DNA from: an uncultured Chloroflexia bacterium
Lineage (GTDB): Bacteria > Chloroflexota > Limnocylindria > Limnocylindrales > CSP1-4
Assembly: GCA_963697275.1 (NCBI GenBank)
Contig: CAVONF010000005.1
Coordinates: forward strand, 363,741 to 427,740
DNA: 64,000 nucleotides
Direction of reading: 5' to 3'
A model generated the notes under the pieces. It was not told the origin of the DNA, did not search any database, and saw only the letters and a list, made by a program, of their open reading frames with translations. Every line of letters begins with the position of its first letter. Positions within the stretch are counted from its first letter, which is position 1. Shown here piece by piece: positions 1-64,000 of the stretch. The translations under genes and the position numbers were made by a program.

Positions 1-110
1 TGCAGCGACGTCATGACGACTGCCGATGATGGGTGCGGCATAGATCGACCAGCATGGCCAGGATGAAGCCGTGGAGCACGAACGAGCGGTGCAGTGGACG
101 CTCTCGACGG
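1..110 (-). CDS. Sugar ABC transporter permease (MalG-like), 5' part only; runs off the window start
   Basis: Minus-strand translation gives '...AVVMTSLQ', resembling the N-terminal transmembrane region of a second inner-membrane permease downstream of the permease at 140..1040. Confidence 0.3.
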
Positions 111-139
111 TCCTGCTCGTTGACGGTCGACCCGGCGTG

Positions 140-1040
140 TCAGCCATACAGCCGCTCCGAGGCACGGCGACTGCCGGAAGTAGATGACGATCACGATGAT
201 GGCCAGGCCGAAGAGGGCGTCGCGATGGCCGCGCCGTAGCCGAACTGGTACTTGAAGAAGGTCTCCTAGTACATGAACATGGCCAGGTTGTCCGACGTGT
301 GGAAGGGCCCACCCTTGGTCAGGACGTAGACGATGTCGAAGCCCTTGAGCGTGTTGATGACCGCGAGCGAGATGACGACCACGTCGCCGGTCGCAGCAGG
401 GGCACGATGATGCGGCGGAACTGCTGCCAGGAGTTGGCGCCGTCGATCGCGGCTGCCTCGAGAAGCTCGCTCGGGCATCGTCGTCAGCGCCGCCAGGTAG
501 AGGATCAGGCTCAGCGCTGTCTGCTGCCAGCACCAGGCCACGATGACCGCGATCAGCGAGGTCTTGGGGTCACCCAGCCAGGCCCGCGTGAGGTCATCCA
601 GTCCGACGGCCTCGAGGACGGTGTTCAGGAGGCCCCAGTCGGGCTGGTAGATCCAGGTCCAGACCTGCCCGACGACGACCAGCGAGAGCGTGATGGGCAG
701 GTAGAAGGCTCGACTTGTAGAACCGACTGCCGCGCAGCGGTCGGTCCAGCAGGACGGCCAGCAGCAGGCCCAGGATCGTGGGCACCGTCACGGCGACGAT
801 GAGCCAGAGGGCGGTGTTCTCGGAAGGACCGATGAAGTAGCGGGTCGACGAGCAGCCCGGATGTAGTTGTCGAGGCCGATGGCGTCGGGTCCCGCAGGCC
901 GCTCCACTCGGCCAGTGCTGTAGACGACCGACTGCACCAGCGGCCAGAGCACGAAGATGGCGTAGAACGCCAAGTGGCCCGGCAGCCATCGAGATCAGCG
1001 CCAGACGGTTGGTGCGCATCAGGTTCGTGTCTCGGCTCAC
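140..1040 (-). pseudogene. Sugar ABC transporter permease (MalF/UgpA-like), interrupted by at least 3 frameshifts
   Basis: Pieces in three frames: 'MSRDTNLMRTNRLALI', 'AFYAIFVLWPLVQSVVYS...GLDNYIRA', 'LWLIVAVTVPTILGLLLAVLLDRPLRGSRFYKSSLL', '[30 protein letters not shown]', 'FKYQFGYGAAIAT'. This is the classic binding-protein-dependent permease signature. Confidence 0.6.
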
Positions 1041-1046
1041 TCGCTA

Positions 1047-2485
1047 GCACCGTCTCTGTCCTCCCAGTCGTCGATGGCAGCTCGGGACGAAGTGGCGACG
1101 CCGGCCGCGACTCCGGAGCCGGCATCGCGATCGATGGCTCGCCGTGGTCAGTCGGCGCTGGCCGCACGCGAGCCATCTGGTGACTGCTGCTCGAAGGCCG
1201 CCTTGATCGTCCGTCTCTGTCTCGGCCAGGAGGCCCGGGACGTCCTGGCGGATCGTTGACATGAACTCCTGGCGAACATGTTCAGGCCCGACCACGGAGG
1301 GCGCCGGCGGCGTGGCGAGGTCGTAGTTGAAGTTGAAGGATGGCGACGGCCGCGACCACATCGAGTGCCTTCTGGAGCACGTTGTCCAGCTGCGTCGTGT
1401 CGGCAGTGACGTTGGTGCGGCATGCGCCCTGGCCGATGGCCCAGGCTCGGTCTGCACCTCGGGCTTCGCCAGGAAGGCGAGCATTGCATGGCGCCATCGG
1501 GTTCTTGGCCGCGTCGGCGCGGTGAAGCCGTCGACCGGTCCCGACGACCGCATTGGGGACGCCCGTCGACGATCGGGAACTCGAAGAAGTCGTAGTCTTC
1601 ACCGTCGGACGGCGCCGAGTGCCATCGAGGTACCCGATGAACCAGGTGCCATGAGGTTCATGGCCGCCTCGCCGTTGACCAGCTGATCGGCAGCGTCCGT
1701 CCAGTCGTGGCGTTGACGTCGCGCCGTCAGCGAAACAGCCGCGTCGACGCGCTCCTTCCAGAGGGTCCATCGCTCGCACGACCTCCGGGTCGGTGTAGGC
1801 AGGCCTCGCCGGCCATCAGCTTGGCGCGGTACTCGGGACCCGCCGTGCGCAGCAGCAGGTAGTCGAACCAGAACTGCGCCGGCCAGCGGTTCGAGGCACC
1901 CAACGAGATGGGCAGATGCCGCTGCTCCTGAAGGTCCCGCAGGCGCGCCATGAGCTCGTCCCACGTCGTCGGGATGGCTCGACGCCGGCCGTCGTCGAGG
2001 ACCTTGGGGTTGTAGAACATGCCGGCGTGTGATAGCCGAACGGGACAGTGTACTTGGCGCCGTCGTAGGTGGACGGCCGCGTCGACCATGCCTGCCGGGA
2101 ATGCGCGTCGAGGTCGTTCTCTGCCCACATCTCGTCGATGGGCATGAGCGCCCCGTTCTCGACCTTGAAAGCGGCGCGGGCGCCGGCCCAGTCGGTCAGT
2201 GCGCATCAGGCGGATTGCCTGCCGGCGAGCTGGACGAGGATGGCCGGTCTTGTAGTTCTCGTGGTCGATCTCACCGAATGTTGACGGCGTAGCCCGTCTC
2301 GGCGGTGAACTCCTCGACGATCGACGCCAGCGCCGGCCTCGCCGAGCGTCCACCGAAGTAGTGCAGGATATCGACGCTGCTCTCTCGTCCTGGGCGACGA
2401 CCGCGGCAGGTGCCGCGCTCCCAGCCAGCGCCAGGCTCGCGGCGAGCACGAAGCCCCGGCGCCACACGCTTCCGGTTCTGGTCAT
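1047..2485 (-). pseudogene. Sugar ABC transporter substrate-binding protein, frameshifted (2 or more shifts)
   Basis: Signal peptide 'MTRTGSVWRRGFVLAASLALAGSAAPA'. Substrate-binding-protein motifs lie in other frames: 'DILHYFGGRSARPALASIVEEFTAETGYAVNI' and 'AGMFYNPKVLDDGRRRAIPTTWDELMARLRDLQEQRHLPISLGASNRWPAQFWFDYLLLRTAGPEYRAKLMAGE'. Confidence 0.6.
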
Positions 2486-2550
2486 CTCCAGTCCTCCTGT
2501 CCTCCGTGCGACGTCCGCCGATGGTCGGTCCGGATCGTCGGTCGAGTCCG

Positions 2551-4368
2551 TCAGGTGCGTTTCACTGCGTCACGTCTGACCGCTGCCACCTCCCTTTCGT
2601 ACCTGCCCCTGCGCTCCGGCAGCGAGGCCGGAACGGGAACGTCCCACCAGCCGCTCACGGGACCGGCGGATTCGGGGTACTCGCGCCGGACGGGCACGAC
2701 GATGACCGTCGGTCCTCCCTCCGCGAGCGCCCGACCGATGGCGGCCCGGAGCGCCTGCTCGTCGGTCGCCTCTGTGGCCTTGACGCCGAAGCCACGGGCG
2801 ACCGTGACCAGGTCCGGCGTGATGGAGGCGCCCCGCGGCGTGCGGAACTCGGCCGCGAAGCCGTGCTCCTCGCCGTAGACGTCCATCTGCAGATCGCGGA
2901 TGGATTGCCAGCCCGCGTTGTCGACCACGACGTAGACGACGTCGAGGCCGTACTGCGCGGCCATGGCCAGCTCCTGCACCGTCATCAGGAAGTCGCCGTC
3001 CCCAGCGAAGCCGAGCACCGGTCGATCCGGTGCGGCCAGCCGGGCGCCGATGGCGCCCGGGCACCGTGAAGCCCATGGTGCTGAAGCCGTTGGGCGAGAT
3101 GACCTGCGAGGCGTCGTTGACGGTGTACTCCTGCAGGAACTGCGCCTGCGAGTGGCCGGCGCCCGTGAGCACGATGGTGTCTTCCGGGACGGCGTCGTGG
3201 ACGATGTCCAGCACCGCGGAGATGCGCAGCGGCAGGGTGCGGTCGGTGCGGCCCGGCGCCAGCTTCGCGTTCCAGGGCACCACCAGCTCGGCGATGCGGC
3301 CCTCCCAGATCGCGCGTCGCGCCGCGTCGACCGGCTCGGATGCGATCTCCGCCCAGAGCGCTTCGCAGAAGGCCCTGGCGTCGGCCACCACGCCCAGCTC
3401 GACGGGGTAGTTCTTGCCGATCTCGTACTCGTCGATGTCCACCTGGTAGAGCTTCGTGGGCGGGATGGAGAAGCGTCACCCCGGGCACGTATGAGGAGGT
3501 CGCCTCGTCGGCGAAGCGGCAGCCGATGGCGAGGATGACATCCGCCTCGCGGCACAGCGCGTTGCCGGTGTCCGTGCCCTTGGAGCCCGGGTAGCGGCCG
3601 TACAGCGGATGGTCCTCCGGCAGCACGCCCTTGGCCTGGTAGGTGGCCACCACCGGCAGGCCCAGGTGCTCCGCGATCTGGCGGAACCGGGCGGAGGCGC
3701 CGCTCTGCACGACGCCTCCGCCGGCGAGGAGGACAGGACGTTCGGCATCAGCCAGCGCCGCCCGAATCTGGGAGACGGCCCCAGCCGCGGGTGCGGGTGG
3801 CTCGGGGAGTTCGACCGGCGCGAGCCTCGGGGACGTCGGCCGCGTCGGCCTGGACATCCATGGGCACCGAGATGAGCACGGGGCCCGGGCGACCGCCGGC
3901 CGCCAGCGCGTAGGCCTGCGGCAGGATGCGCGCCAGCTGGTCCACGCGCGTGACCTGCCACTGGCGCTTGGTGATGGGCTCGAATAGCGTGGTCAGGTCC
4001 GCCCAGGCCTTGCGGTCGACCTCCTGGAGCACACCGCGCCCGAACATGTAGGTGTGCACGTCGCCGGTGAAGACGAGCATGGACGAGGAGTCCACGTAGG
4101 CCGTGGCGATGCCCACCGCGGTGTTCACGGCTCCGGGACCGATGGAGGTCATGACCGCGAGCGGCTTGCGCGCGACCCGGAAGTAGGCATCGGCGAGATG
4201 CGCGGCCGACTGCTCGTGGCGGACCTGCAGGAAGGTGGGCGTATCCCGGCCTACGAAGGCATCCACCATCGGCAGGCTGCCGTGACCGGGGATGCCAGCG
4301 ACGTAGGGGACACCGTTGGCGGCGAGGTGATCGGCGATGACCTGTCCGCCCGTGCGCAGGTTGCTCAT
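2551..4368 (-). pseudogene. Thiamine-pyrophosphate-dependent enzyme (acetolactate-synthase-like large subunit family), 3 or more frameshifts
   Basis: N-terminal TPP domain 'MSNLRTGGQVIADHLAANGVPYVAGIPGHG...MTSIGPGAVNTAVGIATAYVDSSSMLVFTGDV'. Middle domain 'RPVLLAGGGVVQSGASARFRQIAEHLGLPVVATYQAKGV' is in a second frame. C-terminal TPP-binding 'VLGFAGDGDFLMTVQELAMAAQYGLDVVYVVVDNAGWQSI' is in a third frame. Confidence 0.65.
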
Positions 4369-5163
4369 GAGACCATCCTCGAGGCTGGACCACCCAACTC
4401 CCGGCTGACTGCGTGCCGCCGTGTCCACCACGATCGGCGCCAGGACTCGCAAGCGCTCGGTGTCCATGCGGTCGGCAGGAGCGGAGATGCCCAGCGAGGC
4501 GATGACGCCGCCGATCCCGAACACGGGGGCAGCGATGCAGCGCACACCGGGGTGGTACTCGCGATCGTCCACTGCGTAGCCGGTGACGCGGATCTGGGCC
4601 AGCTCCTTGTGGAGCGCCTCCGCGCTGGTCGTGGTGCGGGGGGTGAAGGCCTCGAAGTCCAGGTTCTTGATGAGGCTCTCCGAGGTGCCCCTGGGCAGGT
4701 TGGCGATGAGCGCCTTGCCCGTCGCCGTGCAGTGCAGGGGTCCCGACTGGCCGATGGCGGCGTTGGCGGACAGCAGCGTCGTGCCGTTGAGCGTTGACAC
4801 GTAGACGACGTGATCGCCGGCCAGCACCGCAAGGTGGGTGTTCTCGCCGGAGGCGGCCCACAGCGCCTTCAGATGCGGGGCCGCCACCACCGTGAGGTCC
4901 TTCGAATCGAGCACCGATCGCGCCAGCTCGACGACACGCACGGTGGCGCCGTAGCGGCGCGTGGAGGGATCCTGCTCCACGTAGCCGAGGCGAACGAGCG
5001 CTGCCAGCGTCCGGTGCGCGTTGGCCTTGTCCAGGCCCAGCTGCTCCGCGATGTCGGTGACTCCCAGGGGTCCGTGGGCGGACACGAGCAGCTCGAGCGT
5101 CCGCAATCCCGTTGCGAGCGCACCGCGCTGGACGGGGGCCGACGCCCCTCGCTGGCCACTCAT
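4369..5163 (-). CDS. IclR-family transcriptional regulator; no stop codon before the downstream TPP enzyme (in-frame fusion or lost stop)
   Basis: HTH 'LGVTDIAEQLGLDKANAHRTLAALVRLGYVEQD' plus an IclR effector domain, about 265 aa. The ORF then continues in frame into 'MSNLRTGG...' of the TPP enzyme. Confidence 0.75.
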
Positions 5164-5610
5164 GGCAACGCGATTGTCCGCCTTGCTACGATCTCGTCAA
5201 GGGAGTTTCAGCATGGACAACCGCCGTTGTGGTCAGCCGCGTGGCCGACGCGGCCGGGCGTGGCCCATCCGAGCCGGCCCCTCCTGGGGCTCGCTTCCGC
5301 CCCTGGTCGTACCCTCGCTTCCTCCCCCGGCCTTACCTCTGAGGTCAGCAGGTTCCGTCGGACGGATGCGCGGCGCCCTCGGGCGGCCGTCACTCACCTG
5401 AGCGGTGGCAAGCGGCTGTCGGGAGACCGCGGGGAGCACTCGGAAGCCCCGAGGACCTCGTCCCGACGGTCGACTGTGACCCCAGGTGCAGGATGCGACG
5501 CACGGGGGCACTCCAGCGCCAGAGACGCCGCGCCAGAGACGCCGCGCACAGACCCCATCGCCGTCGTCTTGTTCACAGCACCGTTACCGAGGCTGACGTA
5601 GCCTGCAAGG

Positions 5611-6408
5611 ATGGACTCGCACCAGGAGCCGGGCATCCGGCACCTCACCTATGACCAGCTCGTCGCCTCCACGGCCGACCATGAGTGCCCCGGCATCGGT
5701 CGTGACCACATCTGCGTGCGCATCGCTGCCGTCGCCGACCTGCCCACCATCTTCGGCACGTTCCACATCGTGGGCTTCTGGAACGACCGCGACGGCAAGG
5801 ACCATGTCGCCATCGTCAAGGGCGATCCGTTCGACCAGGAAGACGTGCCGGTGCGGATGCACAGCGAGTGCCTGACCGGTGATGCCCTGGGGTCGCTGCG
5901 CTGCGACTGCCGTGACCAGCTGGCGGCGTCGCTGCGAGCCATCGGCGAGGAGGAGACGGGCATGGTGCTGTACCTGCGCCAGGAAGGGCGCGGCATCGGC
6001 CTGCTCAACAAGCTGCGTGCCTACGGGCTGCAGGACGAGGGCCTCGACACGGTGGATGCCAACCTGGCCCTCGGCTTTCGCGACGATGAGCGCGACTACG
6101 GCATCGCCGCTCACATGCTGGAGCTGCTGAACGTGCGCTCCATCAAGCTCATGACCAACAACCCGCGCAAGCTGGACGGGCTGCGAGAGCTCGGGATCAA
6201 CGTCACCGGCCGCATCCCGCTGGTCATCCCGGCCAATGACCACAACCGCTCCTACCTGGAGACCAAGGCGCTGCGCTCGGGCCATCTCATCGACGTCGAA
6301 GGACGGGAGCACCTGCTCGAGCAGATCGACCGCCCCATCGTCGAGGGCATGGCGCCCGAGGCCATCAGGGTGCTGGAGACCTTCGACCCCGTGGAGGCCC
6401 GCGCATGA
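5611..6408 (+). CDS. ribA: GTP cyclohydrolase II (RibA-like), stand-alone
   Basis: 'VRMHSECLTGDALGSLRCDCRDQL...GRGIGLLNKLRAYGLQDEGLDTVDANLALGF...LMTNNPRKL'. The Zn-binding cysteine triad is present. About 35 aa of N-terminal and 45 aa of C-terminal extension. Confidence 0.85.
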   Translation: MDSHQEPGIRHLTYDQLVASTADHECPGIGRDHICVRIAAVADLPTIFGTFHIVGFWNDRDGKDHVAIVKGDPFDQEDVPVRMHSECLTGDALGSLRCDCRDQLAASLRAIGEEETGMVLYLRQEGRGIGLLNKLRAYGLQDEGLDTVDANLALGFRDDERDYGIAAHMLELLNVRSIKLMTNNPRKLDGLRELGINVTGRIPLVIPANDHNRSYLETKALRSGHLIDVEGREHLLEQIDRPIVEGMAPEAIRVLETFDPVEARA

Positions 6409-7173
6409 GCAACGAGCCCACGAGCAGCGAGGAGCAGTCGATGACCGAGGACATCGTCACCACGCCTGACCGACGTGTCGCCCTCATCACCGGTGCGACC
6501 GGAGGCCTGGGTCGCGTGCTGTCCGCAGACCTGGCCGCGGCCGGCTGGGACCTGGCGCTCATCGGGTCGAACGCCGATCGTCTCGACGCCCTCAAGACGG
6601 AGCTGGGGCTGCCCGCCGGGCGCGTCCTCGGCGTCGCCGTCGACCTGCGCGAGGCCGATGTGGCCATCGACGCCATCGAGGCGGTCTACCAGCACTTCGG
6701 CCGCGTCGATGCGCTGGCCCACCTGGTGGGCGGCTGGACCGGTGGCACACGCGTCGATCGACGCCACGGATGACCCCTACGACGCCATGCTCGACCAGCA
6801 CCTCTGGTCCACCCTGAACGTCACGCGAGCGCTGGTCCCGCGCATGGTCGCTGCGGGCCACGGCCGCATCGTGGCGGTGTCATCGCCGATGGCCGCGGCA
6901 CCGGACGCCGGCATGAGCGCCTACGCCGTGGGCAAGGCGGCCCAGGAGACGCTGCTGGCGGCACTTGCCCAGGAGCTCGTGGGCACCGGGGTGACGGCCA
7001 ACGTGGTGCGGGTCCGCGCCATCGATGCGGGCAGGGTCCGCGAGGCAGATCCGCACGGCAAGGGCGCCTCGATGACCACACCGGCGGAGATCTCGGCCGC
7101 GATCCGCTACCTCTTCAGCGACGAGGCGCGGGTCGTCAACGGCCAGCGCATCGGACTCCACAGCGGCATCTAG
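6405..7173 (+). CDS. SDR-family oxidoreductase, single frameshift near 6750; start overlaps the ribA stop (ATGA)
   Basis: 'RVALITGATGGLGRVLSADLAAAGWDLALIGSNADRLDAL' in one frame. 'RIVAVSSPMAAAPDAGMSAYAVGKAAQETLLAALAQELVGTGVTANVVRVRAID' (YxxxK) in the next. Confidence 0.7.
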
Positions 7174-7566
7174 CCGCGCTGGAGGCGCCGGCGCTTCCGT
7201 CCGTCTGTCGTTGCCCGCGCCTCGTTGTTCGCCCGGAGCGAACGAATGCTGCGCGTCCGTCGAGCCGTGAGTGCTTGAGGTCCCGCCTCGGCCGCGGAGA
7301 CAGCCGAGTCGTTCGGCGACGGCGGACGATCGCATCGAGAGCTGGCCGACACCTCGCCGTCGAGCGTGATCCGTTCGCCCGCAGCGGACGACCAACAGGT
7401 CCGCCAGAAGCGATCGGCCTCGACGCGCCCCTGCGCCCGGCACTTGCGCCACGTTGGACCCCGCACCCATGCCTGCCCCGGTGCCCCGCCCCCGTGCCTG
7501 CGCCGCACCCGCGGCGCTCGTCCCTCGATGTCACGATCGGTCGACGTGAGGCCGATGCGTCGTTGG

Positions 7567-8220
7567 CTACGCTGACTCCCGGGCCAGCTCTGCGCGCACT
7601 GCGTCGGCTACGGCCGTTCCCAGGGCAGCGTGACCGCCGGGGTCCAGGTGGACGCCGTCGAGCGGACTGACCTGCGTCACCGAGCCGGCATCGAAGAAGC
7701 CGACGCCGATCCCCTCCGCCACGAGGCGATACATGCCCGCCAGTCGTCGCGACTCCTCGCGCGCCGCGCCGAAGCCCCACAGCTCGCTGTGGGCCGTGAC
7801 CTTGCCCAGTGGCACCGGTGACACGAGCAGCACCCGGGGTGGCATGCCATCGGGCCCGCAGAGGGTCCCCCTGGCCACGTCCACGAGGGCGCTGGCCCCG
7901 CAGGCGATCTCGCTGGCCGTGTGGCCGTAGATGCGCTTCGTGTCGTTCGTCCCGAGCATGATGATGACGAGGTCCACCGGGCGATGCGAGAGCAGGCACG
8001 GCGCGAGGTAGGTGAGGCCGTTGCGGCCGGGCTCGATGGCTGTATCCCAGACGGTGCAGCGACCGTTGAGGCCCTCCTCGATGACCTCGTAGCCCTCCCC
8101 GAGCGCGGCCCGCATGATGCCCGGCCAGCGCACCTCTCGCGGCAGGCGTCCGCCCACGCTCTGGTCCGGGTTGGCGCCGTGGGTGTTGGAGTCGCCGAAG
8201 CAGACGATGGTCCGGGTCAT
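7567..8220 (-). CDS. SGNH/GDSL-family hydrolase
   Basis: 'MTRTIVCFGDSNTHG...LVIIMLGTNDT...DGVHLDPGGHAALG'. The ATG overlaps the stop of the upstream oxidase (ATGA). Confidence 0.8.
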   Translation of the reverse strand: MTRTIVCFGDSNTHGANPDQSVGGRLPREVRWPGIMRAALGEGYEVIEEGLNGRCTVWDTAIEPGRNGLTYLAPCLLSHRPVDLVIIMLGTNDTKRIYGHTASEIACGASALVDVARGTLCGPDGMPPRVLLVSPVPLGKVTAHSELWGFGAAREESRRLAGMYRLVAEGIGVGFFDAGSVTQVSPLDGVHLDPGGHAALGTAVADAVRAELARESA

Positions 8221-9359
8221 ACCCTGTCTCCTTCCGTGAACCGATCGATGCGGAACATGCTGATGTCGTGGCTGGTCGCACCATCGAGGGCCAGGTCGGC
8301 CGCGATCTCGCCGACCACGCTGGCGAACTTGAAGCCGTGCCCGCTGCAGGGTGACACCACCACGACCTGGGGTGCCTCGGGCAGGGTGTCGATGACGAAG
8401 TGCTCGTCGGGCGTGTTGGTGAAGAGGCACGAGCGCAGCGTCAGCGCCGGCCCGTCGGCGTCGGGGAAGTAGCGGCTCGTGCCGGTCCGCAGCACGGCCT
8501 CGTCCTCCGGCCCCACGGCGCTCCACTCCACGCTCTCGGGATCGACGAGCTGCCCGCGGTGGTGGTAGAGCCCCAGCTTGAAGCCGGGGATGCCGTACTC
8601 CGGGAAACCGTAGAAGCGGCCCTCCGGGGCCTCCAGGATGAAGACGGGGAAGGCACCGACGGCGAAGCGCTCCGGATGCGACGTCCGCGACCACATCAGC
8701 ACCTGCCGCTCCGGGACCAGCACATCCGCCAGCCCGGGCAGCATCCGGCCAGCCCAGGCGCCCGCGCTGATGACCAGCCGCCGCGCCCGATACGTGTCTC
8801 GCGTCGTGCGCACCACCACGCCGTCGCCTTCCGGACGCCACTCGAGGACGCCTTCGTGGCCGCGCAGGTCAGCGCCGTCGGCGAGGGCCAGGCGCGCATG
8901 TGCCGCGATGGACCGCCCACTGAGCACGAACCCTCCGTCGGGCTGGTAGACGGCTGCGAACTCGTTAGGCACCCGGAAGCCCGGGAACCGTGCCATCAGC
9001 TCGCCGGCCTCGAGCAGTCGATGCTCCAGGTCGTGGACGCGACAGGCTTCCAGCGAACCACGCACGGTCTCGCTGTCCGGCGGGCCGACGTCCACGCCGC
9101 CGGTGATGAAGAGGATGGGCTCGCCAGCCCGCTCCTCCAGGTCGCGCCAGCGCTGGTAGGCGCGGCGCAGCAGCGGGACGTAGGCCGGGTCCTCCATGTA
9201 GGCCAGCCGGATGATGCGGTTGATGCCCTGTGATGAGCCTTGGTCGTTGGGGATGCTGCCGCGGTCCAGTCCCAGCGCCCGGGCGCCGCGCGCCGCCAGC
9301 TCGGCGACCGCGGCGCTGCCCATGCCGCCCACGCCGGCGACGATGACGTCGTAGTCCAT
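8217..9359 (-). CDS. FAD-dependent N-methyl-L-tryptophan/sarcosine oxidase (MSOX/SolA family)
   Basis: 'MDYDVIVAGVGGMGSAAVAELAARG' Rossmann fold and '...SPCSGHGFKFASVVGEIAADLAL'. Intact 380 aa. Confidence 0.8.
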   Translation of the reverse strand: MDYDVIVAGVGGMGSAAVAELAARGARALGLDRGSIPNDQGSSQGINRIIRLAYMEDPAYVPLLRRAYQRWRDLEERAGEPILFITGGVDVGPPDSETVRGSLEACRVHDLEHRLLEAGELMARFPGFRVPNEFAAVYQPDGGFVLSGRSIAAHARLALADGADLRGHEGVLEWRPEGDGVVVRTTRDTYRARRLVISAGAWAGRMLPGLADVLVPERQVLMWSRTSHPERFAVGAFPVFILEAPEGRFYGFPEYGIPGFKLGLYHHRGQLVDPESVEWSAVGPEDEAVLRTGTSRYFPDADGPALTLRSCLFTNTPDEHFVIDTLPEAPQVVVVSPCSGHGFKFASVVGEIAADLALDGATSHDISMFRIDRFTEGDRV

Positions 9360-9425
9360 GGCTCCGCGACCTCCCCCGCTGGCGTCCGCGCCGATCGCTG
9401 ACGCTCGCGATCAGTCCGGATGGTC

Positions 9426-9451
9426 AAGGCCGGGCTGTCCGGCCCGGCCTT
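9426..9451 (-). terminator. GC-rich hairpin (10-bp perfect stem) downstream of membrane protein gene 9514..9933
   Basis: AAGGCCGGGC-tgtccg-GCCCGGCCTT seen directly. No U-tract. Confidence 0.35.
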
Positions 9452-9513
9452 GCGTGCGTTCGATCACCGCGGGCCTCGATGGCCGCAGGCCCCGGGACCC
9501 CGACGCTTCCTGA

Positions 9514-9933
9514 CTACGGGTTGGGGGAGCCCGCCTCCGCGGCTGCGAAGGCATCCCGGATGTCCTCGCGGCTGGTGTACCAGAGCAGGAAGGCCGGGAT
9601 GGCGGCGGCTGCCAGGCCATAGGCGATGTTGTTGGTGGCCAGCAGCACGAACATGGCGTCCACGAGTCCGAAGACGGCCATGATCATGGTGAAGATGAGC
9701 GCCCACGGCCGCATCGACCAGAGCGCCCAGCCCACGGCCAGATAGATGAGCCCGACGACGATCGCCATGATGCCGACCCAGCCGACGCCGGTGCCCTCGA
9801 GCTTGTCGCTGAAGATGCCTCCGAGCAGGAGCTGTGCGCCGATGACCAACCTGACCACGGCGATGGCGATAGCGAGCGCCCCCAGCACGAGCACTCCGAA
9901 GGGACGGTTCAACATAACGGGGCGTGCCTCCAT
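9514..9933 (-). CDS. Small integral membrane protein (4 TM), unknown function
   Basis: 'MLNRPFGVLVLGALAIAIAVVRLVIGAQLLLGGIF...IMAIVVGLIYLAVGWALW...' with coding-like composition. Start uncertain (9933 or 9915). Confidence 0.55.
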   Translation of the reverse strand: MEARPVMLNRPFGVLVLGALAIAIAVVRLVIGAQLLLGGIFSDKLEGTGVGWVGIMAIVVGLIYLAVGWALWSMRPWALIFTMIMAVFGLVDAMFVLLATNNIAYGLAAAAIPAFLLWYTSREDIRDAFAAAEAGSPNP

Positions 9934-10077
9934 GCTGCTGCCGGTGGCCCCTCGCGACGACCGTGGGCGACTCCCGGCGCGTCTGGCACGTAGCCTATCG
10001 CAGCGCACCCACCGCGCAACCCCCGAATCTCGAAGCGACGGACGCCGCGCTGGCGCCCGCCGCTCGAGGGCCGGGGA

Positions 10078-11538
10078 CTACTCGTCGATGCGCACGAGGA
10101 CCGGCACCGGGTCGGCTCGACCGACGCTGAGCTGCGAGCTCGCCGCCACCCTCTCGGGAGCCTCGACACTGGCGCGACGGCCGCGCGGGATGGCGAAGGC
10201 CGCCACGGCACCTACGGCCACGAAGGCGGCACCGATGGTCACGGCCGGCACCATGCCATCGACGAAGGCCTGCGGACTGGCGAACGAACCGCTGCGCGCG
10301 AAGACCGCTGCCAGCACGGCGACCCCGAAGACACCGCCCAGCTCGCGGATGGCGTTGCCTGCTCCGGAGGCCTGGCCTTCCTCCTCGGGCCGCACCGAGC
10401 TCAGGAGCACATTCGCGACCGGGGCGAAGAACAGGCCCATGCCGATGCCGGAGATGATGAATGGCAGCACCAGCGCGGTGTATTCGACGGTCGTGCTGGA
10501 GACGAGGCCCAGCCAGGCCAGACCGATGGCCTGCAGGGAGAGGCCCGTGCCCATCAACAGCCCACCGCCGATGCGGTCGGAGAGCGCACCCGCGACCGGC
10601 GCCACGAACATCGGCGCCAGCGTCCAGGGCAGGATGGCCGCCCCGGCTTCCAGCGGTGAGTAGGAGCGCACGAACTGCAGGAACTGGGCCAGCAGGAAGA
10701 TGGATCCGAACATCCCGAAGCTCATCAGCATCGAGGACACGTTCGCGAGGCTGAAGGAGCGGTCACGGAAGAACCGCGGCGGCAGCATCGGCGCCGGAGC
10801 TCGCCGCTCCCAGAGCAGGAAGGCCGCCAGCAGCGCAGCGCCGATGGCGAACGCGGTGACGATGGTGGGGCTGGTCCAGCCCTCGCTGTTGCCGTTCACC
10901 AGCGCCCACACCACTCCGAAGAGGCCCGCGCTTGCGAGCGCCACGCCGGGCAGGTCCAGGCGCCCGGCAGGACCATGGCTCTCGCGCAGAGCGAACCAGG
11001 CCAGCGGCACCAGGGCGATGCCGATGGGCACGTTGATCCAGAAGATCCAGTTCCAGGCCACGCCCTCGACGATGGCGCCGCCCACCAGCGGGCCGATGGC
11101 GATGGCCAGGCCACCGACGGCTCCCCAGCCGCCAAGGGCCAGGCCGCGTCGGTCCGCCGGGACCGCGGCCGACAGCAGGGTCAGGGTCAGCGGCGTGACG
11201 ATGGCCGCGCCGATGCCCTGGGCCATGCGGCCGACCAGTAGCATCTCCACGCTGCTGGACATGGCCGCGAAGGCCGAGGCGCCGGTGAAGATGGCCACGC
11301 CGATGACGAACATGCGGCGGCGGCCGAAGCGATCGCCGAGCGCGGCACCGGTGAGCAGGAAGACCGCGAACGTCAGCGTGTAGGCGTTGACGGTCCACTC
11401 CAGCTGCTCGATGGTCGCTCCCAGCTCTTCGCGGATGACATTGAGCGCGGTGGACACCACGAGGTTGTCGAGCATGACCATGATCAGGGCGACCGATGTC
11501 ACCGCGAACGTCCAGATGGCCAACGAGCGTCCTTGCAC
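10078..11538 (-). CDS. MFS transporter, DHA2 (EmrB/QacA) family drug:H+ antiporter, 14 TM
   Basis: GTG start behind RBS GAAGGAGG. 'LDNLVVSTALNVIREELGA...GAALGDRFGRRRMFVIGVAIFTGASAFAA'. Intact 486 aa. Confidence 0.85.
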   Translation of the reverse strand: MQGRSLAIWTFAVTSVALIMVMLDNLVVSTALNVIREELGATIEQLEWTVNAYTLTFAVFLLTGAALGDRFGRRRMFVIGVAIFTGASAFAAMSSSVEMLLVGRMAQGIGAAIVTPLTLTLLSAAVPADRRGLALGGWGAVGGLAIAIGPLVGGAIVEGVAWNWIFWINVPIGIALVPLAWFALRESHGPAGRLDLPGVALASAGLFGVVWALVNGNSEGWTSPTIVTAFAIGAALLAAFLLWERRAPAPMLPPRFFRDRSFSLANVSSMLMSFGMFGSIFLLAQFLQFVRSYSPLEAGAAILPWTLAPMFVAPVAGALSDRIGGGLLMGTGLSLQAIGLAWLGLVSSTTVEYTALVLPFIISGIGMGLFFAPVANVLLSSVRPEEEGQASGAGNAIRELGGVFGVAVLAAVFARSGSFASPQAFVDGMVPAVTIGAAFVAVGAVAAFAIPRGRRASVEAPERVAASSQLSVGRADPVPVLVRIDE

Positions 11539-11630
11539 GTTGATGACCTCCTTCGATCGTCTGTCGATGCGATAAGTGAGTACTAACTAACTAGTGCGGA
11601 CGAGAGCGGGTGGGCAGCACTTCTCGGTGG

Positions 11631-12200
11631 CTAGTCCTCCAGGCTCGTGATGCAGCCCTCGCGCACCATCGCCGCCCAGCCGGTCTCGGCCTCCAGGAGG
11701 CCCATGGCGCCGGCCACGTTGAGGAGCATGCCGCGGCCGAGGTAGGCTGCCAGCTGTGTCGCGTTCGCGTTCGTGTGCCGCACGATCTCCAGGACCAGTC
11801 GACCGAAGCCTTCCTGCACGACGGCCCGGATCTCCGGGTCCTCGGTGGAGGCATAGGCCTGCAGCTGGATGGCCAGGTAGCGGCGATCCCGGATCAGGTC
11901 CATGTAGACATCGCCCATTCGCTTGAACGCATCGTGCCGATCAGACGCGCTGGCACCGGCTTCGCGGAACTGCTCGACCGTGTGATCGAAGGCCCATTCG
12001 ATGGCGGCCATGAAGAGCTGCTTCTTGGTGCCGAAGAGACGGAAGAGGTACGGCTGCGAGACCCCCACGTCCGCGGCGATGAGCTCCGTGGAGGTGCCGT
12101 GCAGACCCGTCGCACCGAAGCGCACGACGGCCGCACGCAGGACCTCTTCGCGACGCTCCTCGGCGGTGTGGCGGACGGCGACTGCAGGGTTCATGCGCAT
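11631..12200 (-). CDS. TetR/AcrR-family transcriptional regulator, probable repressor of the downstream MFS pump
   Basis: HTH 'EEVLRAAVVRFGATGLHGTSTELIAADVGVSQPYLFRLFGTKKQLF'. Confidence 0.85.
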   Translation of the reverse strand: MRMNPAVAVRHTAEERREEVLRAAVVRFGATGLHGTSTELIAADVGVSQPYLFRLFGTKKQLFMAAIEWAFDHTVEQFREAGASASDRHDAFKRMGDVYMDLIRDRRYLAIQLQAYASTEDPEIRAVVQEGFGRLVLEIVRHTNANATQLAAYLGRGMLLNVAGAMGLLEAETGWAAMVREGCITSLED

Positions 12201-12227
12201 CAAGGTTAGTGACTACTCACAACCTTG
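12201..12227. promoter_or_regulatory. Candidate TetR operator: 27-bp dyad abutting the tetR start codon
   Basis: CAAGGTTagtgactactcacAACCTTG seen directly. The 7-bp arms are perfect. Confidence 0.45.
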
Positions 12228-12542
12228 TCAAGTATCGCGGGACCAGCCTGGTGTCGGTGCCGACGATGCCCGGTCCCACAAGGCGGGTACCCTCGTCGCC
12301 CCCTCATCCTGCATGTGAGGTCAGGAGTGACCGTTGACCGGACCGCTGAGGGCGCCAGAGTCGCCCTGGAGGCTCCCGTCGGTCGCTCTGGACGTGTGAG
12401 GTGAGAGGCGGCCGCTGGGAGCCCTGCCATGCCTGCATCCCGATCACTCGGCGGTCGCTACTGACCTCACAGGTGAGGCGCGGCCTTGGGTCCGGCGGGC
12501 TGCATCCGCGCGCCCAACGGCGCCCCTCTTCCCGCCGACCTC

Positions 12543-13465
12543 CTACATCCGCCTGATCGAGCGGCCTCTCGCCCGCGGCCCATAGCGCGGCGGCACGATG
12601 CCCGACAGCTCCAGGATCCGTACCAGCCGGGCGCGCTGGCCCCGGTACGGTTCCAGCAGCTCCAGCATCCGCGCGTCATCGCCGCGCGGCTCGCCGGCCA
12701 GCGCCCAGCCGACCAGGTCCGGGGTGTGGAAGTCGCCGATGCTGACCGCGTCCGGATCGCCGAAGGCGGCGCGTGCCGTCTCGGCCGCCGTCCAGGGCCC
12801 CACTCCCGGGATCGTCTGCAGGCGCGCCAGGGCTGCCCCGGGCGCCAGCCTGACCGCTTCTTCCAGCCAGGCGGATCGCTGCAGCGGCGCGGATGAGCGT
12901 GACGGCGCGGCGCTGCTCGACGCCCAGTGGATGCAGCTCGTAAGTAGGGCAGCGCGGCGATGACCCCCGGCGCCGGGGGCAGATGCAGGCCGCCGGGACC
13001 CGGCGCCGGCTCACCGTACCGCAGGACCAACCCGCGCCAGGAGCGTTGTGCCTCCGGACCCGTCACCTTCTGCTCGATGATGGCCGGCACCAGCGAGCCC
13101 ATGACATCGTCACTGCGGCCGAAACGCAGACCCCGCAGCCGATCCGCCAGCTCGCGCAGCCGGCCGCGAGGCAGGTCCAGGGCGCCCGGCTCGTCCTCGG
13201 CACCAAGCAGGCGCGGCAACGCCGCGACGGCTCGCTCTGCACCGGCACCCCAGGCCACCGCCCGCCAGCCATCTCCGGCTCGCGAGAGAGACACGGTGGC
13301 CGGGCCTTCGGCCGTGCGCCACGCGCGCCAGACCGCGCCCCCTACGAAGCGGATGGTCGGATCCCGAGGGCCGTGCCGCAGTGGCCCCAGCGTCAGCACG
13401 GGGTCCACCTCGAAGCCCAGCTCGATGATGGTGTCGATCGCCGGCGCGGCCTCGGGCTCGCTCAC
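12543..13465 (-). CDS. alkA: DNA-3-methyladenine glycosylase II (AlkA-like, HhH-GPD), 2 frameshifts
   Basis: N-terminal domain 'MSEPEAAPAIDTIIELGFEVDP...SLVPAIIEQKVTGPEAQRSWRGLVLRYGEP'. The HhH-GPD part 'LHPLGVEQRRAVTLIRAA' and the C-terminus '...GDFHTPDLVGWALAGEP...LLEPYRGQRARLV' are in other frames. Confidence 0.6.
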
Positions 13466-13472
13466 CTCGGGC

Positions 13473-14816
13473 CTACACAGCGACGAAGACGAGGTTCTGC
13501 CCCAGCGACCAGAGCGCCAGCACCGTCAGGCTGATCATCAGGGCTGCCAGCGGCCACTGGCTCACTTCCTTCCCGGCGACGCGCTCGCGCCGCACCGCGG
13601 AGTGGCCCAGCCAGGCCCCCACCACATGACCGATGACCACGGCCCCCACCTGGATCGTCCACAGCAGGGACGTGGAGAGCCAGTCATCGCGCGGCTCCCA
13701 ATGCGCCGTGCCCAGCAGGTCCCAGCCCTGCTGCAGCGGATCGGAGAGGGCAACCCCGATGCGCTGCCCCTCCACCAGCAGGTAGCTCAGGTAGTGGGCG
13801 ATGAGGTAGCCGGTGGCGACAGGCACGAGCCCGGCGCCCATCGCTGCGAGGCCGACCCGCCGTCCCACCATCACGACCACCCCGGCCAGCGCGACCAGGA
13901 ACGTCAGCAGCAGGAGCGTGTCGACCACCAGGCCGGTCTCCCCGACCAGGTGGTCGTACGGCTGGGTCTGCGAGATGCCGTCCCAGATCACCGAGCCGAC
14001 CCCGAAGGCGACCACGACCAGCAACGAGGTCGACCAGGCCGACGCTGCAAGGGCGCTCCCGAAGCCGCGCCGCCGCAGCCGTCCCTCGCGGGGCGGCCCC
14101 TCCAGCCCGTACGGCGCGAGGCGTCCCAGCAGCCCGAACCAGACGCTGAAGACCTCGCCGTGCTCACGCCACTGGTCGCGCCCGAACCAGGCCATGGCCG
14201 CGACCGTCACGACGCTGTAGCCGATGAGCACCACGCCGAGCTCGCGCCCGGCCGCCACCCGGGCGGCAAGCTCCAGCCAGACGAAGACGCCCATGACAGC
14301 GGCGGCGGGCCAGGCGCCCAGGCCCGGCCGCCAGCGGGCCCGCTTCGGCCGCTTGACGCCCAGCCGGCGCCCCAGCACGGCACCGATGTCGTGCAACGTG
14401 CTGAACGGATCGAGCCAGCTCCACACCGGGCCGGCGAGGGCGCTGACGATGGCCAGGCCCACCCAGCCGAACACCCACAGGATGAGCGAGGCGACCTCGG
14501 CGTCGCTGCTGCCGCCAGCGATGGTCTGGGCCACGACCCAGGCCCACGCCAGCAGGCCCACGCCGCGGAGTCCCAGCCGTAGCCATCGCGGCAGCGTGCG
14601 GATCCGGCCCGGGGCTGGCTCCGGGACGGTCGTGCCATCGCTGATGGCCACGAAGGCGAAGGAGAGCGCCACGGCCGCGGCTGCGCCGAGGAGATAGGCC
14701 GCGAAGGGCAGGGGAGCGTCCACGTCGCCGTGGATCGCGTGCGCGCTCGCGGATGCGGGCAGGAGCATCGCCAGCATCGCACCAGTCCCCGCCGCGCCGA
14801 TCCTGCCCCGTGTCAT
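13473..14816 (-). CDS. Polytopic membrane protein (10 or more TM) with signal peptide; mature N-terminus HAIHG (possible His-brace metal site); function unknown
   Basis: 'MTRGRIGAAGTGAMLAMLLPASASA|HAIHGDVDAPLP...', then many hydrophobic spans. Intact 447 aa. Confidence 0.55.
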   Translation of the reverse strand: MTRGRIGAAGTGAMLAMLLPASASAHAIHGDVDAPLPFAAYLLGAAAAVALSFAFVAISDGTTVPEPAPGRIRTLPRWLRLGLRGVGLLAWAWVVAQTIAGGSSDAEVASLILWVFGWVGLAIVSALAGPVWSWLDPFSTLHDIGAVLGRRLGVKRPKRARWRPGLGAWPAAAVMGVFVWLELAARVAAGRELGVVLIGYSVVTVAAMAWFGRDQWREHGEVFSVWFGLLGRLAPYGLEGPPREGRLRRRGFGSALAASAWSTSLLVVVAFGVGSVIWDGISQTQPYDHLVGETGLVVDTLLLLTFLVALAGVVVMVGRRVGLAAMGAGLVPVATGYLIAHYLSYLLVEGQRIGVALSDPLQQGWDLLGTAHWEPRDDWLSTSLLWTIQVGAVVIGHVVGAWLGHSAVRRERVAGKEVSQWPLAALMISLTVLALWSLGQNLVFVAV

Positions 14817-14865
14817 CGCTGCCCGCCAGCCTAGCAGCCGATGCCGGCGGGGCTACACTGCACAC

Positions 14866-15189
14866 ATGCCCAGGTACAGGAAGGTCGACGCAGAGCTCAT
14901 GGACAACCCTCCCAAGCGCACGGTGCGCGGGCGGCCCATCAGTCCGGAACAGCGTGCCCTCGTCAACCGCATCAAGCAGATCACCGACGAATCCGTGGTC
15001 TTCGAGGCCGTCCTCCAGGACGGTGACAAGCCGGCTACCGTGCGGGCACAGCTGCTGCGTGCTGCCAAGCTGGCCGGGGTGGAGGTCGCCGTCAAGAGAT
15101 CGCCCGATGGCTTCTACTTCGGCCTGATGACGCCCAAGCGCGCGACGCGTCGCGGTCGTCCCCGCAAGACCGTCGCGGAGAACGCCTAG
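14866..15189 (+). CDS. Small basic hypothetical protein with two RGRP(R) AT-hook-like motifs
   Basis: 'MPRYRKVDAELMDNPPKRTVRGRPIS...TPKRATRRGRPRKTVAENA' with natural-looking composition. Confidence 0.45.
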   Translation: MPRYRKVDAELMDNPPKRTVRGRPISPEQRALVNRIKQITDESVVFEAVLQDGDKPATVRAQLLRAAKLAGVEVAVKRSPDGFYFGLMTPKRATRRGRPRKTVAENA

Positions 15190-15199
15190 CCACACGGCG

Positions 15200-15571
15200 G
15201 TGTCCAGCGGCGCGGTCATCCAGGTCTTCGGCCGCAACGACTCCCAGGCCACGCGACGCTGCCTGCGCTTCTTCAAGGAGCGGCGCATGGCCGTCAGCTT
15301 CGTGGACCTCGCCAGGCGCGCGCCGGCGCCGGCCGAGCTGCGCCGCTTCAGCCAGCGTCATGGCGCTCGCGCGTTGCTCGACGAGCAGGCCAGGGCCTAC
15401 CGCGAAGCTGGCATGGGCTACCTGCGCCTGGACGATGACGAGATCCTGGGGCGGTTGCTGGCGGACCCGCGCCTGCTGCGCCTGCCGCTCGTTCGCAATG
15501 GCAACGATGTCACCGTCGGCGTGGACGAGGAGACCTGGCGCAGCTGGCAGCGCGCCGGCGGAGGTCAGTAG
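15200..15571 (+). CDS. ArsC/Spx/YffB-family (glutaredoxin-fold) protein
   Basis: 'AVIQVFGRNDSQATRRCLRFFKERRMAVSFVDL...' shows a CxxC-type N-terminus. Confidence 0.7.
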   Translation: MSSGAVIQVFGRNDSQATRRCLRFFKERRMAVSFVDLARRAPAPAELRRFSQRHGARALLDEQARAYREAGMGYLRLDDDEILGRLLADPRLLRLPLVRNGNDVTVGVDEETWRSWQRAGGGQ

Positions 15572-17371
15572 GGTCGCAGGCTCCGCCAGTCGAAGGCCTC
15601 GACGCGGTTCGGGCCGGCCTTCATGGTGTCATAGCGGGTCTTGAGGACGCGGATGCGCGTGCCCCCCGGGTCCCGCGTGAAGAGCACCAGGTCGGTCAGG
15701 CCGTCGTAATCGACGTCAGCCGCCCCTAACCTTGTCTTCTCGACGAGGATGGGGGCGCGCCTGGGTGCGGTCCATACCGGGACACGCAGGAACCTGCCCC
15801 TGGGCTGACCCTCCAGCCGCTCGACCCTGGCCACGCCGCCGCTCCGGCTCACCATGCAGCAGGTCCTCCAGTCCGTCGCGGTTCGCGTCCGCGGGGATGG
15901 CCCTGACCTTGGCGGGATCCAGGGTCTGATCGTAGTAGGCGACCCGGAGCGCGGTCATGCGGTCGCTGCCAGGCGGCAACGGGCTCCTCGTGAGCGCCGT
16001 CTTGAACTTGACGCCACCACGTCCCGGATGCTGGCGCACGATGAGGTCCGCTCGGCCATCCCCGCTGACATCACCAGCCCAGGCCGCCGACCACGGTGCC
16101 CAGGTCGGTCGGACCGGACCACCAGCGCACCGGACGGCCGAACCCGTTGCCGACCTTCTTGCGGAGCACGACGAGCTGCGAAGTCCCTTCGGCGTCACCC
16201 CTGGCCAGGACGCCCACGTCGGGCCGGCCATCGGCGTGATAGTCCCCGACCATGAGCGTGGCGCCGCCGAGCGGCACGGTCAGGCTGCCGTCGAACCACA
16301 CCTGCTCGGCGCCGTAGCTCGAGCCGTCGCTGAGCGCGACCGTGATGCGACCGTTCCTGCGGGCCGGTCTGCGTGAGCCACACCAGGTCATCCTTGCCGT
16401 CGCTGTTGACATCGCCGGAGTGGAAGCCGACGAGCCCGTCGCTGGCGATCCTGACGCCGGCCCTTGAGCTGGGATCGGCTGACCCGTTGCTCAGCGACCA
16501 CACGTGGGCGACCCGCTGCCCATCGCCGTCGAGGACCATCGCTGCGGCGTCGCCGTGCCGGGAGCCGACCACGTCGTGGCGGCCCGTGGTCACGATCTCC
16601 AGGTTGGGGCTGAGATACCGGCGCAGGATCTCGCGGTAGGTGAGGCCGTCGCGGCCGCAGGCCTTGGTGCTCTGGTGGTACAGCTTGAAGCCGTTGGCAT
16701 CGGCACCACACGTGGTGGCCGAGCCGGAGCGATAGCCGGTCAGGAAGAAGCGGCTGCGCTGGCTGGCGCGGCTGTACTTGCGGATCGTCACGTCCCAGGT
16801 CGCCGCGATGGCCTTCATGATCTTGCGGCCCGGGCCCCTTGACCTGGCCGACGCCGTACTTCTCCGGGTAGTAGTACTGGTCGACCGTCGAATTCGACGA
16901 CGTCGTAGCAGACGATCTCGCCGCCGGGTCGCGGCTCGCCCTCGACTTCCTGGCCCTCGGGTGGTGGATCCGGGTCGGGCAGCTGCACCGTCTTGCCGCG
17001 CGGCCGGATGACCTGGTACCAGGCGTACTGCCGGGTCGCGATGGCCCCGACCTTGAGCGTCTCGAGTGGGTAGTGCTCCGGCCATTCGACAGCCATCACC
17101 GTGGCCACGTAGTCGCGGAAGTCCACCTCCTGGACCGTGCCCACGACCTCCGGGGGCACCTCGTCGCGCTCGGTGCGCAGGACGCGGATGGTGGGCGGCG
17201 GCACGTACTCGCTGGTCCACGGGGTGCAGGCAGCGCCGGCGGCGCTGAAGGCAGGAGGGGTCGAAGCCTCCGCGGGCCGCCTGGCGGCCTCCGCGGGCGA
17301 CGCGGACAGGGTCACGACGAACAGGCTCGCCATCACGGCTGCGAGCCCGGACGCCGACTGGGGGCGGCGCA
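15565..17371 (-). pseudogene. Secreted SpoIID/LytB-domain protein with FG-GAP/VCBS repeats, 4 or more frameshifts
   Basis: Signal peptide 'MRRPQSASGLAAVMASLFVVTLSASPAEA'. SpoIID motifs 'VDFRDYVATVMAVEWPEHYPLETLKVGAIATRQYAWY' and 'STKACGRDGLTYREILRRYLSPNLEI'. Repeats 'GDVNSDGKDDLV', 'GDYHADGRPDVGV', 'DVSGDGRADLIV' and 'DVDYDGLTDLVLF' are spread over four frames. Confidence 0.6.
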
Positions 17372-17474
17372 TCACGCAGAACGTTAACGTAGCCGCGAGC
17401 CCTTGTCCTCCATCCAGTGGTGCCTGCGCGCACCAGTACGTTCGGTGGTCGGCGCTTTCGGCTACGCTCGCGCG

Positions 17475-18828
17475 ATGCGCATCGCCATCGTCGGCGCCGG
17501 CTACGTCGGCCTCGTCACCGCGGCCTGCCTGGCCCACCTCGGCCACGAGGTCGTCTGCCTCGATGTCGATGCCGCGCGCATCGGACGCCTCCTCCGCGGT
17601 GACCTGCCGGTCCATGAGCCCGGGCTCCAGGAGCTCGTGACCGAGGGCCTGGACGATGGCCGGCTCCGCTTCGCGGCCGAGGTCGGGGCCATCGGCTGAC
17701 AGTGAGCTGGTCATCGTCTGCGTGGGCACGCTGGATGCGGCCGAGGAGTGGGATGGCGATGTCGTCCGCGCCGCCGTCCGTGACATCGCCGCCCGTCCGG
17801 ACCTGCCGCGCGCCATCGTCATCCGCAGCACGCTGCTGCCGGGCACGGCGGTCGACATCGCCGCGGAGGTCCGTGCCCTCGATCCCGCGGTGCGTCTCGC
17901 CCACAACCCCGAGTTCACGCGCGAGGCCAGCGCGGTCGCGGATTTCCTGGCGCCCGACCGCGTCGTCATCGGCGTGGAAGATGTGGATGACGCGGGGAGC
18001 CAGGCCCTGGCCGAGGCTCTGCGCCGCGTCTACGCGCCGCTGCAGACTCCGGTGGTGGTGACCGATCTGACCAGCGCCGAGACCATCAAGGTCGCCTCCA
18101 ACGTCTTCCTGGCCGCCAAGATCACCTTCGCCAACGAGATCAGCCGCCTGGCTGCGGCCACCGGCGCGGATGCTGCGGCCGTCGTCGACGGCATGGGCCT
18201 CGACAAGCGTATCGGGCGCGCCTTCCTGTCACCCGGTCCCGGCTTCGGCGGCTCCTGCTTCCCCAGCCAGGCGCGGGCGCTGCCGCAGCTGGCCGCCAGC
18301 TACGGCGTGCGGACGCCGCTCATGGACGCCATCTGGCCCTCGAACGTGAGTCAGGCGGAGTGGCTCATCGACGGCCTCGAGCGGGCCGCCGGGCGCGCGG
18401 TGGGCGGCATGCGCGTGGCGCTCCTGGGCCTGACCTTCAAGGCCGGCACGGACGACCTGCGCGAATCGCCGGCCCTGCGGCTGGGACAGGCGCTGCTGGC
18501 ACGCGGCGTGACCGTGGTCGCCTTCGATCCGCTGGCCCTGGAGGCCGGGGCGGCGGCGCTGCGCCGGGCCGTCCCTGCAGCTGGGGCCGCGGTGCTCACG
18601 GCGCCCGACGAGGCCAGCGCCTGCGCTGGCTCCGATGCCGTGGTCGTCGCGACCGAGTGGCCGCAGTTCGCACAGCTCGACTGGGCGGCCATCGCACCGA
18701 CGATGAGGGGCCGGGTCATCATCGACGGGCGCCGCATCGTCGATGTGGCTGGCGCCATGGCTGCCGGATCGCGTGTCGTGGCGCTCGGCGTCGAGGCCAG
18801 GGGAGCGGCGCTGCAGCCCGTCGAGTGA
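17475..18828 (+). CDS. ugd: UDP-glucose/GDP-mannose 6-dehydrogenase, single frameshift near 17690
   Basis: 'MRIAIVGAGYVGLVTAACLAHLGHEVVCLDVD', then in the next frame '...GPGFGGSCFPSQARAL...LGLTFKAGTDDLRESPA'. Confidence 0.75.
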
Positions 18829-18949
18829 CGCGGGGCGACGCCTGCGCCCATCATTCGCCGCCACCACCGGCGGTCGCCGCCCACCGGCTATCGCCCTGAG
18901 ATGATCGATGCATCGATCATCGGTGCCCGACACAAGCCCCTGGGGCCCG

Positions 18950-19927
18950 CTACCGCCCCGAACCGCTCGATGCATCGATCGTCCCGTCAGGTGGCCCGCT
19001 GCCGCCATGCGTCACGGCCCATCGCGTGAGGACGACCCAGGCGATGACCAGCCCGATCGTCGCGCCGAGAGCGTCGATGGCCACGTCCTCCACCCGGCCG
19101 CTGCGTTCGGGCACGAACGCCTGGTGGATCTCATCGCTGAGGCCGTAGACGACCGTGATGGCGAGGGCAGCGGCGACATCGCGCAGGCCGGGGCGGCGCC
19201 CCAGCCCGGCCAGCGCAACGAGCAGCAGCCCGGCCAGGAACGCGTAGGAGGCCAGGTGCGCCAGGGCGCGGATGGGTCGGTCGACGTCCACCTCCTCGCT
19301 GACGCGCAGCCCGCTGATCGAGGAAAGCACGAAGATCACGGCCATCCAGGCGATGGCCGGCACCCAGCGCGCCATAGCCGGTAGCCAGCGCGCCATAGCC
19401 GGCACCCTGTGCGCAACGGCGCGCCAACGCCCGCCGGACGCACTCACCGGGGCAGGGCCGATCTCCACGATGCCGTCCCGGATCCGCAGCGGGAAGTAGC
19501 GCAGGCGCCGGACCCGGGTGAGCGCCCGGGCCTGGGCCTTCGAATCGGTCGGCTGTGGCTTGGGAGGGGAGCCCTCTGGTGTCCATGGTGGTCGTGACCC
19601 ACCCTCGGCGTCGAGGCCACCGGTGGTGGGGAAGGTCACCACGTCGCCGTCACGCAGGTCGAAGGACCCACGATGCAACGGGCAGTGGACGATGCAGCCC
19701 TCCAGTCGCCCCGCGCTGAGCGGTGCGGACATGTGGGGGCAGCGATCTTCGGTGGCGGCGATGCCGGCGTCGCTGTGCACGATGATCACGTCGAGGTCGC
19801 CTCGCGTGATGCGCAGCATCGCGCCGGGCGGCAGCTCTGCCAGCGTCACCACGGCCTCGAACGGCGCGCCGGCGGTCCCTGGCGCCTGCAGCGCGGCAGG
19901 GAACGGGAGCACCACGGGAAGCGTCAT
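18950..19927 (-). CDS. Rieske [2Fe-2S] domain fused in frame to a VanZ-like membrane domain
   Basis: 'CPHMSAPLSAGRLEGCIVHCPLHRGSFDL' (CxH...CxxH), then '...VIFVLSSISGL...YGLSDEIHQAFVPERSGRVEDVAIDALGATIGLVIAW' (VanZ). A 21-bp in-frame tandem duplication (AMARWLP/AMARWVP) lies at the junction. Confidence 0.65.
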   Translation of the reverse strand: MTLPVVLPFPAALQAPGTAGAPFEAVVTLAELPPGAMLRITRGDLDVIIVHSDAGIAATEDRCPHMSAPLSAGRLEGCIVHCPLHRGSFDLRDGDVVTFPTTGGLDAEGGSRPPWTPEGSPPKPQPTDSKAQARALTRVRRLRYFPLRIRDGIVEIGPAPVSASGGRWRAVAHRVPAMARWLPAMARWVPAIAWMAVIFVLSSISGLRVSEEVDVDRPIRALAHLASYAFLAGLLLVALAGLGRRPGLRDVAAALAITVVYGLSDEIHQAFVPERSGRVEDVAIDALGATIGLVIAWVVLTRWAVTHGGSGPPDGTIDASSGSGR

Positions 19928-19995
19928 GGCCGCATCCTAGCGGCCGGTGTGACATGCCTGCCCGGCCGGCACCCAGTCCAGAAGAGGTGGCAGAC

Positions 19996-20994
19996 ATGGA
20001 ACCCCGGAACGAAGGCTGGCGCGGCATGCGTCTGCGCAGCTCCCACGTCGCCCTGGCGCTCGTCGCCCTGGTCGTCATCGTCGCCCTCGGCAGCACGTTG
20101 CCCCGCATCGTCGGGCCTGCCGCGTCACCCATGGCGCAGGAGAGCCTGAACGCGAACGAGGGTCTATCGAAGGGCGACCCCGATGCTGTTGGCCAGGAAG
20201 CGATGCTGTTGGCCGGAGTGCCGGCTCTCGATGGCGTCGGCGATGACGCGCTGCGTGTCGCCGAGGCCGAGACCGCGGCGACATCCCGGGTCGATGACGC
20301 CCTCATCGTGCGCATAGCCAGCCTTGAGCTCGAGGTCGCCGATGTGGCCGCGGTCCTGCTCACCGCGCGCGATGACATCGCGGCGCTCGGTGGCTACGTG
20401 TCGGGCTCGGACGAGTATGACCAGGGCGATCGTCGCTGGGCCAGCGTCACCTACCGCGTGCCGGTGGCTCGCTTCAGCGAAGCCATCGATGCCCTGCGCG
20501 GCCTCTCGGATCGAGTCGTTCGCGAGTCGACGCAGTCGACCGAGGTCACGGCCACGGTCGTGGACCTGGATGCCCGCATCGCCAACCTGCGCGCCTCCGA
20601 GGAGGCGCTGGTGGAGATCATGGATCGCGCCGGGCGCATCGAGGACGTTCTCTCGGTGCAACTGCGCCTCGAGGACGTGCGTGGCCAGATCGAGCGGCTG
20701 GAGGCGCAGCGTGCCAACCTCGCCGACCAGGCCGCGCTCTCGACCCTGGCCGTGACCTGGTCCACGCCGGTGGCAGCCGTGGCCGTGGCCCAGCAAGGGT
20801 GGGACCTCGGCGAAGAGGTCGATGCCGCACTGGCACAGACCGTCGAGGCTCTGCAGAGCGTGGTCAGCCTGGGCGTCTGGATCGCGGTCGTGGTCCTGCC
20901 GCTGCTGGGCCTGCCACTCCTGGCGCTCGCGCTGCTGCTCGTCTTGCTGCGACGCAGCCGCCGCGATGGTCAGCGCGTGACGACCACGCCGTAG
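19996..20994 (+). CDS. DUF4349-domain protein (N-terminal TM, coiled-coil, C-terminal TM)
   Basis: 'ATVVDLDARIANLRASEEALVEIMDRAGRIEDVLSVQLRLEDVRGQIERLEAQRANL' plus a C-terminal hydrophobic helix. Confidence 0.7.
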   Translation: MEPRNEGWRGMRLRSSHVALALVALVVIVALGSTLPRIVGPAASPMAQESLNANEGLSKGDPDAVGQEAMLLAGVPALDGVGDDALRVAEAETAATSRVDDALIVRIASLELEVADVAAVLLTARDDIAALGGYVSGSDEYDQGDRRWASVTYRVPVARFSEAIDALRGLSDRVVRESTQSTEVTATVVDLDARIANLRASEEALVEIMDRAGRIEDVLSVQLRLEDVRGQIERLEAQRANLADQAALSTLAVTWSTPVAAVAVAQQGWDLGEEVDAALAQTVEALQSVVSLGVWIAVVVLPLLGLPLLALALLLVLLRRSRRDGQRVTTTP

Positions 20995-21119
20995 TCCTGC
21001 CCGCGCCGGCCGGGACGCAGCACCTGCCGGGACGCAGCGCCTGCCTCCGAGGCCCTACTGGCGGGCGCTGCGTCATCATGCGGTCTGCAGCCAGAGCCAC
21101 GACAGGAGGCCACGCGATG

Positions 21120-22055
21120 CGCTTCGCACTGATGACCGAGCCACAGCAGGGCTACAGCTACCAGGACATCCTGGACACCGCCCTCACCGCCGAGCGGGTC
21201 GGCTTCGAGACGTTCTTCCGCTCCGACCACTACTCCAGCTTCCCCGGAGAGAGCGACCTGCCCACCACCGATGCCTGGACGACGCTGGCCGGACTGGCCC
21301 GCGAGACGACGCGCATCGGCCTGGGCACGATGGTCTCGCCGGTCACGTTCCGCATCCCGGGTTCCTTCGCCAAGGTCGTGGCCACGGTCGACGAGATGAG
21401 CGGCGGGCGCGTGGAGATGGGCGTGGGCGCCGGCTGGAACGAGGGCGAGCATGCCGCCCACGGCATCCCCTACCCGGACACGGTCGAGCGGGTCGATCGC
21501 ATGGAGGAGGAGCTGGCCATCCTGCGCGGCCTCTGGGACGAGCCCGACGGCTGGTCCTTCGAAGGCGTCCACTACCAGGTTCGCGATGCGCTCTTCCGAC
21601 CCAGGGGGCGCCGGCCCAACCTCATCGTCGGCGGGGTGGGACGACCGCGCTCGGTGCGGATCGGCGCGACGTACGCGGACGAGTACAACATCAGCTCATC
21701 GAACCCCGCCGAAGTGCGGGACGTGATGGCCCGGCTGGACGCTGCCTGCGAGGCCATCGGCCGCGACCCGAAGACGCTGACCCGCTCGGTGATGGCCGGC
21801 ACGCTGGTGGGGCGCGACGAGGAGGACGTGAAGCGCCGCACCGCCGCCCAGGTGGCCATCTTCGGCGGCGCCACGGATGAAGCGGCGGCCTGGCTGGAGG
21901 AGCGTCGCGACCGCTGGATCCTGGGCACCCCGGATGCGGCGCGTGCAGCGCATCGCCGAGTACGCGGACACTGGCATCGATCGGCTGCTCTTCCAGGACT
22001 TCCTGCCCCGCGACCTCGAGCATATCGTCATCATGGGCGAGTTGATCGCCACCTG
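21120..22055 (+). CDS. LLM-class (luciferase-like) F420-dependent oxidoreductase, single frameshift near 21935
   Basis: RBS AGGAGG. 'MRFALMTEPQQGYSYQDILDTALTAERVGFETFFRSDHY...GVGAGWNEGEHAAHGIPYP'. The true C-terminus 'IAEYADTGIDRLLFQDFLPRDLEHIVIMGELIAT' is in the +1 frame. Confidence 0.75.
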
Positions 22056-22212
22056 AGGAACGCCGCCGCCATTGCGACGGGCGCCGCTATTCCGCCCCTG
22101 ACTGACTCGGCGCGCACGATCGCTGTTCCAGGCGGAGCGGGAACTGGATCGCTGACCGGATGCGCTGAGTCAGGCACCCAGGGCATACAGCGCCCACCCA
22201 CGGCGTCGAGCG

Positions 22213-23034
22213 ATGCCTGGACGGCATGAACGCACAAGCGTCCTGCCGGGTCAGTCATGCCGGGCATCAGCGCTCGCTGGCCCACCGCTGCCGCCGATCA
22301 TGGCCGCAGTACGGGAGGCCTGTGCAGAGAAGGCGAGGACGGCACCCTGTGGCGACGCACCTGCTGCTGTGGACTCGGCTGTGGACTGGTCACCCGGAGG
22401 TGCGCCGGCCTTCAAGGGCGGGCAATGGGAGCTGGGCATGTGCACTGGGTCGGCCCGGTTCTCTCTCGAGGCGTTCATGCCGGCCCCGCCATCCAGCGAA
22501 CCCTACGCGCTCGTCCACGCCGACTGGCCCTGCAAGGCGGACGTCCTCTTGACGTACTTCGCCACCACGGGTGACCCCTCTGCCACGTATCCAGCATGCG
22601 AAGCAGTCATGACGGCCGGCTGTCCGGAGGGACTGGAGTGGAGCAACCGTGGGTCCGTCATCCCACTGGTCTTCACGCAGGCAGACGAAGCGATGCGCGG
22701 TCAGGCCAACGACCGCCAGGACGATCCAGGCACCTACACGCTCGCAGTCGAGCCGAAGGGCGCCTGCCTCTACAGCGATGAGAACGGCAATTGGGACGCG
22801 AGCCGCGAATACCCTGCCGAGATCGAGGTCACGGCCTACGTCGAGCACTACGGCGCCGGCGAATCGACGCCCTACGCCATCGAGGGGCCATTCTCTGCGT
22901 CCGTTCCGTTCTGGTCCGACGAGCCATTCCTGACGCTGCAGCCTGCCGACTACCGACGCGTTCTCGGGACCTTCGAGTGGGATCCGACTGTCGAGCTCAC
23001 CGACATTCCCCCGTCCGACACGGAGACCGAGTGA
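22213..23034 (+). CDS. Hypothetical protein in a lower-GC patch (possibly acquired); true start may be near 22438
   Basis: Asp/Glu/Tyr-rich, non-Arg-biased composition: 'TYTLAVEPKGACLYSDENGNWDASREYPAEIEVTAYVEHYGAGESTPYAIEGPFSASVPFWSDEPF'. No recognisable family. Confidence 0.4.
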   Translation: MPGRHERTSVLPGQSCRASALAGPPLPPIMAAVREACAEKARTAPCGDAPAAVDSAVDWSPGGAPAFKGGQWELGMCTGSARFSLEAFMPAPPSSEPYALVHADWPCKADVLLTYFATTGDPSATYPACEAVMTAGCPEGLEWSNRGSVIPLVFTQADEAMRGQANDRQDDPGTYTLAVEPKGACLYSDENGNWDASREYPAEIEVTAYVEHYGAGESTPYAIEGPFSASVPFWSDEPFLTLQPADYRRVLGTFEWDPTVELTDIPPSDTETE

Positions 23035-23528
23035 TGCGGGCCCTGGTCGATCCTGGCAGGCCTGCTGGCCTTGGCCCTGCGCTGTACGCCGCCGGGAGCT
23101 GGATCGGCCCTCGCCGGGGACCCTGCGCCGCCTCGGGCGCTCGAGGATGCCGCCACGTTCCCCGCTGCCAGGGACGCCGCGCTGGCCGTCACCAAGCCGC
23201 AGCACACGGCGGCCTGCCGCCGCTGGCTGAACGCACGGATCCATGCCGTCAAGACCGAGCGGGCATCGCTCCATGCACGGGCCTTCATCGCCCGCCAGCT
23301 GTTCGACGGGTCGGACGAGGCCTGCGAGCGGCAGGAGATCGAGCGCCGCTAGCACGATGGGCGCACCGAAGACCCGGATGCTCGAAGGGACGTCCAGGCT
23401 ATCGGCCGTGGTGGCGTAGTAGTGGTGTTCGAGGCCTGGGACCTCGGGCTCCCCTTGGGTCGCCGCGTCAGCCCCGAGTTGGAGCCTGGCACCGGCCTCT
23501 CCGGCGCCACTCCCGCCGCCTGGGTCCG

Positions 23529-23876
23529 TCAGCGCACGCGGCCGATACGCCCCAGCGGCCAGTAGCGGAACCAGGGCTGGCCCTCGAGCTTGGCCGGATC
23601 CACGGGGCCGAAGACACGCGAGTCGGTCGAGGCCTCCGGCGCGTCACCACCGATGAGCAGCCAGCCCCTGGGATCGACGTCCGTAACGCGCTTGACGAGA
23701 AGACGCTGCGAATCGCGCGGATCCGGCACCAGCACCAGCTCGCCGGCGCGCGGAGAGCGTCGCCGAAAGGCCTCCGGGTCAGCCAGGAGCCAGTCCCCGG
23801 GCTGGAGGCCGGGGCGCATGCTGCCGCCTTCGACAGCGACGCGGGCTCTCCAGGAGCGGAGCAGGCGGCGACGCAC
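23529..23876 (-). CDS. sodX: S26-type signal-peptidase-like protease, probable Ni-SOD maturation protease SodX
   Basis: 'MRPGLQPGDWLLADP...LVKRVTDVD...GDAPEASTDSRVFGPV'. About 115 aa, immediately downstream of sodN. Confidence 0.7.
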   Translation of the reverse strand: MRRRLLRSWRARVAVEGGSMRPGLQPGDWLLADPEAFRRRSPRAGELVLVPDPRDSQRLLVKRVTDVDPRGWLLIGGDAPEASTDSRVFGPVDPAKLEGQPWFRYWPLGRIGRVR

Positions 23877-23947
23877 GTTGGGCCGGGATCAGCGGGCTCG
23901 CCCGGACCGATATCCCCGACGAGCCCAGATGGGTCCGACGGCTGTCG

Positions 23948-24365
23948 TCAGGTCGCCATGCGGGTCTTGGCGGGACCACCCGTGCCCTTCCACATCTCGT
24001 CGACCTGGTCGATGAGCTCGAGCAGCTTCCGGGCCGCGTCGAGGTCGACGCCCTGCTTGACGGCAGAAGCCTGCTTGGAGGCCTTCCAGCAGACGTCGTG
24101 GAGGTCCGGGTACTGCTCGACGTGCTCGGGCTTGAAGTAGTCGTGCCACAGCACGTCGATGTGGTGCTTGACCAGCTCCGCGCGCTCCTCCTTGACGTGG
24201 ATGCAGCGAGTGCGGAAGACCTCGTCGTCGGAGGCGTGGTAGCGCTCGATGATGCGGTGGCACGACTCGGCCTCGATGCGAGCCTGCTGCGGGTCGTAGA
24301 CGCCGCAGGGGATGTCGCAGTGACCGTGGGCGCTCCGGCGCGGGGCGATGGAGGCGCAGCAGGTT
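23948..24365 (-). CDS. sodN: Nickel-containing superoxide dismutase SodN; frameshift inside the N-terminal pro-peptide
   Basis: 'HCDIPCGVYDPQQARIEAESCHRIIERY...VLWHDYFKPEHVEQYPDLHD...' includes the Ni-hook HCDxPCGVY. The pro-peptide 'MNLLRLHRPAP' is in frame -1 relative to 'SAHGHCD'. Confidence 0.8.
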
Positions 24366-24562
24366 CATGATCCACTCCTTCTTGAGGTTGGTGGCGCCGC
24401 AACCCATATGCCTTGGCGCGGTGCCTGGGGTCACGGACCGATTCTGCCACGCATGCCGACGAAACCGGCTTGACGACGTGTCCTCGTGGTGCTACCTTCC
24501 CATAAACCCTATAGACTCCATGGACAATATAGGATAACTCGGGAATAGCAGGGGGCGGTCTG

Positions 24563-25637
24563 ATGACTGAGGTAGCGGGCATCGCACGATGGTGGGAGCA
24601 GGCACATGGAGTCAGGTGCCGGCAGGGTTCGGTGCGATCGGCATCGATCCTGACCGCGGCGTTGCTGGCGTGGACGAGCGTCGCGGTCCCGGCGACAGGG
24701 GTCGAGGCCTCGGAGGGCGACATGCCCGCGGGTACGGTGACCCTCGCCGCCTACACCACGCCGCGCGAGGTCTACGAGGAGCTCATCCCCATGTTCCAGG
24801 CCACCGAGCCTGGGGCCGGCGTGCAGTTCGAAAGCTCCTACACGGGGTCGGGCGACCAGAGCCGCGCCGTGGAGGCCGGCCTGCCGGCCGACATCGTGGC
24901 TCTCTCGATGTGGCCGGACGTGGAGCGGCTCGTGGAGCCGGGCATCGTGGCGCCGGACTGGGACGAGAACGAGTACGGGGGCATCGTCAGCAACAGCATC
25001 GTCGTCTTCGCCGTCCGTCCCGGGAACCCCAAGGGCATCGCCACCTGGGACGACCTCATCCGCGAGGACGTGGACGTCATCACGCCCAATCCCTTCACGT
25101 CCGGTGGCGCCCAGTGGAACCTGCTGGCCGCCTACCAGGCACAGCTCGTCCAGGGTCGTACCGAGGAGGAGGCCAGGGAGTACCTCAAGCAGCTCATCGC
25201 CAACACCTCGGTCATGGACCGCAGCGCGCGCGAGGCGCTCACCACCTTCGCCGCCGGCCAGGGTGATGTGCTCATCGCCTACGAGAACGAGGCCATCTTC
25301 GCCCAGCAGGCCGGGCAGCCCCTCGAGTACGTCGTGCCCGACGCCACCCTCCTCATCGAGAATCCCGTGGCTGTGACCCTCACCGGTGACGCGCTCGAAC
25401 CGGCCCAGGCCTTCGCGGACTTCCTGTACACCCCCGAGGCGCAGGCGGTCTTCGGCCAGAAGGGCTACCGGCCCGAGGTCGAGGAGGTGCTCGACCAGTT
25501 CGACTACGTGCAGCCCGCGAACCTCTTCACCATCGCCGACATGGGCGGCTGGGCCGGAGGCGCGTCCGCGCTTCTTCGACCCGGAGACCGGCCTCGTCGC
25601 CGAGATCTTCGCCGAACTCGGCCGCGACGCAGCGTGA
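24563..25637 (+). CDS. sbp: Sulfate/thiosulfate ABC transporter substrate-binding protein; single frameshift near 25555 (extra G in a GGG run)
   Basis: 'TVTLAAYTTPREVYEELIPMFQ...TPNPFTSGGAQWNLLAAY'. The C-terminus 'ADMGGWPEARPRFFDPETGLVAEIFAELGRDAA*' is in the +1 frame. Confidence 0.8.
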
Positions 25638-26479
25638 GCGCCGGCGTCGGGGCCGGCTCGCGCATCGGGCCGGCACTTGCGGGTCGCTACGATGGCCGGG
25701 GCATCGTGGGTCCCGGCATCGCCGCCACGTACCTGGGTCTGCTCGTCCTCATCCCCATCGCGGCCATCCTGTGGCGCTCGGTGTCGGACGGCATGGACGA
25801 CTTCATCGCCGCCGTCACCTCGCCACAGGCGCTCGCAGCGCTGCAACTGACGTTCACGGTCTCGGCCGTGGTGATGCTCATCAATGCGCTGATGGGCACG
25901 GTCATCGCGTGGGTCCTGGTGCGTGATGAGTTCCCGGGCAAGCCCTTCGTCAACGCGCTCATCGACCTGCCCTTCGCGCTGCCCACCATCGTGGCCGGCC
26001 TGACGTTGCTGGCGCTCTACGGGCCGCAGAGCCCCTTCGGCTTCAACGTCGCCTACTCGCAGGCGGGCATCGTCCTGGCGCTGCTGTTCGTCACGCTCCC
26101 CTTCGTGGTGCGGGCCGTGCAGCCCGTGCTGGTTGAGCTCGACCGCGAGATGGAGGAAGCCGCGGCGTCCCTGGGGGCATCGTCGCCCACGGTGGTGCGA
26201 CGCATCGTCCTGCCGAACCTCTTCCCGGCCATCCTCAGCGGCTCGGCGCTCGGCTTCGCCCGCTCCATCGGCGAGTTCGGCTCCGTCGTGCTCATCGCCG
26301 GCAACATCCCGTTCCGCACCGAGCTCGCCTCGGTCTACATCTACGGCCAGGTCGAGGCCGATCAGCCCGGAGCGGCGGCTGCCGTGTCGGTGGTCCTGCT
26401 CGTGGCGTCGCTCGGACTGCTCGCCGTGTTCGACCTGCTACGCCGCCGCATCTCGCGCCACGCGGAGCCGGTCGCATGA
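25634..26479 (+). CDS. cysT: Sulfate ABC transporter permease CysT
   Basis: GTG overlaps the sbp stop. '[25 protein letters not shown]...SLGASSPTVVRRIVLPN' (EAA-loop region). Confidence 0.8.
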   Translation: MSAGVGAGSRIGPALAGRYDGRGIVGPGIAATYLGLLVLIPIAAILWRSVSDGMDDFIAAVTSPQALAALQLTFTVSAVVMLINALMGTVIAWVLVRDEFPGKPFVNALIDLPFALPTIVAGLTLLALYGPQSPFGFNVAYSQAGIVLALLFVTLPFVVRAVQPVLVELDREMEEAAASLGASSPTVVRRIVLPNLFPAILSGSALGFARSIGEFGSVVLIAGNIPFRTELASVYIYGQVEADQPGAAAAVSVVLLVASLGLLAVFDLLRRRISRHAEPVA

Positions 26480-27384
26480 GCGCCGCGCAGGCCACCACCG
26501 CCCCGGCGACCTCGGTCGTGAGCGTCAGGCGTCCTCAGGCGACGGTCGCACGGCTGGCCCTTCGCTCGGTGGCGCTGGGCTACCTGCTGCTGTTGCTGGC
26601 GCTGCCGGTCTGCATGGTCTTCTGGCGAACCTTCGAGAACGGCCTGGAGCCGGTGCTGCAGGCGCTCAGCCGGCCGGCGTTCCAGTCCGCCTTCTGGCTG
26701 ACCCTGCAGATCACCCTCATCGCCGTCCCCGTCAACACCGTCTTCGGCGTCATCGCGGCCCTGGCCCTGGTGCGCCGCCGCTTCCCCGGCCGGGGGCTGC
26801 TGAATGCCCTCATCGATCTGCCCTTCGCCATCTCGCCCGTCGTCGTCGGCCTTTCCCTCGTCCTCGTCTACGGCAAGAACGGCTGGCTGGGCGGGCTCCT
26901 GGAGGACATCGGCTTCCCGGTCATCTTCGCGGTGCCGGGGATGGTCCTGGCCACGCTCTTCGTGTCACTGCCGTTCGTGGTCCGTGAGGTCATGCCGGTG
27001 CTGCGCGAGATCGGCACGGACCAGGAGCAGGCCGCCTACACGCTCGGCGCTTCGCCGTGGACGACCTTCTGGCGCGTGACCCTGCCGGCCATCCGCTGGG
27101 GCGTCATCTACGGCGTCATCCTCACCACGGCCCGCTCGCTGGGCGAGTTCGGGGCCGTGGCCATCGTCTCGGGCAAGATCTCGGGCAAGACCGAGACGCT
27201 CACGACGCACGTCGAGGAGCGCTTCCACGCCTTCGACCTCGTGGGCGCCTACACCGCCTCGATCGTGCTCGCCCTCATGGCCCTGATCGTCCTGCTGGCC
27301 ATGACCGTGGTCCAGTCAGGATGGTTCGGAAGGAGGTTCGGACGTGGCCATCAGCCTGCAGCGGCTGACGAAGCGATTCGGTGA
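26476..27384 (+). CDS. cysW: Sulfate ABC transporter permease CysW
   Basis: '[29 protein letters not shown]...[20 protein letters not shown]'. Confidence 0.8.
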
Positions 27385-28305
27385 CTTCGTCGCCCTCGAT
27401 GAGGTCTCCCTCGAGATCGGCGACGGCTCGCTGACCGCGCTGTTGGGACCCAGCGGCAGCGGCAAGACCACGCTGCTGCGCATCATCGCCGGCCTTGACG
27501 TGCCGGACAGCGGAGTCGTCCGACTGGAGGGCCGCGATGTCACGCACGTGCCGCCTCAGGCAGCGCGGCATCGGCTTCGTCTTCCAGCACTACGCGCCCT
27601 TCAAGCACATGACCGTGTGGGACAACGTGGCCTTCGGGCTGACCATCCGACGCCAGCCCAAGGAGGAGGTGCGGCGCACTGTCAACGAGCTGCTCACGCT
27701 GGTCCAGATCGCGCACCTTGCCGACCGTTACCCGTCGCAGCTCTCCGGTGGGCAGCGCCAGCGCATGGCCCTGGCCCGCGCGCTGGCGATCCGAGCCCTC
27801 CGTGCTGCTGCTCGACGAGCCCTTCGGCGCCCTCGATGCCCGCGTCCGCAAGGAGCTGCGCGTGTGGCTGCGCCGCCTCCACGATGAGTCACACGTGACC
27901 ACGGTCTTCGTGACCCATGACCAGGAGGAGGCCATGGACGTGGCCGATCACATCGTGGTCATGGACAAGGGCCGCATCGAGCAGGAGGGCAGTGCGCGGG
28001 ACCTCTACGAGCATCCCGCCAATGAGTTCGTGATGAGCTTCATCGGCCCGGTCACGCGGCTCGGCGATGCCTACGTCCGACCACACGACATCGAGGTGCT
28101 GCTGACGCCCGCGGATGGCGGCTGCAGGGCCGTGGTGGAGCGCGTCGTCTACCTGGGGTTCGAGGTGCGGGTGGAGCTCAGGCGCGACGATGGTGTGCGC
28201 GTCTGGGTCCAGGTGCCACGCGACGAGGCGACTCGCCTGGCGCTGACGCAGGGACAGGTGGTCTCGGTGCGCTCCCGACACGAGCAGGTCTTCGCGGCCG
28301 CCTGA
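27344..28305 (+). CDS. cysA: Sulfate ABC transporter ATP-binding protein CysA, 2 frameshifts
   Basis: Walker A '[19 protein letters not shown]'. Signature '[16 protein letters not shown]' is in a second frame. Walker B '[12 protein letters not shown]' and the C-terminal TOBE domain are in a third. Confidence 0.75.
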
Positions 28306-28408
28306 ACGACCGATCTCAGGGGCTGGCGGCCACGACGGCTGGTGCCGTGGCATACGATTCCGGGGACGACATGCCGAGCAGACCGCCTGCTGCCCCACGG
28401 AGCCCCGC

Positions 28409-29481
28409 GTGAACGAAGCGCTCATCCTCTGGCTGGCCCTCTTCGCGTTGATGTCCGCCTTGATCGTGGTGGCGGGCGTGCTGCTGGCCCGTTCGGGTGA
28501 TCGCATCGCTGACCGCACCGGCCTCGGGGGCCTGCTCATCGGCATGGTGCTGGTGGCGGCCGCGACCTCGCTGCCTGAGATCGCCGTGGCCGTCAGCGCC
28601 GTCCTGGAGGGCTCCCCGGACCTGGCCATCGGCAACCTGCTTGGCAGCAACATGGCGAACATGGCCCTGCTGGCCCTGGTCGACTTGGTCTTCCTCGGCC
28701 GCGTCTGGCATCGCGCCAGCTCCGGGCACGGGCGCACGGCCGCCATCGCCATCGCCCTGACCGCGATCCCCGTGCTGGCCATCCTCGAGCCGTTCGAGGT
28801 GACCATCGGCTGGGTGGGCATCGAATCGATCATCATCTTCGTCGGCTTCGTGAGCCTCATCTCGTGGACGCGTCGCTCGCCCACGCCGGCGGTGCTCGCC
28901 GGAGAGACCAGCCACGCGGAGAAGGTGCTCGCCGAGGCAGAGGCCGAAGTCGGCCGGGACGAGCCCGAGGCCGGACCGCCTTCGTCCCGCATCTCCGTGC
29001 TGCAGTCCATCAAGCTCGACCTGGTCACCTTCGGGGTGGCCGCGCTGATCATCCTGGCCGCGGCCCCGGTGCTCGTCATCTCGGCAGAGGGCATCGCTAC
29101 CGAATCCGGGCTGGGTGAGACCTTCGTGGGTGCCTCCTTCCTGGCCTTCGCGACCTCGTTGCCGGAGCTGTCCACGGCGCTCGCGGCCGTACGCATCGGC
29201 GCCTTCGACCTGGCCGTCGGCTCGCTGCTCGGCAGCAACGCCTTCAACATGGCCATCATCCTGGTGGTCGATCTCTTCTACCTCGAGGGGCCGATCCTGG
29301 CGCACGTCACCTCCATCCAGGCCTTCATCGGTGTCGGTGCCATCCTGCTCATGTCGCTGGTGATGGCCGGCATCATCCATACGGCCCGGACGCGCGCGTC
29401 GCGGCTGGAGCCCAGCTCCTGGATGGTGCTCATCACGTACCTGCTGCTGATGTACGTCATCTGGTCGGCGGGGCCGGCCTG

Positions 29482-29482
<1 letters not shown>
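28409..29482 (+). CDS. Ca2+/cation antiporter (CaCA family, YrbG-like Na+/Ca2+ exchanger)
   Basis: Two alpha-repeats 'GNLLGSNMANMALLALV' and 'GSLLGSNAFNMAIILVV'. 10 TM. Stop overlaps the ATPase start (TGATG). Confidence 0.8.
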
Positions 29483-32216
<2,734 letters not shown>

Positions 32217-32262
32217 GGGTCCCGCCCGTCGGGACTGGCAGCGGCATCCCGTTCGTCGTACC

Positions 32263-33621
32263 GTGGCACTGATGTCGCAGCACACGGGTCGTCGGATCGG
32301 CTTCGTTTCCACGCGCATCGCCGGCACGGATGGCGTGTCCCTGGAGATCGCCAAGTGGGCCACCGTGCTGCAGCGCCTGGGCCACCACGTCTGCTACTTC
32401 GGCGGTGAGGTGGACCGGCAGCCCGAGCAGAGCCGCGTCGTGCCGGAGGCCTTCTACCGGCACCCCGAGATCGAGGCCATCAACGAGACCGTCTTCGGTC
32501 CCAGCCTGGAGATGGCCGTGGAGTCTGCCTCGGAGCGACTGCTGCCCCGCCGCCGCCACTTCTTCTCCCCCTACGTGCGCCCGCCGCACATCTCGCGCCG
32601 GATGGACGAACTCGCGGCGCACCTGCGCGACCAGCTGGCGGTCTTCTGTCGCGATTTCGACGTCGACCTGCTGGTGGTCGAGAACGCGCTCGCCATCCCC
32701 ATCCACCTGCCGCTGGGCGTGGCCATCACCGGGCTGGTAGCCGAATCCGGCATCCCCGTCATCGCCCATCACCACGACCTGCCCTGGGAACGCCAGCGCT
32801 TCGCCGTCAGCAGCGTGACCGACATCATCGCCTCCACCTTCCCGCCCGCCCTGCCGTCCGTGCACCACGTGGTCATCAACTCGGTGCAGTCCCAGCAGCT
32901 GGCCTGGCGGACGGGCCTTGCGTCCCGCGTCATCCCCAATGTCATGGACTACGAGACGCCGCCTCCGCCCCTGGACGAGTACGCCAGTCGGGCTCGGGCG
33001 GACCTGGGGGTCGCAGCGGACGAGGTGCTCATCCTGCAGCCCACGCGCATCATCCAGCGCAAGGGCATCGAACACGCCATCGAGCTGACCCGTCGCCTGG
33101 GCCGCCCTGCGCGCCTGGTCATCTCGCACGCCAGCGGTGATGAAGGCGATGGCTACGAGCAGCGGGTCCGCGAGTTCGCCCGCCTGCTGGAGGTCGACGT
33201 GCGCTTCGAATCGGACGTCGTGGGTACCAGCCGAGGAATCCTGCCCGACGGGCGGCGTACGTACACGCTCGCGGACATCTACCCGCACGCCGACCTGGTC
33301 ACCTACGGCTCCAGCATCGAGGGCTTCGGCAACGCCTTCCTCGAGACGGTCTACTTCCGCCGGCCCATCGTCGTGAACCGCTACTCGATCTACGAGATCG
33401 ACATCCAGTCCAAGGGCTTCCGGGCCGTGGAGTTCGACAGCTACATCAGCGAGGACACGCTTGACGAGGTGCGCATGCTCCTGGACCGGCCGGACGTGGT
33501 GGCAGAGCGGGCGGAGGAGAACTACCGCCTGGCGCGCCGCTACTTCTCGTTCGGGGTGCTGCGACGCCGGCTCGGGGACCTGCTCCTGGAGTGCTTCGGG
33601 GAAGAGCCCGAGGAGCCGTGA
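32263..33621 (+). CDS. Glycosyltransferase family 4 (retaining GT-B) protein
   Basis: 'RIGFVSTRIAGTDGVSLEIAKW...' N-terminal domain and C-terminal 'E..GFGNAFLE' (EX7E-like). Intact 452 aa. Confidence 0.7.
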   Translation: MALMSQHTGRRIGFVSTRIAGTDGVSLEIAKWATVLQRLGHHVCYFGGEVDRQPEQSRVVPEAFYRHPEIEAINETVFGPSLEMAVESASERLLPRRRHFFSPYVRPPHISRRMDELAAHLRDQLAVFCRDFDVDLLVVENALAIPIHLPLGVAITGLVAESGIPVIAHHHDLPWERQRFAVSSVTDIIASTFPPALPSVHHVVINSVQSQQLAWRTGLASRVIPNVMDYETPPPPLDEYASRARADLGVAADEVLILQPTRIIQRKGIEHAIELTRRLGRPARLVISHASGDEGDGYEQRVREFARLLEVDVRFESDVVGTSRGILPDGRRTYTLADIYPHADLVTYGSSIEGFGNAFLETVYFRRPIVVNRYSIYEIDIQSKGFRAVEFDSYISEDTLDEVRMLLDRPDVVAERAEENYRLARRYFSFGVLRRRLGDLLLECFGEEPEEP

Positions 33622-33657
33622 GCGGTCGGGTGGGAGGCATGCCGATGGCCACTACTG

Positions 33658-34518
33658 CTAGTGGGCGCCCCAGATGAGCGTCGGCAGGGCCAGGCTGATG
33701 GACAGCAGGGTGATGAAGATGGTGGCCGTCTCCCGACCCAGCCGCGAGACCATGAACGCCCCGGGGATGAGCGTGATGACCGATCCAAAGAAGAGCACCG
33801 CCAAGAGGAACAGGTCCATCTCGACGTTGTGGAACGCGGTCGCCGTGATGAGGTAGCCCACGACCGCGGAGATGGCCATGAAGACGCGACCCATCAGCGA
33901 CGAGCCGATGGCCGACTTGGGCTCGATGCGCAGCAGGATGAGCAGCTTCACGCCGATCGGTCCCCAGCCGGCGCCGGAGATGCCCGAGCTGAATCCGGCC
34001 ACGCCGCCGACACCAGCGATGCGGCTCGTGGGCACATCATGGGCGGCCCTCACCTCTCCCAGGCCGCCCCACTTCAGCGTCGCGAGCACGATGACCCCGA
34101 CGAACACGATCATGGCCGACACGAGACGCGCGATGACGTCCGAGGGCAGCATCGCTGCGAAGAAGGGGCCCATGAAGGCACCGGCCATGCCGCCCAGGAT
34201 CAGCGGCAGGGCGATGCTGCGTGAGACATTGCCGAGCCGAAAGTGGGCCCCCACTCCGAGGGGGATGACGAGCACCTGGAGGAACAGCGAGGCCGCTGCT
34301 GCGAAGCGGGCGTCGACCCCCAGCAGCAGGAGGCCGGGCACGAGGACGCCCCCGTAGACGCCGATCGACGTGGCGGCCAGGCCCGACCCCATCGCGACCA
34401 GGCTGGCCAGGAAGATGAGGGTGCGATCCTCGGAGGGAGCGGCGACCAGGACGCCGGCGATGAAGACGATGCCCACGATGGGCAGGACCACGTTGGCCAG
34501 GAAGCGCCGCACCGTCAT
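33658..34518 (-). CDS. TauE/SafE-family (DUF81) anion/sulfite exporter
   Basis: 'LVPGLLLLGVDARFAAAASLFLQVLVIPLGVGAHFRLGNV' and 8 TM. Start probably 'MTVRRFL'. Confidence 0.7.
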   Translation of the reverse strand: MTVRRFLANVVLPIVGIVFIAGVLVAAPSEDRTLIFLASLVAMGSGLAATSIGVYGGVLVPGLLLLGVDARFAAAASLFLQVLVIPLGVGAHFRLGNVSRSIALPLILGGMAGAFMGPFFAAMLPSDVIARLVSAMIVFVGVIVLATLKWGGLGEVRAAHDVPTSRIAGVGGVAGFSSGISGAGWGPIGVKLLILLRIEPKSAIGSSLMGRVFMAISAVVGYLITATAFHNVEMDLFLLAVLFFGSVITLIPGAFMVSRLGRETATIFITLLSISLALPTLIWGAH

Positions 34519-34754
34519 GCCGGCGATGCGTCGCCGCTTCCTCGCGCGCTGGCCGCCCCGTCCTGTCATCCCAGGCGCGGAGCCTTGCCTCCGCTGCCTG
34601 GCCGTCGGCACTGCTTCAGCGGTGAGGTCGTCCGGTGGCGCTGCCGCGGTGTCGACTGATGCTCACTGGTGTCTGGTCGTCCATGCGCCTCTTCTCGGGA
34701 TCGGTGCGCCTGCAGCGGAGGCGCATCGGTGGGTATACTTCCGACTTACCAGAG

Positions 34755-34788
34755 TTTCCCGATAATGTCTATCATTTCGGTCGGGAAA
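34755..34788. promoter_or_regulatory. AT-rich dyad element in the TauE/cysD divergent promoter region
   Basis: TTTCCCGAtaatgtctatcatttcggTCGGGAAA seen directly. Contains GTCTAT, the reverse complement of ATAGAC found upstream of sbp. Confidence 0.35.
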
Positions 34789-34884
34789 GGGTAGCATGGA
34801 GTCCTCGGCAGCCGTCGACCGTGCCGGCAGCCGGCCGGACCCTCATGTGGCCATCAGACACCCAGCAGAGGTCCATTCCCCCTG

Positions 34885-35820
34885 ATGATCGAAACGAGAC
34901 CCGTCACCGAGCGCAGCATCCGGCGCCGCATCAGCCATCTTGACGCTCTCGAAGCGGAGTCCATCTTCATCATGCGTGAGGTGGCCGCTGAGTTCGAGCG
35001 GCCGGTGCTGCTGTTCTCCGGCGGCAAGGACTCCATCGTCCTGCTGCGGCTGGCCGAGAAGGCCTTCCGGCCGGCCAAGTTCCCGTTCCCCATCATGCAC
35101 ATCGACACCGGCCACAACTTCCCCGAGGTGCTGGAGTTCCGCGACCGCCGCGTCGCGGAGCTGGGCGAGCGCCTCATCGTGGCCTCGGTCCAGGAGTCCA
35201 TCGACAAGGGCCGTGTCCGCGAGGAGCCCGGCAACCCGTCGCGCAACCGGCTGCAGACCACGACCCTGCTGGATGCCATCGCCGAGCACGGCTTCGATGC
35301 CGTCTTCGGCGGTGCCCGCCGGGACGAGGAGAAGGCTCGCGCCAAGGAGCGTGTCTTCTCGCTGCGCGACGAGTTCGGCCAGTGGGAGCCGCGCTCGCAG
35401 CGCCCGGAGCTGTGGGCGCTCTTCAACGGTCGCATCCGGCGCGGCCAGCACATGCGCGTCTTCCCCATCTCCAACTGGACGGAGATGGATGTCTGGCAGT
35501 ACATCGCCCGCGAGAAGGTGGAGGTGCCCTCCATCTACTACGCCCATGAACGCGACGTCTTCCGGCGCGACGGCATGTGGCTGGCCACCGGCCCGTTCCT
35601 GGCGCACGGCCCGGATGAGTCGGTCGAGCGCATGGTCGTGCGCTATCGCACCGTCGGCGACATGACCTGCACCGGCGCGGTCCGCTCCGACGCGGCCGAC
35701 GTGGAGGCCATCATCGCCGAGGTCGCCGCCGCCCGCATCACCGAGCGCGGCGCCACCCGTGCCGACGATGCCTTCAGCGAGACGGCCATGGAAGACCGCA
35801 AGAAGGAAGGCTACTTCTAG
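34885..35820 (+). CDS. cysD: Sulfate adenylyltransferase subunit 2
   Basis: 'RPVLLFSGGKDSIVLLRLA' PAPS-reductase-like fold. Intact 311 aa. Confidence 0.9.
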   Translation: MIETRPVTERSIRRRISHLDALEAESIFIMREVAAEFERPVLLFSGGKDSIVLLRLAEKAFRPAKFPFPIMHIDTGHNFPEVLEFRDRRVAELGERLIVASVQESIDKGRVREEPGNPSRNRLQTTTLLDAIAEHGFDAVFGGARRDEEKARAKERVFSLRDEFGQWEPRSQRPELWALFNGRIRRGQHMRVFPISNWTEMDVWQYIAREKVEVPSIYYAHERDVFRRDGMWLATGPFLAHGPDESVERMVVRYRTVGDMTCTGAVRSDAADVEAIIAEVAAARITERGATRADDAFSETAMEDRKKEGYF

Positions 35821-37116
35821 ATGGATCTGCTGCGCTTCTCCACGGCCGGCTCGGTCGATGACGGCAAGTCGACGCTCATCGGGCGGCTGCTCTACGACTC
35901 CAAGGGCATCTTCGAGGACCAGCTGGCGGCCATCGAGCGCACCAGCCAGCGTCGTGGCAACCACCAGGTGGATCTGGCACTGCTCACGGATGGCCTCCGC
36001 GCCGAGCGCGAGCAGGGCATCACCATCGACGTGGCCTACCGCTACTTCGCCACGCCCAAGCGCAAGTTCATCATCGCGGACACCCCCGGGCACGTGCAGT
36101 ACACCCGCAACATGGTCACCGGGGCCTCCACGGCGGACCTGGCCATCGTGCTCATCGACGCCCGCAATGGCGTGCTCGAGCAGTCGCACCGCCATGCCTT
36201 CATCGCGGCCCTGCTGGGCATCCCGCACATCCTCGTGGCCGTCAACAAGATGGACCTGGTGGGCTACGACGAGGAGGTCTACGAGCGCATCACCTCGGAG
36301 TTCGCCGACTGGGCGGCCAAGCTGGACGTCCACGACATCCAGTTCATCCCCATCAGCGCGCTCCACGGCGACAACGTGGTGCAGCGCTCGCTGGCCATGC
36401 CCTGGTACCAGGGACCCTCGCTGCTCTATCACCTCGAGCACGTCTACATCGGCTCGGACGTCAACCTCATCGACGTGCGCTTCCCGGTGCAGTGGGTGGT
36501 GCGGCCGCAGAGCACCGAGCACCACGACTTCCGCGGCTACGCCGGCCAGATCGCCTCGGGCACGTTCCGCAAGGGCGACGAGGTCATCGTGCTGCCGTCC
36601 GGCAAGCGTTCGCGGGTCAGGTCCATCTCCACCTTCGACGGAGAGCTGGAGGTGGCCTCGCCACCCCTGTCGATCATCATGCAGCTGGAACACGACATCG
36701 ACGTCTCGCGCGGGGATGTCATCTGCCGGCCCCACAACCAGCCCGAGATCAGCAACGACTTCGAGGCCATGGTCTGCTGGATGGCGGATGAGCCGTTGCG
36801 GCCCGGTGCGCGCTACGCCATCAAGCACACCACGCGCGCCGGCAAGGCCATCATCGAGGACCTGCGCTACCGCATGGATGTCAACACCCTGCAGCGCGAC
36901 CAGACCTCGGAAGAGCTCGGGCTCAACGAGATCGGCCGCGTCCACATCCGCACCAGCACGCCGTTGCTGCTCGACGAATACCGCCTCAGCCGCTCCACCG
37001 GCGGTTTCATCCTCATCGATGAGGCCACCCAGGACACCGTCGGCGCCGGCATGGTCGTACGCACGTCGCCGGAACCGGAGCTGGACCTCGAGGACGAGGG
37101 GGGACTCGCAGCCTGA
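35821..37116 (+). CDS. cysN: Sulfate adenylyltransferase subunit 1 (GTPase), without an APS-kinase domain
   Basis: 'GSVDDGKSTLIGRLL...DTPGHVQYTRNMVTGAS...NKMDLV'. 431 aa. Confidence 0.9.
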   Translation: MDLLRFSTAGSVDDGKSTLIGRLLYDSKGIFEDQLAAIERTSQRRGNHQVDLALLTDGLRAEREQGITIDVAYRYFATPKRKFIIADTPGHVQYTRNMVTGASTADLAIVLIDARNGVLEQSHRHAFIAALLGIPHILVAVNKMDLVGYDEEVYERITSEFADWAAKLDVHDIQFIPISALHGDNVVQRSLAMPWYQGPSLLYHLEHVYIGSDVNLIDVRFPVQWVVRPQSTEHHDFRGYAGQIASGTFRKGDEVIVLPSGKRSRVRSISTFDGELEVASPPLSIIMQLEHDIDVSRGDVICRPHNQPEISNDFEAMVCWMADEPLRPGARYAIKHTTRAGKAIIEDLRYRMDVNTLQRDQTSEELGLNEIGRVHIRTSTPLLLDEYRLSRSTGGFILIDEATQDTVGAGMVVRTSPEPELDLEDEGGLAA

Positions 37117-37151
37117 CCGCTCCCTGAGGCGCCCGGCCGTATCATCGGGCC

Positions 37152-38345
37152 GTGACAGATGCGGGACAGTCGCCCGGTGTCGGCCCCCTGGTCTGCCCGT
37201 TCGTGGCGCTTGCCGAGGACCGCGACCGCCGCGCGGACGCGCCTGACGAGCGCAATCGCTGCTATGCCGAGAAGGCACCGCGACGGCGCGACCTGGCCTA
37301 CCAGGCCGAGTACTGCTACACGGCCCGCTTCTCATCGTGCTCCGCCTTCCTTGCCTGGGCGGCGCGCAACGCGGCAGAGCCGGCCTATGTGACCGAGGCG
37401 GCCCAGCGGGCCTGGGCCACCGGCATCGCCTCGCCCGAGGAGAGGGGCGTCGGTGAGGTCGCTGGAGCGGACCCTGCGTCCACCTCTGACACGGGACTTG
37501 AACCGGGCGATGGCACAGCGAGGCCGCCTGCCATCCCGGCACCTACCCCCGAAGGTGGACTCTTCGCTCCACCAGACGCCGCCGAGCCCGGGGCCGGGCG
37601 GTCGGGCCCGGAGCAGCTCGACTGGGTGTCCGCTTCGGCGTGGGCGGACGCACCCTGGGACCCGACTGCCGAAGCGGAGGCCGAAGGGTCCGATGCCCTG
37701 GACAGCGAGCCCTACGAGGAAGAGGAGGCGCCGGAGCCGGTCGAGGACGGTGCCACCGCGGCAGAGGCGCTCCAGGGCCCGAAGGTGCCGGCCGCCCTGC
37801 CGATGCGACGGCGCCGCCAGCCCCAGCAGCCCATCCGCACCCGGGGATCCGGGGAGTGGTACTACGCGGACCCGCTCGATCGCGAGCCCCTGGTACGTCG
37901 ACGCACGAGTGTGGCTCCTCCCATCCTGCTGGCGGTGCTGGGACTGCTGGTCGTCTCGCTCATCGTCTTCCTGCTGCCCACGCTGCTCGGTGGCGGCGGC
38001 GATGACCAGACGGCTGCCGTGGCGTCACCATCGGCCGGTCCTTCGGCTCGTCCGCTGGCCACGCGCGCGCCGCTCCGGACGGCCGAGGCGAGCGCGCTCC
38101 CCAGCCCGACTCCGGAGCCGCAGATCAGGACCTACATCGTCAAGCCTGGCGACACGCTCAGCGCCATCGCCGCCAAACGTGCCGTGAACGTGCCCATGCG
38201 GCTGCTGCAGTGCATCAACGGCCTCGTCAACCCGAACGTCCTGCAGCCGGGCCAGGAATTGCTCATCCCGCCCGATGGCTACAGCTGCCCGCCGGGCTGG
38301 CGTCGGGGCGGCAGCGTCACGCCATCGCCCGAAGCCGCTCCCTAG
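37152..38345 (+). CDS. Membrane protein with N-terminal Cys-rich cytoplasmic domain, one TM and C-terminal LysM peptidoglycan-binding domain
   Basis: 'CPF...CYAEKAP...YCYTARFSSC', TM 'PPILLAVLGLLVVSLIVFLLPTLLG', LysM 'YIVKPGDTLSAIAAKRAVNVPMRLLQCINGLVNPNVLQPGQELLIP'. Confidence 0.65.
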   Translation: MTDAGQSPGVGPLVCPFVALAEDRDRRADAPDERNRCYAEKAPRRRDLAYQAEYCYTARFSSCSAFLAWAARNAAEPAYVTEAAQRAWATGIASPEERGVGEVAGADPASTSDTGLEPGDGTARPPAIPAPTPEGGLFAPPDAAEPGAGRSGPEQLDWVSASAWADAPWDPTAEAEAEGSDALDSEPYEEEEAPEPVEDGATAAEALQGPKVPAALPMRRRRQPQQPIRTRGSGEWYYADPLDREPLVRRRTSVAPPILLAVLGLLVVSLIVFLLPTLLGGGGDDQTAAVASPSAGPSARPLATRAPLRTAEASALPSPTPEPQIRTYIVKPGDTLSAIAAKRAVNVPMRLLQCINGLVNPNVLQPGQELLIPPDGYSCPPGWRRGGSVTPSPEAAP

Positions 38346-38375
38346 CGCGTCATGCCCGCTTCCGTGAGCGACGCT

Positions 38376-38705
38376 TCAGCGGGAGGAGAGGTTGATGCTG
38401 GTGATCTTGCCGGCCTCGACGCGGAAGGTGGCATCGATGTGCTGCGACGGCGCGCCGGGTCGCAGCACCAGCAGGTCTGCCTCGTAGGTGTTGCCCATCT
38501 CGCGGACGTCGGCAGGGACCATCTGCAGGCCCGCGTCGGCACGCAGGAACCAGCCGCCGACCTGGGAGACACCGCGCAGCACTCGCGAGCCATCGCGGAC
38601 GTGCACCCGCATCTCCGCGCGTTCGTCCATCAGGTCGACGGCGCCCTGACGGTCGCCGCTGTTCAGCTTCTCGAAGAAGATCTCCATCGTGTCGGTCGCA
38701 CCCAT
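38376..38705 (-). CDS. SnoaL/NTF2-like small protein
   Basis: 'MEIFFEKLNSGDRQGAVDLMDERAEMRVHV...' About 109 aa. Confidence 0.5.
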   Translation of the reverse strand: MGATDTMEIFFEKLNSGDRQGAVDLMDERAEMRVHVRDGSRVLRGVSQVGGWFLRADAGLQMVPADVREMGNTYEADLLVLRPGAPSQHIDATFRVEAGKITSINLSSR

Positions 38706-38752
38706 GGCTACAGACTAGGCCACTTGGACACGCGACGTGGCCAAGGCTGGCG

Positions 38753-41113
38753 CTAGAAGCCGCCTCCGGCCCCGCCTCCGCCTCCGCCGGCGCTCCCGCC
38801 ACCGAAGCCACCACCACTGCCGCCGCCACCCGAGGATGCGGGCGGGCTGCCGATGGTCGAGAGGGCGGCGGTCATGGCCGTGAAGTCAGGCACCACGCCG
38901 CTCGAGAACAGTCCGGCCGTGGGTGCACGGGCACCGCCGCTGATGCGCGCCCCGGAGCGCGGGCCGATGGCGTACCAGAGCGGGAAGTAGGTGCGCGTCG
39001 GAGAGGCTGCGCCGGTGCGCACGTCCTCCATCGAGCGCTCGAGCACCTCCTCGGCCTCCTCGTGCAGGCCCAGGGCATAGGACCACACCAGGGCCTGGTC
39101 AGGCGTCTCCACCCACGGCAGCACGCCGCTGCTGACGACCTGGTCCATGGTGCGCGACTGCTCCAGCGTCTTCTGCAGCGTGCGACGGTACGCCGCCAGC
39201 TGGGCGAAGGTTCGCGCGCCCTCCAGGGTCCGCTGCGGCATGGTACGGGCGATGATGAACATGGCCACGGCCCCCACGATGGCGGCCGCGCCCGCCAGCA
39301 GCAGGCCGCTGCTGGGCAGGTTGATGCCGAAGAACACGGCGGCCACGCCGGCGATGAGGACGACGGCAGCGCGCCGCGACCAGCGGTCGATCGCGTCGCC
39401 CGGTGATTCGCGGAACCAGCCGTTGGCGGTGACCGCCGCTTCGATGCGGTCGTCGAAGCCGCCCACGCTCCGGGCGAACCTGGGGATGTCCTCGGCATCG
39501 ATGGTGCGGATGGCGCCGGCGAGCTTCTTGAGCTCCTCGAGCGCGTAGCGCTCCGCCTCCCCGAGGGGTTGCCGCCGGTTCCGGGCCAGCCGCGCGTCCC
39601 GCTGATCGGGCACGGTGATGTCGATGTCGAGCTTCTTCGGATCGTCCTCCGAGGCCCGGAAATCGATCTCGCCCCGGGATGCCAGGTCCACCATCGCCGT
39701 GGTCAGGGCGTGGCGCCTTGAGCGGCCGTCCATGATGACCGCGGCAGCGGCCGGCGTGAGGCCGGGCGGCGGTGCCGGCATGAGGATGGAGGGGCTGTCG
39801 AGGTAGACCGGATCGCGCCCGTAGCGCAACCAGCTCCAGCCGGCCCAGGCGACGAGGCCGATGAGCAGCAGTGGTGCCAGGATCAGGCCGGCCACGGCAT
39901 CGACCTGCCGGGCCAGCTGCAGGGTGCTGGCGCGCTCCGCCGTCGTGGCTTCGTCGATGCGGGCCATGGCTGCCGTCAGGGCCGCGTCGAAGTCGCACTC
40001 GCGGAGTGCCGGCAGCATCTGGTCCTCGTAGATGGCCTGGCGTTCGCCGTTGGTGAGATACAAGGCCTGGTAGCCCGGCGCCGCGTACAGCTGGACCTGA
40101 CCGTTGCAGAGGTTCTCGCGCAGGTTGAAGAAGATGGCCAGCCCGTCATCGAAGCCCTTGCGCCCGACCCCCCACTGGCTGATGAGGGCCATGGCGTCCT
40201 GCTCGGTCCGGCCCGCACTGTCCGCGGCATCGGGCTTGACCTGCGTATAGATGACGACTTGGGCGCCGGTGCGCTCCTCGATGGCCATGATGGTGCGGCT
40301 GAGGCGGTCGATGACCGCGGGGCTGATGACCTCGGCGTAGTCGTACACACGCACGCCGTCGATGGGGTCGGGGAAGGCCGGTCCCGGTCCGGGACGCAGG
40401 CCACTGGTGGGCCGTCGGCCCTCGGTCGTGGTGGGACGGCGAGGTGGCTCGGTTGCCCCGGGCCGCGGCGTTCGGGCTGGCGCCGGGGTCGCCGTCACCG
40501 CGGCCGCTGACAATCGTGACTGCAGCTCGATCCGGCCCGTCCGCAGGGCGGAGATCCAGTCCTGGCTCTGCAGCCCGGGCAACACGGCCGAGTTGACGGC
40601 CTCGTCGACATCCCCGGCGTCGATGCCCGCGAAGCCCTTGCCGATGGCGACCCCGTTGCGGGCGATGGTGCCCTCGGTGTTGATGTTCCAGAGCATCACT
40701 GCGCCGGTACCATCGCTGCCCCCGACCTGCCACTCCTCGAGCAACTGGGCGGCGTCATTCCGCGCGTCACGACGAGCACCGACCCGGTCCTTCTGCTGGG
40801 TGTAGACGACCAGGTCCAGGCCGGTATCTGCCAGCAGTGCCCGAAGCTCCTCCTCCAGCGCCTCCTCGTCGATGCCATTGATGATGCGTGCGTCATCGAG
40901 GATGTGGACATCCGGGCCCCGCTCTGGGAAGACCGTCTCTTCCTGGGCGAGGGCCAGTGGGGAGAGGAGCAGCAGCAGAGTCAGCACCGTCGCCAGGGCT
41001 GCGGTCAGGCGAGGCCACGGCCCGTGGCTGGCATGTGCGCGAGACTGTGCTGCCACCACCCGCGAGCCCGTCGCGGGCATCCCTGCTGTCGCCGCCTGCA
41101 TGGCTCGCATCAT
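38753..41113 (-). CDS. Membrane protein with two N-terminal TPM (DUF477) domains, a DUF2207-like region and a Gly-rich C-terminal tail
   Basis: Signal peptide. 'LVVYTQQKDRVG' and 'VVIYTQVKPDAAD' TPM-like repeats. TM helices. C-terminus 'GGGGSGGGFGGGSAGGGGGGAGGGF'. ATG overlaps the stop of the upstream gene (ATGA). Confidence 0.65.
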   Translation of the reverse strand: MMRAMQAATAGMPATGSRVVAAQSRAHASHGPWPRLTAALATVLTLLLLLSPLALAQEETVFPERGPDVHILDDARIINGIDEEALEEELRALLADTGLDLVVYTQQKDRVGARRDARNDAAQLLEEWQVGGSDGTGAVMLWNINTEGTIARNGVAIGKGFAGIDAGDVDEAVNSAVLPGLQSQDWISALRTGRIELQSRLSAAAVTATPAPARTPRPGATEPPRRPTTTEGRRPTSGLRPGPGPAFPDPIDGVRVYDYAEVISPAVIDRLSRTIMAIEERTGAQVVIYTQVKPDAADSAGRTEQDAMALISQWGVGRKGFDDGLAIFFNLRENLCNGQVQLYAAPGYQALYLTNGERQAIYEDQMLPALRECDFDAALTAAMARIDEATTAERASTLQLARQVDAVAGLILAPLLLIGLVAWAGWSWLRYGRDPVYLDSPSILMPAPPPGLTPAAAAVIMDGRSRRHALTTAMVDLASRGEIDFRASEDDPKKLDIDITVPDQRDARLARNRRQPLGEAERYALEELKKLAGAIRTIDAEDIPRFARSVGGFDDRIEAAVTANGWFRESPGDAIDRWSRRAAVVLIAGVAAVFFGINLPSSGLLLAGAAAIVGAVAMFIIARTMPQRTLEGARTFAQLAAYRRTLQKTLEQSRTMDQVVSSGVLPWVETPDQALVWSYALGLHEEAEEVLERSMEDVRTGAASPTRTYFPLWYAIGPRSGARISGGARAPTAGLFSSGVVPDFTAMTAALSTIGSPPASSGGGGSGGGFGGGSAGGGGGGAGGGF

Positions 41114-43128
41114 GGACCGCTGGCCGGCTTCGCGCTGGCGGTCGCGGGCAGTTCGGCACGCACGCGCCGGACCAGCTCGGCCGACTGCTCGTAGCGTCCG
41201 AAGCTGGGCATGATGTAGGTGCCGTTCACAAAGGGCTGCATCTCGTGGAGGAGCTCGAGCGAGGCCTCCAGCCCGACCTCGGACCCGCGCTCGCCGGCGA
41301 CGTGCATGGCCTCGCGCACCGGGTCGGGGATGGTGATTCCGGGCACCTCGTGGTGAAGGAACTCGGCGTGCCGCGCCGTGTGCAATGGCAGCACCCCCAG
41401 CAGCACCGGCAGCGGCAGACGGTCGCCCCATCGTAGCGACGCTCGCTCCATGAAGTGCTGCCACTGCGCGTGGGCGTAGATGGGCTGGGTCATGATCAGT
41501 TGTGCGCCGGCCTCGACCTTGCCGGCGAGCCGCTCGAGCTCGCTGTCCAGGTCGCTCGCCGTGGGGTCCAGGGCACAGGCGATGGTGAACCCAGCTGGCG
41601 CACCGATGGGCCGCCCAGCCTGATCCTCGCCACGATTGAGCCGCCTGAGGATGCCGATGAGGCCGATGGAATCGATGTCCCAGATACCGGTGCCACTGGG
41701 ATAGTCGCCCACCCGGGGCGGGTCCCCGGTCAGGGCCAGGATGTCCCGGAGACCCAGGGCATGAGCCCCCAGCAGCTCGGATTCCAGCGCCATGAGGTTC
41801 CGGTCGCGGGTAGTGAAGTGGATGAGCGATTCCAGGCCCAGGTCACGCTGGATGGCGAAGCCCACGGCCATGGCACCCATGCGCACGCGTGCCATGGCGC
41901 TGTCGCTGATGTTGACCAGGTCCGCCCCGGCATCACGAATCAGTCGCGCCGACTCCAGCGTGCGCTCGATACGCACCGAGCGGGGTGGGTCGATCTCCAC
42001 GCTGACCACGAAACGGCCCTCGGCCAGGGCGGTCGCCAGCCCGGTCGGTGGCAAGGCCGCGACGGCGATGGCGGACTCCTCGCCGCTCGTACCGGCCCTG
42101 CGTGGGGCAGGCTCCTGGCTGGGCGCCATCGGCACCACCAGCGTGATCCCCGGCGATGGCACGCCGCCGCTCGCTTCCCCGGGGAGCCGGCTGGTGGTCA
42201 CCGCCGCCTGTCGCGCCTGCTCCCGGTCGAGCACCTGGCGCATGGCCGCCACGTGCTCGGGTGTCGTCCCGCAGCAGCCGCCGATCAGCCGCGCACCGGC
42301 GGCGAGGAAGCGTGGCACCTCGTCGGCGAAGTAGCCCGGCGTGGCCGCCCACACGAACGCACCACCGACCCGGCCGGGCAGGCCGGCGTTGGGCATGATC
42401 AGTCGCGGCACTCCGGCCACAGCCGAGGCCATCGCCTCGAGCACGTCGATCCCGGCGATGGGCCCGGAGCCGCAGTTGACGCCAAGGGCATCCACCCCGG
42501 CTTCACGCAGTGCCGCCGCCGCCGCCTCCGGCGTGCTCCCGTCGGCAACGCGGAGGTCCTCTCCGAAGCTCAGCGAGGCGAGGATGGGCAGGTCACTGGA
42601 GCTCCGCGCTGCAGCCACGGCCGCGAGCAGGTGACCCAGGTCGCTGGCCGTCTCGATCATGACGAGGTCGATGCCACCCTCCAGCAACCCCTCCAGCTGC
42701 TCGGCGGCAGCCGCCCCGGCCTCGCTGTCCGAGAGGTGGCTGGGGCCGTGGAGCGGTGAGCTGATCGGGCCGATAGAACCGGCCACCAGCACGTCGCGCC
42801 CGGAGACCTCCCTGGCCTCACGTGCCAGCTGGGCCGCGCGGCGGTTGATGGCCACGGTCCGGTCGGCCAGGCCCAGCTGCCCGAGCCGCACACGGTTGGC
42901 GCTGAAGGTGTCCGTCTCGATGATGTCGGCGCCGGCTGCGATGTACTCGCGATGCACGGCCGCCACCAGCTCGGGGCGACTCAGCACCAACTCGTCGAGC
43001 GAGGCGCGCTGTGGAATGCCGCGGCTGAAGAGCAGCGTGCCCATGGCCCCGTCGAGCAGCATGGGGCGCTCCCGGAGTCGCTCTGCGAACGTCCGTCGGG
43101 CTCGTGACAGGGGCATCGACTCGGCCAT
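41110..43128 (-). CDS. Bifunctional homocysteine S-methyltransferase / 5,10-methylenetetrahydrofolate reductase
   Basis: S-methyltransferase domain 'LLDGAMGTLLF...GADIIETDTF...GVNCG...GGCCGTTPEHV' followed by an MTHFR domain 'FVVSVEIDPP...LVNISDS...FTTRDRN'. Start ambiguous (43116 to 43152). Confidence 0.75.
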   Translation of the reverse strand: MAESMPLSRARRTFAERLRERPMLLDGAMGTLLFSRGIPQRASLDELVLSRPELVAAVHREYIAAGADIIETDTFSANRVRLGQLGLADRTVAINRRAAQLAREAREVSGRDVLVAGSIGPISSPLHGPSHLSDSEAGAAAAEQLEGLLEGGIDLVMIETASDLGHLLAAVAAARSSSDLPILASLSFGEDLRVADGSTPEAAAAALREAGVDALGVNCGSGPIAGIDVLEAMASAVAGVPRLIMPNAGLPGRVGGAFVWAATPGYFADEVPRFLAAGARLIGGCCGTTPEHVAAMRQVLDREQARQAAVTTSRLPGEASGGVPSPGITLVVPMAPSQEPAPRRAGTSGEESAIAVAALPPTGLATALAEGRFVVSVEIDPPRSVRIERTLESARLIRDAGADLVNISDSAMARVRMGAMAVGFAIQRDLGLESLIHFTTRDRNLMALESELLGAHALGLRDILALTGDPPRVGDYPSGTGIWDIDSIGLIGILRRLNRGEDQAGRPIGAPAGFTIACALDPTASDLDSELERLAGKVEAGAQLIMTQPIYAHAQWQHFMERASLRWGDRLPLPVLLGVLPLHTARHAEFLHHEVPGITIPDPVREAMHVAGERGSEVGLEASLELLHEMQPFVNGTYIMPSFGRYEQSAELVRRVRAELPATASAKPASGP

Positions 43129-43309
43129 CGATGGGCAAGGGTACCGCGCCATGGCGTCCGGGCCCCGCCCGGCCCTCGCGGACCCGCCGCCGCTGGTGCT
43201 CCCGGGCCCTCCCGCACCCGTGGGCCGTCGGCGTCGTAGGATGCCGGCACCGAACGACCGGGCCCAGAGACGACCCGGCCGAGAGACGACCCGGCCCAGA
43301 GGAGGAAGC

Positions 43310-45127
43310 GTGACCACACCATTGCGTCCCGATGGACTGCCCGATCCCAGCAACCCCTTCGAGGCCGCTGTCGTGGACCTGCTCGTCGATCTCTTCGGGG
43401 CGTATCCGACGTGGGGCACCGCGGCCGGCTATCACAGCGTCGATGGTCGCTGGCCCGACCTCACCGAGGCCGGACGGCAGGCTCGTCTGCGCATGCTCCA
43501 CGACCACGCCGCGCGCCTGGAGGCGTTCGCGGATCCGGGCCTCTCGAGCGAGGAACGTGTCGACCGACACATCCTGCTCGAGGAGATCGAGAAGGTCCTC
43601 TTCGGCGAGGAGGTCCTGTGCGGGGAGGCCTGGGATGCGCTCGAGCTGGTCTACCTCATGGGCAGCGGTCTGTTCGGCGTGCTCTCGCGCGAGTACGCAC
43701 CGTGGCCGCAGCGAGGCGCCTCCCTGCTGTCGCGCCTCGAGGGTCTGCCTGAACTGGCGCACCAGGGGCTGGCCGGTCTCACCGGGTTGCCGGACCGCCC
43801 TGTGGCCCTGCTGCAGCTGCAGACGGCTCTGTCACAGCTGGACGGCGTGACGGAGCTGGTCGATGCGGCCGTGGCCGAGGCGCGCTCACGCGCCGCCTCG
43901 GGTGAGGCCGCCGACCTGGTGGCTCCCATGGAGGTCGCGGCCGAGCAGGCCCGGACCGCGCTGGAGGTCTTCCGTGCCGGGCTCGATGGTGACGTCCGCT
44001 CGCGCGCCACGGGCGAGGGACGACTGGGCCCGGAGCTGTTCGCACGCAAGCTGCGACTGACGCTCGGCAGCGAGATGTCGCCGGACGAGTTGCGTGAGCG
44101 CGCCTGGGCCGACTACCACGCCGTGCGCGCCGAGATGGTGCGCCTGGCGCGCGAGACCTGGCCCATCTGGATGCCCGATCAGCCGCTCCCGCAGGTCGCC
44201 GGGGGTGACCGCGAGGCTGAGGCGCACCTGGTCAGGCAGGTGCTGGACGCCATCGCGGCAGAGCATCAGCAGCCCGACGATCTCATCGCCTACTGTGAGG
44301 CGGAGGTCGCCCGCATCGAGGCGTTCTGCCGCGAGCACGAGGTCATCACCCTGCCCGAGGAGCCCCTCACCGTCACCTGGACGCCGCGCTTCCTGCGCGC
44401 CCACGCGAGGGCCTTTCTGGACAGCCCGGGGCCGCTGGACCGCGGCCAGAAGTCACACTTCTGGATCACGCCACCCGACGGATCGCAGGGCCCCCAGGCA
44501 GTGGAGTCATACCTGCGTGAAGAGAACGACCGCATGCTGCGCGATCTCAGCCTCCACGAGGCCATCCCGGGCCACTACCTGCAGCTGGCCGCCTCCAACC
44601 GTTGTCCCTCGCTCGCCCGCACCGTCTTCACCAACGGCTTGTTCGCCGAGGGCTGGGCCGTGTACGTGACGCAGGTGATGGTGGACCTGGGCTATGGCGC
44701 GGATGATCCCGGCTTCGCCCTGACGCACTGGAAGCTGTACCTGCGGGCCATCGTCAACGCCATCCTCGACGTGGAGACGCACGCCGGCACGATGACCGAG
44801 AAGGAGGCCCTGGAGCTGATGGTGCAGGGCGCCTGGCAGGAGCCGGACGAGGCTCGTGGCAAGTGGTTGCGCGCCCGCATCAGCTCGACGCAGCTGTCGA
44901 CGTACTACGTCGGATCGCTGGAGATGTGGGAGCTTGAGGAAGAGGTGCGCCGCCGGGCCGCCCTGGCGGCCGGCGCGAGCGCTGACGCTGCGCCCGCGCA
45001 GCGTATCGCCGGCGGGCTGGGCGACAGTCCCGGCTTCGACCGGCGCGCCCACCTCGAGGCCGTCATCAGCCATGGCACGCCGCCCATCAAGTGGTGCCGG
45101 CGCATCCTGCTGGGCGAGGTCGCTTGA
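43310..45127 (+). CDS. DUF885-family protein (putative metallopeptidase-like, HExxxGH motif)
   Basis: GTG start. 'LSLHEAIPGHYLQLAASN' motif. About 606 aa, intact. Confidence 0.7.
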   Translation: MTTPLRPDGLPDPSNPFEAAVVDLLVDLFGAYPTWGTAAGYHSVDGRWPDLTEAGRQARLRMLHDHAARLEAFADPGLSSEERVDRHILLEEIEKVLFGEEVLCGEAWDALELVYLMGSGLFGVLSREYAPWPQRGASLLSRLEGLPELAHQGLAGLTGLPDRPVALLQLQTALSQLDGVTELVDAAVAEARSRAASGEAADLVAPMEVAAEQARTALEVFRAGLDGDVRSRATGEGRLGPELFARKLRLTLGSEMSPDELRERAWADYHAVRAEMVRLARETWPIWMPDQPLPQVAGGDREAEAHLVRQVLDAIAAEHQQPDDLIAYCEAEVARIEAFCREHEVITLPEEPLTVTWTPRFLRAHARAFLDSPGPLDRGQKSHFWITPPDGSQGPQAVESYLREENDRMLRDLSLHEAIPGHYLQLAASNRCPSLARTVFTNGLFAEGWAVYVTQVMVDLGYGADDPGFALTHWKLYLRAIVNAILDVETHAGTMTEKEALELMVQGAWQEPDEARGKWLRARISSTQLSTYYVGSLEMWELEEEVRRRAALAAGASADAAPAQRIAGGLGDSPGFDRRAHLEAVISHGTPPIKWCRRILLGEVA

Positions 45128-46008
45128 GCGAGCTCCGACCCGCCTCGCCGCTGCAGCGGCCGGAGACGGCGCGGCCGCGCGAGGGGGCCATCCCTGAGAT
45201 CGAGCCTCCGACCGCCGCTGAACTGGCGGCCATCCAGCGGCACCTGGTGGCCCTGCCCGAGTGGGAAGGCGGGACGGTCACCGAGGATGCCGCGCTGGGC
45301 GTGACCCTGGTGCGCGGGCCAGGGAACGGACCCGACGTCAGCTACGCGGCGATGCCGCGCTGGCGCGCTGACGAGTGGCCGCAACGGCTGCTCGCGGTAC
45401 GAGAGCGGATGCGGGCCGATGGCGCCTGGCCTTCCCTGCTCTGGTGCGATCGCCTGGACCGACCAGTGGGGCTCGACCGCGAGCTGCAGCGCCAGGGTTG
45501 GGTCAAGGCGATCGCGGAGACCGTCCTGTGGGTCGGCCATGCTTCGGTCGTCCCGCACCTCGACCCGCTGCTGCGCATCGAGGCGGTACGACCCCGCTCG
45601 CTGCTGACGCACGGGGCCATCGAGCGCCGCATCTTCGGCATCGGCGTGCCCGAGGCCGAGGCCGCGCGCCGCTGCGCGGGCATGACAGCGGCCCTGGAGA
45701 CCGGCCGCCTGCGTGCCTGGATCGTCTGGCTCTACGACAAGCCGGTCGCCGTCGCCCGTCTCTCTCAGGGTGACGGGGTCGCCGCCCTGCAGGGCATCGG
45801 GGTCGTGGAGGGTCGCCGCCGCCAGGGACTCGGCACGCTCGTCACCACCATCGCCACGCGTGCCGGCATGGCCGTCGGCAACCGCATCGTGTGGCTCTCG
45901 GTGCGCGAAGACAACGCCGCCGCAGTCAGCGTCTACGAGCGTCTCGGGTTCAGGCGCGCCTTCTCATGGGCGCGCTGGCTGGTCACCGAGGACCCGCGTT
46001 CGCGCTGA
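45124..46008 (+). CDS. GNAT-family N-acetyltransferase
   Basis: C-terminal 'IGVVEGRRRQGLGTLVTTIATRAGMAVGNRIVWLSVREDNAAAVSVYERLGFRR' acetyl-CoA-binding motif. Confidence 0.6.
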   Translation: MSELRPASPLQRPETARPREGAIPEIEPPTAAELAAIQRHLVALPEWEGGTVTEDAALGVTLVRGPGNGPDVSYAAMPRWRADEWPQRLLAVRERMRADGAWPSLLWCDRLDRPVGLDRELQRQGWVKAIAETVLWVGHASVVPHLDPLLRIEAVRPRSLLTHGAIERRIFGIGVPEAEAARRCAGMTAALETGRLRAWIVWLYDKPVAVARLSQGDGVAALQGIGVVEGRRRQGLGTLVTTIATRAGMAVGNRIVWLSVREDNAAAVSVYERLGFRRAFSWARWLVTEDPRSR

Positions 46009-48190
46009 TCGCCTGGCGGGGCCGCTCTTTCGCGCCGTGGGCGCAGCAGCCGCAGCCACTGCTGCTGCCGGCAGGTACATCTGCTCCACGTACTCGACGA
46101 GCATCCGCGAGGTCGAGAACTGCCACACCGAGCTGGCCATGGCGTGCCGCATGCGGTCCAGCCAGCCGAGCGGCAGACCATGCTCGTCGCGGCTCGTACC
46201 ACAGCGGCACGATCTCCTCTTCCAGGAGCCGATAGAGGTCCTGGGCGTCTGCCCAGTCCTGGGCACCCTCATCGGGGTCGCGGTCGCGACTGCCGATGGC
46301 CCAGCCGTTGTCGCCCTCGTAGCCCTCATCCCACCAGCCGTCCAGGATGGAGACATTGACCACGCCGTTCATGGCCGCCTTCATGCCGCTGGTCCCGGAC
46401 GCTTCGAGGGGGCGGCGCGGGTTGTTCAGCCAGACATCGGCGCCCTGGACGAGGTAGCGGCCCACGCGCATGTCGTAGTCCTCGAGGATGAAGACGCGCC
46501 CGCGGAAGGCTTCGGAGCGGCTGCGCTCGAAGATGGTCTGGATGACGCCCTGTCCGGGCCGGTCGGCCGGATGGGCCTTGCCGGCGAAGACGACCTGAAC
46601 CGGTCGTTCCGGGTCACTCAGCAGGCGCGTCAGCCGATCCATGTCGCTGAACAGCAGCGCGGCCCGTTTGTAGGTGGCCATGCGGCGGGCGAAACCGATG
46701 GTCAGGACGCCGGGATCGAGGATGTCTCCCAGCTCCGAGAGCACTCCCGGAGCCTCACCGTGGCGTGCAAGTTGGCGCCGCAGCCGCAGCCGCGCGAACT
46801 CCTGGAGACGCTGCTTCTGCTCGAGGTGCGCCTCCCAGAGGCGCTTGTCCGGGATCGTATCGAGGCGCTCCCAGAAGCGGTCCGTCTCGTGCTCGTCCTC
46901 GAGGTGATCGAGGTCACCGCCGATCTCGCGGTAGACCTGGCGTATGGCATCCCCGATCCATGTCGGCGGGTGGATGCCGTTGGTGATGCCCAGGATGGGT
47001 CGCTCGACGACGGCCGACCAGGTCTCGTTGGCGGTCCGGGCATGGAGCTGGCTCACGCCGTTGGCATTGCAGGTGTTGCGCAGCGAGAACGCGGTCATGT
47101 CGAACTGGCTGGCGTCGCCCTCGACGGTGCGGCCCATCTCCAGGACACCCTCCACGTCCATGCCACTCCGCGCCAGCGCCGGGGCCGCCAGCCGGCGGAC
47201 CAAGTCAGCCGAGAAGCGCTCATTGCCCGCTGAGACCGGCGTGTGGATGGTGAAGACGGCCGAGCAGCGCACCCTACCGAAGGCCTCGGCCTGGCTGGCG
47301 CCGGTGTCCATGAGCTCGCGTGCCTGCTCCACGAGCATGAACGCCGAGTGACCCTCGTTGAGGTGCCAGGCGGAGGGCCTGATTCCCAGCGCCCGCAGGG
47401 CGCGCACACCGCCGATGCCCAGGATGAGTTCCTGGTGCAGCCGCATCTCGCGCCCGCGGACGTAGAGGATGTGCGTGATAGGGCGGTCCGCGGCGTCGTT
47501 CTCCGACACGTCGGTGTCCAGCAGCAGCAGCGGCACGCGGCCCACCTGCGCGAGCCACACGGCTGCGTGGACGGTGCGACCCGGCAGCTCTACCGAGACC
47601 AGCAGCGGTTCGCCGAGACGGTCCACGACACGCAGGATGGGCAGTCGCTCGGGGTCCAGCTGGATGTAGTCATGCTCCTGGTGGCCGTCGGCATCGATGG
47701 ACTGGCGGAAGTAGCCGCGGCGGTAGAAAAGGCCGACGCCCACCAGGGGCAGGGCCATGTCTGACGCCGCGCTGAGGTGGTCGCCGGCCAGGACCCCCAG
47801 GCCGCCCGAGTAGATGGGCAGCGACTCATGGAGCCCGTACTCGGCGCAGAAGTAGGCCATCGGGCCGGCCAGGTCGGTGCCGTGATGGCGCGCGTACCAG
47901 TGCTCGTGCCCGTTGGCCATGTAGGTGTCGAACTGGTCCAGGATGGTCGCATAGCGGGCCATGAACGCCGGGTCGTCGAGCAGCGACGACCAGTCGCGGG
48001 AAGACTGCAGCACACCGACCGTGCTGCGATAGCCGACCCAGTGCTGCCTGTCGATGCGCGCGAACAGGGCGCGTACCTCAGGGTGCCAGGTCCAGTAGAG
48101 GTTGTAGGCGAGTCGTTCCAGGCCCTCGAGCCGAGGCGGCAGGCGGTGGCCCGGATAGGGAAGCGTGGGGATGGACAGATGAGACGACAT
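45964..48190 (-). CDS. glgP: Alpha-glucan phosphorylase (GlgP-type glycogen/maltodextrin phosphorylase family), single frameshift near 46200
   Basis: 'LAYNLYWTWHPEVRALF...GGLGVLAGDHLSAASD...EASGTSGMKAAMNGV'. The true C-terminus 'GLPLGWLDRMRHAMASSVWQFSTSRMLVEYVEQMYLPA' is in a shifted frame. Confidence 0.8.
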
Positions 48191-48285
48191 GACCCGTGAA
48201 TGCTACACACCATCGACACCAGCCGCGGTCCGCCTGCACAGCCGGGCCTTCGACAAGCCCTCGACGACGTACCATCGGAACCACC

Positions 48286-49731
48286 ATGAAGATCGCGATG
48301 GTGGCGTCCGAATGTGAGCCTTGGGCCAAGACCGGCGGGCTGGCTGACGTGGTGGATGCGCTGTCACGGGCCCTCGGTTCGCCTGGTCCGGCCGGGCTCG
48401 ATCACCAGGTCGATGTCTATCTGCCCTGGTACCGGGGCCTGACCCCGCCATCGGGCCTGACGCCCCTGGAGTTGCGGGTGCCGGCCGGCAGCCCGCAGGG
48501 CGATGGGCCGCGCTACGAGACGGTGACCCTGTGGACGGCTGACGCTGACGGCTACCGGCTGCGGCTGGTGCAACACGCGGCCTCCTTCGACCGGGCCAGC
48601 TACTACATGGACGGAGCCGGTGACTTCAGCGACAACGCCGCCCGCTTCACGCTGCTGGGTCGTGCCGCGCTGGAGGCCATCCGCGCCGAGGCGCGGCCGG
48701 TGGACATCATCCACGGCCATGACTGGCAGGCCGGTCCGGCGCTGCTCTCGCTGCGCCATCGCTACGCTGGCGACCCGCTGCTGGCCGGTACCGCCACCAT
48801 GCTGACCTGCCACAACCTTGCCTACCACGGCTGGACAGCACGCGACCAGGCCTGGCAGCTGGACCTGCCCGACGCCGTCGGCGCGCCCGACGGCGTGGAT
48901 CTGCTGCGCGAGGCCATCGGCGCGGCTGCCATGGTCAACACGGTCAGCCCCAACTACGCCCGCGAATCACTGACGCCCGAGTTCGGCGGCGGTCTTCACG
49001 ATGCGCTGCGCGCGCGGGGAGATCGCTACGTCGGCATCATCAACGGCATCGACACGCAGCTGTGGGATCCGGCCGCCGACCCCACGCTCGTCGCTCCCTA
49101 CGATGCGACCGAGCTCTCGCCCAAGGCCCTGACCCGCTCCGACCTCATGGCCCGCCACGGCCTCGATGCCGCCGGACCGCTGCTCGGGGTCATCGGCAGG
49201 CTCGACCCTCAGAAGGGCTTCGACCTCGTGACGGCGGCCGCACCGGCGCTCATCGAGACGGGCGCACGTCTCGTCGTCCTCGGCACGGGCAACGAGCAAC
49301 TCATCGCCGGTCTCGTCCGGCTCGCCCGCCGGCACCCTGACCGCATCGCCGTGCTGGACCGCTTCGACCGGGATGAGGCGCGGCGTATCTATGCCGGCGC
49401 CGACCTCTTCCTGATGCCCTCACGCTTCGAGCCCTGCGGCCAGGGCCAGCTCATCGCCATGCGCTACGGGACCCCGCCCGTGGTGCGCCGCAGCGGTGGC
49501 CTGGCCGACACGGTCGTCGATGCCGACGCCGATCCGGCTGCTGGCACCGGCTTCGTCTTCGGGCCTGCAGAGCCGGCCGCGCTCGTCGAGGCCGTCAGTC
49601 GCGCCCTCGATGCGCTCGCCGACGAGCCGCGCTTCCGACGCATCCAGGTTCGGGGCATGACCCGTGACCACTCCTGGTCGGTGCCGGCGCGCCAGTACGA
49701 ACTGGCCTACCAGCGCGCTCGCGGCGGCTGA
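48286..49731 (+). CDS. glgA: Glycogen synthase (ADP-glucose type, GT5)
   Basis: 'MKIAMVASECEPWAKTGGLADVVDAL...PSRFEPCGQGQLIAMRYGTPPVVRRSGGLADTV'. Confidence 0.85.
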   Translation: MKIAMVASECEPWAKTGGLADVVDALSRALGSPGPAGLDHQVDVYLPWYRGLTPPSGLTPLELRVPAGSPQGDGPRYETVTLWTADADGYRLRLVQHAASFDRASYYMDGAGDFSDNAARFTLLGRAALEAIRAEARPVDIIHGHDWQAGPALLSLRHRYAGDPLLAGTATMLTCHNLAYHGWTARDQAWQLDLPDAVGAPDGVDLLREAIGAAAMVNTVSPNYARESLTPEFGGGLHDALRARGDRYVGIINGIDTQLWDPAADPTLVAPYDATELSPKALTRSDLMARHGLDAAGPLLGVIGRLDPQKGFDLVTAAAPALIETGARLVVLGTGNEQLIAGLVRLARRHPDRIAVLDRFDRDEARRIYAGADLFLMPSRFEPCGQGQLIAMRYGTPPVVRRSGGLADTVVDADADPAAGTGFVFGPAEPAALVEAVSRALDALADEPRFRRIQVRGMTRDHSWSVPARQYELAYQRARGG

Positions 49732-49768
49732 TCCAGCGCGCCGTGCGCGGCGCGGATCGGCACTCGTG

Positions 49769-52087
49769 TCAGCGCGTGATGAGGATGGCGTCGATGGCCG
49801 ACTGGCGCGTCAGCCCCTGGATCTGGAGGGTGTGCGCCCCGGCACCGAGGCGGCGGCTGAAGACGATGCGTCGCTGCAGGCCCTTGGGGTGCTCCAGGCT
49901 GACGTCACGCCAGGGGCCGCCGTCGAGGCGCACGCGCAGCGCACCCCGCCCGGGGCCGATGGGCGCCACCACGGCGACCGAGTCGCCCCGGAACCTGGTC
50001 GCGATGCTCTTCGTGGCCGCCGCGGCCTGCAGCAGCGAGCCGCCGAAGGCCGACTTGGCTGACTTGGTCTTCCAGCCGCTGGCGGGCCGCTGCCAGTCCT
50101 GGGAAGCGGAGTCGCGGACGATCAGCCCCAGCGCCAGCGTGGGGCTGACGGAGCTGTTGCCCAGGCTGTCCGTGGAACGGACTCGGAAGCGCTCGCTGCG
50201 GCCCGGCTTCAGGGTGACCTTGGCTCCGCTGCTCCCGCCACGGACCGTGCGCCAGGGGCTACGCCCGATCTTGCGCTGCAGCACGGATGTCTTGACGGTG
50301 CTCAAGCGGTCGGTGACGCTCCACTTCAGGATGGTCATGGCGGCGCCGTTGGCAGCCATGGCCACGTTGCTGTCGCGGATGCGTGACGACAGGTCCCGGA
50401 CCTTGGGTCCGGTGCGATCCAACACGAGCTCCAGCACGCGACTGGCAGCAGGGCCGCCCGGAGATCGGGCCACTACGCTGAGCTGCCGCCGGCCGTCACG
50501 CCCGCCTCGTTCGAGCCGGAGGTTGACGCGTGCGTCCAGCCCGGCGAGTCCGGCAAGGCTGGCGCCAGGCCGATCGAAGGTGGCCTTGCCGACCTTGGGA
50601 CGCAGTCCGGCCACGCTGAGCTGGACGTCGCCGCCAAAGCCGCCACCGCGCTGCACGTCCACGCGCGCCTGGCGCCTGGTGCTTGTGCCGGAAACCTTGA
50701 AGGACTTGGCCGAGAGCCACACTCGCAGGTCCGGCGGTCCGGTCAGGAAGGACACATCGAGCAGGCGCTTGGGATCATCGCCGTCGGCGACACCCGACCA
50801 GGTCGGGTCCGTCCTGATCTCCCAGTCCATCCGCCCGGCGGCCTGGATCAGGTCTCGCATCTGGTTCGGCGGGGTGCCCGGATGGGCCGCCAGGTAGCGT
50901 GCGGCTGCGCCCGCGACATGGGGAGCGGCCATCGAGGTCCCCGTCATCGTCCTGGTGACGTCCCCGCTGTCCGAGGGTCGCAGCGATTCCACGCAGGTGC
51001 CCGGCGCCACGATGTCGACGTCGGGCCCGTAGTTGCTGTACGACGCCCAGGTGTCGTCGCGTTCACCCGAGCAATCGTCGGAGGCGTCGCCCCAGCCCCC
51101 GCCGTCGAGGTCCGTGATGGCACCGACCGTGATGACCTGGTCATAGCCGGCTGGCACGACCGAGTTGGCGTCCGTGGCGCCGTTGCCGGCCGCGGCCACG
51201 ATGGTGATGCCTGCCGCGTGTGCCGCACAGACGGCCGCGTGGATGGGATCGGGGTCGCCCGGGAGGCACTCTTCGAGATACGAGGTGCGAGACCCCTCGA
51301 TGCTCATGTTGATGACCTCGATGGGCTGCGTCCCGGGTGGGGCCAGGCCTGGCAGGTGGGTGGATGTCACCCAGTCCAGGCCGCACAGCACGGTGGCTTC
51401 GTCGCCCCAGCCACCCTCATCGAAGACGCGCACCGCCCAGAGGCGGGCGCCCGGTGCCACGCCGACCACGCCGACGCCATTGCCGTCCCGCGCACCGATG
51501 GTGCCGGCCACGTGCGTGCCATGCCAGACGGAGTAGAGGTCCTGCCACTGGTCGAGCGGCCGGCCGTCGGCGGCGCAGTTGATGCCTCCGGCGATGTTCA
51601 GCTCGTTGCCGCCGACCGGCCCGATGCCGGTGTCGATGATGGCGACGTCCACGTCGACGTCTGGCGTGGGGCTGCTGATGGGGGCCGCCTTGACGCGCCT
51701 GACACCGGCCGGCACGATCTCCCCGGCGATGCGGAAGCGGCGCGCCGGTCGCACCTCGGCGACCTCGAAGTCGCGCCTGAGCTTCGCCGCCTGTGCCGGA
51801 GTGAGCCGCGCCGAGAACCCCGAGATGGCGGTCGTGTAGCGGTGGCGTGCCTTGACGTCGTACTCGCGGACGATGCGCCTGGTGACCGCCTTGGTGACGG
51901 CGACGCGCTGGCGCATGCGCTGACGACCGGCGCGGTTGCTCAGCCGGATGGTCTCGCCGCTATCGCCCGCCGCGAGGGTGACGATGTAGTTGCGCGCCTT
52001 GCGCTCCGGTGCCGCCAGCAGGGCACCGGGCAGCAGCACGCCGAGCATGGCGACACCGAGGAACACACCGAGGGACGTTCGCGTCAC
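49769..52087 (-). CDS. Secreted S8 subtilisin-like serine protease with I9 pro-domain and C-terminal beta-rich (Ig/PKD-like) domains
   Basis: Signal peptide 'VTRTSLGVFLGVAMLGVLLPGALLAAPE'. Catalytic triad 'VAIIDTG', 'HGTHVAG', 'GTSMAAPHVAG'. Confidence 0.75.
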   Translation of the reverse strand: MTRTSLGVFLGVAMLGVLLPGALLAAPERKARNYIVTLAAGDSGETIRLSNRAGRQRMRQRVAVTKAVTRRIVREYDVKARHRYTTAISGFSARLTPAQAAKLRRDFEVAEVRPARRFRIAGEIVPAGVRRVKAAPISSPTPDVDVDVAIIDTGIGPVGGNELNIAGGINCAADGRPLDQWQDLYSVWHGTHVAGTIGARDGNGVGVVGVAPGARLWAVRVFDEGGWGDEATVLCGLDWVTSTHLPGLAPPGTQPIEVINMSIEGSRTSYLEECLPGDPDPIHAAVCAAHAAGITIVAAAGNGATDANSVVPAGYDQVITVGAITDLDGGGWGDASDDCSGERDDTWASYSNYGPDVDIVAPGTCVESLRPSDSGDVTRTMTGTSMAAPHVAGAAARYLAAHPGTPPNQMRDLIQAAGRMDWEIRTDPTWSGVADGDDPKRLLDVSFLTGPPDLRVWLSAKSFKVSGTSTRRQARVDVQRGGGFGGDVQLSVAGLRPKVGKATFDRPGASLAGLAGLDARVNLRLERGGRDGRRQLSVVARSPGGPAASRVLELVLDRTGPKVRDLSSRIRDSNVAMAANGAAMTILKWSVTDRLSTVKTSVLQRKIGRSPWRTVRGGSSGAKVTLKPGRSERFRVRSTDSLGNSSVSPTLALGLIVRDSASQDWQRPASGWKTKSAKSAFGGSLLQAAAATKSIATRFRGDSVAVVAPIGPGRGALRVRLDGGPWRDVSLEHPKGLQRRIVFSRRLGAGAHTLQIQGLTRQSAIDAILITR

Positions 52088-52475
52088 CTGCCCGAGGGTC
52101 ACGATCACTCCGACTACGCACTGGACACCGATAGGGTAGCCCACCGGTGTAGATGGCCCCGGAAGCCGCGGTGAAGCCGCGGTGAAGATGCGGTAACGCC
52201 GGAGAAGCGATCGAGGGGCCTCATCGCGGCTTCCGAGCATCGCCGCTCCGAATGACCCCTCGAACGTGAGCGCATGCTGCAGAGTGCGGCTCCACGCCTG
52301 TACCACCCGTTGGTCACGGGATGGTGGCTCTGACGGTGGCTCTGACGGTGGGTGCCACCCTGCCCGGTGCCTCACCACCCACCCGCGGCTCGTCCGGACG
52401 GTGCATCCTTAGGCGGCCAGGGGGCAGTTCGTCCGGGGCCGTGGCAAGGTCGGTCACAGGGAGGTATACACGCAC

Positions 52476-53258
52476 ATGGGTCTGCTCGAGGGCAAGCGCG
52501 CCCTGATCTTCGGCCTGGCCAACGACCACTCCATCGCCTGGGGCATCGCCCAGGGGTTCCACCGGGAGGGCGCCGAGGTCGGCTTCTCGTCGGTCGACAT
52601 GCTCATCGACAAGCGCGTCCGCCCGCTCGCCGAGCAGCTGGGTGCCACCTTCGTGGAGCCCTGTGACGTCCAGAAGGACGAGGACATCGAGCGAGTCTTC
52701 GCGCGCTGGAAAGAGACCTACGGTTCGCTGGACATCCTCGTCCACGCCGTCGCCTTCGCCAACAAGGACGAGCTTGGTGGCGAGTTCATCCGCACCTCCC
52801 GCGAGGGCTTCCGCCTTGCCCACGACGTCTCGGCCTACTCACTGGTCGCACTCGCGCGCGAGGCCCGGCCGCTGATGACCGACGGCGGCGCCATCCTGAC
52901 CCTGACCTATTACGGTGCCGAGAAGGCCGTCGTCAACTACAACGTCATGGGTGTCGCCAAGGCTTCGCTGGAGGCCTGCGTGCGCTACCTCGCTGTCGAC
53001 CTCGGCAAGGAGGGCATCCGCGTCAACGCCATCAGCGCGGGACCGGTGCGCACGCTGGCGGCTGCGGGTGTCACCGGCTTCAAGAAGATGCATCGCCTGT
53101 TCAACGACATCGCTCCGTTGCGGCGGCCGCTCTCCATCGATGACCTCGGCAATGCCGCCGTGTACCTGTGCAGCGAGATGAGCCGCGGCACCACCGGCGA
53201 GATCCACTACGTCGATGGCGGCTACAACATCATCGGCGTGCCGGAGGTCCTGGACTGA
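52476..53258 (+). CDS. fabI: Enoyl-[acyl-carrier-protein] reductase (NADH), FabI
   Basis: '[19 protein letters not shown]...[22 protein letters not shown]' (Y-x6-K). Confidence 0.9.
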
Positions 53259-53277
53259 GCGACCGCTCGAGCGGATC

Positions 53278-53757
53278 GTGAGCGGTCTGCCGTCGCTCGG
53301 CCCTCGTGGCGAGGGCTGGGTCGCGCTGCAGTTCGTCATGCTGGTCCTGCTGACCGTGGCAGGACTCTTCAGCAGAGGCACCTGGGAGGGACCTCTCGCC
53401 GGTGTCATCTCCCTGCTCGGCCTGGCCCTGCTGCTGGGTGGCGCGCTCCTCGCTGGCCGGGGCCTGCTCGACCTGGGTCGCAACCTGACCCCGGTGCCAC
53501 ATCCTCGCGATGATGCCCAGCTCGTGGAGACGGGCGTCTATGCCCTCGTGCGCCACCCCATCTACGGTGGCTTGATCAGCGGCGCGGTGGGGTGGGGGCT
53601 GCTGGCCGCCAGCCCACCGACAGTGGCGCTGGCGATCGGCCTGGGCGTGTTCTTCGACCTCAAGTCCCGTCGCGAGGAGGCCTGGCTCCGGGAACGCTAC
53701 GTCGGCTACGCCACGTACATGGCACGGACCCGGCGCTTCCTCCCGTGGCTGTACTGA
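53278..53757 (+). CDS. Isoprenylcysteine carboxyl methyltransferase (ICMT/PEMT-family) membrane methyltransferase
   Basis: 'LVETGVYALVRHPIYGGLISGAVGWGL...' GTG start. Confidence 0.7.
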   Translation: MSGLPSLGPRGEGWVALQFVMLVLLTVAGLFSRGTWEGPLAGVISLLGLALLLGGALLAGRGLLDLGRNLTPVPHPRDDAQLVETGVYALVRHPIYGGLISGAVGWGLLAASPPTVALAIGLGVFFDLKSRREEAWLRERYVGYATYMARTRRFLPWLY

Positions 53758-53763
53758 GAAGAA

Positions 53764-53807
53764 CCCGGTGGCAAGGTCGGGAGGAGGGGGCCGACCTTGC
53801 CACCGGG
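53764..53807 (+). terminator. Strong hairpin (16-bp perfect stem) after the ICMT gene; putative factor-independent terminator between convergent genes
   Basis: CCGGTGGCAAGGTCGG-gaggaggggg-CCGACCTTGCCACCGG seen directly. Confidence 0.45.
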
Positions 53808-54036
53808 CAACGAAGCCGCGTCACCGATCCACCCCCGTTCGTGAGGGAGAGGGGTCCTCACGAGCGGGGCCGTGCAGTAGAACGGTGTCGCTATGTGTAG
53901 TTCTGGGCCGAATCTGTCCTTCGCGACGGGGGCCGCACATCACTCCTTGGTACGGGCGCCCCACGTACGCGCTTCCCAGTCCAGGTCTGGAGCGGTGCGG
54001 TCCGCTGCGGTCGCACTGACGGCTACCAGCCGACGG

Positions 54037-54530
54037 CTACCAGCCGCGCGTACCGGGACCACCCTTGAAAGGTCCGCTCACGTCGGAGGTGATCCAGCCG
54101 CCGTAGAAGTCCCCAGCCTGGGGCGTCACGCGCTCATCGTCCACCCAGGCCTCATCGACACGGCCGGGGTAGAAGGCCAGGTAGCCCCTGATCGTGGCGT
54201 AGCCCGGTCGTGGCTCGAGGTAGGTCCAGGCGATCTCGGCGCGATCGGCACGATCATCGACCAGGCGGTAGTAGCTGGCCTGGCCCTTGTACTCACAGAC
54301 CGTGTGCCTGGTCGTCTGCTCCAGCAGGTCCATGCGCACATGCTCGGGCGGGACGTACCAGCCGGGTGGGTGGCTGGTCTCCAGGACCCGCACGGCACGC
54401 CGGCTGTCGGCGATGGTGACGCCGTCCACGACCACGCGGATGCGGCGGTCGGAGGGCTCCACGCGCGGAGGGCGGGGGTAGTCCCAGACCGACTCGGGCC
54501 GGATGGTGCGTCGGGACTCTGTCAAGCGGT
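54037..54530 (-). CDS. DUF427-domain protein
   Basis: 'WDYPRPPRVEPSDRRIRVVVDGVTIADS...HPPGWYVPPEHV...CEYKGQASYY...GYLAFY'. Start uncertain. Confidence 0.6.
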
Positions 54531-54640
54531 GCGCCTCCTGTGCCGGCTCCGTGCCACCCGGCACGGTAGACCGCGATCGGATACGGGAAGATGACGATGG
54601 CTTCGCAGGGATGCGACGAGGGCGTCGAGGAGGAGGGCAG

Positions 54641-55549
54641 ATGGCCAGACCGCTGAAGGTGGGCGTGCAGCTGCCGGAGGTCGAGTACGAGGCGCGCTGG
54701 CCAGAGCTGGCCGGGATGGCGGGGCTGGCCGAGGACATCGGTCTCGACTCGATCTGGGTCGGGGACCACTACCTGTACCGCGATGACGGGCACGCACGGG
54801 GCCCCTGGGAGGCCTGGACACAGCTGGCCGCGCTGGCGGCGGTGACATCACGGGTGGAGCTTGGCCCGCTGGTGGCCGCCACGGCCTTCCACCAGCCGGC
54901 CGTGCTGGCCAAGTTCGCTGCCACCGTGGACGAGATCAGCGGCGGCCGTCTCATCCTGGGTCTCGGTGCCGGCTGGAACGCCACCGAGTTCGCCGCCTTC
55001 GGCTTCCCCTACGACCAGCGCGTGGCACGTTTCGAGGAGGCCTTCACCATCATCCGGACGCTGCTGTCCGAGGGCGCCATCGATCACGCGGGCCGCTTCT
55101 ATCAGCTGCGCGACTGCGAGCTGCTGCCGCGTGGACCGCGTCCGGGAGGGCTGCCCATCCTCATCGGGTCGAGCGGCCCGCGCATGCTGCGCATCACCAT
55201 GCCCTGGGTGCACGCCTGGAACGCCTGGTACACCACCTACGGCAACGCCCCGGCCGGGATCGCCGCCCAGCGGGAGCTGGTGGACGCGGCCTGCCGGGAG
55301 GTCGGTCGTGATCCGGGCGAGGTGGAGCGCACGGTGGCCGTCTTCGTGCGCCTGCCCGGCGCCACCGGTCAGCGCGACTTCGATAGCGGGCGCGCGCCGG
55401 CCGTGGACGGTCCGCCGGAGCAGGTGGCCCAGGTGCTGCGCGATCTCGCCGCCGAGGGCATCGGTCACGTGCAGCTCGTCATCGATCCCGTGACGTCGGC
55501 CGGCGTGGCTTCGCTGGCGCCGATCCTGGAAGCACTGGACGCCGGCTGA
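54641..55549 (+). CDS. LLM-class F420-dependent oxidoreductase
   Basis: 'MARPLKVGVQLP...IWVGDHYLY...GRLILGLGAGWNATEFAAFGFPY'. Confidence 0.75.
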   Translation: MARPLKVGVQLPEVEYEARWPELAGMAGLAEDIGLDSIWVGDHYLYRDDGHARGPWEAWTQLAALAAVTSRVELGPLVAATAFHQPAVLAKFAATVDEISGGRLILGLGAGWNATEFAAFGFPYDQRVARFEEAFTIIRTLLSEGAIDHAGRFYQLRDCELLPRGPRPGGLPILIGSSGPRMLRITMPWVHAWNAWYTTYGNAPAGIAAQRELVDAACREVGRDPGEVERTVAVFVRLPGATGQRDFDSGRAPAVDGPPEQVAQVLRDLAAEGIGHVQLVIDPVTSAGVASLAPILEALDAG

Positions 55550-55597
55550 GCGGGGCTCCCCGCCGGCAACCGCGCCCGGCCGGCGGCCACGCCCGGC

Positions 55598-56597
55598 TCA
55601 GCCGAAGCGCTCGCGCAGGCGCGGCAGGATGTGCTCGGCATAGAGCGCCATGGATCGCTCCTGGTCGTCGCCGGGGAAGTGGAAGACGAGGTGGTCGAAG
55701 CCCCACTCGATGTAGGGGCGGATCTGCTCCACATGCTCGTCGGGGTCGTCCGAGACGAGCCAGCGCCGGTGCGCCACGTTCTCGACGCCCTTGGCGAGGC
55801 GCTCCATCTCGCGGGGGTCCTCGACCCCCACCTTCTGCTCGCCGGGCAGGGCCAGGGCGGCCCAGATCCTGGTGTCCGCCATGGCGCGCTCCTGGTCGGT
55901 GTCGAAGCTGACCTTCATCTCGATCATGCGCTCGATGGCGTCATCACTGCGGCCGGCCTTCTCGAGACCCTCGGCCACGGCCGGCAGGAGCTGCTCGGTG
56001 TAGAGCTCGGGGGCCTTGCCGGAGGTGGCGATGAAGCCGTCACCGATGCGACCGGCGAGGCGCGCCGCGGCCGGTCCTGAGCCGGCGATCCAGACGGGCA
56101 CCGGCTCCGCCGGTCGGTCATACAGGGTCGCGTTGTGGGTGCGGTAGAACTCGCCCTCGAAGCTGACGAACTCCTCGCGGAAGAGCTCGCTGCATGAGCA
56201 GCACCGATTCCTTGAGCCGGTGGAAGCGCTCCTTCTGCTCCGGCCACTCCACGCCGACGACGACCTCGTTGAGTGACTCTCCGGTACCCACGCCGAGCAC
56301 GATGCGGCCGGGGGCCAGGCAGCCCAGCGTGGCGAAGGCCTGGGCCACCACGGCGGGGTTGTAGCGGAGCGTCGGCGTCAGGACGCTGGTGCCCAGGACG
56401 ATGCGCTGCGTGGCGACGGCCGCCGCGCCCAGCCACGCCAGCGCGTTGGGGGCGTGACCGTCGGTGTGGCGCCAGGGCTGGAAGTGGTCGCTGGTCCAGG
56501 CGGATTCGAAGCCGTGGCGTTCGGCTGCGAGGGTGAAGTCGAGGAGCTGGCGCGGTCCGAACTGTTCCGCGGAGGCCTTGTATCCGAGTCGAAGCAT
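55598..56597 (-). CDS. fgd: F420-dependent glucose-6-phosphate dehydrogenase (Fgd), single frameshift near 56195
   Basis: '[56 protein letters not shown]...[36 protein letters not shown]' closely matches mycobacterial Fgd1. The C-terminal half '[22 protein letters not shown]...[11 protein letters not shown]' is in the +1 frame. Confidence 0.8.
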
Positions 56598-56672
56598 GCT
56601 GTCCTTTCCGGCGCCGGGGGATCGCCGTGACCACGATGAGGGTCGAATCATCCCGCCACGACCGGAATCCCG

Positions 56673-57440
56673 CTACGCACCCGGGCTGGGGGTCTCGGCG
56701 ATCTCGTGGTAGGGGTCGTGCAGCTGGAGCGGCTGGCTGTTCCTGGAGGAGTGGCGGATGTTGAGCGCCTCGACCAGGACCGCGAAGCCCATCGCGAAGT
56801 AGATGTAGCCCTTGTCGATGTGCTGGCCCAGGCCATCGGCGACCAGGGTGAAGCCGATGAGCAGCAGGAACGCCAGGGCCAGCATCTTGAGGGTCGGGTG
56901 GCGGTCGATGACGCGCGTCACGTAGCCGGAGGCCAGCAGCATGACCACGACGGCGATGACGACCGCGGCGATCATGACCGCCAGCTCGTTGGCCATGCCC
57001 ACGGCGGTGATGACCGAGTCCAGGCTGAAGATGATGTCCAGCAGCATGATCTGGACGATGACGCCCCAGAAGGAGTTGGCTCGTCCGGTGTCGCGGACGT
57101 GGTCATCGCCCTCCATCCGGCCGTGGATCTCCCAGGTCGCCTTGGCCAGCAGGAAGAGGCCGCCGGCGATGAGGATGATGTCGCGGCCGGAGAACTCCTG
57201 GCCGAGGAGCTCGAACAGCGGCTGCGTCAGGCTGACCACCCAGTTGATGCCCAGCAGCAGCAGGATGCGCATGCCCATGGCCGCCAGGATCCCGACGCGC
57301 CGCGCGTTGTCGCGCTGGTCCGGGGGCAGCTTGTTGGCGAGGATGGAGATGAAGATGATGTTGTCGATGCCGAGGACGATCTCCAGCGCCGTCAGCGTCA
57401 GCAGCGCGACCCAGACCTCGGGGTTGGTGAGCAGATCCAC
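56673..57440 (-). CDS. TerC-family integral membrane protein
   Basis: 'LTALEIVLGIDNIIFISILANKLPPDQR...SLDSVITAVGMA'. Confidence 0.8.
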   Translation of the reverse strand: MDLLTNPEVWVALLTLTALEIVLGIDNIIFISILANKLPPDQRDNARRVGILAAMGMRILLLLGINWVVSLTQPLFELLGQEFSGRDIILIAGGLFLLAKATWEIHGRMEGDDHVRDTGRANSFWGVIVQIMLLDIIFSLDSVITAVGMANELAVMIAAVVIAVVVMLLASGYVTRVIDRHPTLKMLALAFLLLIGFTLVADGLGQHIDKGYIYFAMGFAVLVEALNIRHSSRNSQPLQLHDPYHEIAETPSPGA

Positions 57441-57449
57441 GGGGCGACC

Positions 57450-58188
57450 CTATCCTTTGCGGGCGGTGACGTTGAGGCGAACATAGTCGATGGCGAGGAC
57501 GCCGATGCGGTCGACCATGGCATCCGCCAGGCGGTGCAGCTCGTCGTCGGGCAGGCCGGTGGCCGGGCGAAGGTAGGGCGTCACGATGTAGTCGATCATG
57601 TCCTCGCGCGTCTCGAAGGTGATGGTCCGCGGCTCAAGCCAGGCCGCGGCGTCGACGAACCCGGTGGCCTCCAGGCGAGCCAGGGTCTCCGTTCGGGCCG
57701 GCCATGTGGAAGTGCTGAGCGGTCTCCACGCCCTGGTCGCGCGCGGCGCTGATGATGTCCGCCGCGTTGCCCTCGCCACCGCACTGGAACGAGAGCTGCC
57801 CGCCTGGCCGCAGGGCACCCGCGAGGCCCGCGAAGAGGGCATCGTGATCGAGGATCCAGTGGAAGGTGGCCGTGGACATGATGGCATCGACGGGTCCATC
57901 GATGGGCCATGGGGGCCTGCCCAGGTCGGCCTGGAGACAGGTCACGCGGTCCGCGAACCGCTCGAGGCGACGAGCGGCTTCGGCGAGCATGGAGGCCGAG
58001 CCGTCGAGGGCGATGACTCGACCACGCGGCAGGCGCTCGAGCAGCTGCTCGGTGAGGCGTCCTGAGCCGCAGCCTGCGTCGAGGACGCGCTCGTCCCCGG
58101 TCAGGACGAGGCGATCAAGGGCCGCTGCGCCCATGGCCGCGTGGGGGGCCGAGATGCGGTCATAGGCATCGCCGCGCCAGTCGCCCAT
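57450..58188 (-). CDS. Class I SAM-dependent methyltransferase (trans-aconitate methyltransferase Tam-like), single frameshift near 57690
   Basis: 'RVLDAGCGSGRLTEQLLERLPRGRVIALDGSASML'. The Tam-like C-terminus is in a shifted frame. Confidence 0.65.
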
Positions 58189-58301
58189 GGCCGCAAGCGT
58201 AGCGGTCCCACGCAGGCGCTCGCCCGACCGCATTGCCAGGCAGCACCGCGTCATCGAGCGCGACACGGGCCCTGCCCGTCCACCGCTACGATGTCTCGGC
58301 C

Positions 58302-60067
58302 ATGCCCGACCCCGAGCAGCTCATCGAGACTCATCCGCGCCAGTGTCATCGGCGACGACGAAGCCTTCGCCGGCCCCTTCGGCATCCGTCGCGTCACCTA
58401 TGCCGACTACACCGCCTCCGGGCGCAACCTGACCTTCATCGAGGACTACATCCGCGAGCAGGTCATGCCGCTCTACGCCAACACGCATACCGAATCGTCG
58501 GGCACCGGCCTGCAGACGACCGCGCTTCCGTGAAGATGCCCGGGACATCATCCGCGCCGCCCTCAACGCACCCCGCGAGGACTACGCGGTCATCTTCTGC
58601 GGGTCGGGCTCCACGGCCGCCGTGGACAAGCTCGTCGGCATCCTCAACCTGCGCATCCCGGCCGACCTGGACCGTCGCTACGGCCTCAGCCGCCACATCC
58701 CGGCCCGGGACCGCCCCGTCGTCTTCATCGGCCCCTACGAGCACCATTCGAACGAACTGCCGTGGCGTGAGTCGATCGCCGAGGTCATCACCATCCGCGA
58801 AGACCGCGACGGGCACATCGACCTGGCGCACCTGGCCGAGGAGCTCGACCGCCATGCCGACCGCCCCCTCCGGATCGGCTCCTTCTCGGCGGCCTCCAAC
58901 GTGACCGGTATCCATTCGGACACGCGCGCCATCTCCGTGCTGCTCCATCGGCACGGTGCGCTGGCGTTCTGGGACTACGGCGCCGCGGCCCCGTACCTGC
59001 AGATGAACATGCGGCCGCACCGTCCCGCCCCCGACGACGACGAGCGCGACCAGGACGGCGACGCCGAGCTGGACACCAAGGACGCCGTCTTCATCTCGCC
59101 CCACAAGTTCATCGGTGGCCCCGGCACGCCCGGGCTGCTCGTGGTCCGGCGCGGACTGCTGACCAACTCCGTGCCGGCCGTGCCCGGCGGGGGCACCGTC
59201 GCCTACGTCAACGCCCTCGAGCACGTCTACCTGGACGACCCCGAGCATCGCGAGGAAGGCGGCACCCCGGCCATCATCGAATCGATCCGGGCCGGGCTCG
59301 TCTTCCAGCTCAAGGAGCAGGTCGGAGCGGAGGCCATCCGAGAGAACGAGGAGTCCTTCATCGAGCGTGCGCTCGATCGCTGGTCAGCGGTCCCCGGCCT
59401 CGAGATCCTCGGCGACCTGGGCGCGCGCCGGCTCTCCATCGTCAGCTTCGTCATCCGCCACGGCGACCGCTACCTGCACCACAACTACGTGGTGGCGCTG
59501 CTCAACGACCTCTTCGGCATCCAGTCGCGCGGCGGCTGCTCCTGCGCCGGTCCCTACGGCCACCGCCTGCTGGGCATCGACATCGAGACCTCCCACGAGT
59601 TCGAGCGCGAGATCACCCGCGGCTGCGAGGGCATCAAGCCCGGCTGGGTCCGCGTCAACTTCAACTACTTCATCAGCGAGACGGTCTTCCGCTTCATCCT
59701 CGACGCGGTCGAGCTGGTCGCCCGTGACGGCTGGCGCCTGCTGCCGCAGTACCGCTTCGAGCCTGCCAGCGGCCTGTGGCGCCACGTCGGCGGCCAGGTG
59801 GAGGCGCCGCTCTCGCTGCACGACATCCGCTACACGGCGAGCGGCATGGAGTTCGCGACCCACCACCACCATGAGCCCGAATCACGGCTGGCCGACTACC
59901 TGGCCGAGGCGCGGGCACTGCTGGCCCACCCGCCCATCCCGACCGTCGCGCCGCAGCGGTCCGCCGACCTCGACGTGGGCGAGGATTTCGAGGGTCTGCG
60001 CTGGTTCCTCATGCCCGACGAGGCAGCCGCGGAGCTGGCCGCCGCGACACCGACGGTCCGGTCTTGA
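58302..60067 (+). CDS. Aminotransferase class V-fold PLP-dependent protein (cysteine-desulfurase/selenocysteine-lyase-like), 2 frameshifts in the N-terminal 250 nt
   Basis: 'RRVTYADYTASGR...MPLYANTHTESSGTGLQTTA', 'DYAVIFCGSGSTAAVDKL', '...ISPHKFIGGPGTPG'. 'MPDPEQLIET' is in yet another frame. Confidence 0.6.
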
Positions 60068-60118
60068 GCGTGGCGTGTCCGCCACCTCTCGACCGTCCGT
60101 TACCCAGCCCGGCTGCCG

Positions 60119-60578
60119 CTACTCGACCGGCCAGTAGACCTCCGTCTGCGTGCGTGCCGGATCGGGCTCCTGGTCGGGATCGGTAAGGTAGACCTCCCAC
60201 ATGACCGCCGCAGGCGTGCGGCCCTGGGCCTCGATCCAGGCCCGCAGGGCGTCATAGGTCTCGCCCAGCGAGTCATACGAGCCGATGTGCAGGGCCACGG
60301 CGGCGTCGCAGCCGCCCAGCTCGGAGGCCTTCACCTCGTCATCGCCGCTGAAGGGTGTCTCCACCGTGATGCCGCACTCGAAGTCGACCACGTCATCGTC
60401 GAAGCTGAAGTAGCGGGCGAAGACTGCTCCGGCGGGCACGCCCCCGGAGCGCGTCACTGCCTCGAAGACCCTGCCGAAGGCCTCGCCCATGACTCGTGCT
60501 GATCTCGTTGACGTCGCAGCGCAGGTGGATGACCGCCGTGTCCTGGCGGGGTACGAAGCGGATCTCGTAGCCGTTCAT
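60119..60578 (-). CDS. GyrI-like (AraC-effector-binding-fold) small-molecule-binding protein, single frameshift near 60490
   Basis: 'MNGYEIRFVPRQDTAVIHLRCDV' then, in the next frame, 'MGEAFGRVFEAV...WEVYLTDPDQEPDPARTQTEVYWPVE'. Paralog of 62572..63054. Confidence 0.6.
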
Positions 60579-60600
60579 CGGGTCGATCCTCCGGATCTGT

Positions 60601-61609
60601 CTAGCCGACCGAGTCGGCGCTCACCTCGTGGACGGGCGCACCGGTCTGCTCGAAGGCGGTCAGGTTGGCCATGGTCGTCTCGGCGATGTTGGCCAGCGCC
60701 TCCTCGGTGAAGAAGCCCTGGTGTGCCGTGATGAGCACATTGGGGAAGGTCAACAGGCGGGCGAAGGTATCGTCGGAGATGATGTCCGCACTGCGATCCC
60801 GGAAGAAGCCGAGGGCGTCCTCCTCCTCGTAGACGTCCAGGCCCAGGTAGCCGATGCGACCGTCCTTGAGCGCCTCGATGGCTGCCTCGGTGTCGATGAG
60901 GCCGCCGCGGCTGGTGTTCACGATCATGACGCCGGGCTTGACCAGGGCCAGTGTCTCGCGGTTGACGAGGTGGTGGGTCGCGCTCGTCAATGGAGCATGG
61001 AGCGCGATGATGTCGGCCTCGGCGAACAGCTCCGGCAGTTCCGCATACCTGGCACCGAGGCTGCGCATCTCCTCGTTGGGATAGGGGTCGTAGGCCATGA
61101 GGCGGCAACCGAAGCCGCTCATGATGCGGGCGAAGACGGTTCCGATGCGGCCGCTGCCGACGATGCCCACGCAGCGACCGTGCAGGTCGAAGCCCAGCAG
61201 TCCCTCCAGCGCGAAGTTGCCGTCGCGGACGCGGTTGTAGGCGCGGTGGGTGCGTCGGTCGAGGGCCAGGATGAGTGCGGCGGCATGCTCAGCCACGGCG
61301 TGTGGCGAGTAGGCGGGGACCCGGCCGACCCGGATGCCGAGTTCGCGGGCCACCTCGAGGTCGACGTTGTTGAAGCCTGCCGCGCGCAGGGCCACGAAGC
61401 ATGGTCCCATTTCGGGCCAGCTCGCGAAGCAGCTTCTCGTTCAGCTCATCGTGCACGAAGGCGCAGACGGCCGGGTAGCCGGCCGCCAGGGGTGCGTTCT
61501 CGCAGCAAAGCCTGGCCTCGAAGAAGTCGAGCTCGTGGCCGCTGTCCTCGGCGGCGCGGCTCAGGGATGTCTGGTCGTAGGGCTTGGTGCTGAAGACGGC
61601 GACGCGCAT
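60601..61609 (-). CDS. D-isomer-specific 2-hydroxyacid dehydrogenase (D-lactate dehydrogenase-like), single frameshift near 61400
   Basis: 'MRVAVFSTKPYDQTSL...' then 'FNNVDLEVARELGIRVGRVPAYSPHAVAEHAA...GIVGSGRIGTVFARIM...NTSRGGLID...AHQGFFT'. Confidence 0.75.
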
Positions 61610-61699
61610 GTATGGAGGGTAGAGCAACGGGCCGGGAGCATCGCTCCCGGCCCGTGTCGATCGCCGTCTCGGCTGGCGTTGCCGCCGCGTGTCTGTGGG

Positions 61700-62500
61700 C
61701 TACTCGATCTCGAACTGGATGAAGACGTTGACGCTGAGCTCGACCTCGCCCGGCAGGACCGGGGTGGGGGCGGCGCTGGCGGCCATGTCGAAGGCCATCT
61801 CGGCGCGGTCCATGTAGATGGGCTGCGGCTGCGCCCCGCCCGACTCGCTGATGCTGATGATGCCGATGATGGTGACACCGGCCTCGGCGGCGAGCTGGTC
61901 GGCCTTGGCGCGAGCATCGGCGACGGCCGCGCTGCGAGCTTCGGTCTCGGCAGCCGTGGGATCCTCCACGCGGAAGCTGATGCCGTTGATGTTGGTGGCA
62001 CCGGCGGCGGTGGCGGCATCCACGACGTCACCGACGGCCTCGATGTCACGGACCGTGACACGGACCTGGTTGCTGGCCTCCCAGCCTTCGATCTCGGGCG
62101 GGTTCTCGTCCCAGTCGTAGAGCGGGTTGAGGCTAAGCGTGGTGGTCTGGATGTCGGCCTCGGCGACGCCGGCCTCCAGGAGCGCCTTGATGACGGCATC
62201 CATGGTGGTGGCGGCCTCGCCGGCCGCGGCCTTGGCGTCCTCACCCTGCTTGGTCACGCCGAGGTTGACATCGGCGACGTCCGGCTCGGCCTTGACGCGG
62301 CCGGTGCCGTTGACGCTGATGGAGCGGACAGTGTCGCCGTCGTCGGACTGGGCCTGGGCGGCGCCCACGGCCGGGCCTGCGAGTGCGGCGGCCAGGAGCC
62401 CGATGGCCAGCCCGCCGGCGAGCCAGCGGATCCCGGGACGGTTCGGGGATGAGGGTGGTGGTCACTGTGGTGGTTCCTCCGTGTGGTCGTTCGCGTGTGG
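61700..62500 (-). CDS. SIMPL-domain (DUF541) secreted protein, YggE-like; frameshift in the signal-peptide n-region at a CCCGGG run
   Basis: 'IRWLAGGLAIGLLAAALAGPAVGAAQA' signal peptide, then 'ISVNGTGRVKAEPDVADVNLGV...'. No in-frame start unless shifted to GTG 'MTTTLIPEPSR'. Confidence 0.6.
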
Positions 62501-62571
62501 TTCCTGCGCCAGCGCATGCCGGCACCGCACCCCGTATCGACGCCGCACGCCCGGGTGCGGTTCCCTGGGCG

Positions 62572-63054
62572 TCAGGGCCTCCGCAGCGGGTAGATGACCT
62601 CGGTGATCCAGCGGGAAGGATCGGGCTCCCGGGATGGGTCGGTCAGGTAGATCTCCCAGGGACCACCGCTGGCCACGTGGCTGGTACTCGCGATCCAGGC
62701 CTCGATGGCTGCGTAGGTCGCGGGCAAGCCTTCGTAGGGACCGACATGGACGGCGATGGCCGCCGGGCCGGCCGGCAGTTGGCCGGGCTTGACCTCGCCG
62801 TCGGGCTGGATCGGTGCCGCCACGGGCATGCCGGCCTCGACGTCCACCGTGGCACCGAAGCTGTGATATCGCGCGAATGGTGCGCCGGCCGCAGACACAC
62901 CCTGCTTGCTGACGGCCTGGCTGACGGCCTGGAAGATGCGTCCGATGGTCACGGGGATGTCGTCCCTTCGGACGGTCTCGCGGACGGTCGCGGTGTTCTG
63001 CGCCCTGAGCACTCGGAGCTCGATCTTGGAGGAAGGGCCCCTCGGTTCTGCCAT
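62572..63054 (-). CDS. GyrI-like small-molecule-binding protein (intact paralog)
   Basis: 'SKIELRVLRAQNTATVRETV...WEIYLTDPSREPDPSRWITEVIYPLR'. 160 aa. Confidence 0.65.
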   Translation of the reverse strand: MAEPRGPSSKIELRVLRAQNTATVRETVRRDDIPVTIGRIFQAVSQAVSKQGVSAAGAPFARYHSFGATVDVEAGMPVAAPIQPDGEVKPGQLPAGPAAIAVHVGPYEGLPATYAAIEAWIASTSHVASGGPWEIYLTDPSREPDPSRWITEVIYPLRRP

Positions 63055-63640
63055 GCCGGGTACCTCGCTGGTGTGATGGTGCTTGGCGTGCTGGTGCTGG
63101 CGTGCTGGCTCGGCTCTGGCTGGATGCTAGCGCCTTGCGTCCGGCTTTGACAGGCCGGATCCCTGCGCTGCGGTGGACGGATGCGGCTCTTCTCGGCCAT
63201 CGGCCGAGCCCTCACGCCCTCCGCGGTCAGCGCCGCCCGGGCCGGCCTTTCATCGTTGCCCGACGCCAGCTCGAGTCCGAGGATTCGACGCTCCCCGCCC
63301 GTCGCCCCCGGTGGCCACGAGGGCCGCCATGTGCACGACCCGGCCGCCATCACGGACGTTGACGTATGGGGCATCGAGCCAGAGGTACGGATAGGACGTA
63401 GGCCTCCTGGACCACCGCGATCAGGGCCCGCTCGGCCCGCCGGCGCGGCTCGAGCAGGCTGGGGAAGTAGCTGCCGCCATGGACACGGGGAATGGACAGC
63501 CCGATGGTGCCGACGCGGGTGTCCCAGCGGCGCTCGGTAGCCGTTGCGCTAGGTGCCGCGATGTTCGGGGTCGCGCACACCATGGAGCACGCCGGTGACC
63601 TAGGCCTCCATCACCGCCGCGGCGAGCAACTGCACGCCCC
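62949..63640 (-). mobile_element. Degenerate IS256-family (Mutator-type) transposase remnant: frameshifts plus an internal deletion of about 50 codons
   Basis: 'WDTRVGTIGLSIPRVHGGSYFPSLLEPRRRAERALIAVVQEAYV', 'YLWLDAPYVNVRDGGRVVHMAALVATG' and 'ERRILGLELASGNDE' sit in three frames. They match conserved IS256/IS1081 transposase blocks. No inverted repeats were identified. Confidence 0.7.
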
Positions 63641-63770
63641 GGTGCAGGCCGTACCGCGGGGTAACCCCGGGAACACCTTCTGATGCGATGGACAAGGCGA
63701 GGCCCCCACCCCAGTCTCGTCGCCGCGAGGCGCGAGGGAACAGGAGTGGGGGCGAACTGTGTGGTTTGCG

Positions 63771-64000
63771 CTACTCGGCGAAGTCGCGCGACCAGAGGTT
63801 TTCGAGATCGGCGACGTTTTCCTGGGTCGCGACACGACCGGCGACCAGGCAGCCGTCTTCGCCACACCCGGGATCTTCACCGCTCATGATTGCGGTCAGG
63901 ACGCGCACGGCCTCCTCTGCATGAGCGAAGGCGTCGTACGTGGTCGTGACGTCGACGTAGCCGCCTTCCATGGCTTCCAGCGCCTCGGGGAACAGGTCCT
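63771..64000 (-). CDS. 3' end of an unidentified gene running off the window
   Basis: An ORF ending '...ENVADLENLWSRDFAE*' continues upstream beyond the window end. Family not recognised. Confidence 0.3.
   Translation of the reverse strand, partial: DLFPEALEAMEGGYVDVTTTYDAFAHAEEAVRVLTAIMSGEDPGCGEDGCLVAGRVATQENVADLENLWSRDFAE

Follow-up and report, generated by a model that had tools for sequence, protein, structure and literature searches.

Pseudogene-rich genomes are well known from host-restricted bacteria such as Mycobacterium leprae, Sodalis glossinidius and Rickettsia, in which frameshifts occur together with stop codons and deletions, mutation shows a deletional bias, dN/dS drifts to 1 and synteny is lost. 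Frameshifts also enter sequences through assembly: consensus indels that cause them are expected below ~40x coverage (PMC9262707), and MAG catalogues assembled from nanopore reads only, with Flye plus Medaka, exist for soil lineages like the one described here (PMC12313526). We examined the reading frames of one 64-kb stretch of DNA (the window), and we consider it highly probable that their many breaks arose as errors in the consensus of a long-read metagenome assembly and do not signify decaying genes.

Breaks were detected with a codon-usage Viterbi path through six frames, Pfam scans of the in-frame pieces and tblastn with intact orthologs. According to the Viterbi path and the Pfam scans, ~23 of the ~64 genes in the window are frame-broken, in agreement with a preliminary description that had put the share at about one third. 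All 19 genes listed there as broken proved to be so, the SIMPL gene on frame reading only, and the list was extended by the IclR gene (C-terminus), the Rieske protein gene (C-terminus), permease 2 (start) and an IS256/Mutator transposase remnant. Pfam divided single domains between adjacent frames, and when intact orthologs from relatives were used as tblastn queries, the same broken genes returned HSPs in 2 to 5 frames. Searches of the window for Rfam families and tRNAs gave no matches. The positions are collected in Table 1.

Table 1. Frame breaks and related features in the window; a single bracketed letter is the inserted base.
Feature	Position	Strand	Remarks
Hyper-error zone	1..2500	-	start of permease 2, permease 1 (~142-989), sugar-binding protein (~1184-2490)
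+1 insertion, TPP enzyme (TPP_C region)	3055..3062	-	single-base gap vs L083, L084, L087, L090; frame changes there
+1 insertion, TPP enzyme	3473..3474	-	inserted base unlike both neighbours
+1 insertion, TPP enzyme	3818..3823	-	third TPP event
+1 insertion near IclR stop codon	4410..4411	-	gap vs L083, L084, L087
+1 insertion, SDR gene	6755..6757	+	adh_short split 1-87 / 93-186; L086 SDR matches in two frames
+1 insertion, alkA-like HhH-GPD gene	12881..12881	-	
+1 insertion, alkA-like HhH-GPD gene	12939..12944	-	
Five +1 insertions, SpoIID/FG-GAP protein	15856..16894	-	near 15857, 16090, 16360, 16843, 16893; DNA gaps
+1 insertion, ugd	17693..17701	+	gaps vs L084, L168
+1 insertion just before Rieske stop codon	19455..19459	-	GGAGATC[G]GCCCTGCC vs L084
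+1 insertion, luciferase-like monooxygenase 1 (C-terminal part)	21947..21948	+	
+1 insertion, sodN leader	24350..24352	-	L082 sodN residues 7-138 in one frame, first six codons in another
+1 insertion near sbp end	25554..25570	+	frame path, without DNA reference
+1 insertion, cysA	27543..27571 (approximate)	+	ABC_tran split 1-59 / 52-125
+1 insertion, cysA	27780..27793 (approximate)	+	frame path and Pfam
+1 insertion, P-type ATPase	30960..30961	+	gap vs L082
+1 insertion, P-type ATPase	31129..31133	+	vs L082
Two extra bases, conserved intergenic element upstream of cysD	34740..34744	+	93% local identity to JGI L168
+1 insertion, glgP (C-terminal ~70 codons)	46194..46195	-	
+1 insertion, luciferase-like monooxygenase 2	56188..56188	-	Bac_luciferase split 15-167 / 135-314
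+1 insertion, methyltransferase	57680..57700 (approximate)	-	frame path, without ortholog reference
+1 insertion, class-V aminotransferase	58328..58329	+	CATCGAG[A]CTCATCC vs L081
+1 insertion, class-V aminotransferase	58520..58522	+	
+1 insertion, GyrI-like gene	60491..60492	-	
+1 insertion, D-lactate dehydrogenase gene	61395..61395	-	
Probable +1 insertion, SIMPL signal-peptide region	62400..62470	-	frame reading, no ortholog over site
IS256/Mutator-family transposase remnant, truncated	63253..63700	-	read in three successive frames

When one base was deleted, 28 of 28 tested events were repaired; the 29th, in the SIMPL gene, is inferred from the frame reading. Outside the dense zone at the window's start, one such deletion per event restores full-length ORFs with no stops and no further lesion, and split domains become single full-length matches. 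In the TPP enzyme, the TPP_enzyme_M profile is divided between frames (positions 2-95 and 102-137), and removal of bases 3058, 3474 and 3819 yields a 603-aa protein that is 92.4% identical to that of L084 with 0 gaps; the second site reads GCCCGGGGTGAC[G]CTTCTCCATCCC, and its flanks are identical in L090 and L083. The insertion near the IclR stop codon creates an ORF (3751..5196) in which Pfam finds both IclR and TPP_N, and the one before the Rieske stop codon creates a Rieske-VanZ ORF (18950..19927), the two genes being separate in L082, L084 and L168. After correction, adh_short matches the SDR protein at 1-187 in one stretch, and UDPG_MGDP_dh_N, split in ugd across frames at positions 1-70 and 75-181, is matched over 1-181 at 155 bits. 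The second luciferase-like monooxygenase, whose site reads GAAGAGCT[C]GCTGCATG against L081, is likewise matched over 15-314 at 224 bits. The SpoIID/FG-GAP orthologs of L082 and L084 match the window in five frames; intact orthologs measure 571 aa (L082), 582 aa (L084) and 589 aa (L168), and the corrected protein covers 6-91 of the 97 positions of the SpoIID profile.

In the sulfate operon, the extra base reported earlier near 25555 in sbp is exactly borne out: it joins sbp and cysT into an in-frame fusion ORF (24563..26479), and its deletion gives a 357-aa Sbp with the canonical C-terminus, ending ...GGWAEARPRFFDPETGLVAEIF.... In cysA, ABC_tran lies in two frames and TOBE in a third, and the corrected CysA matches ABC_tran at 1-136 in one stretch (124 bits). 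Since no usable orthologs of the sulfate transporter genes were found in 80 cysN loci, the evidence for the sbp and cysA events is that of Pfam matches and reading frames; Logan contig L167 ends ~100 nt before the nearer cysA site. The corrected P-type ATPase has 924 aa and all five Pfam domains. We considered and rejected an ancestral frameshift of this gene common to the window and L082, where the break lies ~190-350 nt upstream of the window's two. A C-terminal reading of glgP shared with L081 was also rejected: past VPLWY the apparent same-frame HSP has no genuine similarity, and the true continuation is found in the next frame. Among the genes after 57 kb, the methyltransferase pieces comprise Methyltransf_25 and a C-terminal extension (corrected ORF, 289 aa), and the corrected class-V aminotransferase has 620 aa, the length of the L081 ortholog. 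The SIMPL gene has a GTG start and a GGAGGA Shine-Dalgarno sequence in one frame and its signal peptide and SIMPL domain in the +1 frame. Positions 65-115 and 151-190 of Transposase_mut fall on different pieces of the transposase remnant.

We then considered the spectrum of the events, whose direction was determined from DNA gaps against orthologous loci and, at sites without a DNA reference, from the frame directions. Outside bases 1-2500, all 29 frame-breaking events are +1 single-base insertions (binomial p ~2e-9 against equal odds), and no deletions, nonsense codons or truncations were found there. This bears on the reading that the genes are genuine, very recent pseudogenes, about a third of all genes having just been inactivated by frameshifts under selection relaxed by host restriction or a bottleneck. 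Bacterial mutation is deletion-biased, and the 18 hit genes show neither nonsense codons, truncations nor larger deletions; moreover, of the 25 events that could be placed precisely, 15 insert a base unlike both neighbours, so that most events are not neighbour duplications and do not resemble slippage mutations. The pair of extra bases in the intergenic element upstream of cysD shows that the insertions are not limited to coding DNA. What speaks for recent pseudogenes is the grouping of events by gene (three in the TPP gene, five in the FG-GAP gene and two each in the alkA, cysA, ATPase and aminotransferase genes), the transposase remnant in the window, and the recurrence of broken TPP, SBP and permease genes in a related contig. 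On the other hand, housekeeping-type genes are broken inside intact operons, as sbp and cysA are beside cysT and cysW.

The preliminary description had also suggested computing dN/dS of the broken genes and comparing the breaks with orthologous loci. The ratio (p1+p2)/2p3 is 0.17-0.49 in broken genes with isolated events (0.68 in the GyrI-like gene) and 0.14-0.52 in intact neighbours; codon-position divergence is thus in the intact range, and the broken genes show no relaxation of selection. In nine apparent short-read relatives (L084, Logan L086, JGI L087-L091 and L168-L169), whose protein identity is 77-96%, no covered gene is broken, although even the closest of them, 90-96% protein-identical to the window, represent another population and another strain. 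The L084 protein also occurs on a MEGAHIT-named k141 contig. The related contigs (JGI, Logan, ENA) are environmental-metagenomic, a further point against recent pseudogenes. The sister contig L082/L083 (ENA ERZ25039600 contig_94358, with a Flye-style name) carries +1 insertions of its own elsewhere, in the TPP gene, the P-type ATPase gene and a small ORF (L083 4610, 15670, 15834 and 16587, plus the L082 ATPase). In that contig, errors also led the gene caller to place antisense ORFs where ugd lies. None of the pseudogene hallmarks that we looked for (mixed lesions with deletional bias, relaxed selection, slippage in runs or repeats) was found in the window, and we regard recent pseudogene formation as very improbable.

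Another reading is that the shifts are real and that programmed ribosomal frameshifting or transcriptional slippage makes up for them, so that the genes are expressed as in some endosymbionts. The coding sequence is indeed fully conserved on either side of each break, but the site contexts are heterogeneous, with no common slippery heptamer or poly-A/T tract, the relatives' orthologs are unbroken at the same positions, and the sister contig breaks at other sites. Recoding therefore appears scarcely conceivable as an explanation.

The first 2500 bases differ in density from the rest of the window. They contain a single in-frame stop (FMY*ETF) and ~60 small indels, insertions outnumbering deletions by ~2:1. 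Against JGI L087, gaps whose length is not a multiple of 3 amount to 29 insertions and 17 deletions in the SBP gene and 8 and 4 in permease 1, whereas the control comparison of L087 with L090, at equal divergence, shows none. Despite its 46 frame-breaking gaps, the SBP gene has 75.9% nucleotide identity to its orthologs, and intact orthologs have 75.4-77.3% among themselves. When the indels were projected out, amino acid identity to orthologs was 70% for SBP and 84% for permease 1, compared with 67% and 83% among intact orthologs, and 0 and 1 in-frame stops remained, respectively. Such a number of SBP frameshifts without excess substitutions is impossible at natural indel-to-substitution ratios, which argues further against recent pseudogenes. 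We suggest that this zone is of read-like quality, with small indels at ~2-4% and wrong bases now and then. The three transporter genes (SBP and the permeases) are shredded in the window's contig and again in the sister contig, and damage to the same genes in two independent contigs might point to a biological cause peculiar to this locus.

Another possible source was the miscalling of homopolymer lengths, of the type produced by 454, Ion Torrent or early Nanopore sequencing, and several breaks had earlier been assigned to homopolymer runs. This was not confirmed. Some deletions in the dense zone turn GGG into GG, and a few isolated events are compatible with a position in a run of three (CCCGGG at 3055-3062, GGG at 19455-57, CCC at 31130 and GGG at 16360), but these are only 4 of the 25 placed events, the background share of positions being 11%. 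None of the 25 touches a run of at least 4, of which the window has 462 (4-6 bases), and the frequent difference of the inserted base from both neighbours is equally at odds with miscounted runs. Nor do 454 data fit contigs that are hundreds of kb long and named in Flye style. Since homopolymers do not determine where the events fall, a 454- or Ion-type error is unlikely and only uncorrected long-read consensus is plausible; we judge homopolymer miscalling, and with it the 454-type option raised previously, to have very little chance of being correct. A model in which strain SNPs were retained with both alleles was likewise not supported, as a synonymous third-position doublet is possible in only ~9-12 of 24 events, about the level of chance.

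Sporadic extra bases occur over most of the window at about 0.45 per kb and are clustered. The roughly Poisson spread described earlier did not hold (variance/mean 2.5 in 5-kb bins, p = 0.003), and two intervals, of 15.1 kb (p = 0.011) and 10.0 kb, contain no event. This clustering, together with the two to five hits in several genes, is what real dead genes would also show and counts against consensus error; it may have arisen from low or strain-mixed read support. The intactness of essential-looking genes, previously used as an argument, tracks contig position and not essentiality. Of the sulfate operon genes, sbp and cysA are broken and cysT and cysW are not, the broken glgP adjoins the intact glgA, and the clean block at 31-56 kb also holds dispensable-looking genes (GNAT, DUF885, S8 peptidase, LysM). 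Essential-looking genes are thus intact because they are located in clean blocks. Finally, the extra bases could be real if a free-living Limnocylindria population had undergone a recent burst of non-templated +1 insertion mutagenesis, which we find exceedingly unlikely; no other decay would be visible because a third of the genes had been broken too recently. Such a burst would come, for example, from an insertion-prone polymerase or an intercalating agent, and a related population would have been affected independently.

Taken together, assembly error is strongly supported by the insertion-only spectrum, the restoration of ORFs, the unrelaxed selection, the intact relatives and the error mode of the sister contig. 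The earlier preference for uncorrected indel error over decay thus stands, without the Poisson, homopolymer/454 and essentiality arguments given for it. From the sister contigs and the contig names we infer that the platform was a long-read one. The 551-kb source contig, from an uncultured Chloroflexota bacterium whose nearest relatives carry names of the class Limnocylindria, is most probably the product of a long-read-only metagenome assembly with uncorrected single-base errors. Each sporadic extra base would shift the frame of an otherwise intact gene under purifying selection, and gene callers would then report split and truncated genes and false fusions. All of these genes very probably exist in working form in the organism itself. 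The finding is therefore one of quality control and not of biology. Until this contig has been polished, all calls of pseudogenes, truncations, split genes and fusions in it (for example IclR-TPP, Rieske-VanZ, sbp-cysT, the two-part P-type ATPase and the three-part cysA) should be set aside as unreliable. The remainder of the genome bin, and sister contigs such as contig_94358, are probably affected in the same way, and protein databases built from such contigs take over chimeric and truncated sequences. For those who tune long-read polishers, a signature of insertions only, outside homopolymers, may be of use.

Compared with known systems, the window resembles the genomes of M. leprae, S. glossinidius and Rickettsia in having many disrupted frames interspersed with intact genes, but shows no mixed lesions, deletional bias, drift of dN/dS to 1 or loss of synteny. 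With 454 and Ion Torrent data it shares ±1 frame changes in the assembly; those errors are strictly tied to homopolymer length, whereas the events here are not enriched in runs of at least 3. The textbook Nanopore profile consists of homopolymer deletions, and published descriptions of long-read indels likewise stress homopolymers, whereas the isolated events of the window are all insertions and lie mostly outside homopolymers. In other respects the window agrees with the indels of long-read-only assemblies (IDEEL test; PMC9262707, PMC12313526): single-base indels fragment the calls of conserved genes, they number on the order of tens per 100 kb in contigs that have Flye-style names and lengths of hundreds of kb, they are missing from the relatives' apparent short-read assemblies, and they are worse in some stretches than in others.

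The window has a G+C content of 70% and about 64 genes, and the proteins closest to its own carry the source names Candidatus Limnocylindrales or Chloroflexota. For two of its proteins, glgA and a DAO-family oxidase, database entries from a single contig in NCBI and ENA show 100% identity. When a codon-usage model trained on the clearly intact genes was used for a seven-state Viterbi path, many same-strand frame changes were found away from gene boundaries. When the in-frame pieces of broken genes were scanned with Pfam, single domains proved to be divided between different frames: TPP_enzyme_M (profile positions 2-95 and 102-137), adh_short (1-87 and 93-186), UDPG_MGDP_dh_N (1-70 and 75-181), Bac_luciferase (15-167 and 135-314) and ABC_tran (1-59 and 52-125, then TOBE). 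The matches of orthologs from relatives were spread over two to five frames of the window. All 19 genes listed as frameshifted in the preliminary description are indeed broken, and after addition of IclR, Rieske, a second permease and a transposase remnant about 23 of the 64 genes are affected, in agreement with its estimate of about one third. The frame breaks are real in the deposited sequence.

Comparison with orthologs, which the preliminary description had proposed as a check, showed them unbroken in the following relatives. The contig L081 (ENA ERZ25039597 contig_15967, 322 kb) is collinear with the window at 38-62 kb and is intact. About 0-24 kb, Na/Ca and cysD are covered by contigs taken as short-read assemblies, namely L084 (GCA_035283665.1; same protein also on a k141_ contig), L086 (Logan) and L087-L091, L168 and L169 (JGI), the platform being deduced from the source collections, with a MEGAHIT-style name as a further clue to L084. 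In all contigs taken as short-read, each gene that is broken in the window forms one uninterrupted ORF of full length.

The isolated events, those outside bases 1-2500, comprise 29 insertions and no deletions. Each isolated frame-breaking gap against the reference loci reflects a single surplus base of the window sequence, and at sites without a DNA reference (sbp, two in cysA, methyltransferase and SIMPL) the frame likewise shifts as a +1 insertion would make it. Every same-strand Viterbi transition was checked, and those of deletion type were all ordinary gene boundaries. The intergenic element upstream of cysD (93% conserved) also carries two extra bases. A single-base deletion scan against ortholog proteins placed 25 events within a few bases; the inserted base was unlike either neighbour in 15 of them, and contact with a run of three was possible for only four and with a longer run for none. 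The window contains 379 runs of four bases, 78 of five and 5 of six. The earlier suggestion that breaks fall in homopolymer runs was thus not borne out.

Removal of three bases from the TPP enzyme gene restored a 603-aa protein, 92.4% identical to that of L084 with no gap and 94% identical to that of JGI L090, so that no other gene in this neighbourhood is better conserved. Ten other genes became stop-free ORFs when one base was removed per event, and their domains matched in a single full-length stretch. As a measure of selection, we calculated (p1+p2)/2p3 from the divergence of each codon position relative to the references. The values for broken genes were 0.17-0.23 (TPP enzyme), 0.23-0.34 (alkA), 0.24 (SDR, luciferase-like monooxygenase 2 and aminotransferase), 0.26 (glgP), 0.28 (D-LDH), 0.42 (ugd), 0.49 (SpoIID/FG-GAP) and 0.68 (GyrI-like), and intact neighbours gave 0.14-0.52, which we regard as the same range. 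Natural bacterial frameshifts are deletion-biased, arise mostly from slippage in runs, and are soon joined by substitutions and stop codons. Neither deletion bias, run slippage nor such accompanying changes were seen in the window, and genuine pseudogenisation is very unlikely. We are highly confident that assembly error, the explanation favoured from the outset, is right in substance, and that the frame breakage is not a biological feature.

The 28 positioned events (0.46 per kb) are clustered, with a variance/mean ratio of 2.5 (p = 0.003) and event-free stretches of 15.1 kb and 10.0 kb, rather than roughly Poisson as previously described. Clusters lie at 3.0-4.4, 12.9, 15.8-17.7, 27.5-31.1 and 56.2-61.4 kb. 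Gene intactness tracks position: sbp and cysA are broken while cysT and cysW, lying between them, are untouched; glgP is broken and the adjoining glgA intact; and the clean 31-56 kb block also has dispensable-looking genes.

In bases 1-2500, comparison with two JGI orthologous loci revealed 29 insertions and 17 deletions breaking the frame of the sugar-binding protein gene, and 8 insertions and 4 deletions in permease 1, whereas the two JGI loci, at equal divergence, showed no frame-breaking indels against each other. Nucleotide identity of the sugar-binding protein gene to its orthologs was 75.9%, compared with 75.4-77.3% among intact orthologs. When the indels were projected out, the two proteins were 70% and 84% identical to their orthologs (controls, 67% and 83%), with 0 and 1 in-frame stops, respectively. 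Forty-six genuine frameshifts without added substitutions are not a plausible evolutionary outcome, and this zone looks like a consensus with scant or mixed reads behind it.

The long-read-style sister contig L082/L083 (ENA ERZ25039600 contig_94358, 95 kb), collinear with about 0-32 kb, has +1 insertions of its own, scored against L084 or the window. In it the same three transporter genes are shredded as well, by 15+10, 10+4 and 9+1 gaps that break the frame, and the genes flanking them are clean. Its ugd locus, annotated as two antisense hypothetical ORFs (217 and 126 aa) matching the opposite strand of the window's ugd region, is probably too frame-broken for the gene caller. Since the sister contig has its own insertions and shredded transporters, the error mode follows assembly type, not phylogeny. 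The sugar ABC-transporter genes are the poorest-quality stretch in both independent contigs, which suggests that this locus is strain-variable or paralog-confounded.

Features of the window and of the sister contig
Feature	Position	Strand	Observation
Sugar ABC-transporter genes	1-2500; L083 16500-19800		poorest-quality stretches
IclR + TPP_N	3751-5196	-	long 'fusion' ORF
Rieske + VanZ	18950-19927	-	long 'fusion' ORF
sodN (nickel superoxide dismutase), then S26 signal-peptidase-like gene	23533-24400	-	pair kept in L082, L168, L169
sbp-cysTWA sulfate transporter block	24.5-28.3 kb		between sodN and Na/Ca exchanger; absent from L082, L168, L169
sbp + cysT	24563-26479	+	long 'fusion' ORF
Intergenic stretch upstream of cysD	34729-34885		about 93% identical to JGI L168 13550-13700
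S8 peptidase ORF	49769-52378	-	869 aa from first start codon; L081 ortholog 777 aa, similarity from 52102
Between PEMT-like gene and DUF427	53800-53850		90% local identity to L081 (about 15610); one-base difference
IS256/Mutator-family transposase remnant	63253-63700	-	three successive frames; just upstream of GyrI-like gene
Sister TPP enzyme	L083 15670, 15834		+1 insertions
Sister sugar-binding protein	L083 16587		+1 insertion
Sister small ORF	L083 4610		+1 insertion
Sister P-type ATPase			+1 insertion, site other than the window's two
Sister ugd locus	L082 4862-5943 (= L083 1250-2331)		two antisense ORFs

These results are a strong warning for downstream pseudogene or fusion calls in this contig. 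In each of the three fusion ORFs, one base inserted shortly before the stop codon joins the upstream gene in frame to the gene that follows it, and these ORFs are liable to be taken for novel domain architectures. The transposase remnant seems to be cut off at about 200 codons and may be a genuine relic in addition to insertion errors.

Other loci were also noticed. The stretch upstream of cysD is more conserved than its flanking genes and had no match in Rfam; it may serve the sulfate-assimilation operon as a regulatory element. The first 90 or so codons of the S8 peptidase ORF are probably not translated. The sodN gene and the S26 signal-peptidase-like gene after it form the usual sodN-sodX maturation pair. 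With respect to the sbp-cysTWA block, gene content differs within the lineage.

Nanopore-only Flye + Medaka metagenome assemblies of Danish soil and sediment, with many MAGs of poorly known lineages, have been deposited at ENA (PMC12313526), and at coverages under about 40x, consensus indels that break up genes are to be expected (PMC9262707). This published context would fit an assembly artefact, although the usual accounts of such consensus errors differ from the spectrum of the window, which is insertion-only and non-homopolymer.
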